This document shows positions 1 to 64,000 of a DNA stretch of 64,000 nt, piece by piece. The position numbers were made by a program, and so were the translations under genes. Below the pieces are notes generated by a model that saw nothing but the letters and a program-made list of their open reading frames with translations, did not search any database and had not been told where the DNA came from. Source of the DNA: Octopus vulgaris (Eukaryota). Location of the stretch: contig OX597819.1 of NCBI GenBank assembly GCA_951406725.2, positions 73,160,001-73,224,000 on the forward strand. The letters are read 5' to 3'. Position 1 is the first letter of the stretch. Each line of letters opens with the position of its first letter.

Positions 1-104
1 AGGAAACAGAGGAAAGTCCAAGAGAAAAGGAAGATGGAGGAACAAAATTGCCAACAATCCACATGTAGTTACACATGTGTGTGTTTGTGCGCGCATGCGC
101 GCAC

Positions 105-250
105 GTGGCTGTGTGGTAAGAAGCATGCTTCTCAACCACATAGTTCTGGGTTCGGCCCCATTGCGTGGCACCTTGGGCAAGTGTCTTCCACCTTGGTCTG
201 ACCAAAATCTTGTGAGTGGATTTTGCAAGACAGAAACTGAAAGAAACCTG
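105..250 (+). mobile_element. tRNA-derived SINE, family A (GTGGCTGTGTGGTAAG...GGTTC-GTCCCACTGCGTGGCACCTTGGGCAAGTG), followed by (TG)n
   Basis: A-box/B-box-like head; the same sequence recurs at ~8675-8810, 20880-21120, 21855-22000, 26158-26310, 48705-48860, 57775-57940 (+) and 11410-11845, 24845-25320, 25500-25895, 49030-49370, 51575-51720, 56445-56790 (-). Confidence 0.85.
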
Positions 251-313
<63 letters not shown>

Positions 314-332
314 TGTGTGTGTATGTATATAT
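251..332. repeat. (TG)n/(TA)n microsatellite
   Basis: direct reading. Confidence 0.97.
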
Positions 333-409
333 AAATTGAAAAGGGTTGCTTATTAGCAATTAGAACCTAAAGGCAAAATTAATAGAGCTCACAAAAGCGA
401 CAGACAATA

Positions 410-640
410 CTGACCAGCACCGCTTTTGCCAAAGATAAGAGTTAAAGAAACTCAAAGTCACAAAACCCTAGGTGTTAAGAGTCGCTGATGAGGATTAAGA
501 GGGTCTACATCAAAATCTGAAATTGTGATCCAGCTAGATACACTGGGGACTTACCTCCATTTTGTCAGTCATTAAGACAGTGTTTTTGTGGCTTTTGAGT
601 TGTTTTAACGCTTATTTTTAGCAAAAGTGGTGCTAGTCAG
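410..640. mobile_element. Fold-back element (arms ~410-466 / ~582-640) with a degenerate hammerhead-like core at 481-534; Penelope-like pLTR remnant
   Basis: CTGACCAGCACCGCTTTTGCCAAAGATAAG... is reverse-complementary to ...TTTTAGCAAAAGTGGTGCTAGTCAG; CTGATGA-GGATT..AATCT-GAAA..TC in the spacer. Confidence 0.5.
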
Positions 641-1136
641 TCCACTCTATCACTTGTTTGTGAGTGTGTGTGTGTGTGTGTTTGTACCCCCATCACCACT
701 TGACAACTGGCATTGGTATGTTTACATCCCCATAACTTAGCAGTTCAGCAAACAAGGCTAATAGAATAAGTACCATGCTTTTAAAAAATAAATTCTGGGG
801 TCAGTACATGGCCGCAGTCTAATGAGTGAAACAAGTAAAAGATAAAAGTTAAAAGATAAAAGATAAAAGATAAAAGATCAAAGATCAAAGATATAAACAC
901 ACACACACATGCAAACATGCACACACAAACGCACAGCACACACACAAATACACACACACACAAAAACACACAGACAAACACAGTCACTCGCACGCACACA
1001 AACACACACTCACTCATGCACACACAAACACACACACTCACACACATACACACACATACATACACACACACAAACCCATACACACACAAACACATACATA
1101 CACACACAATCTCATTAATATATTCTTTTATTTACA

Positions 1137-1490
1137 AGCAGAAGTAATGGGGGAGCATCATAACAATGAGTTGAGAGGAATTCTTTGGAGTTTGAATAAT
1201 TCCCCTCTGGAAACAGGGGTGTTTTGTCCAGTATCCTTAAACAACCCTTATTCGGGGACCTTTTGAGCAGGATGGGCTACTTGACTAGATGAAAATTCTA
1301 ACTGGGCCCCACCTGCAAGGTCATGCACTGTTTATCTTGATATGAGATCACTATGCCATTCACATATGGTTGTGATGCATGTGCCTGGAGTACCCTTATC
1401 AGATGGATAGTCATGATGGGTATACTGGGCTTTGTATATTTGTACCCCGGTGTCACTTTGATGGCATGCAGTGCTCTCTCATTCAATAAT
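1137..1490 (+). mobile_element. Family D ~550-bp interspersed repeat ending in (TAA)n, 5'-truncated copy
   Basis: homologous to 2631-3188 (+) and 45063-45625 (-); ends CTCTCTCATTCAATAATAAT. Confidence 0.8.
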
Positions 1491-1514
1491 AATAACAACA
1501 ACAAAAGTAACAAT

Positions 1515-1704
1515 CCGTTCTACTATGGCCGCAAGGCCTATAATTTTGAGTGGAGGGTGTGAATCGATTACACTGACTTGAATGCTCAGCTTGTACTTAT
1601 TTCATTGAAACCCAAAAGAATGACAGGCAAAATTGACTATGATGGAATTTGAACTCAGATTGCAAAGCTCAACAAAATTCCACAGAACATTTTGCTCAGT
1701 GAGC

Positions 1705-1760
<56 letters not shown>

Positions 1761-2610
1761 GTTTCATATTTAGGTATGAGGCCAGTAATTTTAGGGGACG
1801 ATGTAATTCAATTACATTGACTCCAGTACTCAACTAGTACTTGTTTTATCAACCCCAGAAGGATGAAAAACAAGATTGACCTTCATGGCATTTGAAAACA
1901 GAACATGAACAGTCATAAAAAATGCTAAGCATAATTTTTTCCAATGTGCTAATGATTCTGCTAAATCAGAGACTTATCATGATCATCATCATTCTTTAAT
2001 GTCCGCTTTACATGCTGGCATGGGTTGGATGGTTTGACTGAGGACTGGCAAGCCAGAAGGCTGTACTGGGCTCCAGTCTGATCAGACAATGTTTCTACAG
2101 CTGGATGCCCTTCCTAACACCAATCACTCCGAGAGTGTAGTGGGTGCTTTTTACATGCCACCAGCACAGGATCCAGTCGGGTAGCACTGGCAACGACCAC
2201 GCTCACCCAATAATAATACTCCTTTCTTCTACAAGCAAAAAGTCTGAAATTTGAGCGGAGGGTCGATTATATCGACCCTAGTGTGTAGCTGGTACTTATT
2301 TCATCAACCCTGAAAGGATGAAAGGCAAAGTTGACCTCGGCAGAATTTGAACACAAATCGTAAAGACAGACAAAATACCGCTTAGCCTTTTGCCCAGCAT
2401 GCTAACAATTCTGCCAGCCCTTCGCCTTAAATAATAATCTTTTCTACTATAGGCACAAGACCTGAAATTTGGGGGAGGGAAATAGTCGATTACATCGACC
2501 CCAGTACTCAACTGGTACATAATTTATTGACCCTGAAAAGATGAAAGGCAAAGTCGACCTCAGCAGAATTTCACCCGGTATGCTAATGATTCTGCCAGCT
2601 CACCACCTTT
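1515..2610 (-). mobile_element. Cluster of four MetaSINE-core tRNA SINEs (family B) around (TAA)n runs, with a nested family C SINE (~1985-2205)
   Basis: repeated reverse complement of GCCTTTCATCCTTTCGGGGTCGATAAA..AGTACCAG, matching the MetaSINE central domain, plus a GAGTTCAAATT B-box. Confidence 0.85.
1706..1759. repeat. (TAA)n microsatellite
   Basis: direct reading. Confidence 0.97.
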
Positions 2611-2630
2611 CTACCTTAAATAATAATAAT

Positions 2631-3188
2631 AAATGCCCTGATGCAGTACTAGGCAGTGGCCCTCATGGCTTCTGATCTTAACTGATTGGAAGTGTTATCA
2701 TGTACATTGTTTTGTCTTGGTATAAAAAATGGGCTACAGCAAATATTCTGCTCAATACCACAGATTTGCTTGTCAGTTGTTTGACCTTAACCAGTTGAGC
2801 ATGCTCTTTGGTGGCTGACGATATGTGCATCTTTGATCATGAGCAGAAGTAGTTGGAGAGCATCAAAGGAATTCTTTGGGGTTTGTATAACTAACCTCTG
2901 GAAACATAGGTGTCTCATTCAACGTCCTTAAACAACCCTTATTTAGGGACCTTTCAAGCAGCATGGGCTACTTGACCTTAAGAAAATTCAAACTGGGCCC
3001 CACCTGCAAAGTCATGTACTGTTTATTTTGATATGAGATGACCATGTCGCGCACATATGGTTGTGATGCATGTGCCTGGTGTACCTTTATCAGACAGGTC
3101 GTCATGATGGGTATATTGGGCTTTGTATATTTATACTCCAGTGTCACTTTGATGACATGTGCTGCTCTCTCGCTCAATATAATAATAA
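2631..3188 (+). mobile_element. Family D repeat, near full length, flanked on both sides by (TAA)n
   Basis: starts right after TAATAATAAT and ends in CAATATAATAATAA; homologous to the two other copies. Confidence 0.8.
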
Positions 3189-3347
3189 CCCTTTCTACTA
3201 TAGGCACAAAGCCTGAAATTTGGTGGGAGGGGGCTTGTCGATTATATCGATCCCCCCCACCCACTGTTCAATAGGTACTTATTTTACTGAACCCCAAAAT
3301 TTTGAAAGCAAAATTGACTTTGGCATAAATTGAAACCAGAATTTAAA

Positions 3348-3640
3348 TCATCATCATCATCATTTAACGTCTGCTTTCCATGCCTGCATGGGTTGGACAG
3401 TGTGATTGGAGTCTGGCAACCAGAAGGATGCACCAGGCTCCTATCTGATCTGGCAAAGTTTCTACAGCTGGATGCCCTTCCTAATGCCAACTACTCCAAG
3501 AGTGTAGTGGGTGCTTTTTACGTGCCACCAGCACAAGACCAGTCAGGCGGCACTGGCAACGATCATGTTCAAATGGTGCTTTTTATGTACCACTGACATG
3601 GGAGCCAATCAGACAGCATTGGCAATGATCCCACTCTGGC
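3348..3640 (-). mobile_element. Family C SINE with RTE-type 3' end and (GAT)n tail
   Basis: CATCATCAT-TTTAACGTC..CATGGGTTGGAC..TTTCTACAGCTGGATGCCCTTCCTAA; other copies at ~8842, 13505, 18215, 19150, 21330, 22410, 36890, 42215, 50585, 55960, 58190. Confidence 0.8.
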
Positions 3641-3697
3641 ATGCCAATAATTCTGCTACCACCACAATAGTAATGATAGACTCCCTAATCGATGCTT

Positions 3698-4010
3698 GGA
3701 AACCACATATTACTGTGGTAGATAAAGAAAAAAGGGAAAACAAGATTAAAGATATTGCAATACCTGGGGATGAATGTATAGGTGACAAAGAACTAGAAAA
3801 GATTGAAAAATACAAACTACTAAAAGATGAAATTACAAGAATGTGGACTATAAGGAGAGCATCTGACATTTCAGTAGTTGTAGTGGGGCCCAGGGCATTA
3901 ACAACCAAGTTCAAGAAATATGTCAGAGAAATCGGAATTGATATGAGAGCAGAGCAAGCCCAAAAAACTGCTCTGCTGGGGACAGCTTGATTTTGAGATT
4001 GGTACTTGGA
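3698..4010 (+). mobile_element. R4/Dong-clade non-LTR retrotransposon 3' fragment (restriction-like endonuclease domain)
   Basis: KPHITVVDKEK..IKDIAIPGD..EKIEKYKLLKDEI.RMW..VVVGPRA..QKTALLGTA is the RLE C-terminus. Confidence 0.85.
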
Positions 4011-4171
4011 TATTGAATGGCTCCTATGGTAATTAACCAAGTATCAAATCTTATAAAGTATAGAAAGAGACCCTGTGAGACCTCTAACAACAGGCTGCTG
4101 TCCTCTCTCACTGCATCAACCAGAGCAAACAAGACGGAATGTTCTGACAAGTAGAACAACAACAACAACAA

Positions 4172-4560
4172 CAGTGTTAATTGAGAAAGAAAGCAAACGA
4201 TACTGGATCATAGATATAGCATGCCCAGGTGACAACAAGGTATGTGATAATGAAGAAAGAAAAGTTGATAGATATGACAGGTTAGCTTGGGCAGTTAAGC
4301 AGTTGTGGTCACTAGAAAAGGTGGTAGTAGTACCAATAATTGTTGGAGCCCTTGGAACAGTGAGTAAAAATCTCGAGAAGTACATGAAACAAATAGGGGC
4401 TGCAATAAGGGTGGAGCACTTACAGAAAACAGCACTGCTTGGAACTGCTCAAATACTCTGGAAGGTGCTTGAAAAATAAGGGATGTTACCTTAGTTCACT
4501 GGTAGTGAACAGCTGACACTGTAGTACATTTCCAGCGTTAGAAGCTGTGCAAAGGCAATA
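4172..4560 (+). mobile_element. Second R4/Dong-clade RLE 3' fragment, ending in a (TAG)n(TAA)n tail
   Basis: IIDIACPGDNKV..KVDRYDRLAWAVKQLWSLEKVVVVPIIVGALGTV..LQKTALLGTAQILWKVL*. Confidence 0.88.
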
Positions 4561-4614
4561 AATAGTAGTAGTAGTAGTAGTAGTAGTAGTAAATAATAAT
4601 AATAATAATAATAA

Positions 4615-4940
4615 TTACAATATCTCTAGGAATGATAAACAAAAAGGTACAGAAACCTATTTGAAAATGATACCAGGCTTACCATCCTTACAGGAAGTGC
4701 AAAAAGTTGTGTTAACTGGAACGACCCACATACTGAGAAGAGCATTATCGCTGTGAAAACAACATCCATTCATGAATTTATTCATTTATTAATTTTTTGA
4801 TACATATTTTACCTGTGAATTTGTGTGTGTAATCTGGGAAAGCATACAATGAGCTTCTCTACCCTAGGTATACAGAAAACACTCAGTGAGAAATGGAAGA
4901 AATTTTGAAGACAGAAGGAAAAAAAAATAATAATAATAAT
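4615..4940 (+). mobile_element. Third, distinct R4/Dong-like 3' end fragment
   Basis: LGMINKKV..YLKMIPGLPSLQEVQKVVLTGTTHILRRALSL* followed by 3'UTR and A/(TAA)n tail. Confidence 0.7.
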
Positions 4941-5554
4941 GATGATGATTTCAAATTTGGCACAAGGCCAGCAATTTCTGAGGACAGGGTAAGTCGATTA
5001 CATTGACCTTAGTTCTCAACTGGTACTTGTTTTACCAACCCCAAAAGGCTTAGTTGACCTCAATGGAATTTGAACATAGAATGTAAAGATGGACAAAATG
5101 CCTTGAAGCATTTTTCCCAGCACAGTAACGATAACAACCTCAACAACAATGATAATAAATTTTTATTTATTTGCCACAAGGGCAACATATGACGAGGGAC
5201 ATTACAGCAATATCAACAATAAGGATAAATAAATAAACAGAATATTAATTGTGTTATCATGAGGCTTGATAATAACAAGTTTCAAAATATATTATTTATA
5301 ACGCATATATTCTGTAAAACAAGCAAGAAGGACAAAAGAAGAACAGAATAGAAAAATAAAAAGGAAACCACAATATAATAGAAGCATTTAAAAGTACATA
5401 TTTAGAAATAGCTAGTTTTTTTTTTTTTTGCTTGCTGTCTTTTTTCCTTTCCTTTCTTTCCTTCTTTCCTTTCTGAATATGGAATATTCAAGTAGTGAAT
5501 GTTGTGAAAGTATAAGAAAATTAAATAAATAATATTAAATGAAATTAAGTTATT

Positions 5555-5915
5555 GCTGCTACCATCACCACCACCATGATCATCACTTCCACCATCATCA
5601 TCTTCATCATCACCAACACAATCATCACCTCTACAACCTCCACCATTTTCAGCACCATCATCATTGCCTTCATTATAACTGTAATCATTATCAACACCAC
5701 CACTATCATCACTGTAACCATCACTATCACCACCACCTCCATCTTCAACACAATCATCACCGCCACCACCACCACCACTATGACCACCCCAAGGCCTCCT
5801 CCATCACCAGGAAAACAATGATGACCACCACCACCACCACCACCACACCAAGCAGCCTTATCAGCTTCCACTGCTACCAGCAGCAGCAGCAGTAGCAGCA
5901 ACATCAGCAGTAGCC
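5555..5915. repeat. Degenerate (CAC/CAT/CAG)n trinucleotide tract
   Basis: direct reading; produces the spurious poly-His/Thr ORFs. Confidence 0.9.
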
Positions 5916-6595
5916 ATGTCAGTCTCCTTTGTTAAAGGCTTAAATAGTGGAGTGTGTTTTTACTCCATTACTGACAGAAAAACACAAAATGAATTTTATT
6001 GATGACAATAATAATTAATTGTGGCATAGGCACACAAGATCACAATTTTGAAGAGGAGGAGTAAATCTGATTGAATTATCACCTGATACACAATTACTGT
6101 GTATTTCATAAAACCTGGAAGGATGAAATATAAAAATGACTCTGGTAGGATTTGAAATCAGAACTGTAGAAATGAGAAATAATCTTTTCTACTCTAGGCA
6201 CAATGCCCGAAATTAGATCGACTCCTGTAAGCAACTGGTACTTAATTTATCGACTCCGAAAGGATGAAAGGCAAAGTCAATCGCGGTAGAATTTGAACTC
6301 AGAACGTAAAGACAGCTGAAATAAGAATTATGAAATAATGTTAAGTACAGGTGTGTTGCCATTTCAAATAATGGTTTCTAATTAAGGCCCCAGATCAGCA
6401 AGTTTGTTTTTTGAAAAGGAGGGTTAGTCAATACCATAGACCTCAGTATGTGACTGGTACTTTATCCATTCCAGAGAGATGAAAAGAAAGAGTCGACCTA
6501 ATTGGAATTTGAACCAAGAATGTAAAGAGTTGGAAGAAATGCCCCTAAACACTTTGTCCAGTGTGTAGATGGTTCTGCCAATCAATAATAATAAT

Positions 6596-8203
6596 AACAA
6601 GAGCACTCAGAGAGCACAAACCTCTGCCAAGGCAACAGCAATGTCCTCTTAACCTTTAACGAGAGATTAAATAAAATCCTTCAATGAATATCATGAAAAT
6701 TTTTGGCTTTCTCTTCTCTTAAATTCCAGTCTTCCTTTAGTAATCATGTTGTTTTAGATCGATGTATAGAATTATGTATATATGTAAATATATTGTAAAA
6801 TTTTAAAATGTATGTATAATCTCCTAACATAATAATGAGCGTTGTCTTTATATATATATACAACAATCAGTTAGTTGTTGTCATAATAAAACTCAGAGTT
6901 TCGGATGTCTGGGATGAAGCCTGCTGAGATGCTGGAGCAGACTTAAGCCCTGACATCCGAAACTCCAAGTTTTATTATGACAACAACTGATTGTTATATA
7001 TTATATTTATAGATAAATTCCTCTATTTACATAATATCGAGGTCTCATTCATTATTTTGTTTTCATATTATTATTATTAATTTATATATATATATATATT
7101 TGTGTGTGTGTATATATATATAATAGAGCCAGAGTGAGAGGTGAAGGTAGACGAGATAAATGACAAAGAGAGCATCATATGAGTGAGAAAGAAAGGTGTG
7201 ATAAATGAATCACAAAGGAAGGTGTGAGAAAGCCGATGAATGGCGTTTGAAGTGTGAGTATATGTATGAAAGACAGGTATGTTTGCGTGCATGAGAGTGT
7301 GTGTGTACAATGGAAATGGGATGGTAATGTTCAGCGCAGAAAATGTGTGTGCATATGTGTATATGTGTGTACGTGTACAAGATAACTATGTGAAACTTTA
7401 CATATACATGTAAGGTAAAGAAAATATAAAAAATATTTCAGAATCCTTGTCCCATACTGGATTAATCCCCAAATCTAATCAGTTCATGCCAGTTACAAGG
7501 CCAAACATCCCTGAAAGTTTCACCCGCGTCCATCTAGTGGTTCTTGAGATATCTTGTCCACAGACAAACAAACAAACAAACAAACACGATTGAAAACAAT
7601 ACCTTCACCTTTGCTAAGGTAGAAGTAACAAGGGCACTCAGTGAGCACAAACCTCCACCAAGGCAACACCAACGCCCTATCAGTGATTAGCTGGAGAGGA
7701 TTTTTAAAATGAGAACATCTGAAATAAACTCGACTGCGTTCACAAACGAGAATACTAAAAATGAACCCGACTGATCTTAAAAATTAAGTGAAAAAAATGG
7801 AAAAATAATCCAGAATCCTTGTCCAGTACCTGATTGATCCAATGGTAGTCATGGAAAGTGAAGGTAGCTGTAGAAAATTTAGTAACAGTAATAAATGGTT
7901 CATCCTTATCTAATACAAGCCAAAGGTAACAAATTCACCATTCAAAATAGTTACAGCCTAAAGGGAGATAATTGAGAAAGACTTGAAAGTTAAAATAAGA
8001 TTGTAATCATGTAAATTAAATATAATAAATAATCCAGAATCTTTGTCCGGTACCAGATCAATCCCCAAATCTAAGTCACGAGGCAAAACATTCCTGAAAG
8101 TTTCATCCGAATCCATCCATTAGTTCTTGAGATATCTTGTCCATGAACAAACAAACAAATATGACTGAAAGCAATACCTCCACCTTCTCTAAGGCAGAGG
8201 TAA
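6596..8203 (+). mobile_element. Two head-to-tail non-autonomous Helentron-like (HINE) elements (6596-7628, 7627-8203)
   Basis: each starts AACAAG(A/G)GCACTCAG..AAACCTC(T/C)(G/A)CCAAGGC and ends (CAAA)n..AATACCT(C/T)CACCTT..CTAAGG(C/T)AG(A/G)(A/G)GTAA hairpin; reversed partial copy at 54286-54405. Confidence 0.6.
6862..6998. repeat. Short fold-back/palindrome (arms ~6874-6909 / ~6952-6988)
   Basis: GTTGTTGTCATAATAAAACTCAGAGTTTCGGATGTC vs GACATCCGAAACTCCAAGTTTTATTATGACAACAAC. Confidence 0.85.
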
Positions 8204-9189
8204 TAATCATTTAAAAAGCTTGAAACATGGGTGTTGAGGTGAGTTGATTACATCAACCCCTGTACTTGACTGGTACTGAAAGGATGAAAGGCAAAGTTGA
8301 CCTTGGCGGCATTTCAACTCACAATGTAAAGACAGACAAAAAGCTGCTAAGCATTTTCTCCAGCATGTAAAAACTTCAACCACCTCACTGCCTTACTACT
8401 ACTGCTGCTGCTGCTGTTAATAATAATAATAATAATAACAATAACAACAACAACATCATCATCATTTGACATTCATTTTCCATCCTGAAACCAGTTCAGA
8501 GTAGCTGTCGAAAAAAGATCACAGGTGGAGCCCCCATACCACCATTGAACACCATCCCATATTGGCCATCAGCTTCCCTATCCACCTTTGTTTGTCCCTT
8601 TTTCCATATGCATGGTACCCTGGTTTATGAAGGCCTCTCATCTTGAACAAATCAGTTTACAAACACATTCTTGAAACTTGCTTTCCAACCACATGGTTCT
8701 GGGTTCAGTCCCACTGCGTGGCACCTTGGGCATGTGTCTTCTACTATAGTCTTGGGCTGACCAAAGCCTTGTGAGTGGATTTGGTAGACAGAAACTGAAA
8801 GAAGCCTGTTGTGAATGTGTGTTTGTATATATATATATATATCATCATCATCATCATCATCATCATCGTTTAACCTCGTTTTCCATGCTATCACGGGTTG
8901 GATGGTTTGACCGGGGTCTGGGAAGCCAGGAGGCTGCACCAGGCTCCAGTTTGATCTGGCAGTGTTTCTACAGCTGGATGCCCTTCCTAAGTTCCTAACG
9001 CCAACCACTGGCACAGGTATCACAACTGCAATTTCCATTTGATATTTATTTTGATATTGATGTACTTCACTCAATAGGTCTCCTCAAGCACAGCAGGTCA
9101 CGTGCCACAGGCACAGAAGCCAGTTAAGGTGGCGCTGTCATCAGCCACATTCGGTTGGTGCTTTTTACATGCCGCTGGCACAGGTATCA

Positions 9190-10612
9190 CAACTACAATT
9201 TCCATTTGATATTTATTTTGATGTTGATGTTGATGTACTTGACTCAATAGGTCTCCTCAAGCACAGCAGGTCACCCTACGATCCAAGGTAAGCACAGCAG
9301 GTCGTTCTGCAATTCAAGGTACTTTGGATGGGCTTGGGCTATGCGAAACTGGTGCAGGAAGCAGCCATGAACTCACACTATTTGTCGGGTCTTTGCAGTC
9401 ACAGCATATCTCCAGAGATCTCGGTCCTTCGTCATTACCTCTGTGAGGCCCAACGTTCGAACGTCATGCTTGACTACCTCATCCCGTGTCTACCTCTGCC
9501 CCAGATACCTTCAACCGTTTGGGAGTGGCACTTCTTCACACATCTCTCCTCATCCATCTATAGTACATGACCATACCAGTGCAAATGTCTCTCTTGCACA
9601 CCACATCTGATGCTTCTTATGTCCAGCATTTCTCTCAGGGCACTTACACTCTGTCGTGTGTGCACACTGACATTACACATCCAGCGGATCATACTAGCTT
9701 CATTTCTTTCAAGCCTACGCATGTCCTTTGCAGTCACAGCCCATGTTTCACCACCGTGAAGCATTGCATGTTGCACACATGCATCATACAGTCTACCTTT
9801 TACTCTGAGCGAGAGACCCTTTGTCACCAGTAGGGGTAGGAGCTTTCTAAATTTTGCCCAGGCTATTCGTATTCTAGTGGTGACACTCTCTGAGCATCCA
9901 CCTCCACTACTAACTTGGTCACTTAGGTAGCGGAAACTCTCAACTACTTCTAGCTTCTCCCCTGGAGTGTGATGGAATCTGTTTTCTGAGTATCTGTGGT
10001 GTCTATTGCCCCTGTGCATCTGCTACACATGAAAGCTATCTTCTCGGTTAATTTTCCTTTGATGTTGCTGCACCTCTTATATGTCTATAGCTTACACTGG
10101 GTACATCTTATGGAGTTTCTACCTACACCTTTTCTACAGATCAAGCAGGGCCACCTGCCCGAGGGTGTGTGTGATGAGTTCGCCTTTCTGCTTACTATAA
10201 CTTTAGTCTTTGCTACTCTAAGGTCCTTTGATTCTAAACCTAGCTTCCACACCCAAAATTTCTTTTCTAGTTCCGGTAATGATTCTACTATGAGGGCCAG
10301 GTCATCAGCATAGAGGAGCTCCCAGGGGCAACCCGTCTTGAATTCCTCTGTTATTGCCCGGAGGACTATGAAAAGAAGGGGACTAAGGCTGAACCTTGGT
10401 GAACCCCTACTTCTACCCGGAATTCTTCACTATACTCATTGCCAATCCTAACCTTACTAACGGCCTCTTGGTATAGGGCCTGTACAGCCCTTATCAACCA
10501 TTTGTCAATCTCCAGTTTCTGCATTGCCCACGAGATAAGGGACTGGGGGAACCTGTCAAAGGCTTTCTCTAAGTCCACAAAAGCTAAGTAGAGGGTTTAT
10601 CTTTAGCTAGGT
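9190..10612 (-). mobile_element. RTE-clade LINE, 5'-truncated and decayed (RT C-half, PHD-like insert, 3'UTR)
   Basis: DLEKAFDR, VGVHQGSAL, LLYADDL, LEVVESFRYL..RIRIAWAKFRKLLPLL..KGRLYDACV..ETWA; stops and frameshifts present; 3' tail duplicated at ~9010-9100. Confidence 0.92.
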
Positions 10613-13504
10613 ATATACATATATATACACATATATATATAACAATTTAGCAAGGTGTTAAACAGGATTTTATGATTCTTAAAAAACTTGGTTTTATTAA
10701 TGAAGTGAAAACAGCTGTAATTTATGAGACGTGTCATTTGTTTGTATAAAATAATTAAATTGAATTGAATTCCTAATTGTTAAATTTATTGTTTTGGTTT
10801 CCATTTCTTATTTATATATACACATATATATATATTTATGTGTGAGTGTGTCTTTGTGTCTGTGTTTGTACCCCCATCACCACTTGACAACCGGTGTTGG
10901 TGTGTTTACGTCCTTGCAACTTAGCAATTCAGCAAAAGAGACTGATAGGATAAGTACTAAGCTTAAAAATTAAGTACTGGGGTTGATTCATTCGAATAAA
11001 AATTCTTCACGGTTGTGCCCCAGCATGGCTGCAGTCTAACGACTGAAACATGGAAACGATAAAAGATATACTTTCGATCTCTGCTCGTCTTCGAACATCA
11101 CTCTCACCCCATCCACATTCTCTTCACTCTGCTCTCCCCCCTTTTTTTATCACCTCCTCCCCAACACTTCCCTATTTGCTTTACCTTCCTCCACTCTGAT
11201 ATTCACTGTTGACCATGCATTCATTCCTGTTTGCTGTTCGATGCATCACCAATAGACCCCTTTTTCTTACCCCTAACCATCTTTTGCTCACTTCATACTC
11301 TTGCAAACTCACTTGTTTCTCTGTGTCACCCAGCACCCACCCGCTCACCCACCCACATGTTTTTTCCATCCCCATCTTCCTCACCTTCACCCTCTTATAT
11401 CTTTAATCTTCCATCTTTTACTTGTTTCAGTCATTAGACTGTAGCCATGCTGGGCCACCACCTCGAAGAATTTTACTCAAATAAATTGACCCCAGTACTT
11501 ATTAGTTGTAGTTTTGTAAAACCTGGTATTTATTCTATCAGTCTCTTAGGCCAAACCACTAAGTTACAGGGATGTAAACATACCAACACCGGTTGTTGAG
11601 TGGGGGTAGGGAACAAACACAGACAGAAAAACACACACACACACATGCAAACACGTGTGAGCACATGTATACACATATATCATACAATAAGCTTCTTTCA
11701 GTTTCTGTTTACCAAATCCACTCACATGGCTTTCATTGACCCAAGGTTATAGGAAAAGACATGTGCTCAAGGTGCCATACTGTGGGATTGACCCTAGAAC
11801 CATGAGGTTGTTAAGCTAACTTCTTACCATACAGCCACACCTACACAGCAAAAAGTAAAAAGAAAAAGAAATAAAGAACAATAATTAGGACTCTTTAGGG
11901 GTTTACGGAATGGAGAAGTAGATAGCCTCATCATGGTCATTTTATTGTCCACTTTTCCAAGTTTGTATGGGTCAGATGGAATTCATTGACACAGATTTTT
12001 TACAGTCAAATGTCCTTCCTGTGTCCAAGTAAAGTGATATTTCCCTGTGGCCAGACATGTTTTCACAGAAGATTCTTTCCTACTCTAGGCACAAGGCCCA
12101 AAATTTTTGGGGAGGGGGCCAGTTGATTAGATCGACTCCAGTACGCAACTGGTACTTAATTTATTGACCCCCAAAATGACGAAAGACAAAGCTGACCTCA
12201 GCGAAATTTGAACTCAGAACGTAAAGACTAATGAAATACTGCTAAGCATTTCGCCTGGCATGCTAACATTTCTACCAGCTTGCTGCAGAAGATTGAAAAA
12301 TGTGTGTGTGTGTGTGTACCAAATCTGCTCACAAAGCTTTAGTAACATAAGTGAACAAATAATTAAACATAAATAATGAAATTATATAAGCTGGATAAAG
12401 AAGATGCAATTTTGTCCACAATCATTATATTTTTCATTGATTTAACCTCAAGTGTTTACAACTATGAGAAAGTAACCACTAGAATATTTGCCCAGGAGAA
12501 GGCTTTCCAATAAAGGACATTGTATATTGTTTTAATAACAACATCATGTGTCAAAGACAACTAATTCTTTACAGACTGTGTTTTATGTCATTCTGATGAT
12601 TTCTAAAAAGAATGAAATGGTGCAATACATAATTAACCAAGACTAGAAATTTTAAGTATTTCATAATAGTTAGATATGTAAAAGATATTTTAATATGTAC
12701 ATTCTATGCAAGGTGGAAGAATTGTTAGCATGCCAGAAAAAAATGATTGGCTGCATTTCTTTCGACTTCAAGTTCTGAGTTCAAATGCCAGCAGGGTCAA
12801 CTTTGCTTTTTGTCCTTTCAGGGTTGATAAAATAAGTACCAGTTGAACTCTGTGTCAATGTAATCAACTTACCCCCTCCTCTGAAATTGGTAACCTTGTA
12901 CCAAAATTTGAAACCAACGAGTATATCCTATGCGCTTTCTTCCTTATTCCTTTATTTCAAATTCAATTTACCAATCCCACCAAATATTATGAAGAAGTGA
13001 TTATCTCACTTGTACTAACTGTCCACTAGGTGACTCCACCTTTGATTCTTCGATGACTACATGAATAATGGTTTCCACATAAATGCAAAAAAACTGCCAT
13101 TTTTCAGTCGAGTTTTGGAATTGAGAGCTTCACAGACTCTGTTCAACAGATATTTTCTTGCTGCTTCTGGTTGAATTACAAAAGCAATCATTTCCAAATG
13201 TGGCCATGTAACTCATTATGATTGATATGTTTCTCAATTCTGTTCGTCTACACCAAGTGTTGGCAAATTTCTTGTATCATTGACCCCTTCAAGGAATCAT
13301 TGATAATGTATCATCCACCCAATCATGTAAATTTCTAAAATTAAATTAAGACTAATAATTTGTGAAAAAATTCTTGATTTAAAAACTATAATTCTTTTGT
13401 CCTTTTTTCCCAATTCTAGTTTCTAAATAAGAAATATTTTAAGCAAAATTGAAAAAGAACAATAAAAATTCAGAGATATCATTATATTGATATAAAAAGT
13501 ACCA

Positions 13505-13978
13505 TTAGAGTGTGATCATCGCCAGTGCCACCTGACTGGCTCCCCTGCTGGTGCCACATAAAAGGCACTATTCATGCATGGTCAATATCAGTGCCAGTTG
13601 ACTGACTCCTGTGCCTGTGGCACATAAAAAGCACCATTCAAGTATGGTCTATGTCAGTGCTGGCTGACTGGCTCCCATGCTGGTGACACATTAAAATCGC
13701 CATTCAAGCATAGTCATTGCCAGTGTCACCTGACTGGCTCCTATTCAAGAGTGGTCAGTGCCAGTACAGCCTGACTGGCCTTCATGCCAGTGACACATAA
13801 AAAGCACCCACTACACTCACAGAGTTGTTGGTATTAGGAAGGGCATACAGCTGCAGAAACTTTGCCAGATCAGATTGGAGCCTGGTGTAGCCTTCTGGCT
13901 TGCTGGTCCTCAGTCAAACCGTCCAACCCATGCCAGCATGGAAAGCGGACATTAAACGATAATGATGATGATGATGAG
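13505..13978 (+). mobile_element. Family C SINE containing an internal ~64-bp minisatellite (4-5 units)
   Basis: repeated CAGTG..(C/G)TGACTGGCTCC..TG(C/G)TG(G/A)CACATAAAA.GCACCATTCAAG units at 13520-13810. Confidence 0.8.
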
Positions 13979-15204
13979 ATCTGATCAAAAAGTATCGGGG
14001 AGACTGGTGCCATAAAAAGGAAACTATATTACATATTAATTCAACATTTAATCTCCTTTGAAGCTGTGCCCTTCTGAAACCACACACTTCATCTAGTGCC
14101 ATTTCCAGCGAACATTCCTGGAACTCCTTTTTTGAGAAAGCAAGCAGCTACCTTTAGGCATTCTCTTACATTTCCTTGATATCTTCAAATCTGGTTGGGG
14201 GTCTTCCACTGCAAAGACTGAACCTTGGTTTTGAGGTCATAGCCATAGATCTAAAATTTGTCACCTGTTATGACCATTTTCAAAAAGTTTCCTTCTTCCC
14301 CTGACACAACCAGAAAGATCCTGCACAGCTGAATCCCTATCTTCTTTTTGAGACGACCACACTCTACACACTTCACTTCAAAGTACAGCCATAAACAACA
14401 GAAATGAGTGAGAGCATTATAACTTGTTATGCATGTGCAACAGAGTTCAAGGTCTTTCTGTGCCAAGTGGATTCACTCTACATACTTTAGCTCCGTTACC
14501 ATAGCAACAATCCTAATACTTTTTAGTTAGATCTCGGAGTCAGAATATTTAATGTGAGATATGAGTTTGATGAACAGTAGTTATTGCATCAGTTTCTGTC
14601 TGGAAATTAGTGAGTTTTAACCTTAAATTACCAATGTATTTCCAGTTTCTGTCCACTAATAATTCTTCCCCGTTAATATTCAAAAAATTTTCAGGTGTTT
14701 ATTGACCTCTAGCATAGCTCTATATATACCCTAGAGGTCAATACTGATCACATAGCCAAACCCAGGTCTACACAATTTTTTTTCTATTTTAGGTCTTTGT
14801 TAAGAAGTTGAAATACATTACCTGATTAAATGTGATAATGTCAGGTGCTGAAAGTTTCTTGAGAAATTCACATCCGGAAGGGAGGAGCCCAATCGAGTAT
14901 TTTTCTAAACATTTTATTCTTATATTTTAGTTTTGTTCTTATTTGGACTGATTTTGGAGTCTTTCTCTACCCATATTTTCTGTATGTGTATGCATAGAAT
15001 TAGATATACATATACCAGGGCCTATGAAAAGAAGAGGAGTACAGGGCCACATTGTACCCGAGGGCCCAGGAATTTCCTGAAACCTCAAAAAATGTTTGTA
15101 ATTATTGACGACTATAGAGTTCACAGAAGGGAGGGGGCCCCACCACCACGAAAGAAACTTCCTGTACCCCCTGATAAAATTCCTCTCAGATATTCTGACA
15201 TTTA

Positions 15205-15236
15205 CACACACACGTGTATGTGTGTATATGTGTATG

Positions 15237-15291
<55 letters not shown>

Positions 15292-15336
15292 ATATATATG
15301 TATATATCTACACACACACATACATATATATATATA

Positions 15337-15380
<44 letters not shown>
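15205..15380. repeat. Compound (TA)n/(TG)n/(CA)n microsatellite
   Basis: direct reading. Confidence 0.95.
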
Positions 15381-15382
<2 letters not shown>

Positions 15383-15799
15383 GATACACATTCTTTCTTT
15401 TCAACACAGGCTGTCAATCACACAACGAAAATCATACATATACAGATACATTCATACATACATTCCATATTATACTATACCACTAACACATATATATTCA
15501 CACGCACGCACACACATACAACGGCTCGTCGTACACCTACACACCGGCACTAGCTCACGTTATTATTATTTTTATCATTTTATTAATTCAATCTAAACTT
15601 CTACTACACATGCACTAACAACATTGACACGCCACATAAACTAGAACATAATGCATTACTCATACACACATACGCGCGCGCGCGCGCACGTATGTGAGAG
15701 TCATACACGAAGCTGTCGGCCCTTGAGTCACTTTTATAACTTTCTGCTGATTAATATGTACATATGAATTTATCTTATGTGTTCCACCAAACCTGTATA

Positions 15800-15973
15800 T
15801 AGCTCTATCTATCTGACTGTCTATCTACCATCTTTCTAGTTACCTCTCTATCTATCTATCTACCTCTATCCCTTTCTCTTTATCTATCTATCTACCATCT
15901 CTGTATTTACCTCTCTATCTGTCTACTTCTATCTCCCTATCTATATCTCTCTATCTGTCTCTAACTCTCGCTT

Positions 15974-16008
<35 letters not shown>

Positions 16009-16810
16009 TATCTAGCTAGCTAGCTAGCTAGCTTCGCACATGCATGCACGCACACACAGACATAGAATCACATATCCTCTTTATGCCTACATACCTTTCA
16101 AAGTCACGTACCATACACACGCGCGCGCAAGCTCTCTCTCTCTCTCTCTCTCACATACACACATACAGATCATATAAACACCACACACACACACACACAA
16201 ATTCACTGTTATAACCTTACAAACATGGACGCACCAACACACGTACACAGTTGCATTCACACAGCGACATCTAAAGAGGAAAAAGACAGGCAGACTTGGA
16301 CAGGACATTAACAAATTCACACACAGTCACACAAACAAATTTAACCAGAAGCACACACACACACACTCTCTCTCTCTCTCACAAAAAATACATACACACT
16401 CTCTTTCACACAAATATACACACTCTCACACAAGTACATACACACTTTCTCACACAAATACATACACACTCTCTTTCACACAAATATACACATTCTCACA
16501 CAAATACATACACACTTTCTCACACAAATACACACGCTCTCTCACAAATACACACACATACACTCTCCCTCACAAATACTCACACTCTCTCTCACACAAA
16601 TACATACAAGCAAACCGATACACACAATCAATTATACACGCACAACCAAACACAAAGACTTACACACAGACACACACACTGACTCATATGTGTGTATCTC
16701 ACAACATAAAAACACAGTCAGGTAAACAGACGCATTCTCGTTTAAACATACACACGCTCACGTGCACTCACACACGCTCACACACACCACACACACACAC
16801 ACACACATAC
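15800..16810. repeat. (TCTA)n, (TAGC)n and degenerate (CA)n-derived minisatellite block
   Basis: direct reading; CACAAATACA(T/C)ACACACTCTCT-like units at 16360-16620. Confidence 0.85.
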
Positions 16811-16849
16811 TGTAAATTTGAAGCAGGCTACGTTAAGGTCTGTAAGATT

Positions 16850-16863
16850 GTTGCTATGGAAAT
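16850..16863. promoter_or_regulatory. RFX X-box-like motif GTTGCTATGGAAAT in a CpG-retaining non-repeat island
   Basis: close match to the GTNRCN-ATGGNAAC X-box; surrounding 15.5-18 kb retains CpGs. Confidence 0.3.
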
Positions 16864-19800
16864 GTGAGGTTAATAGTCCATGCAAAGAATAAAAATCTTC
16901 TCAATATCCACAGGAAAATAAGCAAATTAAGTTTTCTCTCTCTGGTAAAGTCCTTTGGTGCAGCAGCAGCAGCAGATCGGTGGGGTCTGTTTGAGCAACG
17001 GAGGAGTTTTATGAATCATTGTAACTGGACCCCTCAAACTCATCTATCATTTCTACCCCACCCCGCGTGACGCCAGCCCTACCACCATGTTTACAGTCTC
17101 TTGCTGTGGTTGATGATGATGATGATGGGTGATGGAGCTTCATATGGTGACGTTTCTGATGGTGGTGATGGTGATGGTGATGGAGCTACGGATAAGATGA
17201 TAGAAATGGTGGTGGACCCTCAAAATGATCTATCGTTCTCCCCTCTCCTTGACGCCGCTACCACCGTCATGTACAATGGTTTAAGTCTCTTTGCTTGTGA
17301 TTGTTGATGATGGAGACTATGCTGATGTTGTTTCTGATGATGATGGTGGTGGTAGTGGTGTGATAGCAAGGTATGGTGGGTGAGATATACGTGCGTGTCA
17401 AATGTGTTGGTTGTAGTGGGGTGGTGACAGTGATATCGTGGTAGTGGGATGTTATAATCAAGATTTAAGTTGTTGTTAGTGACGACGACGACGATGGAGT
17501 TTGTTGGTTGTTGTTGTTGTTATTGTTACTCTTAGAGTGGTGGCGGAGACGTTAGCTACAAGAGTAATGGCAGAGATCGTGGTGGTGGTGGTGGTAGGCT
17601 GACTTCTTTTGAGCAGTGGTGTTTATAACCGTGACTGTCCCACGTTTTATAGGCTACAGAAGTCCTTTGTAAGGGCTACTTTATATAAATGTATCATTTT
17701 CTCACTCAATATGGCCGAGGGTAAGTTGAGGGTGATTTGGCTGTTATTTCTAACAAGTCGAGTGACTATTTGAGGTTCCCTCTTTGGGATTTGTATCGGT
17801 ACATAGAGTGGAACTGATAGTGGTGGTCTTGAAGGCGATGTGGTTGTTGTTGTTGTGGTGGTGGTGGTGGGGTGATGAAGGTAGGGACGGTAGTGAAGGT
17901 GTAGCGATGGTGGTGTTGGTGGTTGTGGTGATGGTGCAGTGGTTTTTAAAAACATCTTAATGAGCAGAGAAAAATATTGATGCTTAAGAGAGATAGCGTA
18001 TTGTTTCTTAGAGAAGTCTAGATTAAGAAGTGTTGTGTTGTGTGGTGTGGAGATTGGGAAGCGCCTGCAGGGATTGCAATATGTTCGTGTTTCAAGTAGA
18101 TTGTTGTTCAATAGCTCAAGATGGTGATTCACCCCAATCATCATCATCATCACCATCACCACCACCACCAGACAATTATCATTATCGTCAATCATTGCTG
18201 TTATTAACATCATCATCACTATTTAATGTCCACTTTTCCCAAACTGCATGGGTTAGACACAATTCATTGAAGTCGATTTTCAATGACTGGATACCCTTCC
18301 TGTCACCAACCCTTAACTGTTTCCAAGCTAGGTAACATTTCCCCTTGTCCAAATATGTTTTTTCAAGAAAGACTGGAAACGAACAACACTGTTTGTACGA
18401 TGGTAATACTTGTTTACAACCATCATTAAATGATGATGGTGATGATGAAAAATATAGAATTACAATATAGAATTCAGACGTGGTATCGTTAAACCATGAC
18501 CTCTTACAAGACACTGACCAATTCCATGTGTTGAAAATTTCTGAGTCAGAAGCCCATTCCTGAAATGATCCTATTTATGATAAAAGAAAGGATTTTAGTT
18601 TCCTCCCTTACAGTAAAGAGTTCCTTACTTCTTTCAAAATGAATGTAAACAAAATTAGTATGATTCTTGTGATACCATGCCTTTCAGGATTAGCTGACTG
18701 ATATAGTCCTATATGGAACTATGTTTTACAGAAACTTAAGATTGAAGATGTCACTGGAATGAAGTGTATTCAAGTGTCCATGAAGCTGGTACACTTTCCC
18801 TTGGTGACAATAAAAATAGAGAACATGCACTTTTGCAATTTTTTTCCTTAAAGACTATGAATAAAGGAGCAAATCCTTATCCAAAGGGGAACCAAATGTG
18901 AGCTAATCCCTGGTAGTTAAGTCAGGTGTGGTTAATAAAAGAATAAAGAAGGCAAAGGAGTTCAAATGTCCTCATTTCTAAGCATAAATTGCTACAAAGG
19001 CAAAGAAAAAATGAAGAGAGGTAGTTGCAGAGTTGTTAGATTGAGGAACAAGTCTTGAAAATAATTCAGATTTGGCAAATTCAGAACCAGACTGTAATTC
19101 TGAGTAAGATCAGATTCTGTATGGGCATTTGGATATAGAATCAAGAACATCATAATGCTTGTGTGACAATAATTACTGTCACAATTTAACATATGTCTTC
19201 CCTGCTGACTTGGACAGGACAATTCAACAGGATCCAATGAGCTGGAGAACTGTGCTAAACTCTAGTTCCTGCTTTGGGCTGGTTTCTACAGCTGGATGCC
19301 CCTCCTAACACCAATCACTTTACAGTGTATACAGGGTGCATTTTCATGGCACCAGCATTAGGGAAGATATCAAGAAACTTGCAAGACAAGACTCCTTGCA
19401 GAATAGTGGTAGAGAAGAGAGGAAAATGGATCTATGCCAGGTGTTGAGAGAAGGACAGGAACAGGTGTCGTACTGTACGGGAGATATATGGCTACCTGAG
19501 ATGAGAAGAGAGAAAAGAGATGGTGATATTGAGCTGTCAGGGAGTAGCCTCAAAGTACAAGAAGCTGAATAAAAGAGAGATCAAGAAGAGAGGATTGCAA
19601 AGAGCAGGTAAATAGGTTCATAAGAGTGTAAAAGGAAACTGGCAGAGGGTCAAAGATGGAGACAGAGGAGAATGAATATCAGTGAAAGAAATAGGAGTGG
19701 GGTGGAGGTGGAAGGAAATGATAAGTGGTGATAGCAAAAGGGAGTTATCAGGAGTAGGATAATAAAACTGTAGGTAGATGAAAAATAAGATGATGTGAAG

Positions 19801-20029
19801 TGTGGGAGTCAGAGAGGGGGGATGCCTAGTGAGAGAAAGAGGGAAGTCAGATGTATGCAGGGATGGATATCATCAATCTATCAATTAACATGACTGTCAG
19901 AGTTCTTTCATTACCATTTGCATCCTCATCAGAGACAGGATCTCATTACTCTATATCTGTCTTATCACAGAGCTAGGAACAAGAACAAGTTACGGATGAG
20001 TTCATCATCACCAAGATCCCTTAACTGAT

Positions 20030-20660
20030 GCAGCCAGTCTTGGGGTACCACTCTCGACACTTTCATAGTCAGCCATCACCACTGGTCTCTGTTCTTTTTG
20101 ATGCATAATAGATTCATTGCATTCTGACCTGTCCAGTCCTTGATGTTGTTAGACCAGGACCTTCCTCAACTGGGCCCAGAAGAATGGTTTTGGACAGGGA
20201 TTGTGATAGGAGATATATGACAGTGCCAGGCAAGGTTTCATCTTTTTACTTGCACAAGAAGTGGTTCCTGTCTGCTCCGCCTGACAAAGCTGTTTGTTTT
20301 GTGCTCTGTGTAGCTGCCTTCTGAAGCACTTGTGCACAAATGCCTGGATTCTTCACTCCATGTCAGCTGTATAATTCTAGCTCTCACACTAATGCAGAAA
20401 GATCAAAGTCACCAAGAGCTTGTACACTCTAAGTCTTGTTGCTTTTCCATATGGTGTTCAGCTTTGTCATGACAGCAAAGGCTAAACTGAATCTTGTTGT
20501 TATCTCCATTTGAGATCTGCTGTACTTGGTCAAAGTGGATCCTAGGCACTTGCAGGTGTCCACTTCATCAAGTCTCTCCCTGTTTAGCACGATGCTGGTT
20601 GCTGTGTTCTGGTTGTTACTATTAACCAGGATCTTGTTCTTCTCAGGGCTGATCTCCATC
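20030..20660 (-). mobile_element. Decayed RTE-like LINE fragment (a different family)
   Basis: MEISPEKNKILVNS..ERLDEVDTCKCLGSTLT..EITTR..AMTKLNTIWKS RT thumb region. Confidence 0.75.
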
Positions 20661-21330
20661 CCTTATGCTCCTGATAAGTATTTTTACAATTGACAATAAT
20701 GAAGTAGTTAATTAATTGATCAATTAATTAAGCAATTGATTACTTATTTGGTTAAGTAGTTGACTAACAATAAAAAAAAGAACCAATATATGTGTTTCTT
20801 ATTGGCAAAATGAAGAAGAAGAAAAAAAAATGGAGATTATGAACTTAATAAGAGTTTATTATTGACAACACTATGTGCAGGAGTGGCTGTGTGGTAAGTA
20901 GCTTGCTTACCAACCACATGGTTCCAGGTTCAGTCCCACTGCGTGGCATCTTGGGAAAGTGTCTTCTACTACAGCCTCGGGCTGACCAAAGCCTTGTGAG
21001 TGTATTTGGTAGACGGAAACTGAAAGAAGCCCATCGTGTATATGTATATATATGTTTGTGTGTCTGTGCTTGTCCCCCTAGCATTGCTTGACAACTGATA
21101 CTGGTGTGCTTATGTTTCCGTCACTTATAAGCATGTAAACAATGTGAGCCAATGGTTCTCAATTTCTTTGATTTTCGGTATATGCAGGTAACTAAATAAA
21201 GAATTAGTGAAACTTTTAACGCAGAAAGAAAATTCCCTTAAAGTTAAAAATGGTTAAAAAAATATAGAAATCTATTGGTTATCTTATTTTATTAACCCAT
21301 TTTCTACCTTATTTCTGCTGAAATACACTG

Positions 21331-21372
<42 letters not shown>

Positions 21373-23129
21373 TTAACATCTGTTTTCCATGCTGGCATGA
21401 GTTGGACGGTTCAACTGGGGTCTGGGAAGCCAGGAGGCTGCACCAGACCCCAATCTGATCAGGCAGTGTTTCTACAGCTGGATGCCCTTCCTAAAGCCAA
21501 CCACTCCAAGAGTATAGTGGGTGCTTTTATGTGCCATCGGCACAAGGGCCAGAGGAGCTAGTATCAACCACAATCAGATGGTGCTTTCTATGTGCCACTA
21601 GCATAGAAGCTAGTCAAATCAGCACTGGCATCAGCCACGTACGGTTGGTGCTTTTTATGTGCTACTAGCCAGGGGGTCACAACTACAATTTCCATTTGAT
21701 TTGATTTTGATATTGATGCTGATTTTGATATAGATGCTTTAAAACAGGAAGTTTGCATCATAGAACCAAAAGGGGTGGTCTGGGATGGATTGGTATCAAA
21801 AGGGTTAATACATTTGATTAAATCAAGGAAGAATAAGAACTATTATACATATAGGTACATGGATGACAGCATGGTAAGGAGTTTCCTTCCAAACCACATG
21901 GTTTCAGGATCAGTCCCACTGTGTGGCACTTGGGACAAGTGTCTTCTATTATAATCTCAGTCTCATGAGTGGATTTGGTGGATGGAAACAGAAGGAAGCC
22001 ATCAGTTTGTCTTTTTTTTTAAATTAATTTATTTTATTTACATAAAGGCTGTAAGTTAGTGATTAAAGACCATTAGAATACGCACCAGCCTTAGCAGTAA
22101 ATTACACATAAGTACCAGTAGTGATTCCTTCAGATAAAAACCTTCAAGGTGGTGTTCCAACATGGCTGCTGCAGTCAAATGGCTGAAACAAGTAAAAGAC
22201 AAAGCATACAAGATAGATTCTATGCATTTATAAATTGTTTTGTCCTTATTCTCTCTTCTACCTTGAACATATGTCCTGACACCTCATCATCACCACCTTT
22301 TTTCTCCCTTTCTTCCCAGAGTCACCTTATATCTCCTCAAAGCAAAACAACTATTCCTGTCCTTCTGTCAGTTTCTACCCTCTCAACACTTGGCACTTCC
22401 ACTCAGTCAGGGGCCCTTGACTTACAAGTTACTTAGTGACCTCACTACTTGGTGATACACTCTGTAAAGTGTTAGGTGTTATGAAGGGCATCCAGCCATA
22501 GAAACCATACCAAAGCAGAGAGTGGAGTTCAGTGCAATCTTCTTGTTCATTGGATTCTGCCAAACCATCCAACCCATGACAACATAGAACAAGGATTTTA
22601 AATAATAATGATGATGATGGTGGTGGTGGTGTTGTTGTTGTTGTTTTTGGTGGTGGTGGTGGTGGTGGTGATGATGATGATGATGATTCTATATATCAAC
22701 TATTTTCTTTTAATCAGTCTCTGCATTAAAAAAGAAGCAAAACAGAAAAGAAAAAGAAAAATCTAAAAGAAAGCTTCTACACTATAGTACCCACCATCAC
22801 CACCACCATCACCTCCAGTGGCACAGCCGTTGCTACTGCTGTTGCTACTACTACTACCATCACCACTGTCATCACCATTACCACCACCACTGCCACCACC
22901 ACCGCAATCACCACCAACACCACCATGGACAATACCACCACCACGGTTCTTATAATTTATTTAAATTTGTATTTTTTACAGAAGAAATATGAGATATTGA
23001 AAAACGTCATTGGTTTCTGCTGATGGATGCAAGATCAATTGTTTGAGTTAAAACAGCAAATACCAGAATCAAACTCCAGTTTTTTAATTTTTACATGCAC
23101 AGGCTGGTCCCATGAATGGCTTCACCATT

Positions 23130-23752
23130 ACACAGGGTGTCCCTGTAAAAATATACTCATTCTTTAAATAACAATAAATGCATTGTTTATTGACTTAGGA
23201 ACAAGATTAATGGCTAAATGCATAAACAGCTAAATGCATGTTTATGGATGTTTAAATTGATGGCCACGGCTTTCCAAATACAGCTGATAGCACGGACCAA
23301 TGAATCCAACAGTGTTATATATGCGTGGCAGCAGACTTTGGCTCCTCGTCTTTTACCACCAGAAAGAGTGGGAAGGGATTGTCAGAGAATTTCTATGACT
23401 TCACCAGCCCCAATTTCTGGCCCCCTAATTTCCCTGATCATAATCTCATGGATTACTATGTGTGGGGTACACCAGCTGCTCTGGCTGCAACAGGAAGACC
23501 AAGCTGGTGACCCAACACAAGGAAATGTATGAAGATCTTCCAAGGACATAGAGAGGAACACATGAACCAGGTTCCAGAGCCACTTTGAGGCCATGATGAA
23601 AGCTGAGAACAGCTAATTTAGATAAACTGTTATCACTCAGCCAAAATCTTGTTGCTATGTTTTGATTTTTAAAAATATTGTTATTTTTCGATGTGAAATT
23701 GTGTTTTCTTTTCCTTTCATGCAAACTGACAAATTCAGCCCAAACTCCTTGT
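23130..23752 (+). mobile_element. Tc1-like DNA transposon remnant
   Basis: FWPPNFPDHNLMDYYVWG matches the Tc1 WPxxSPDLNPxxxxW DDE motif; TA-CAGGGTGTCCC terminus at ~23130. Confidence 0.75.
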
Positions 23753-23809
23753 ATATATACACACATGCATACATACATACATACATGCATACATACATAC
23801 ATACATACA

Positions 23810-23879
<70 letters not shown>

Positions 23880-25709
23880 CACATTAGTCAATCAAATTCC
23901 AAAATAGTATGATTTTAAAATTTTATTTTTCTATTTTTATAATTTTATAATATCACAAGTAGTTTCATGTTTTATAACAATCTTCAGGTAAATGTTTATG
24001 TAGTAACACTTAAAAAAGAAGCAGCTAATGTGCTTCTCATTTGACAACTGTAGTGAAATTATTGATTTTTTTCCCCCCTTTAAATAATAATGGATTGATG
24101 AATGGAGTAATGCAATGGAATTGACATTGATCATGCTTTTTCGTAGAAACATTTTTACCAATTAGAAACACAGATAAAGAATTCAGCTACTATCAGATGG
24201 TGAGAAACGTCTGATACAATAATACAGTTAATATTACTACAGGTTTTGAATAAAATTCAATTAAATATATGTTAATATTGTTATTCTTCTTCATATTATT
24301 TTCCATTAAAAACATGTTTAAGCATCTCAATAAAATTCTTATATTTTACTCATCTTCTAACTTCACTTGAATAAAGTTTGTAAAATGGAAATATCAAAAA
24401 CATTTTTTTATTGTATGATTCTAAATGATTGCTTAATGGAATCTTACAGGCATTTTGGTCTTGTCTTGAATTTGTTGCTGGTGTACTCACATACATTCTT
24501 ATAATGAGTTTCTTGTTAGGCCAATATATATTTCTTCACAATTCAAGAATTTGATGTCATAGATTAGATTTCTCTTTTACAGTTCATGTTTGCATTTGGA
24601 AATATTCTGTGGAATGCAAGCATTTCTGTGTTGTAACACTATCAACCATGGACACTGAATCCTTCACTAAAGAACAGTTGTTCTTATATTTAAATGTAAA
24701 TTTGTAAATATGAAAACTTTCCCCTTTTTAATTACATTAGTTAAAAGATTAATTATTTAGAATAATTGTTTGGAGTTTTTTGCTGAAAATGAATTTGGTA
24801 AAACTGATCACTTAACTAATGTCATTAGCTTTTATTTTCATTTTTTACTTGTTTCAATGACTGAAATGTAATCATGCCTGAGGCACTTGAAGGGTTTTAG
24901 TTAAATAGATAGAACCCATTATTTACTTTTGTATCTCTGATACTTATTCTATCAATCCCTTTTGTCAAAACACTAAGTTATGGGAATGTCAACAAACCAA
25001 TACAAGTTGTGAAGCAGTGGGAGGGGTGATTAAAACACAGACACACACACACACATACATACACACATACACACACACACACAAACACAAATGCACACAC
25101 TTAACATGTATACAACGGGCTTCCATACAGTTTCCATCGACCAAATTTATTCAGGGGTTGACCAAATTTACTCAAGGAGTGGACAAACAGACACAAACAC
25201 ACACACACATGCTGGTCTTCTTTCAGTTTACCCAGGGCTATAGTAGAAGATACTGTGCATAGGACTGAACCTGGAACCATGTGGTTGCAAAGGCAAGCTC
25301 TTTAACCACATAGCCATGGGGTAAAAAAGAATTCCCATATCTGCTCTTCTACCCTAAAAACCTTATGTGCCTTGTCACATACAAAAAAGTTTAAAATGTC
25401 GTAACTTTTCTTTTCCTTTACTTCAAAAGTATTTTCAGGACTTTTGTACATAATCCACCCAACTCAAATTAAATCTTTTGTTCCTTTATCCTTTATCTTT
25501 CACTTGTTTCAGTTCTTATACTGTGGTCATGCTGGGGCAGCAACTGGAAGAATTTTTAGCTGAATGAATCGCTCCCATTACTTATTTTCTTAAAGCCTTC
25601 TACTCATTCTGTTGATCTCTTTTGCCGAACTGCTAAGTTACAAGGACATAAATACACCGACACTGATTGTTAACTGGTGGTGTTGGGAGGAGGGGCAAAC
25701 AGACACACA

Positions 25710-25759
<50 letters not shown>

Positions 25760-26313
25760 CTGGGCTTTCTTCTGTTTCACAAGACTTTGGTTAATCTGAG
25801 GCTATAACAGAAGATACTTTTTCAAAGTGCTACACAGTGGGACTGAAAGCAGAACCATGTGGTTGGGAAGCAAGCTTCTTAACATGCAGCCACGCCAATC
25901 TGCAGAAAATTGTTTACAAATAATTGTGAACAAATGAAGTACTGGTGAAAGTTTGAATGTTATAACTTCCTCTTTCTATTCTGTTCTTTAAATACTTTGA
26001 ACATTTGTACACAAAGGTTGTTTTCTCTGATGTCTCCAATATCATAAGAGAAGATATGAGAGTTTACAAGTCTTCACTTAAAAAAAAGGCAAATTTTGTC
26101 TTAGGGGACAAAAAAAAAATGTAATCAGTCAAACATAAGTCTTGCCAAAATATAAGAATGACTGTGTGATTAGGAAGCTTGGTTTATAACCATGTGGTTC
26201 CAGGTCTAATCCCACTGCACAGCACCTTCAACAAGTTCTTTTACTATAGCTCTAGGCTGACCAAAGCCTTGAGGGTGAATTTGGTAGACAGAAACTGTGT
26301 GGACGCTCATCAT

Positions 26314-26360
<47 letters not shown>

Positions 26361-26421
26361 TGTGTGTGTGTGCGTGTGTGCGTGTGCACATACATATACA
26401 CTCACACACACGCACACACAC

Positions 26422-26462
<41 letters not shown>

Positions 26463-26930
26463 CTGTTCTGTCTGTCTGTGTGTGTGTCTTCTAGGATCTC
26501 AGGCATCCTCCATCCAATTGCGCTCAAATTTGATATGTAGATACCGATGGTATCAGGGTGTGTATAATTCTTGAAAAAATTACAAAAATCGATTCCAGAT
26601 GAGAATGTGATCAATAAAGCCGTGAGAACGTGCATTTGTATGTGTAAGTACATCAGCTGTTGCGATTGATACTACGTGTACGCGAGAAAAATCTTTATTT
26701 CTTCTTTTGCTGGTGTCTCAAATTTAGGTTAAATCAGTGTTTCTCAAAGGGGAGGCCTATGGGACGGTTGGACAAGTTGTTTTGAGAAAATTTGGTTTAA
26801 ATGTTTGACAAGTCAGCACCATCCATTGGACAGGAAGCGTTTTGCTCGTATATATATATATATATATACACACATATGTACATGCATACATACATACATA
26901 CATATATATATACACACATACGTACATGCA

Positions 26931-26966
<36 letters not shown>

Positions 26967-27079
26967 TACACACATACATACATACATACATACACACACA
27001 CATATATATACACACACATATATATGCACACACACACGCACATGCACACACACACACAACACACACACACATATATATT

Positions 27080-27397
27080 GTTCAAATTTATAGAAAAACA
27101 AAAGATGAAGCTGGTGTATGAACAACAAGCAGGTGTATTAGTTTGATGCTTGAGAAAATAGAAAAGCTTTTACACTTTGAGCCTATGCTCTTCAACAGAA
27201 AGGAATAAGGGAAAATAAATAGAGAGAGAATGAAAAAAAACATATTGAGTTCAATGGGGCAATATGGTGAATGACTGGAAAAAAGTGGTAGAATAAAAGG
27301 GAGATAATAATAAAGGACGGTTCTCGAATTACAAACTAATACACTTGCTTGTTGTTCCTACATCTGTCTTTGTCTTTGTTTTTCTATAAATTTGAAC
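27080..27397. mobile_element. Fold-back element (arms 27080-27145 / 27332-27397) with a degenerate hammerhead core on the minus strand (27167-27202); Penelope-like pLTR remnant
   Basis: GTTCAAATTTATAGAAAAACAAA..AACAACAAGCAGGTGTATTAGTTTG is inverted at 27332-27397; minus strand reads TTT-CTGTTGA-A-GAGC-ATAG-GCTC-AAAG-TG-TA-AAA. Confidence 0.6.
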
Positions 27398-27627
27398 TAT
27401 ATGTTATACGCTCATGTGGTTACTCCAGTTTGATCCTGACTGAACTTCCCACGCTCTTAGATTTGCATATCTTAACCACTTCCAGACCTTTCAGTAGCCC
27501 TCCTTATCCACATACCAGTTTTCCACCCAGTTTAATATTGGATCAGCATACTCTTATGAACTCTACCTTCACATATCTCACTGGCTATTTTTGTACATAT
27601 ATGTGTGTGTGTGTGTGTGTGTGTGTA

Positions 27628-27980
27628 CAGGGGGTGACGGGTAAATTGTCGCCATTTTTATATTTTTAATTTCGCACATGCACATTGTATAGTATACAAT
27701 GTGCATGTATACAGTATAGTAGGGCCAGTTGGGCACCATCTGTAAGAAAAAACATCACCACAATGTAATTCACTCTGCCAGAAATTTGGAAACAATATGC
27801 TGTACTGCTTGGCATTCACACCAGAAGCTCCAATACGAACATTTCAGAGTGTTTGGGTGTCAATCTAAGGACAGTGCAGAGGAATTGGAATGAGTTGGTG
27901 ATTAATGGTGATTACGAAGGCATGGTTGCTTGAAAAACTCACTATGATTGTTCTGATAAGAAAACGACTCCCAAATTTGC
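27628..27980 (+). mobile_element. Tc1-like transposon 5' fragment (TIR plus HTH)
   Basis: TA|CAGGGGGTGACGG terminus; ISECLGVNLRTVQR helix-turn-helix. Confidence 0.6.
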
Positions 27981-30900
27981 TTTTTTTAAAGCACTCTTAA
28001 AAGTATCCCAAACTGTTCGGCCCTTCCATTCGATCTAGGGTGATATGGTGCTATAGTTTTATGTTCTAACATGAATATCTCGCAGAATCTTTTAAACTCA
28101 CGGGATACAAAGTGTTCCGTTATCAGAGACAATTATATCCAGTACACCAAATCTTGTGAACAGCTTCTGTAAGAATTTTATTACTGTATATGAAGTTGGC
28201 CATTTACACCTCATGACCTCATGCCATTTTGTGTGGCTGTCCACTACTATTAAGTAATAATATCCATTTACTGGGCCTAGAAAATTGATATACAATCAGG
28301 ACATGATATTTTCACTTCTGGCCAAGGTTTGTATTTTGTAGTAGGTATTTTCACTGCCAGTGCACATCCTCTGCAGCCTTTCACAAGATTTTCAACTTAT
28401 TTGTCCATGTTTGGCCAGTATACAAAACTTCACATCAACACTTTCATTCTGGAGATGCCTGGGTGTCCCACATGGTACTCTTTTAACATTCTCTTCTGTA
28501 GTGTTTGTAGTATGACTACCCTCTGAGCGTACATTAGTACACCATCACATATAGAGTACACATTCACATCTTGGCAGTTCTTTGCATCAGACTTTTCTTC
28601 ATTTCCTTTTGTCGACCACAGTTTTCTTTTTTTAATGAATTTGTCGTTTCTTGCATTTCTTTTTACCTCTTCCAAATTACTGGTAGTTCATGCACGATGT
28701 TCCACATCAGTTTTTTTGTTTCCACTTCTGCTCTTAGCGCTATTATTATGGTGTCCTCCAGCAGTTTGTTAATTTTCAGAATTAACCTAGACAGACCATT
28801 GGCATGCCCCAACGTTTTTGAAGGCAGATATCCCATTCTATAATTGTAGTTTAATAGAATAGTACCCCACTGCTGCAGTCTGTTTGCAATATGTGCCAGA
28901 TTCCTTTCTTGAATCCATATATCGTTGTTAGGGGTCCATGATCTGTTTGCAAAAAACGTCTGCTGTAAATGAACCTGTGGAACTTTTTCATGTCAAATAT
29001 AATATCCAACACCTCTTTTTCGATCTGGCTATAGCTCTTTTCCACTGGCAATAATGTCCTTGATGCATGAGCTATGGCCTTTCTCCTGCCATTGTTAACC
29101 TTGTGTAGAAGCATGGCTCCTATCCTATACTCACTAGCATCTGTAGCTGGTATTACCTCTTGCTTTGGCTCAAAATGTGTAAAATACAAGTCTGAAGTTA
29201 ACACATCTTTTAATTTGTTAAATGCTTTCTGGCATTTCTCTGTTCAAATACATTTGGCATTTGTTTTTAGTAATTCATTAAGTGGTGCCTTAATATACAC
29301 TTGGTATATACACTTGGTAATAATTTATACAGCCTAGAAATGCTTGTAGCATTGTCATGTTTGTTGGGGACGGCATATTTTGTATTGCCATCACCTTTGA
29401 TGGGTCCGGTCTGCATCCACTTTTATCAATTACTCGACCTAAGTATTTTCTTTATTCCATCCAAAATTTGCATTTTTCTTCTGTCAGTTTTAGCCTGTAT
29501 TCACTTATTCTCTTGAATACTTTCTTTATGTGTTTAACTTGTTGCACCCAAGACTCGCTCTTTATTGTATGTCACTGAGATATGTGATGGTGAAGTTGCA
29601 ATCACTTAACATTGCATCCATTATTTGTTGGAATATGGCAGGTGCTGTTTTACTCCAAACAGCAGTCATTTGAACTTGTACAATCCACGGTGTGCGTTGA
29701 TTGTTAGTAGATATGTGCAATCTTCCTCTAACTGAATTTGGAGGTACACCTCTGAGAGAAGATTTCCCCTCTGTTTAGTTTAGCAAATACTTCTTCTGGG
29801 CTTGGAAGTGGATAATTGTGTGTGTGTGTAAATAGTCATTTAATCCAGTTGAGAAGTCTGTGCACCCACTTAGCTTATTATTTTTTTTTATGTAGACCGC
29901 CAGTGCTGCCCAGTCTGCATGGTCAATCTTTTCAATTATATTCAGGCTTTCCAACCTTTTAATTCTTTATTGACCTGGTCTACCACCGCAAACACCATGT
30001 TCTGTTTGGGCCTCAAAATAGGTGTTGAATTTTCTGTGATAGCAATACTTGCTTTTGTTTTTGTGCAACAGCCTGAACATTTCAAAAAATCTTTTAGGCA
30101 AGTTTCTTTCATTTTTTTGTCTCAGTTCATCGACCTTGTTTGATCAATTGGTTGCTCCATTTACGTTATTGCACAAAATGCTTATGGGTGTATCCCATAA
30201 ATTAAATTTCTCCATATGTTCAGTGCCAGATAAATTTGTGGATTTTGACAACACATAAACATTCACTTTTTTGGTTCGACCTTTGAGTGTTATATTACAA
30301 ATGCATTTGCCCATGAAATATAATTTTCTTCCCATGATACCATACGCTATTTTGCTTGGACTACATAATTTTGGTTTACCCATTTGTTCCTATGTTTTCT
30401 CATTTATGATTGTGACGTCACCTCCCATGTCTAATTGCATTCTGACATAAGTGGTTTCAATTCTCACATTCACAAATTTTCTGTTTGCTGTAGTCACAAC
30501 TTTTCCTGCTGACAAACTATTTTTTCTTGTCATTCTAGTTTCACAGTGCAATTTTATATGTCCTGTAGACCTGCAGCGAAAACTCTTTGCTTTTTTATAT
30601 GGACAATCTTTTTTTCTGGTACATCCTACTACATGCCATACATGGGTCTAGACCCCAATATTTTTTCTGTTTTTCCTGTGACACTTTGTCTCCTAACTTT
30701 TTTGCACTGGTCTTATGTGGAAACATTCTTTCCATTGAATTTCTTCTGTGTCATGCCTTAATTTTAATATCTTATCACACTCTTCCAATAGTTTCTGCAA
30801 TGTCAAATCCTGGTTCCTTTCCAGTTTTGATAGAATATCCATTTGAATTTCTGCATCCTTGTGCAAATATCAAACAATTGAAAGAATCTGGAGTAAGCAC

Positions 30901-31265
30901 ATCTAGCCTAAATCTCTCACATTCTTTGTTGATTCTGCCTGTGTAAGTAGTGAAGGCTTCCTCTTTGCTCTTTTCAATGTTTAAACATTTCCATATAGTA
31001 TTAAACAGTGAGTTCTTTTCACTAAACATTTTGCTCAAAATGTCAAGTGTGTTGATGAAATTTATGTTGGACATTTTTTTGGCAGTATGAAGTTACTATA
31101 CTTCTCATGCTCTGCTGTTGCTAGTTTTCTTAAAATTAGATGCATTTTCATTTCGTCTGTCCAATCCTGACATTCTTTTCCAAAACTTTGTTCATATCTT
31201 TGAAAGTAAGCCTCGAATGTTACTCCTTCTTTGGGGTCATATTTGAATATGCATTTGGAATTCAG

Positions 31266-33714
31266 CAAGTGCTCTACATCAGATAGGGCAGCAGCAGAAC
31301 TGCTCTTTAATCTGATGGATGAGTATTTCCTGACTCAGCTAGTGCTTGAACCAACGAGACAGAATAAAACGATCTTGGATCTGGTACTGACCAATCACTC
31401 TAGCTACGTTCACAGCATTTCAGTCGAAAAAACTCTCCTCTCAGACCACGACATGGTACTCTGCAATCTTAATTCCCGACGTATAAAAACCAAACCAGCC
31501 AATCCCACTCCATGGCACCCATTTGACAACATAAATTTCCACAAAGCGGACTGGGGAACAATCAGAAAGGATCTGTCTTCCATCGACTGGTCTTTTACTC
31601 TCAATTCCCCTCATATTGAGACCGCGTGGCAGCACTTTGAAACCATTGTCACTGACACATGCTCTAAACACGCTCCCAAGAAATCTACTAACACAAACAG
31701 AAACCGGCTCCCTAAAAAGAAAAAAACACTCATCAGGCGCATCAAAAGACTCAACAAAAAAATCAACCAATTAAAATATTCCCACACGCAACATCCACAT
31801 TCAACAACAATGAAAAGACTAGAGCTGGAAAAACTTCATCTGCAGACTAACATGAAAACCTCCATTGAAAATCAAAGAGCTGTGGAGGAACAATGGGTAA
31901 TCAAAAACATCAAACAGAACCCAAAAGTGTTCTATTCTTATGCAAATAAGCATAGAACCACTGTCTCACCTATTGGGCCATTGATTGATGAAAACGGCAT
32001 TCCCCAACACGATGCTAAAGAAATGGCAGAAATACTGCAGAAACAATATTGCTCTGTCTTCAGTGTTCCCACTGATATTGATGTGAGGGAAACGAACGAA
32101 GCTGACTCCCAACACAAAATCGCAGACATAACCTTCACTGCCACCGACATCGTAGCAGCAATAAATGAGGTCAAACATTACTCCGCTGTAGGCCCTGATA
32201 GATTTCCCGCCAGTCTCCTGAAGGAATGTAGATATCAACTTGCAGTCCCTCTGACCAACCTCTGGAGAAACTCATTAGACGCAGGTTATATACCGAATAA
32301 GTTTCTATCCCAGTCGGTCATCCCGGTTTTCAAACAGGGAAACAGATCCCTCGCAGTCAACTATCGCCCAATCTCACTCACCTCCCACATCATTAAAGTG
32401 TTTGAAAGAGTGTTAAGATCAAGGATAGCTGACTTCCTGGAGACCCACAAACTCCTAAATTCAAATCAACATGGCTTTCGCTGTGGCAGGGACTGTCTAA
32501 CACAGCTCTTACACCACATTGAAGATGTACTCAAAGCCTTGGGAACAGGTTCGAACTCTGACGTCATATACCTTGACTTCAGTAAAGCGTTCGACAGGGT
32601 AGACCATAACATCCTACTCTCAAAATTGGCAAATGTTGGAATCCGTGGAAAAGTTCTACACTGGATTCAGTATTTCCTAGCGAATAGAACACAACATGTT
32701 GTAGTTGATGGAGTCCACTCAAACCCAGCAAAAGTCACCAGCGGTGTTCCCCAGGGAACTGTTTTGGGTCCGCTACTCTTCATAATTTATGTAAACGACC
32801 TTTCCAGTGTCGTACATCACTGCAAAGTGAAAATATTCGCTGATGACACTAAGCTCCAGCAAATCGTCAATGAAGAAGCAGACCGAACTCAACTCCAGTC
32901 TGACCTATATGCTGTGAGTCAATGGGCAGACAGAAACAAAATGCAACTGAATGAGGGAAAATTTGAGCTGATGCATTTTGGAAGAAATTCCTCACTAAAA
33001 CAACCATACTCTCTTCCTTCAGGGGAACCGCTCACAGCCTCTAACAATATCAGAGACCTGGGTGTAATTGTTGATGACGATCTCAGTTGGAGTGCACACA
33101 TCAACAAGAAGGTCGATACAGCTCGTAGGATGAGTTCCTGGATCTTAAGAACTTTCCGGTCCAGAGAACAAGGTGTCATCATACCACTTTTTTCATCCTT
33201 TGTACGGCCACACCTTGAATACTGCTGCCCACTGTGGTCTCCTCACACAAGACAAAACATCTCCAGAATTGAGTCACCCCAGAGGGCTCTCACTAAACAA
33301 ATTGAAGGCATGGCTGCTCTCGACTATTGGGATCGCCTTAAAGCCTTGAAACTTTACTCCCTCCAGCGTCGCCGTGAGCGGTACATCATTTGTACGATGT
33401 GGAAAATATACCGCCAACTTTGCCCAAACGACCTAAACATTAGCTTCAAGGTTCATCCGAGACTTGGACCACGGGCTATACGTCCCCTGCCAAATTCAAG
33501 ATCACAACATACATGTACACTGCAACATAATTTCTTTTCCTCAACAGGCCCTGCCCTATTTAACATTGTCCCGAGGGAGATCAAAGAGGAAAAGGATCCC
33601 ATCAACTTCAAACAGAGTCTGGATGGATTCCTTCAAAGAATACCAGACAAGCCACCCATAATTGGATACAACTCACCCAACAAGAACTCACTACTTGAAC
33701 AAAACTTGACTTAA
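31266..33714 (+). CDS. LINE ORF2: APE endonuclease C-terminus plus reverse transcriptase (no native start codon)
   Basis: EPTR..ILDLVLTN..SDH (APE), NYRPISLTS, YLDFSKAFDRVDH, GVPQGTVLGPLLF, FADDTKL, VRPHLEYC..WSP, LYSLQRRRER. Confidence 0.9.
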
Positions 33715-33814
33715 ACAGGATTCGAATAATCCTATCAGGTGGTGCTATTAAGTTAGACATGGCCTGGACCAATCTCTGGTCGAAACATATCTAAGTTTTA
33801 TCTAAGTTTTATCT
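31266..33814 (+). mobile_element. CR1-group LINE, 5'-truncated, young; 3' tail (ATCTAAGTTTT)n
   Basis: uninterrupted ORF2, CpGs retained, 3'UTR hairpin GACCA-ATCTC-TGGTC then ATCTAAGTTTT x2 at 33789-33814; the Gypsy gag resumes on both sides. Confidence 0.93.
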
Positions 33815-34084
33815 ATATGGTCAGACAAAAATGTATTCTCCGGTTTGGTTATCAATTTCATTTGTTGTAACATTTGTTGCTGCAATACTTGTTGTTGTTC
33901 TTGTTGTTCCTTGAGTTGTTGTTGCTGCTTTTGCAACTCAACTACCCCAGCTAACAACTCTTCCGTATTTTATGGTTTTCATAAGTTTGCACAAGATTTT
34001 TGTTTCTTTTTTGTCAAGTTATTTAATTTTTCATGTGAATTAGTTTAAACATTCCATGTGAATGTTTTTTTTTTTGTTTTTCTT

Positions 34085-34330
34085 TGTCGCCACTATTGTA
34101 AAGTGGGTTCCTCCCACTGGTGTGATGTGTGAGTACCGTTGTACTGTAGTTGCTGTTTTACCCTAGAAGCCACAATAGTCACTAGTCATCAGATACCGGA
34201 ATAGTAATACACTAACTTCTTCTGTCTTACTATCACTGTTAGCTCCACAAGACATCAACTAGAACTGTCAACTCTCAACCCTCTTTTGTCGACTGGCTAC
34301 TGGTCTATTTATAATGGCTGGATCCTACCA
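34085..34330 (-). promoter_or_regulatory. Gypsy 5' LTR (34097-~34330) and primer-binding site TGGCGACA (34085-34092)
   Basis: minus strand ...TTTACA-atag-TGGCGACA; TATA-like TTATAAATA near 34306-34314. Confidence 0.7.
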
Positions 34331-34938
34331 CTTTTTACCTGGAGTAAACTTCTTACTACACAGCCACACCTGTGTATCAACATGTCAGGGTGGAATCTTC
34401 TACATGGTCCCTAAACTTGTTAGAAATACAAGTGAAATCTCTCTTAAAACCAGCTCCTTGGTCTTCAATATGGCTGATTTGTAGTTAACCTTAAAAAGAA
34501 GAAAGGACAACTTGGGATAATATCGTCCTTGATACACTGCAACAATTTAGACTTAGACTTTGGATTGTCATAATCCTTAGGAGTGAAAAGGTTGGAGCTT
34601 AACCTGATTTTCACAGCGTATAAATGACTGAGATTACAACACTCCCACTGAATGGGATGCTAGTCCATTACAGGGTTAACTTCCCAAGTTTTGCTGGAAC
34701 TCATTTTTGCAGCTGAGTGAACTGAAGTAATATAAAATGGAGTGTTTTGCTCACGAGCACAAAATACTGCCCACTTTTTGGAATCAAAACTATAATCTTA
34801 TGATTGTAATTGCAACACCTTAAAAACAAGCTTATCAGTATGTCTGATCAAGACTGACCTAGGGGTAAAAAAATTACAAATTTCATTGAGCCAAATGTTT
34901 GAATATTGCAGGTTCCTTTTATAAAATAAAAAAAGGTT

Positions 34939-35390
34939 TTAATCCCTTTTAGCATTCAGATTATTCTGTCAAATGTATTACTTATTTAGTCACATTGTTT
35001 TGAATTAATTATGCATTATCTTATGACTTTGAGATCTCGATGATGTGATTGTTTAGTTTTAAAATGACATTACCAGATAACTATAGAAAGCCAGATCTGG
35101 TTGGCTTAGACATAAAACAGATAGAATATTGGAATTGGACATGGTCAATTTAACCCTTTCATTACTGTATTTATTTTGAGATGCTCTGTGTTTCTTTCAA
35201 TTGATTTTAAATATAACAAAGAATTTAGTAAAATAATTTAGTTATCTTTAAGCTAGTGTTAGGAACATAAACTGTGACTAAGGTTTGGTGGAAGATTTTT
35301 ACTCAAAACTTATGAAAACCAGACATTTGTATTACAGAGCCAGAGGCAGTTGCAGTCAGGTTGATATCAAAAGGGTTAAATGCAAAAGTC
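34939..35390. mobile_element. Nested piggyBac-type MITEs: inner 35154-35375 (TTAA|CCCTTT...AAAGGG|TTAA) inside an outer CCCTTT(T)AGCATT element
   Basis: TTAA TSDs at 35150-35153 and 35376-35379; inner copy homologous to 45765-45985. Confidence 0.75.
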
Positions 35391-35469
35391 TCAATGAAAC
35401 AAAGGAAAAACATGCAAAATTCTATGAAAAATGCTTTCCATGATGTCACAAGATAAAATAGTCAATGGA

Positions 35470-35962
35470 AGTGGCATAAATGTCACAAGTTCTTACATTT
35501 GTCTTCTTTGAGGATTTTTTACACAAAGAGGCTATAAACAACTCTTCATTTACTCCAAAAAATGTTGTTGAGAAAGGCATGAACAGCACAAGAGTAACAT
35601 CTTCAATCTAAAGAATACGGGCAATATTTGTATCTACTCGAGCAAGCAATAACCAAAACTAAACACGCAGAAAAGATTATATAAAAACAGAAAGGCATGA
35701 ATGTCATAACTTCCTATTTTCCCTTTCATTTAAGGAATTATGAATGGCATTTGTGCTTATTTAATCAAAATGAAATAAAATTGTTGAAAAACTTCACTTT
35801 TGGTTATAATAAATAGCAGTAAAGCAAGGCATGAAGACCACAAGTTGTCATAATTTTTTCTTAGAAGAAGGTTAAGGCTTTTATTCCTTGTGAAAGAAAA
35901 TTCTTTGCAACAGTATATCACTTATACAAATTCTACCTGGTAAAGGCATGAACCTCACATAT
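35470..35962. repeat. Dispersed array of AAGGCATGAA-N3-CA(C/T)A motif with unique 103-134-bp spacing
   Basis: GGCAT cores at 35473, 35576, 35694, 35828, 35945. Confidence 0.55.
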
Positions 35963-36439
35963 TCCTCATTTCCACTTTCTATGAAAACAAAGGATATTTG
36001 AACCAAATAAAGAAGAGAGAGGGAGAGAGAAAGAGAAAAAGCAATGGAGAAAGTGGGGGAGAGGTAGAGAGAGGGAGAGGTGGAAGCAGAGAGTGTAGGA
36101 GAGAGAGAGAGAGAGAGAAAAGATTCTATGTAAAACTGTAAATGTTTGGCCAGCGCTAATAAAATGCAGTTTGTGTTGTGCTATTGCCAGAAAATAACCT
36201 GGCTATTGATTAAATTAAAATGCTGCTGCTTCAGCTCTGGCTATGTGACATATCTTGGTTGGCATTGTGGAACTACTGTCTCGCCATCAACAGCATCCTC
36301 ATCATATGATCATCTTATATCTTATTTCTAAGAATGGGCTTCCCCTATTTTATGCGCATTGTCTCAAACTGGATATACATAAACACAAACACACACATGC
36401 ATATATACATGTACACACACACATATATGTGTAATACAT

Positions 36440-36456
36440 GTGTGTGCGTATATATA

Positions 36457-36488
<32 letters not shown>

Positions 36489-36512
36489 CATATTCACATA
36501 CATATGTATTTA

Positions 36513-36594
<82 letters not shown>

Positions 36595-36600
36595 TGCACA
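36440..36600. repeat. (TA)n/(TG)n microsatellite
   Basis: direct reading. Confidence 0.95.
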
Positions 36601-36843
36601 TATATCAACTTATATATATACTTATATATATATATCTATATATAATACACATAAACACACACACACGCATTAATTAGTAATGTCAAAGAAAATTTTCACA
36701 AACTGTTACTCAGAGTTTCACGTGATCATTTGTCGGACAGTTGCAACGATACTAATTTTTCCAGCTTATTTTAGATTTATGTGCTTACTTGTGTGTGTGT
36801 GTGTGTGTGTATCTATGTTGTATATATACATACATACATACAT

Positions 36844-36892
<49 letters not shown>

Positions 36893-37577
36893 TGAAATCG
36901 AAATCGGAATCGAAACTGAACCAATCCTATGACTGGCACCCGGCAGATGCCAGGACCCCTGGACTGGTAAAAAGCACTATCCGAATCGTGGCTGATGCCA
37001 GCGCCGCCTCGACTGGCTTCCGTGCTGGTCAAACCGTCCAACCCATGCTAGCATGGAGAACGGACGTTAAACGATGATGATGATGATGATGATCTATATA
37101 TATATACATACATATATATACACACATGCATACATTCATACACACACATATTTAGATATGTGGGTATACTTTTGTGTATATATTTGAATATTAGAAAGCC
37201 TAGCTGTGAGAAAAATGTAAGAATGTAAATGTATTCCTTTTCTGTTTTCAATGTGTTATCGTTAAGACTCTGTGAGTTCCGAGTTCAAATCTCGGTCTCC
37301 TGTCATTGAAAAAAATGCGTTCTTCAATGACAAGGTTGGGAAGTCCTTAAGCAAATGTGCAGGAAATTTAGCTGGTCATTCTCCATGGTGACACACCAGC
37401 TGGCAGGGGAGAACGCAAAGGGAATTTTCAAGTCTTGAGAAGCAGAATTGATGTATGCATACATACTTGTATATGCACACTATATAAATATACACATATA
37501 CATATGTATTTATTATTTGTATATGCACACACACACACACATATATATGCATTATATATACACATACATACATACGT

Positions 37578-37610
<33 letters not shown>

Positions 37611-38293
37611 TATATAATATCATCATCATTATCATCATTATATAACGTCCACTTTTCATGTTGGCATGGGTTGGATGGTTTGACAAGAGCTGGCAAGCCC
37701 TATATATATATATATATATATATCAAAAAGGTAAAGAAATATCACAAGTGTAAATTTATATTAAAAAATAGAAAGAAATGCTTTGAGAGCTACATTACAT
37801 TCTTTTGTCTTAAAACACAAACTAACTACATTTCTATGCTAAATTCTCCAAGAACTAAAACAGACACACAAATATACACACCTAATTACAAAGTTTTACA
37901 TACTGAACTGAACTCTGAACAATATCCTCCACTTTCCTAAAACAGGTTGAATCTCCCATTACTTTTCAAATAACATCAAAAACAACTAAACCTAGTCACA
38001 CATCTGTTAACCAACTAGCCATTTTACATACTTATGTTTTCTTTTGTGGACCCTAAAAAATAACCTAAGACCTGAAGCTGACCCACCTGAATAGACATAT
38101 TAGATTACAAAGTTTCATACATATGACTGGACTCTGAGCAATAATACAACTATAACTTTATTCAATAAAAACTTCCTATAATATCTTTTCATCAGAACCT
38201 ACCCTATAACCTAACTGTCATTCAACACATCTCCACTTATTCTAGAAAAATGAAACTGAGTGACTATATAAAGCCAAGATGGACTCATTGTAT

Positions 38294-38335
38294 CAGTCCA
38301 ATGAAGGCTAGTAAGCCCAAATTTTGAAGTCACTG
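38294..38335 (+). ncRNA. Degenerate type I hammerhead-like motif
   Basis: CAGT-CCAATGA-A-GGCT-AGTA-AGCC-CAAA-TTTTGAAG-TC-ACTG: helices I and II intact, catalytic core mutated. Confidence 0.4.
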
Positions 38336-38369
38336 TCAACACTATAGTTGTAAATGAATAATATATATC

Positions 38370-38680
38370 AGTATATTAGGATACGGGCTAGTCACCCACA
38401 TAGTTAATTAGGTCATTCCAGAAGGCATAATACCCAGTGACTGGTGTAGCAGCATAATTGTTAGCTGCTACAAGGGTAAGGGTGATGCTTTAGATAGAAG
38501 CAATAATAGAGGCTTCAAACTGCTGAACCAGGTGATTAAAATTACAGAGACAGTTATAGCTCAATTAATTAGGTGCAGAATTAAACAAAATGCTATTCAA
38601 CTTTGTCTGGGGAGAAGCCCTTCTGACAAGATTTTCATAGTCAGGTAACTGCAAGAGAAGTACCTAGCTAAGAATAGTGA
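38370..38680 (+). mobile_element. RTE LINE internal RT fragment
   Basis: EGIIPSDWCSSIIVSCYKGKGDALDRSNNRGFKLLNQVIK..RQLQEKYLAK-like. Confidence 0.8.
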
Positions 38681-41384
38681 GGGAAAATGGTAAATGGATG
38701 CTGGCAGTCCCAAAGTCGGACAAATTCAGTTTCTAACTCGCTATCAAACCATTCCTTCTAATCATTCCAAAACAGACAGGTGCAGCTCTTAGCCTTGCCA
38801 GTTCCTGTCAAACCAGCCAATCCATACCAGCATGGAAAATGGACATTAAATGATGATGATGATGATGATTGTCATACCTCCCACACATACACACATCTAC
38901 ACAAATTTGATCTAGTTTTACTAATTTGATATTCTACATCTGTTATGTTGTTATGTTAAAAAAAAATATATTAATCACCAAAATCTGATTCTCTGAAAGC
39001 TCCTAAATCAAACTAAAAAAACATTAAGCTTTAAATGATAAAATGTATGCCCAAACCCTTTGAGACAGAAAGCTTAAATATTTTTAAAAAATCTGATAAT
39101 CTTTATTAGCTTTCCACAAATTCAGTAGTAAGTGACATGGCAGGTATGCTATGTTAGTGTTATATCATTTGTTTCTGAAAGATAATGTCAAACAAATCCA
39201 GGGAAATATTGACATATTATTGATTGTTAGGAAATAATCTGAGAATAAATTTCCTGTCAACAGTCAATGGGCTCAGGTGACAGTCGACACTATTCCAGCT
39301 AAAGTACTGCAGTAACTGGCCTATTAACAGCATGTATACATTAAGTATGATACGTAGATGACTATTTTAATTAAGTATTGTTTCAATTGCGTATACTGGA
39401 TTTTTATTCAACCAGGTGACTGTTTGTAACATCAGCGAATGTTTTTACATTTTCCCTATATCAAAGGCAATAGATGCATGCCTCAGCATGTGACTTGCTG
39501 CAAGTATGCATCACTAAAATGCATCTGGCACTCTTGCCAGTTTCTTCTTGGATGATTTTTATCTCTCTTTGATAGTTATTTTGTTTTCAATACAAAAAGG
39601 ACATAGGAAATATTATCTCAGGACAAATACTGCCATGGCTCTCCCATTGAGGGTGTGTATATGTTTAGTATGATACATAGATGACTATTTTGATTAAATA
39701 TTACCTCAATTGCATATACTGGATTTTTGTTTTGAATTACAGGTTTTAACTCCATGACAATGGGTTTTTATCAGGCAACTAGGTTGCACTAACGGTAATC
39801 ATCTCACCTGAGATCAGCAATTAGCACACAACAATGGTTTGGCGTATATTTACGTCAACTGCTTTAAAGCTTGCACTGTTTATTTATGTAAACTGTTCAT
39901 CACTATGAGGACTGTAAATTCAACAAGACTGGCATGGCTGGATGTGACTGTAAGTTCCGTGATAGACCAGAAGAATTTGCAGAACATGTGGGGTGCTAGA
40001 TTCCATTGTTTGAAAACATAAGGACACAGATTGTGTCATATAGCCAGCTGGAGACAATGTCTCCTGGGGCTAAATTACAGCAATATTCGTCCTAAACCAG
40101 GACTGCCATGTTATGTTGGTAAACAATCTTTACTACAAAGTACTGTTGCTGAATCTCACATTGTGAGATTTAAAAATGGATGAATTTGATTGGTCAGTCA
40201 TAATGGAAATGGTAGTGTAACCACCAGAACTGCTGCTTTTATGCTGTTATGGTGATAAAGTCTCGGACTGAGTTGGAAATATTTACATGAAGAGTCTAAC
40301 AAATCTATCAGATTCCTTGAAATTTGCAAGGTGGCCTCTATTATCGATTCTGTGAATGATAGCAGATATTTATATCAACTGGTAGACAAACAGACACAAA
40401 ACCTCAGCAGATAGGGCTGTGTATATTTTTGTCATCTGATTCAAAGCGAGTACACAGCACATGTAAATTTATATCAACCAATGTTATGGGTTTAATTCCC
40501 ATATGTTAATTCACCAGTGCCATGGGGTTATGTCTAAGTAATATTTTTTAAATGGGCTGGTTATGCGACACTGGTGTAGGCTATGGCTGTGATCTCACTT
40601 TCCTTGCTGGGTCTTCTCAATCACAGCATATCTCCGAAGGTCTCGGTCTTTTGTCATTGCCTCTGTGAGGCCCAATGTCTTCCTGGGTCTCTATGATCAA
40701 CATTGTAGATTGAGCAGGCAAACACCCTTATGATTGAGTTTTATGAATGTCTACTTCTGAGAGGAACAAGAAGGTTTTTCATGTTGAGCAAACGAGAAAT
40801 GAACAGCCTGCATTTGAAAGCAGTAACTGTTCCATGAAACCTCATCATCATCATTGCGATTGACATCACTGTGTGTCAACCTCACCATGCTATTGTCCTC
40901 ATTGTGATTATCTTCATTTTCATCACTATCTCTATCATCTTCAGAGTCATCATCACCTTCACCATAGCCATTGTTGTTGTCACCATCACCATTATCATAG
41001 TCATCACTGCTAGCACCACCGCCTTTACTGTTATCATCCTACTCCTCCTCCTCCCCCTCATCGTTGTCACCATCATCACTGTCATTCACAGAAGTATTTT
41101 AAATTTGTTTTTATGATGATGGAATGGGTTGGACATTTTTTTTCTGGGGCAATATTTTACGATCATCAAATACCCTTTCTATCACCAACCATTCTTGTCA
41201 TCTCTCACAACACACAAAGATGCTGTGGATTAATTCTAAAATTAGAATAAGCACTCTATACACCATCTGACGAAACATTGATGTAACACACAGACAATAT
41301 CTTTAGAAAAATCTATAGTAACTGCTGTGAGCTGTGTTTGAACTGATATAACAATGAGGTATTGAATTGATGATGTGGGAGAAT

Positions 41385-41760
41385 ATTCTTTTCTAATCTA
41401 GGCACAAGGCCCAAAATTTTTGGGGAGGGGGCTAGGTGATTAGATCAACCCCAGTATGCAACTAGTACTTAATTTATCAACCCTGAAAGGATGAAAGGCA
41501 AAGTTGACCTCGCCGGAATTTGAACTCAGAATGTAAAGACAGACAAAATACCGCTAAACATTTTGCCTGGCATGCTAAAGTTTCTGCCAGCTCACTGCCA
41601 TTAAATTATATTCTTTTCTACTCTAGGCACAAGGCCTGAAATTTTTGGGGATGGGGCCAGTTGATTAGATCGACCCCCAGTATGCAACTGGTACTTAATT
41701 TATCGACAAAATACCACTAAACATTTCACCCAGCGTGCTTATGTTTCTGCCAGCTCACCA
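41385..41760 (-). mobile_element. Two tandem MetaSINE-core SINEs (family B)
   Basis: GGTACTTAATTTATC..CCCTGAAAGGATGAAAGGCAAAGTTGACCTCG core. Confidence 0.85.
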
Positions 41761-42153
41761 GCTTAAATTTTATATTAATTAAATTATACTTATCTCCCTG
41801 GATCTTTTTTTAACTTTTTGAGTTTTGTTTCATTTAATCTTATTTTAAAGAAATTAATATTTTTCTTTTGAAAATTAGTATTCATTTCATTACATCATAT
41901 TAGCACCAAGAATTTCGATAAAAACTTAAATTATACTTATTGTATGTATGTTGTGTTTCCTGATATTAGCCATGGTGGCAAAAGTCTCCATCTAAAGTTT
42001 ACCTACCATCAAATGACAAGTAAAACTCAAGTCTTTTCATATTCTGCCACATCTATAAGGCAGCAAGCTGGCAGAATTGTTAGCACGCTGGGCAAAATGC
42101 TTAGCTGTATTTCATCTGTCTCTACGTTCTGAGTTCAAAGCTAACACCAGCAC

Positions 42154-42192
<39 letters not shown>

Positions 42193-44165
42193 TATATATA
42201 TATGTATATAATTACTTGTGAAGACCTACTGAGGCAAGTGAAATCAAATCAAAATTGCTGACATGGCCAATGACAGTACCGCCTGATTGGCATTCATAGC
42301 AGTGGAATGTTAAAAGCACATCCAAGTGTGATCGTTGCCAGTACCACTGGACTGGCTCCTATGCAGGTAGCTCGTAAAAAAACATCCCTTGAGCATGGTC
42401 ATTGCCAGAACCGCCTGACTGGCCCTCTGTGCTGGTGGATCGTAAAGGCATGCACTACACTCTCGGAGTGGTTGGCGTTAGGAAGGGCATCCAGCTGTAG
42501 AAACTTTGCCAGATCAGATTGAGTCTGGTGCAGCCTTCTGGCTCACCAGTTCTCAGTCAAACCATCCAACCCATGCCAGCATGGAAAGCGGATGTTAAAT
42601 GATGATGATGATGATGACATACACATATATTCCTCCTCCTTTTCAATCTATGATTCTTTCTTTCTCACTGTGTTTATTTAGTCATTGGTTGCCAAGTGCA
42701 CTCATCCTGCACCTCTTATGTTAACTCCTTCTATATCTCTCTTTTCTTCTCTCTCCATACAATGTAAAGTGTGACCAGAGAAATCAAGCAAGCAACCAGC
42801 CAACATTTATACAGGCAAATATTATGCAGACATTGGGAGCGATGGCCGTGTTGGTTTGGATTTGTAATATGAATGAATGACACAAGTTGTGTGAAAAATG
42901 TGTCATAGGTTAGTTTGAGAAAGATCTTATTGTATCGGTAAATCAAAGAAGATTAGAAGGAAAGTTCAGATCAATGTATTAGCATTGAATCTAATGGAGG
43001 AATTGAAACAAGATCAGAATACTTAGAGATATGTAAAAATATTTTAACGCAAGTCTGCAGAAAGATGCAGATATAGAGTCAAGGGATTATGATGTGATAT
43101 GATAAAAAGAGAAAGAAAGAAACCATTTCTGGTAAGTTAATACAGGATTAAGCTGTGTGAACTAATACTGTGTTGCAGAGTTAGCAAACCCATGCCGGCA
43201 TGAAAAACAGGATGTAAGACTAATATTAATGAAGATGATGATGATGATGACGGTGGTGATGGTGATGATGAGGACAATGGTGACACACTGACAAAATTGA
43301 CAAAGGCAACAACAATAAAACAATGTTGGCAACATTGCTATCACTGCCAACATCCTCCTCATCATGATTATTGCCGTTGTCATCATTATCATCATCATCA
43401 CCATTTGACTGTCCAAATCATGGAGCTGCACCAGGTTCCATAATCTGTTTTGGTATAGTTTCTATGGGTGGAAACCATTCGTAATGCAAGTCACTTTCCA
43501 AAGTGTTCTGGGTGCTTTTTATGTAGTATTATGAAAAAAAAAAATACAACATTAACCCCTATGATAGGTCCTTATTTTAACAACTGTTTTCAGTTTACAG
43601 TAAAACCAAAATTATTTATACCATGAAGAGAAAAAATATTAATTATTAATTAACATAATTTATTCCTCATAGAATAATTTTTGCCAAATTGTTGAGGAGG
43701 GATTTTTTCCCCCTTTTTTGTTTGTGTGTGGTGGACTGTTTCTTGCATTGAATATACGAACATTAACTCAACTATTGGTTCAATTTCTCTATGGCTGCAC
43801 CTAAAATTAACAATATTTAAATTAACTTCAATAAAATCTGTTATAGCCCAACTGGGAAGGTGAGTGCTGAAGCAAAAGTGTGCAGTGAGGATGATAGAAA
43901 CATCTGAAGAAAAGGGTTGCAACATCTCACTCAACAAAACTTGTACTGTATTGAGGAGTTTGGGCATTTATGTCAGTGGGTGACCCCAGACAGCTTTGCT
44001 GATGCTGTAGAAGGGGCTGAAACACCTGCAGAAATACTTCACCACCTGACAAGACATCAGTTCCTGCATTTGGAGATGGAACACAGCAATTAAATACTAG
44101 ATATGATGGTATCATCCAACCCCTTTTCCTGAATTTCTGCCTAAATCAAACAATTATTAATCATA

Positions 44166-45062
44166 AGGTGGTGAGCTGGCAGAATCATTAGCACGCTGGG
44201 CGAAATGCTTAGCAATATTTCCCCTGTTGCTGCGTTCTGGGTTCAAATTCTGCTGAGGTTGACTATGCCTTTCATCCTTTTGGGGGTGAATAAATTAAGT
44301 ACCAGTTGAGTACAGGGATCAATATAATCAACCCTTCCCCAAAAATTTCAGGCCTTGTGCCTATATTAGAAAGGATTATTATTATCATTATTATTGTTGT
44401 TGTTAAGGTGGTAAGCTGTGGGAATCATTAGCACATGAAGCAAAATGCTTAGTGGCATTTTGTCTGCATTTATGTTCTGAGTTCAAATTCAGCCAAGATT
44501 GACTTTGCCATTCATCCTTTTGGTGTCAACAAAATAAATACCAGTTAAGTACTGGGGTCAATGTAATCAGCTTAGCCCCTCCTCTGAAATTGCTGGCATT
44601 GTGCCAAAATTTGAAACCATTATTTTTATTATTATTAATCATAAGGTGACGAGCTGGCAGAATCGTTAGCACGCTGGGCGAAATGCTTAGTGGTATTTCG
44701 TCTGTCTCTATGTTCTGAGATCAAATTCTGCCAAGGTCAACTTTGCTTTCAGGGTCAATAAATTGAGTACCAGAGTCAGTGTAATTGACTACCCCATTCC
44801 CCTAAATTTCAGGCCTTGTGCCTATAGTAGAAAGGATTATTATTATTATTAATCATAAGGCGGTGAGCTGGCAGAAATGTTAGCACACTGGGCTTTGCGG
44901 TATTTCATCTATCTTTATGTTCTGTGTTCAAATTTCACCAAGGTCAGCTTGCTTTTGATCCTATTGGAGTTGATCAAATAAGTACCAGTTGATCACTGGG
45001 GTCAATGTAATTGATTTAACCCCTTCCCCAAAGTTGCTGGCCTTGTGCCAAAATTTGAAACC
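44166..45062 (+). mobile_element. Four head-to-tail MetaSINE-core SINEs separated by (TTA)n
   Basis: units starting AAGG(C/T)G(G/A)(T/C)(G/A)AGCTG at ~44166, 44406, 44645, 44859. Confidence 0.9.
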
Positions 45063-45625
45063 ATTATTATTATTGAGTAAGAGAGCAGCATATGCCATCA
45101 AAGTGACACTAAAGTACAAATATACGAAGCCTAGTATATCCATCATGACTACCCGTCTGATAAGGGCACACCAGGCACATGCATCACAACCATGTGTTCA
45201 CCACATGGTGATCTCATACCAAATTAACAGCACCATGACCATGCAAGTGGGGCCCAGTTAGAATTTTCTTCAGATCAAGTAGCCCATCCTGCTCAAAAGG
45301 TTTCTGAATAAGGGTTGCTTAAGGATGCTAAACGAAACATCCATGTTTCCAGAGGTGAATTATTCAAACCCCAAAGAATCTCTCTCAACACATGGCTATG
45401 ATGCTTCCCCACTACTTCTGCTCATGATCAGAGATGCACATACAGTCAAACACTAAGGGACATGCTCAACTGGTTAAGGTCAAACAACTGACAAGCAAAT
45501 CTGTGGTATTGAGCAAAACATTTGCTGTAGCCCATCTTTTACACCAAGACAAAACAATGTACATGATAACACTTCCAATCAGTTAAGATCAGAAGCCACG
45601 AGAGCCAGTGCAGGTATTGCATCAA
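45063..45625 (-). mobile_element. Family D repeat, reverse orientation, tail fused to (TTA)n
   Basis: reverse complement of 2631-3188. Confidence 0.8.
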
Positions 45626-45764
45626 GACAGGGGGAGTTGCACCAAGATGGAAAACACTAATTCTTTTACTTGCATCAGCCATTTGGCTGCAACCATGCTG
45701 GAGCACTGCATATTATTATTATTTACTATTTTCCACACACTAGAGTGGTGCCTGGCACAATTAA

Positions 45765-45985
45765 CCCTTTCGTTACCGTATTTATTTTGAGATGCTCTGT
45801 GTTTCTTTCAATTACTTTAAATATAAGAAAGAATTTAGTAAAATAACTTAGTTATCATTCAGCTAGTGTTAGGAACATAAATTGTGACTACAGTTTGGTG
45901 GAAGATTTTAATTCAAAACTTATAAAAACAAGACATTTGTACTACAAAGCCAGAGCCGGTTTCAGCTGGGTTGGTAACAAAAGGG
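45765..45985. mobile_element. piggyBac-type MITE with TTAA target-site duplication
   Basis: TTAA|CCCTTTCGTTACC...GGTAACAAAAGGG|TTAA; related ends at ~21292-21810 and ~55438. Confidence 0.85.
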
Positions 45986-46980
45986 TTAATAAAACCAAAG
46001 ACAAATGGATTTGTGTCAGTTTTGGTCTTTTCCGCTTGGAGTTCAAATTCTGCCAAAGTTGACTCAGCAAATCTAAATTGAACCCTTCTACCAAAATTTC
46101 CTGTTAATTTATGTTTCAAGCACCAACTTAATAATGGCAAAGTTATTTTCCTAAATTCCTCATAATTTTAGAAATTAAGAGATTCAAAGACACTCTTTTA
46201 AATGCATTTATACCAATTCTTTGTTTCAAAGAAAATCTGAATACATCTGTAGAAAACCTGGCATTTGTAGATTCTAAAGAAATGCTTAGTTCTTCCTCAT
46301 AACAATGTCTTTAGACTGAGTCCTACTGCCAAGCACTGTTAGAAATTCAAGTTACATTTCAAGACGAGAAACAAATGCTTCTTTATTAGAATTGATGTAT
46401 TTCATCAAGATAATATATCCTGCCCATTATTGCTAACACAATCCCATTTACTTAGTAAATTGTCGATCCTTTGGGTGTAAAATTATTCAGGTTTTGATGC
46501 AAAGAAACACTAGATAACATTTTCAACCATTTCACAATTTATTGTTTTCCCTCAATGTTGCAAGGATCTGAAAAAAAAAAAAAAATGATAGCCAGATAGT
46601 GCAAAGTCTGGTGAGGAAGATGAAGCAGAACTTCTATGTATTTAGTGTCATAATCTTTTCCTGGGTGACTCGAGCAATATGTAATCTTGCATTATCATGT
46701 CAGAGCAACGTCCCTTCAAGATTGATTAATGATGGGTGCTTTTAACAATATTTCTCCACATTAAGTATTTTGGAAATAATATATTTCTAAATCTCTCAAA
46801 GAGATTTATGCAGTAGCAGCATGATAAAGTGATAGCATGTTGCCAACTTAATGTGACAGTCCCATAAAAGGGAAGAATGCTACTGTTATTTAGCCCTAGG
46901 AAACATTTCCAGTTGGCCATGACACATTTTCTGTGTCCTTATGCTTTCAAAGGGGGAGATAAGCACCTCCATCCAGTATC

Positions 46981-47019
46981 CAGAGACTAGTTTCAGAGTC
47001 ATTGCTCATCATCAGTCTG
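46981..47019 (-). ncRNA. Minimal type I hammerhead ribozyme motif, inverted copy
   Basis: exact reverse complement of 47134-47172. Confidence 0.75.
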
Positions 47020-47133
47020 AAGTAGCATGGCTTGCTAGTTGTCAATGCCTATCCACCTTTGAATGTATTTCACTTGAAATATATATGTTTTCAAAGGTGA
47101 ATAGGCATTGACAGCTAGCAAGCTATGCTACTT

Positions 47134-47172
47134 CAGACTGATGATGAGCAATGACTCTGAAACTAGTCTCTG
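47134..47172 (+). ncRNA. Minimal type I hammerhead ribozyme motif (predicted cleavage GUC^ after 47168)
   Basis: CAGA-CTGATGA-TGAG-CAATGA-CTCT-GAAA-CTAG-TC-TCTG: intact core, 4-bp helix I, palindromic helix III (ACTAGT). Confidence 0.75.
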
Positions 47173-50100
47173 GTTGCTGGCTTAGCTGGGCGGAGGTGCT
47201 TGTCTCCACTTTGAAAACACGACACAGGAAATGTGTCAAGTCCAACAATAAATGGTGTTTCCTAGGGCTAAATAACCATAGCATTCTTCCCTTTCATGGG
47301 ACTGTCACATTAAGTATTTTGTTTAGCACTTCATAATAGATTACACCCTTCACATCCCATCAAACCCACAACATAACTGTTTTTTAGTGTATTCCTGGTT
47401 CAGGATGGATTCTTCATTTTCATTGGGTGCTAACCATTGTCATTTTCACAAGATATGATTATAGAGAATTGATATTTCATTGCTAATCAGGAAAGGCTCA
47501 GTAGCAATTCTTTAAACCGAGAAGCAGTCAGATGAAAGGGACCCATCAATCAAGTTGAGACATTTTTCTTAGTTGATGAAGGTATTTGATTAAAATGTGA
47601 CTTCAATTAAATTGTTTTGTTGACTCTTTTTGAGATTAAATATATTTTACCTGTCTTTAGTGCTCCCTTTTACTGTTGCCATTATAGCAGTATTACAATG
47701 TTAATAATAATCCTTGCTACTGCAGGCACAAGGCCTGAAATTTTGGGGAAGAAGGCTAGTGTATCACTGGTACCTATTTTATCCATATCAAAAGGATGAA
47801 AGGTAAAGTAGGTTTCAGCAGAATTTGAAAAGGTGGGCACTGTTAATCCATTAACGAAAAAGTTAAATTCGATAATCATTTAATTCTTTAAAAATGTAAC
47901 GGAAGTTATTTGATAAACTATTAACATTAATTTTTATTATAGAAAAAAAAACAATAAATCAGTTTTTGCTCTAAAACTACCTAAAGACACCTTTAAAAAG
48001 TGCCAAAACCATAAAATCTGTTTACTTTAATTCAATTGAAGTTACCTGATGTTGACTTGAGTTAACAGAAATTAATTAGTCCGAGAATGATTTCCAAAGT
48101 TAACTTATTAAAGTTAAATCATTAATGAAAATGTTAACTTCTTAAATTAATGGTTTGGTCCCTAGGTTTGATAATTTGAACTTGGAATGTAAAGACAGGT
48201 GAAATGTTACTAATCATTTTGTGAGGTATACTAGCAATTTCATCATCTTGCCACCTTAATACTAATAATAATGGTGATGCTAAAAATTATGATAAAAAAT
48301 AAATTACAATAATAATTTTTCTGATATTTTAAAAGGATTTCTTAAATCAAAATAACATTTACATTGAAAAGAAGGAAAACTGGTTCTGATGATTTGAAAG
48401 TTTGGTTTTTGTAATCAATTTCCAAATTATATAAATCTTCGTCCTGCCATTCTTACATATTCAATAAACCTATAATTTAACATTTTTACTCAGACATATT
48501 TAATCATTCAATCTGTTTGTAAGCATTAAAATACTACTCAAATACAAACAGAAAACAATGTTTTAAACAAAAATACATTTTTTAAAGAAGCTTTATTTGC
48601 AAAAAAAAAAAATTGACATGAACAAACAAAAAATAATGAAATGAGGTTGTTTTTAATTTCATCAGATTTTAAAAATAAAAGATAATCAATTTGGTGAGAT
48701 GCTGACATGGTTATGTGGTTAAGAAATTCATTTCATGACCATGTGGTTTTGGGTTCAGTCTCACAATGTGGCATGAAAGTCAAGCGATTTCTACTATAAC
48801 CCTGGATCAATCAAACCCTTTTGTGTGGATTTAGTAGACAGAAACTGAAAGAAGCCCATCGGATCATCATCATCACCACATGCGAGTGTGTGAATGAGTT
48901 TGTATTTTCTTCATTTACATGTCTGTTTGTCAGCTTATTGTAAACAATAGCCTTACTATTCCTACTGCTTGCTTGCAGCCCACCCCACTTGAAACCATGT
49001 CCAGCTTCCTGACATGTGTAATTGTTTATATTTTTTACCTGTTCAGTCATTAGACTGTGGCCATTCTGGGGCACTGTCTGGAAGAATTTTAGTTGAATGA
49101 ATCAACTCTGGGACTTGTTTTTTTTTATGAACCCTGGTACTTATTTTATCAGTTTCTTTTGCCAAACTGCTAGATTACAGGGACATAAACACACCAACAG
49201 TGTGGCAGATAAAAACACACATAGATGCATATACAAGTTTCTTTCAGTTTCTGTCTACCAAAACCACTCACAATGCTTTGGTCAGCCCAAGGCTAGTCAC
49301 ACAGTGGGACTGAACTTGGAACCAAGTGGTTGGAAAGTAAACTTCTTACCACACAACCACACCTGCACCCATGTAAACAAAAGGTTCATTCATACAGTAG
49401 TTTGTTTCAGGTTCTCTGCATAAGACATGTCCAGGAGAATTCTTACCTCAGCTGAAACATATAGGGGATGGCAAAAAAGAAAGGGATCCAGCTGTTGGAA
49501 AACTCTGACCCAACATACTCTCGTTTGATCCATGGAAAAGTAGATGTTAAAACAATGATGATGATGATGCCAGACAGCACATCTTCATCATAAACCCGTG
49601 GACATTTCAGTCTTTGAGTCGTAAAACTCATGACCGGTTACTCAGTTTCCCTTGTGTATAAGTGAGTGAGATCAGAACTTCCCACTGGAATGGTACGCCA
49701 GTCCACCATAGGGTTACTCACACACAGCTGATTGGCCAGGAGAAACATGAAATGTAGGGCGATGAGCTGGCAGAATCATTAGCATGCCGGGCGAAATGCT
49801 TAGCGGTATTTCGTCTGCCGCTACATTCTGAGTTCAAATTCCATTGAGGTTGACTTTGCCTTTTATCCTTTTGGGGTCAATTAAATAAGTATCAGTTACG
49901 CAATGGGGTCACTATAATCAACTTAATCTGTTTGTCTCCTCTGTGTGTAGCCCCTTGTGGGCAATAAAGAAATAAGGAACATAAAGTGTTTTGCACAAGA
50001 ACACAACACACTGTCCAGTCTGGGAGTTGAAACCATGATCTTGAGTACCACTTAGTCACATACCTAATGGTTAGCACAGCAATCTGTCAGTAGCTTAGTT

Positions 50101-53100
50101 TCTACAATAAGCTGATTGAGAGAGACCCTAGTCAATCCCTCTTTACAAGACATCATGGCTGATTCTGAAACAAAACAAAAAAAAGGAAGGGTCAACTGCA
50201 ATTCTTGGCAGTTCCATTATTTATTGTTCTTCAAATGAGGATAAAGACAAAGATAATGCCAATGGTTGTTTGAACTAAGAATATGAAGTTGGAACAATTA
50301 CAAGATTTTGTCTGATCCACTAACAATTCTGCCAATCAATCTGGAGCTAAACAATACTAATCTGTTATGCTATTGTCTCAAACTATTAACAAGTAAATTT
50401 GGAAATGAATGCAATGAAAATGACTAAAATGTAATTTGGTATAGATGGCTACCTGTACATACAGGAAGACACCTAATCCTGTTCCTTTATACCTCTAATC
50501 TCTCATTAACTGGCACAAAGCCACCTCCCCACTCACTACAACTCCCTCCTCCCAGATGAGAGGGGATTTTGTCTTGCAAGATGCTTGGTAACCCTGTTGG
50601 TGCTGGTGCCACATAAAAAGCATCCAGTACACTTTGTAAAGTGGTTGGCATTAGAAAGTGCATCCAGCCATAGGAAACATGCCAAAACAGACAACTGGAA
50701 TCTGGTGCAGCCCCCACCCTTACTAGCTCCAATCAAACTGTCCAACCCATGCCAAAATGGAAAACAGACATTAAATGATGTTGATGCGCATGCATAGAAT
50801 GGTAGTACGTAAGCCCCCAGCTAATGAAGACCTGTAATTATTTTTCTTCCAAGTGGTATCATGGTACCATTTATTTCATTAGGTTTAAGTGAAAATTAAA
50901 TAGTAACATTTGGCTTTCTCAGACTTAAACTAATGAGATTATATGCAGTATCCAATCAGAAAGGTCAGCACAAAGATTCAGTTGATTTATATCATCATTG
51001 AAAGCTTTTCAAATGTCGGATAACACTTTTTTCTCTTTTACAAGTTATTCTCTGTTAAAGCATAAATCAATAACATAAGTACCTTCTCCCTATAGAACCA
51101 TCATCACCATCATACATGCATGGGCCTGAATTTATTGAGGTAGATTTTTTTATAGCAAGATACCCTTCCTCTAGCCAACCACCACCCGTTTCCAAGCAAG
51201 ATAATAGTTCCCCATAGCCAGACATGTTCTCACAAATGACAGTGCTTGTATAACACTCATTTGTAACTATCACATGAAACCAAGACAAAGAAACATAAAA
51301 GAGCACACACACACACACACAATGGATTTCTTTCAGTTTTTGTCTAAGCCATGAGTGCAATTCCTGGTGGTGTGTTGACCTTGAGCAAGACACTTATTTC
51401 ACATTGGTAAAAATGAGTTGTACCTGTAATTTAAAACAGCCAGTCTTGTTGCACTCTGTGTCATGCTGAATCCCCCTGAGAACTACATTAAGGGTACATG
51501 TGTCTGTGGAGCACTCAGCCACTTGCACCTTAATTTCACAGATCAACTGTAGCCTTTGTCGCTGTAGCCAGTGGATTTCTTAGTCCACCAAATCCACACA
51601 AAAAGGCATTGGTTGACCCGGATCTATAGTAGAAGACACTTGCCCAAGGTACCATGCAGTGGAACTGAACCTGGAACCATGTGGTTGGGAAGCTAGCTGC
51701 TTAACTACACAACTATATCTGTAGCTGGAGTAGTGGAATTTTCAGAGACAATGGAAGAACAGGTAAAATTTCTTGTATTAATCTTTTGTTAGATGCTGGT
51801 AGCAATGTCTCAATTCAGTAGAACCTTGCTTTGATTATTTCTGTGCTGAAATGTATTATGAGATGAAATCTTGCCAGAAGCTGACTTGCATTTCATATTT
51901 TCAGGTTTCAATAAAATAATTACCAAGAATTTTAAAATATTCACCTCCCAACCACATGGTTTTTGGGTTCAATCCCACAACACAGCACCCTGGGGGAAGT
52001 GTCTTATACCAGTGATTTCCAAACTTTTTCAGTCTGCCACTCGCTTGGTTCTAAGGCCACATTCCTAGTACCCACCCCTTCACAGACCATTTTCTGCAGC
52101 AAATTCAAAATAACAATACTTCACTTCACCCTTTACTTTGTTTTTCTTTTTACATCCATTGCCCCATTTTTCTTCACACTCCACCCGATCTTCTCAACCC
52201 CTACCCCACCAGTGGGGGATACCACCCACTTTGGGAACCACTGTCTTATACTATAGCCCCAGGTCAACCAATGCCTAGTAAGTGAATTTGGTAGACAGAA
52301 AATATTTGTGAAGCCTGACATATATGTGTGTCTTTGTGCTGTACCCCACCTCTTGACAACTGATGTTCTTAGTGGTTTGCCAAAAGGGACTGATAGAATA
52401 AGTACTAAACTCTTCAAGGTAGTGCTTCAGCATGGCCACATTCCAATGACTAAAATAGTTAAAAAGCAAAATACAAAAGACCTAAGATTGGAAAGGTACT
52501 GAAAATATGAAAATGAGGAGCTGTTTGAGAACATAATCCAGTTTTAAAGATCAAATGATCTTACAATTCTGTATTTTTGTTTGACAACTCAAGATTAAAA
52601 CATCTTCATATGATCACAAATTTAACATTTTTCTGTGTGTGTATTTATATAGATACATATTGATAAATACTCACACACACACACAACTGGTGAGATGTTC
52701 CAACTGACAATAAAATTAAGATAATTCAAAATGTCAATTATCTAATAGCACTATGACATTTAAATTGATATTTTCAATCAGTTCAATAAAAATGGAAATA
52801 TTGTAAATGGTTATTTAAATATATTTTTTTCCTTCTCCTTCACTATAAGCAGCAACACTGCAAATAGCATCAAAATGAAGATTTCAAAAATATGAACTTA
52901 TGATTTTGATTTTTTTAAAAAACATTTCATTTAATTCAATTTTTTAAAAAAATATTTACTTCTCTTCTGCTAATAGAAGTTGGATGTTTGTCCAAATTTG
53001 GATATTTTGCATGATGAATAATTAACAGTTCGCCAGTTTGACAGCTAGATTTCTTTCCTCAGTCAACCATAATAAAATGGTTATTTTTTTTCAACTGGTT

Positions 53101-54999
53101 TGCTTTAGCAGCAAGCAATCTGATGTGTAACTACTTGATAGGACTTTAAACCTATGATGATGGTTAAGCAATCAACTATTCACCAGATTGCCAAAATGGT
53201 ATCAGGTTTAGATATTCAAAGATGTTGGAGGGCAGAATTGGTAGAACAACAAACAAAATTCTATGAAATTTGGTTTTTTTATTCCTACCTTGCCATTCTG
53301 ATTCTCTGTTTATAGTTTCTCTTATATTCACCTTCTTGTATGCTCAGGGTACACCCCGACACCTCATTAACATCATTTTCTCTTTTTCCAGCTGGGGTAG
53401 CCATATACCTACCCCACATACTTTGATCTCTTGACACCTGGCATAAGGCTACCTTCCTCAATATACTACATCACTCAGTTGAATGGGGCCTTAGCTTACA
53501 AGTTCCCTGGTGGACCTCACTAGTGCCACTACTATGAAAGAAATACTCACCTTTCCTAATGCATATACATATGCGTTAGACTGTGTGTGTGCACACGCAT
53601 GCATGCATCTGTATTTGTACCTCTCCAAAATCAATGTACAACTGGTGACATTGTTGTCATTTCCCCTGCAAACAAATTGTTTGTTGGTACTGTACCTTCA
53701 AAGAGTGTGAAATAAGAAATCTCTTACTTAAAAAACAAGTAAAGGTTACCAACAGGAAGAGCATGCCAGCTGTAAAACAATGCCCCAATATATTTACCTA
53801 ACCTGTACAGGCATCAAAAATAGAGACAAAAATAAATAACAAAGAAATGAAAGTTAGTACTGCCACACTTTGTACAAAAAATTTTAAGGTAAAATTTAGA
53901 AAAAATAATGCATTGCTTACCCTCTTTTATAAACCATACTCACATATGTTTACTAAAAGAAAACACTTAAAGTCTACACTGTCTAGAAAATTCTTAAAAA
54001 TTCTAACTTTAATACATTTTCATCAAATTCTGGTTTTTGTGTTTCTATTATTATTGACGATTTCAACTAGAGAAAACTAATTTAATCCACTGCATGGTAA
54101 CAATAACACTGTGAGTTAGCATTCCCTCTTTATCTTTTCTCTCTCTCATGATGCTATTTTCTATAGTCATATCAGTAAAAACATTTCTTCAAATTATAAG
54201 ATTAATCTACTGACAGCTGAATTATGCTACTTTCAGTATTCCTTTAGTTTTGTTTTTTTCTTCAAACAAACAAAAAGCTATTTTATTACCTCTGCCTTAG
54301 CGAAGGCAAAGGTATTGTTTTCAGATGTGTTTGTTTGTCCGAAGACAAGATATATCAAGAACCACTGGATGGATTCAGACAAAACTTTCAGGGATGTTTG
54401 GCCTCATCTACCCCTCATTTATATAGGGTGCTAAGACTTTTTTCTCAATGGGAAGGAAAAAAAATTTCATTCTTAAAAAAGCAAACTAACCCATATTTTA
54501 TTGAACTACAATGACTTTCAATTAATTTTGATGATAATGAAGAATTGAAAATATAAATGTTATTATTAACCCATAAAGCACTGGGACTTGCACATAGCAT
54601 GGACTGCTGAGCACATTTTATGAAAATGAGATTACCATGCACAAAAAAAAAAAAGTTAAAATATCTTCTTAGTACATATATGTGTGTCTGTGTTTGTCCC
54701 CTATCACAGTGCTGGTGTGTTTACATCCCTGTAACCTAGCAGTTCAGCAAAAGAGACCAATAAAATAATGCTTAAATGAAAAGGAAAAAAAAGCACTGAG
54801 GTCAATTCATTCGATCAAAATTCTCAAGGCGGTGCCCCAGTAACAAGGTAAAGGAATAAAAATTATATTTCTTTTAAAAATTATAAAAAAAGAAACAAAT
54901 TACTTAAACCAGTAATAACCATTTTTTCGGGGCATTTCATTGTTAATTGTGCTATCTCTGTCTAAATTCAAAAAGGTAAAATATTTTAAAATGATTTTT

Positions 55000-55364
55000 T
55001 ACATTATCTACAAAGGACAGATACATGTCCTCACCTTGTTTGTTGTTGTCACAACATTTCGGCTGATGTACTTTCCAGCCTTCATCAAGTGTTCTGGTGG
55101 AATTTCAAACCCAACCCTTTATTTGACTAATGGGGTTACTCTGTTCTCATTCCAAGGATTTTTTCTTTTACTGATATTATTGTTTATTTTTCTTCCAAAA
55201 AGAATACCTAAGGAATGAGAACAGAGTACCCCATTAGTCAAATAAAGGGTTGGGTTTGAAATTGCACCAGAACACCTGATGAAGGCTGGAGAGTAAATCA
55301 GCCGAAATGTTGTGGTAACAACAAACAAGGTGGGGACACCTATCCATCCATTGTAAATAATGTA
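55000..55364. mobile_element. Fold-back element (arms ~55000-55158 / ~55207-55364) with two inverted hammerhead motifs; Penelope-like pLTR
   Basis: arms complementary over ~155 bp (e.g. AAACCCAACCCTTTATTTGACTAATGGG / CCCATTAGTCAAATAAAGGGTTGGGTTT). Confidence 0.85.
55273..55314 (+). ncRNA. Minimal type I hammerhead motif
   Basis: CAC-CTGATGA-A-GGCTG-GAGAGTAAAT-CAGCC-GAAA-TG-TT-GTG; the inverted copy at 55050-55091 has TTGATGA. Confidence 0.65.
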
Positions 55365-57448
55365 CATAATTCCTCATCTCAAAAATATAGATTAGTAGTG
55401 AGTTTTTAAATAAAGATTCAGAGAAATTGTATACTTCTTAACCCCTTTGTTGCTATATTCCTGTTGAAATACCCTCTCTTTGTTTTAAATAGCTTTGAAA
55501 ACAATAAAGAATTTAGTAAAATAATTGTCATTATTAAACTGCTGTTTGAACAAGAAATTAACATGAAATATGGATCACACATATATACAGTATGTATACA
55601 GAAAACATAATTGGTATTTTAAGCTTTATAAACCATACATGTGTTTCAGTAATACATATAGCCACAGAGGCAATGAATGACCAGTGACTGAGACCCTTGG
55701 TGATATGTCATGCTTGAGAAGACACATCAAGTCAAGTGAAATTGTAATCATGACTGACGCTGGTGTCAGGTAACTGGCATGTAAAAAGTACCTTTTGAGC
55801 ATTGGGACTCACAGAGGTAGAGTGGCTGATGCCAGTGGTACATGAAAAGATTCCTTTGAGTGTTGGGCCTCATGGAGCCAATGACCAAAACCTTTGGCAT
55901 TATGTCATGCTTGAGAAGACCCATCAAGCCAAGTAAAATTGGAGTTGTGGAAGATACTGGTGTCACTCGAATGGCACCTGTGCCAGTTGCATGTAAAAGA
56001 ACCCTTTAGACTCTTGGGATAGTTGGTGTTAGGGCATCCGGCCGCAGAACATCATACCAAATCAGACTGGAGTCTGGTGCAGCCTTCCCGCCCTGGTCAT
56101 ACTGCCCAACCCATGCCAGCATGGACAATGGACATATGATGATGACTATGTATGGTTTATAGAGTGAAAAATATGAATTTTTCACTGAGAGCACTGAAGG
56201 GTGTCATTCCCTACGATTCCTAGGGAATAACATTAAAGAAAAAACAACTATTGGATTTAATAAGGAATCTAATAAGACACCTCACCTCAAAAGCTCAGAC
56301 ATTCTAAATCCGTAGTTCCCAACCATTTTTTGCAAATGGATCCCTTTCATTTCCATTTTACCCGACTGGACCTCAATGTATACAGAAAAAAAAATTGTAC
56401 TGTATTCTTATAATTAATTATTATTAAGAATTGTATTCTTTTATTTTTGTTTCAGTTATTTCACTGCAGCCACACTGGAGCATTGCCTTTACTCAAACAA
56501 ATTGACCCCAGGACTTATTCTTTGTAGGCATTGGTCTCTTTTGCCAAACTGCTAAGCTACAGGTATGTAGACACACCACCATCGGTTGTCAAGCGATGTT
56601 GGGGGACAAAGAGACACACAAACATATATATATGACAGGCTTCTCTCAGTTTCCGTCTACAAAATCCACTCACAAAGCTTTGGTCAGCCCAAGGATATAG
56701 AAGACACTTGGCCAAGGTGCCACACAGTGGGACCAAACCTGGGTCCATGTGATTGGTAAGCAAGCCATTTACCACACAGCCACTCCTGTGCCTATAAAAA
56801 AATTGTTAAAATATTTTGTGTATCATAGAATTTTAATCAATTTATTGCACTTAAATGTTAACAACAAAATCTCAGACAGTTAATCAAATTAAACATTTTG
56901 GGAAAAAATAAAATAATCTAGTTTGAGTTGATCCTTGCCTCCACAAAACTATTACAAGTAGTAATATAAAACTTCTCAATCCACATGCAGAATTTCAAAT
57001 ATTCTGCAGGAATTTCATTTAAATAATCAAGATTGATATTTCTGAATTCTTTTGCTACCAACCCACCTGAGACCACTCTTGGTTCTAGGATACAAACTTC
57101 CTGTTTTAAAGTGAATTAAAAACTTTCCCATAAATTGATATTTGAAACACTAGCTTAATAATAACAGAGGTATTTTATTAAATTATTCTATTAAACTCTT
57201 TTGATAGGCAATCTGAGACTGTCCCTCATTCCAAACCTTCAATCAAAATTTCATAACAAAGGCAGCTTATCTCAATATTTCTGCATTGCTATTTTCTACA
57301 CTGAGCTTCAAATTATTTATTCTAATCATTTTCACACTCTTATTTTAACAAAAGGAGCAGAACTTGTCCATCTCAGCAGAATGCCAAAGAGCCAGTCAAG
57401 AAACTGGCAGTTGATTACCACATCAGCAGCTCTAGGTTGTGTTTGCAG

Positions 57449-57748
57449 GTTGAAACTCTCAACATTATTAATAATTTACCATTTGTAGGTCATGGTAGCA
57501 ATGCTGAATTGACAACTGATTTGTCAGCTTGTAGTGCCAAGTCCAATTCTGTCACAGGAAATGTGACCTGGAGTAGACTAAAATCTTGTCCAGTAGGAGA
57601 TTTATTATTCTCAGCACTGATACAAACTGAACCAGTTCAAACTTTCGAAATCTTTTTCATTTATGGAACTGAATCACGACTGGCTTTCATTTTAACACCA
57701 CTACAGCTTTTAAGAATAGACACCAGATTGTCAGGAAATTTTAACCAT
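57449..57748 (+). CDS. Candidate internal exon (300 nt, phase 0-0), product unknown
   Basis: GTTTGCAG|GTT...CAT|GTAAGA; 100 open codons (VETLNIINNLPF...LSGNFNH) in non-repeat sequence; no recognisable domain or partner exons. Confidence 0.25.
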
Positions 57749-58967
57749 GTAAGATTTACCTTATTATATAGGCACAGCAGGCATGGCGGGATGGTTGAGA
57801 AGCCTAGTTTCCCAACTATGATGCTTCAGGTACAATCCCACTGCATGGCACTTTTGGCAAGTGTCTTCTACTATAGGCCAGAATTGACCAAAGACTTGTG
57901 AATGGATTTGGCAGATAGAAACTGAAGGAAGCCTATCAGTGTGTGTGCACGCACAAGTGTCAGTATCCTTTTCTACTCTAGGCACAAGGCCCGAAATTTT
58001 GGGGGAGATCAACCCCAGTATGCAACTGGTGCTTAATTTATCGACCCCGAAAGGATGAACAGCAAAGTCGACCATGGCAGAATTTGAACTCAGAATGTAG
58101 CAGCAGATGAAATACTGCTAAGCATTTCGCCCGGCATGCTAATGTTCCAGCCAGCTCATTGTTATGCAAGTGTTATCTGTTGCTTCCAATTACTTGTTGA
58201 AACATGTCTGGTGATGGAGAAATATTACCTAACTTGGATACATATGAGTGTTGGTGACAGGAAGGGCATCCAACTGTAAAAAACTCGCCTCTGACCCATG
58301 CAAACAAGGAAAAGTGGACATTAAAATGATAATGATTATTTTTAGTGATTTTCTGAAGCCAAAATTTATATCTCTTTAATAAGATTGCACACACATAAGT
58401 CTAGAGTTACTAGAATTACTTATGTATGAGTGGCATTTGTCTATAAGTTGCACCCTTAATTTAGTGTTAAATCTTAATATGAAATTTTTACCCTTCATGG
58501 TTTTAGCCTTGCCCCATATATGTCACATCCCAGTCAGTTGAAATCAAGTAAGATTACTCTTATACACCAGTAAAACAGCATTTATAAAATTTCAACAACT
58601 TTTTCAGACACAAAATTAAAACACCATTCACACTATGGTACCAATCACTGACATTGAAAGAAAAATGTAACTTATTTGTAAAAGAAATACCACAACACAC
58701 TTGAGAACTACTAAATAGCTGTGAATCCAACAGAAATCTTATCCTGGATGGGAAGCTAGATAAGCAAAAGTTAAATTCTCAAATCTAAAAAAAAAAAAAT
58801 TGGCTGCATTTAATTCAACTAGGCCAAAGATTTTTATTTTTCAGGAATTTAATGCCTCCCTCCAAAAAAAAAAAAGTGCTACTTAAATTTTTTCTTCCCT
58901 GTATATGAAAAGAACTGTTGACTTAAGTAATTAATTAGGAAGAGAAAGAAAAGAAAAAAAACAATAC

Positions 58968-59390
58968 TTTCTAGTGTAGGCATAAGGCCTGAAATTTTGT
59001 GGGACAGGAGCTAGTCGTTTACACCGACCCCGAAAGATGAAAGTCAGATTTGGTCCCAGCGGGATTTGAACTCAGATCACAAAGAGTCGGAAGAAATACC
59101 GTTAAGTAATTTTGTCCGACGCGCTAATGTATTTTTAGCCTATTACTATTAGTGGTTGTAGCAGTAGTAAGCCGGTGAGTTAGTCGAGTCGTTTGCGTGT
59201 CGGACAAAATGCTTAGCGCCATTTCTTCGGGATCTTTACGTTTCGAGTTCAAATCACGCCGAGATCAATTTTGCCTTTTTATTCTTTAGAAGTTAATGAA
59301 ATATAATAACAGTCAAATACTGTGGTCGATATACTCAGCTTTACATTCTTTCACTAGAATTGCTGGTCTTGTACCGAAATTAGAAAGAAT
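58968..59390. mobile_element. Adjacent inverted pair of MetaSINE-core SINEs (58968-59130 minus; 59171-59390 plus), CpG-retaining
   Basis: family B head and core in opposite orientations ~40 bp apart. Confidence 0.75.
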
Positions 59391-62053
59391 TACTATTATT
59401 AGTATCAATAAGTTTAAATAACATTAAGAAAAAAAAATTAGCTTGTATATTATGATTTGAGGTAATAAGGTAAAGCAAGTTTATTTAAAGATGATCAAAT
59501 TGTTGGAAGGTCCTGAAGAAAAGCTTGCTTAGAGTTAAGTGCGTGATATGTATGTATGTATCACAAGGCTGGCGAGTGTGTGTTGCTGCTGCCATAGCCA
59601 TCCATTTTTCTATGTGGAGCAGCAGCAGCAGCGAAAACAAGGTCAGAATGAAGAATGAAAGCCTGTCGCACACAATCCGATCACGGCCAAAAATCGACTG
59701 CCCAACTTTTGGCTTGGTTGTATATACATATTTTTTTTGTTATATATATTAAATGAGAATCTTATGATATTAAGAAAATAACCCCCCACACACATTTACG
59801 CACGCGCACATACATACACGCGTGCACACATGCACACACTCACAAAGCTACGCCATGTATAAAAGCTGTTTAGACACTGCATCTCCTGAGATTCGAAAAG
59901 TTTTCTATTTGATCAAATATATTTATATCAAAAATCATGTGTTTATAAACATAAACGAATTTTACATTTTCCACTAAAATAATGTTTAAATTTCAAAATA
60001 TATTCTTTTTATTTATTTTTTTTCTCACTTTGTTAAGCCAAAACCCTTGTATAGAGAGAGAATGGCAAAAAAAAGTTGGCCATTGTAAGAAATAATGGTA
60101 AAATTGCATAATGATATGCCAAGTTTTGAAGGTGACTAGGAATATTGCTTTGTATGGATCGATAAGGATGGCAGGTTGAGGACAGCGGCGGGCGGTAATA
60201 CGCACTTTGTGTGTGTGTGTCTGATTTTTCTCTGTATGTATGGTATTTATGCCAACAAACCGCCTTATCTCAGCACAGCATATTCACTGGAAACACAATC
60301 AACTTGGCTTATGGACGGACACAGTTCTAAGATGATATATAATGATAATATAAGTGTATATAATTTAAGAGATGCTGACAATGGACAAATCAACATATTT
60401 AAAAATTACTGCCAGCTATAATCTGTTATAGTTTTACTCTTCCCACTTGTATTTTTCAACTATATTAAAGAGAAAGGAAAGTGTTTGTTTATAATTTTTT
60501 TTAGCTAAAGCGAATGATTATAAATTAACAAAAAAATCTAAATTCAAAAGAATAAAATTACAAAATTCTCTTAAAGACACAGAAATAAGCACTGGGTAGG
60601 TTTCTTTGTTTAGAAATGAGCACCTGAGACAATTTTTTTTTTTTTTTTTTGGCAAAAGGGTTCGTAGTAAATTTAGAATTAGCGTGTTTAGCTTGTTTAT
60701 CGTTGATTTAGCCATAGAATAAAGGCAAAGTCTAAGGGGAACAAATGTCTGAATTAAAATATCTAACACAATATACAAAGTGATGTTCTCTGGAGGATTT
60801 TCTCTTATTGCCTCCCTTCCTTTTAACGGTTTTTTTTTTACCATTTTTCAAATCTATAAACCACCCTCGACACCTTCCTCTATCGACACTTCTTTATCAC
60901 AATATATACAGGTGAAGAAAAAATACACAGAACGAGAAATTCATTAAAAAATAACTTCAAACAACCATACATATGTAATATGAATGAATATACATAAATA
61001 AATATATACTCAAACGCACATTGTAGTCCACATACATTATACATACACGTAAATATATATATACACATTATATAAATATATATATAGGGTAGGTCTGAAA
61101 CAAAAGACTTAATTCTTAAGTTTTGTCTACAGAGAGCAAAATCGTTCGTAAAAGTGCAAGTTACTGAATACAAAATATTAATATTTCCTACTACCGATAA
61201 TTTAATTACGAAAAATAATACTATTTGTTTTTTTGTTTCTCCCCTAATCAACTGTCAAAATAAAAAATTTATTTATATTCTTCACTGACGTTGTTTATCT
61301 TTTTTTTTTCTTTACCCTTATTTCTAAATATTTTGTAACTAAAAATTGAATGTTTAAGAAAATCAAATAAACTATAGGAGATTCGTTTATAGGTAAATCT
61401 ATTTATACTAAAAGTCACCGTCAGTCATTGTAAATTTGAACACACGTGCTGCTCAAGCTTAAAACACTTCATCCACAAATTGACACTCGTTCAGTAAAAG
61501 ACATTGTTCACATTAGAAGGACAGAATAAATGTATACATACATATACACACACGTGTGTATATGTATGTATGTATATATATATATATATTTATATAGTGT
61601 GGTGAATTAAAGAACTAAAGAAGAGTAACGATTTGAAGAAAGAATTGGCTATAGAGCGTTATTAATGATCTTAGACCAAAAAAATCGAAGTAAACAAGTT
61701 TTTTCGCTTCACGGAACTGCCAAATGAACTAAAGTGTTTTTAAGCGAGCAGTATTATCGTATTCGCCTTTTTCAGATCATCATCGGTGAAATTATGGCGT
61801 CATATGTAACGATTTTAATAGAAAAAATATTTTAAAATAATAATAATAATAATAATAGAGATGGAGAGAAAAAAAACACAAAACTAAACAATGAGAATAA
61901 ATAAATCAAAACAAAATTTCTAGCTTCATTCCCCATCACTTCCACCACCTTCCATCATCTTTGCTACATTTCCTCCCCTTCCTCGGCCTTTCACAACAAA
62001 GTGTAATTACTAACTCACAAGGCAATCCGTTCCCACTCCCTAATTCAACTTAC

Positions 62054-63411
62054 CGTTTTTCTTACTACGCCTCCGCCCCCAGTATTGTACATCTTCCTAT
62101 CGAGCCTACTCCCCTTCATTCGTATCTTACCTCTTTCCTCCTCCTCCTTCAATACTATTAACCAACCGATGCCGTGTCTCTGTGGAACAAACATACACAA
62201 CGAAGTCCCTTTTATTTTAATAGGCCGTTCAGATTGAAAACTATGTTTCATAGAAGACATAAATATATAGAGAGAGTGAGCGAGTAAAATAGAGACAAAG
62301 AGAGAGGGGTGAGCCAATCTCTCCGTTCTCCCTTGTGATATAGTGAGAGGAGAAAGAGGCAAAACCGAAAGGGTGCTACTGAGTGAGAGAGGGGGAGATG
62401 AAAGTAGGACTGTTTCAAGTATGAAATAAAGGCAGCAGTGAAGGGGTAGCAGTGAGAGGTAGTATAGCAAGTACATCAGCCCAACCACCACCATCGCCTT
62501 AGCTTATGTAGCAGCAACGATATAAACGATACGCGCGCGCACGCATCCATCCACCGCCACCACAACCTTCGTGCATGTAGTACAAGGCGTAGATACGCGC
62601 GAGCGCGACATCGCCCATCACCGCTGTCGTCGCCGCCACCATCTCCTCGCTAAGTGTAGCAGTGGGCAACAACAGCAGTAGTAGTAGTAGTGGTATTAAC
62701 ATTAATATTACTACGCTACTGCCGCCGCCACCGCTGCTACTACCACCACTAGAAGAAGTAAGCAGGCATACAGCAGTACAATATCTAGAGCCGCCACTAT
62801 AAGCAGCAATAGCAGAGAGCGCCGTGTACAGCAGCCGACCAGCTGCCACCACCACCACCACTAACTCCTACCTCCACCACAATTCGTCACCACCACCATC
62901 ATTTTGGTACAGTCCATTACTACATCACCGCCGCCACTACCGTTTGCACACAACAGTATTGCTTGCTTACACCGCCACCATCACAAGAAAAACCCGCCAG
63001 CTCCTTCTTCATCAAGCGCCAATTTTCTCTTCATAACAGCCAGTGTATATCGACAGGATTTTTTTTAAAACAAACAGCGACACAGGAAGGAAAAAAAGAC
63101 GAAACCAAAACTAGGAGCAATTTACAAAGAAAAAGAGAAAAGAGAATTTGAATTACGGAAAAAAATATATAAAAAGGATTAAATATATCAAGTTCAAGCT
63201 TTAAAAAAAAGTTATCGAAAATCACTTCAATTTTATGAAAAATATGTAATAAATGTTTCACCATTCGAAATGCGCCATAGTTTTTTTGGTTGCTTGCCAG
63301 CTACAAGAAACATTGGAGGAATGAATGAATACTCAATCACTTTAAAAAAAAAATCAAGTGAGTAAAATTAATTCCATTAAGTTGTTTTAAAATAAAAAAA
63401 AAACTAATAAT
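62054..63411 (-). other. Putative 5' exon of a divergent minus-strand gene (long low-complexity 5'UTR, possible start M-KGSRLDRK-M-YNTGGGGVVRKT)
   Basis: acceptor TTTTTTCACTGCAG| at 63412 and donor ACG|GTAAGT at 62054/62053 at a codon boundary; ATGs at 62119 and 62092; CpG-rich. Confidence 0.35.
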
Positions 63412-63589
63412 CTGCAGTGAAAAAACGCCACACAAGAGTTTTTCTCCGTCGGTCACATTATCTTGGTCGTTGGTTGGATATACTCACTCTTCTCCATCTC
63501 TCTCACTCACTCCCTCACTCAGGCATTAACCACCCTCACTCACTTAGGTAAGTGACTCTCTCTCTCTCTATATATATATATATATTATT

Positions 63590-63800
63590 ACTTCAACCGG
63601 CCGTCCACCGCTCACTTGCTCTGTCGGCGGGACCGAAAAAGGTAAGGGAGAGCGCAGGCGCATAACTACCAGTAAGCATCTTCGTTAACGTCCGGACATT
63701 AACGGAAGTTACCGAAAGTTAAAATAAGAGCATCCGGGTAGTTGCGGAAGTTCTCGAGTCTGGACGAATTATTCCGGAAGTTTCCGAAATTTGACGGCAT
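63590..63800. promoter_or_regulatory. CpG-rich TATA-less promoter with ETS and NRF1-type motifs, probably bidirectional
   Basis: GCGCAGGCGCA (63652-63662); CGGAAGT at 63703, 63745, 63775; ~90-220 bp upstream of the HMG-box ATG. Confidence 0.7.
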
Positions 63801-63870
63801 CTATTTCCTTCTTGAGAAGGGAGATAAGTAATATTGTGAGGAAGTTAAACCGCCACCAAAGCAAGGAACA

Positions 63871-64000
63871 ATGAACACTTACAGTTACACGGAAATGGCG
63901 CGGATGAATGTTGTGGAACCTCCGCGGCGGAAAAAGCGCTTGCAAGACGCTAATAAGCCAAAGAGGTCCACATCGGCGTATTTCTATTTCATGGCCAGTT
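63871..64000 (+). CDS. HMG-box protein (HMGB-like), N-terminal coding segment running off the window end
   Basis: ATG at 63871 after an in-frame upstream TAA: MNTYSYTEMARMNVVEPPRRKKRLQDANKPKRSTSAYFYFMAS matches the HMG box start (DPNKPKRxxSAYFxF). Confidence 0.88.
   Translation, partial: MNTYSYTEMARMNVVEPPRRKKRLQDANKPKRSTSAYFYFMAS

What the first reader, a model, noticed from the sequence alone, without database searches (positions are those of the whole stretch)
410..55364. Recurring class of hammerhead-bearing fold-back elements from several unrelated families
Seen: inverted-repeat elements with hammerhead-like cores at 410-640, 27080-27397, 46846-47315 and 55000-55364, a half-core palindrome at 6862-6998, and lone degenerate motifs at 38294-38335 and ~49600-49640. 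They share no visible primary sequence, and none has a recognisable Penelope ORF in the window. Inference: octopus introns may be densely seeded with ORF-less ribozyme hairpins (inverted pLTR remnants or retrozyme-like non-autonomous elements) that repeat annotation would label as MITEs or unknown. This is the best candidate here for an under-described system.
Basis: partly seen in the sequence, partly recalled or inferred. Interest (0 to 1): 0.7.

Follow-up and report, generated by a model that had tools for sequence, protein, structure and literature searches.

The report
Penelope retrotransposon stumps and retrozymes
The hairpin-shaped repeats carry predicted self-cutting RNA motifs and were likely written by Penelope-type jumping genes: three are the cut-down ends of protein-coding elements and two are non-coding units that likely hitch a ride ("retrozymes"), so they are octopus members of known kinds.

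Summary
Six of the seven motifs belong to repeat families with a type I hammerhead; ~49600 does not. The fold-backs are not MITEs. Each is one insertion: a 5'-truncated copy plus an inverted copy, with two fixed 3' ends 15-70 nt apart. This is the published Penelope-like element (PLE) pattern.
Families B (27061-27402), D (54994-55397) and E (~6860-7079) run upstream into RT/GIY-YIG ORF remnants elsewhere in the genome, so they are truncated coding PLEs. Families A (333-663) and C (46773-47315) are ORF-less, circularly permuted 336- and 348-nt units, often longer than one unit: retrozyme-like.
Self-cleavage and circular RNA are untested. RNA reads look like read-through, and in C and D the hairpin is predicted to block the ribozyme. 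Intronic location was not established.
Side result: ORF1-only zinc-knuckle elements insert about 25 nt before these hammerheads. Of 30 copies found without reference to any hammerhead, 21 are directly followed by one.
The scan has already reported this architecture (19 notes) and this targeting on other DNA. New members of known kinds.

The parts
333..465 (-). Family A, inverted arm (unit 53-186, ends at the long 3' end, includes the one-sided tail)
464..663 (+). Family A, sense arm (unit 270 through the cut site to 130; short 3' end); ORF-less 336-nt circularly permuted family
485..530 (+). Type I hammerhead core of A, in the unpaired loop; one mismatch in helix I in this copy
6860..6925 (-). 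Family E, inverted arm truncated inside the ribozyme (only the GAAA half); left boundary approximate (alignment runs to 6842 in TA-rich sequence)
6921..7079 (+). Family E, sense arm with damaged core (6921-6971, 5' strand of helix I lost) and tail; 3' end of an ORF-bearing PLE family
27061..27314 (-). Family B, long arm with degenerate core at 27171-27198; 3' end of an ORF-bearing PLE family
27332..27402 (+). Family B, short inverted arm without ribozyme
37870..38368 (+). Family F, old single copy with degenerate hammerhead at 38298-38331; no ORF link found
39994..40177 (+).
46773..47084 (-). Family C, left arm (unit 243 through the cut site to 223; long end with tail), intact core 46985-47015
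47060..47315 (+). Family C, right arm (unit 240 to 150), intact core 47138-47168; ORF-less 348-nt circularly permuted family
46757..46772 (+). Left copy of a 16-nt direct repeat (right copy 47306-47321, partly overlapping the element): likely target-site duplication
   Evidence: sequence
54994..55185 (-). Family D, left arm (short 3' end), core 55053-55088 with a C3U change
55197..55397 (+). Family D, right arm (long 3' end), intact minimal core 55276-55311; 3' end of an RT + endonuclease PLE family
49580..49665 (.). Start of an unrelated repeat; not a hammerhead

Best explanation
Each fold-back is one insertion made of a 5'-truncated copy and an inverted copy of the same hammerhead-bearing repeat end, and it was likely written by a Penelope-like element's reverse transcriptase and endonuclease. 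Shown: B, D and E are 3' ends of families that carry RT/GIY-YIG ORF remnants upstream; A and C are ORF-less 336- and 348-nt circularly permuted units. Inferred: the enzyme starts cDNA at two fixed sites near the RNA 3' region, one per target strand, and stops at random. That would give head-to-head arms, a tail on one arm and, for C, 9-14-nt target duplications. Inferred: A and C are retrozymes, cut from tandem transcripts by the hammerhead, circularised and copied round the circle. This would explain copies that cross the cut site and exceed one unit. The hairpin is a by-product and is predicted to block the ribozyme when both arms carry it.
For: 3' ends fall in two narrow classes in A, B, C and D and are seen by eye in E. 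In C, 18 of 24 inverted pairs join one short and one long end, and 5' junctions all differ; in A, 9 of 17 pairs do. A shared flank word of >=9 nt occurs in 9 of 24 C pairs against 5 of 552 mismatched pairs. D lies on the same strand downstream of the ORF in 10 of 15 ORF-selected loci, one being the query; RVT_1 E 7.7e-9. B reaches an ORF in 7 of 25 loci and follows a 388-aa frame in L204. E reaches an ORF piece in 6 of 30 loci. A and C: majority paths repeat at 336 and 348 nt; copies longer than one unit in 12 of 29 and 11 of 48 pattern-selected loci; no contiguous PLE ORF. A helix I shows C-G 13, U-A 15, U-G 6, C-A 2 among 41 copies scored (copies are related, so this is probably one event). 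Extended helix I is predicted for C and A. The same layout is in PMC3846280 and PMC8557442 (passages) and PMC4209133 (parts 1-2 of 4).
Against: GIY-YIG Pfam hits are below the gathering score (E 0.005 and 0.0087), and four shorter pieces gave no relevant hit. Clade names rest on recalled motifs, not on a tree. Two direct cores one unit apart, the template needed to release a monomer, were seen in 0 of 48 C loci and 1 of 29 A loci, plus L093 and L097. RNA reads on a C copy came from both strands, 71-77% ran on into unlike sequence, and none piled up at the cut site. No autonomous partner of A or C was identified. B mostly has U at core position 6 (CUGAUGA in 3 of 26 copies), so its activity is doubtful.
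Confidence: 0.8

Rival explanations
1. All families, A and C included, are just pLTR fragments of autonomous PLEs; the longer-than-unit copies come from partial tandems and no circular RNA is involved.
For: True for B, D and E. Flanks examined were only 1.5-2.5 kb and the protein queries covered three PLE types. No circular RNA evidence.
Against: Upstream of the A and C ribozymes the sequence returns to the same unit. Free 5' flanks (26 for C, 12 for A) share nothing at the junction except the zinc-knuckle inserts and one 33-nt match.
Confidence: 0.12
2. The fold-backs are MITE-like or fold-back DNA elements amplified as whole hairpins.
For: Long near-perfect arms; several loci have similar total length, but those were selected by similarity to the window copy.
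Against: Only 24 of 48 C and 17 of 29 A loci are inverted. Junctions differ at every locus, and the two outer ends are systematically unequal.
Confidence: 0.03
3. The hairpins are host-selected regulatory RNAs (self-cleaving intron elements, dsRNA or ADAR substrates).
For: Family C sequence is present in RNA reads from both strands, and the predicted hairpins are very stable.
Against: Copies are 80-95% identical to their family with ordinary decay, and several cores are broken. Helix II probability is 0.000 inside the C and D hairpins. No conservation or editing test was possible.
Confidence: 0.05

Closest known systems
EN+ Penelope-like elements with inverted 5' pLTR and tail (Arkhipova 2013, PMC3846280; Craig 2021, PMC8557442; passages read)
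   Same: 5' truncation, head-to-head inverted copy, tail on one end, target duplications of about 8-10 nt, microsatellite bias in some families (E 23 of 25, B 12 of 21 and A 10 of 21 long 3' ends, against C 1 of 23 and D 0 of 15).
   Different: Tails here are about 15-70 nt rather than 30-40. D carries a tRNA-like stretch between the stop codon and the ribozyme.
Minimal hammerheads of PLEs (Cervera and de la Pena 2014, PMC4209133; parts 1-2 of 4 read)
   Same: B and D have the extra base after A9 and a palindromic minimal helix III. The paper already reports pairs 100-700 bp apart on opposite strands and attributes most single motifs to truncated PLEs.
   Different: The B majority core is CUGU(C/U)GA and F often has C at position 4; neither variant was seen in the parts read (supplements not read).
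Metazoan non-LTR retrozymes (Cervera and de la Pena 2020, PMC7229834, part 1 of 3 of the Results, the Discussion and passages read; Li, Clavereau and Pollet 2026, bioRxiv 10.64898/2026.07.22.740005, parts 1-3 of 5 read)
   Same: A and C: unit of about 340 nt, no ORF, type I hammerhead with long helix I. C has a U.U pair at the base of helix II and a short capped helix III, as described for axolotl HHR_Amex2. PLEs are the proposed mobiliser.
   Different: Mostly dispersed 0.5-1.8-unit insertions with inverted arms, not long arrays; cleavage and circles untested. 'Octopus' and 'cephalopod' do not occur in PMC7229834.
Target-specific Tx1-clade LINEs and HAL1 ORF1-only derivatives (PMC4640811, PMC5753468; passages read)
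   Same: For the side finding: fixed insertion site in another repeat, 11-16-nt duplications, tandem piling, a single zinc-knuckle ORF.
   Different: The target is the outer end of helix I of hammerhead repeats. No ORF2 partner was found, so Tx1 membership is unproven.

Membership tests
EN+ Penelope-like element (families B, D, E) | Single ORF with RT and C-terminal GIY-YIG upstream of the terminal repeat | tested here: met
   Met at family level, not in the window copies: (RVT_1 passes the cut-off for D; GIY-YIG is sub-threshold for B and E; RT not seen for E)
EN+ Penelope-like element (families B, D, E) | Type I hammerhead in the pLTR | tested here: met
   the B core deviates at position 6
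EN+ Penelope-like element (families B, D, E) | 5' truncation, inverted 5' copy, one-sided tail | tested here: met
EN+ Penelope-like element (families B, D, E) | RT phylogeny places the family in a named clade (Poseidon, Neptune, Nematis) | not tested
   Clade labels come from recalled motifs only
EN+ Penelope-like element (families A, C) | RT-EN ORF contiguous with the repeat | tested here: not met
   0 of 48 C and 0 of 29 A loci; nearby remnants at L087, L100, L109 and L177 are separate insertions
Non-LTR retrozyme (families A, C) | Non-coding unit of 150-450 nt with a type I hammerhead | tested here: met
   336 and 348 nt; extended helix I predicted
Non-LTR retrozyme (families A, C) | Tandem copies with two ribozymes in direct orientation | tested here: inconclusive
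   A: L093, L097, L237. C: 0 of 48, although 11 of 48 exceed one unit
Non-LTR retrozyme (families A, C) | Self-cleavage in vitro | not testable with these tools
   needs transcription assays
Non-LTR retrozyme (families A, C) | Accumulates as monomeric linear and circular RNA | tested here: inconclusive
   (C only): standard cDNA libraries, about 6% of each run read, no start or end pile-up
MITE / fold-back DNA transposon | Copies share both termini and one internal junction | tested here: not met
tRNA-derived SINE (family D) | tRNA head at the 5' end of a non-coding element | tested here: not met
   The tRNA-like stretch lies between the ORF end and the ribozyme in ORF-bearing copies L207, L209 and L210; no Rfam tRNA hit. 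A SINE-like sub-population is not excluded.
Tx1-clade target-specific LINE / HAL1 (side finding) | Fixed target with target-site duplication | tested here: met
Tx1-clade target-specific LINE / HAL1 (side finding) | ORF2 (APE + RT) of the Tx1 clade, in cis or in a partner | tested here: inconclusive
   none in 25 + 16 loci examined; ORF1 matches only zf-CCHC

The most novel reading that the evidence does not exclude
Octopus hosts a three-tier parasite system. PLE enzymes copy circular retrozyme RNAs (A, C and relatives) round the circle. A lineage of ORF1-only LINE derivatives inserts at the outer end of the retrozyme's helix I, and the resulting chimeras are re-mobilised as cargo from the retrozyme's own 3' ends.
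Probability: 0.35. Interest if true: 0.6.

Novelty: new member of a known kind. Interest (0 to 1): 0.3.

Why it matters
As found, it corrects annotation: octopus hairpins that look like MITEs are PLE insertion scars, and repeat libraries should model A and C as circles with two 3' ends. Octopus offers coding PLE ends and non-coding retrozyme-like units with the same insertion footprint side by side. That is direct structural support for the proposed but unproven PLE mobilisation of retrozymes. If the targeting-plus-cargo reading holds, it adds a LINE-derived parasite that homes on ribozyme repeats.

Tried and rejected
Rfam scan: no hammerhead model among the matches shown. ARAGORN: no tRNA in the window. 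The ~49600 motif was rejected as a hammerhead. Other short-range inverted repeats (14 catalogued) are not hammerhead elements as far as seen: 59040-59278 and 45796-46190 were read and look like neighbouring copies of other common repeats; the rest were not inspected. PLE ORF remnants near A loci L087, L100, L109 and L177 were checked and are separate insertions. The shared sequence upstream of some C copies was first suspected to be the autonomous parent; it is a zinc-knuckle ORF1-only insert with its own duplication. My first covariation count had a parsing fault and was redone. Same-strand C pairs 1.6-2.8 kb apart do not flank a PLE ORF. Sequencing runs: no RNA holder listed on record. A>G and T>C differences cannot be read as editing without DNA of the same animal. 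Whether the elements lie in introns stays open, because no read data cover the host gene. F: no ORF found upstream. Searches that found no paper describing octopus retrozymes or hammerhead-targeting LINEs: (open-access library only; Repbase and Dfam not available; bioRxiv supplements closed, and they may list further species).

Full report
Observation. The window is G000:C6:73160001-73224000 of a 2.8-Gb genome. A protein read from this genome is labelled Octopus vulgaris by its source. Fold-backs exist at the C, D, B and E sites, and A's arms appear when it is mapped on its family unit. A strict type I hammerhead descriptor finds 3 sites, all in C and D, against 0.1 +/- 0.3 in 30 shuffles. Dropping helix I adds A (5 against 0.8 +/- 0.65). 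At two mismatches the descriptor is uninformative (20 against 14.1), so the degenerate motifs had to be judged through their families. Rfam shows no hammerhead hit.

Families. Each element is a high-copy repeat. First-look candidates numbered 911 (A), 3363 (B), 3162 (C), 4069 (D), 896 (E) and 142 (F); these are not copy numbers. An exact 31-nt C core occurs 114 times against 0 for the reversed control. The A core with up to 2 mismatches occurs 78 times against 0. Aligned copies show complete type I hammerheads with unrelated stems in A, B, C, D, E and F. In A one helix I pair alternates between C-G and U-A: 13 and 15, with 6 U-G and 2 C-A, among 41 copies scored; copies are related, so this is probably one compensatory event. 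The ~49600 motif belongs to another repeat whose 4 homologues lack the core.

The fold-back is an insertion scar. Among loci chosen by the ribozyme core alone, 24 of 48 (C) and 17 of 29 (A) have a head-to-head inverted partner. The 5' ends are scattered and junctions differ at every locus. The 3' ends fall in two classes: C near unit 170 and 226, A near 135 and 189, D near +55 and +86 from the cut site, B near +100 and +116. In C, 18 of 24 pairs join one short and one long end; in A, 9 of 17, the others having one end outside both classes. Nine of 24 C pairs share a flank word of 9-14 nt, against 5 of 552 mismatched pairs. The window's C copy has a 16-nt direct repeat at 46757-46772 and 47306-47321. 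This matches the inverted pLTR, optional tail and 8-10-nt duplications described for PLEs (PMC3846280 passages; PMC8557442 passages). Opposite-strand hammerhead pairs 100-700 bp apart were already noted in PMC4209133.

Three families are ends of coding PLEs. D lies downstream of an RT plus endonuclease ORF on the same strand in 10 of 15 ORF-selected loci, one being the query locus; RVT_1 scores E 7.7e-9. B reaches ORF remnants in 7 of 25 loci, some hits short, and follows a 388-aa frame with a weak GIY-YIG hit in L204. E reaches a GIY-YIG-like frame in 6 of 30 loci (E 0.0087). By recalled motifs these resemble the Poseidon, Neptune and Nematis clades; no tree was built. E's 'half-core palindrome' is a copy truncated inside the ribozyme. 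F shares 400-850 nt upstream among some copies, but no ORF was found.

Two families are ORF-less circles. For A and C the sequence upstream of the ribozyme is the unit's own 3' part, with periods of 336 and 348 nt. Colinear copies longer than one unit occur in 12 of 29 and 11 of 48 loci, and insertions end 130-230 nt past the cut site, not at it. Copying therefore crossed the cleavage junction, which needs a circular or an uncleaved multimeric template (inference). No PLE ORF is contiguous with any of these loci. Both have a predicted extended helix I, as canonical retrozyme hammerheads do (PMC7229834). Against activity: direct ribozyme dimers were 0 of 48 for C and 1 of 29 for A, plus L093 and L097. 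Reads from three RNA runs on a C copy (149-252 reads each, about 6% of each run read) came from both strands, 71-77% ran on into other sequence, and there was no start or end pile-up. That fits read-through of embedded copies, and such libraries may miss small circles. Folding predicts helix II probability 0.000 inside the C and D hairpins, against 0.99 for D alone, 0.27 or 0.01 for C alone, and 0.19 for A in its loop. A bioRxiv preprint argues that animal retrozymes derive from PLE pLTRs (10.64898/2026.07.22.740005).

Side finding, outside the window. Some C copies are interrupted at unit 293-304 by 1.5-2.2-kb elements with a single zinc-knuckle ORF (zf-CCHC E 9e-4, below cut-off) and 11-16-nt duplications. 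Searching with the insert's 3' end alone gave 30 loci. Twelve are followed directly by C, 9 by other hammerhead families, 8 by another such insert after the same motif, and 1 by a partial tandem and then C. This tally is by eye; the relaxed descriptor called 19, including one false hit, against 36 of 600 control windows. Six of 16 more diverged relatives also end shortly before a hammerhead core, and no ORF2 was seen. Truncated inserts without upstream C sequence (L154, L160, L188) and an inverted pair with insert sequence in both arms (L193) suggest that chimeras are re-mobilised from C's ends (inference, and later deletion is an alternative). Target-specific LINEs that insert into transposons and ORF1-only HAL1 elements are known (PMC4640811, PMC5753468 passages). 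The scan noted this targeting earlier. The window's own C copy is not interrupted.

Verdict. A real and dense set of hammerhead-bearing PLE-type insertions: three coding-element stumps and two retrozyme-like families, plus one old single copy. The architecture is in print, and 19 earlier scan notes hold the same terms. New members of known kinds; interest 0.3.

Noticed in passing
L146, L184, L187, L288-L342 (e.g. G000:C4:73894001-73897303): ORF1-only zinc-knuckle elements of several lineages insert about 17-25 nt before hammerhead cores of family C and at least four other hammerhead families, with 11-16-nt duplications and tandem piling; no ORF2 partner found.
   Followed up: partly
L207:5610-5694; L209:3411-3494; L210:5928-6009: Family D carries a tRNA-like stretch (A/B-box-like by recalled pattern) between the ORF stop and the hammerhead; no Rfam tRNA hit. 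It might act as a Pol III promoter in the pLTR.
   Followed up: partly
window 63832-63999 (+): Open frame resembling the start of an HMG-box protein (recalled motif, not searched); possibly the host or neighbouring gene.
   Followed up: no
window 39994-40177 (+): Truncated relic of the C-related hammerhead family H2, without the ribozyme.
   Followed up: partly
window 3508-4476 (+) and 9561-10596 (-): Decayed LINE-type ORF remnants (restriction-endonuclease-like and RTE-like C-termini by recalled motifs).
   Followed up: no
family B (L061-L085); family F (L215-L229): Non-standard core positions at family level: B mostly CUGU(C/U)GA, F often C at position 4. Activity unknown.
   Followed up: partly
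family C tail, unit 172-226 (window 46773-46830): The stretch between the two fixed 3' ends holds two palindromes, a possible recognition signal for the mobilising enzyme.
   Followed up: no
window 1500-58200, many copies (families D9-D19): A very abundant SINE-like family; its 3' tail, seen at L028, resembles the tail of the zinc-knuckle inserts, suggesting a shared LINE partner.
   Followed up: no
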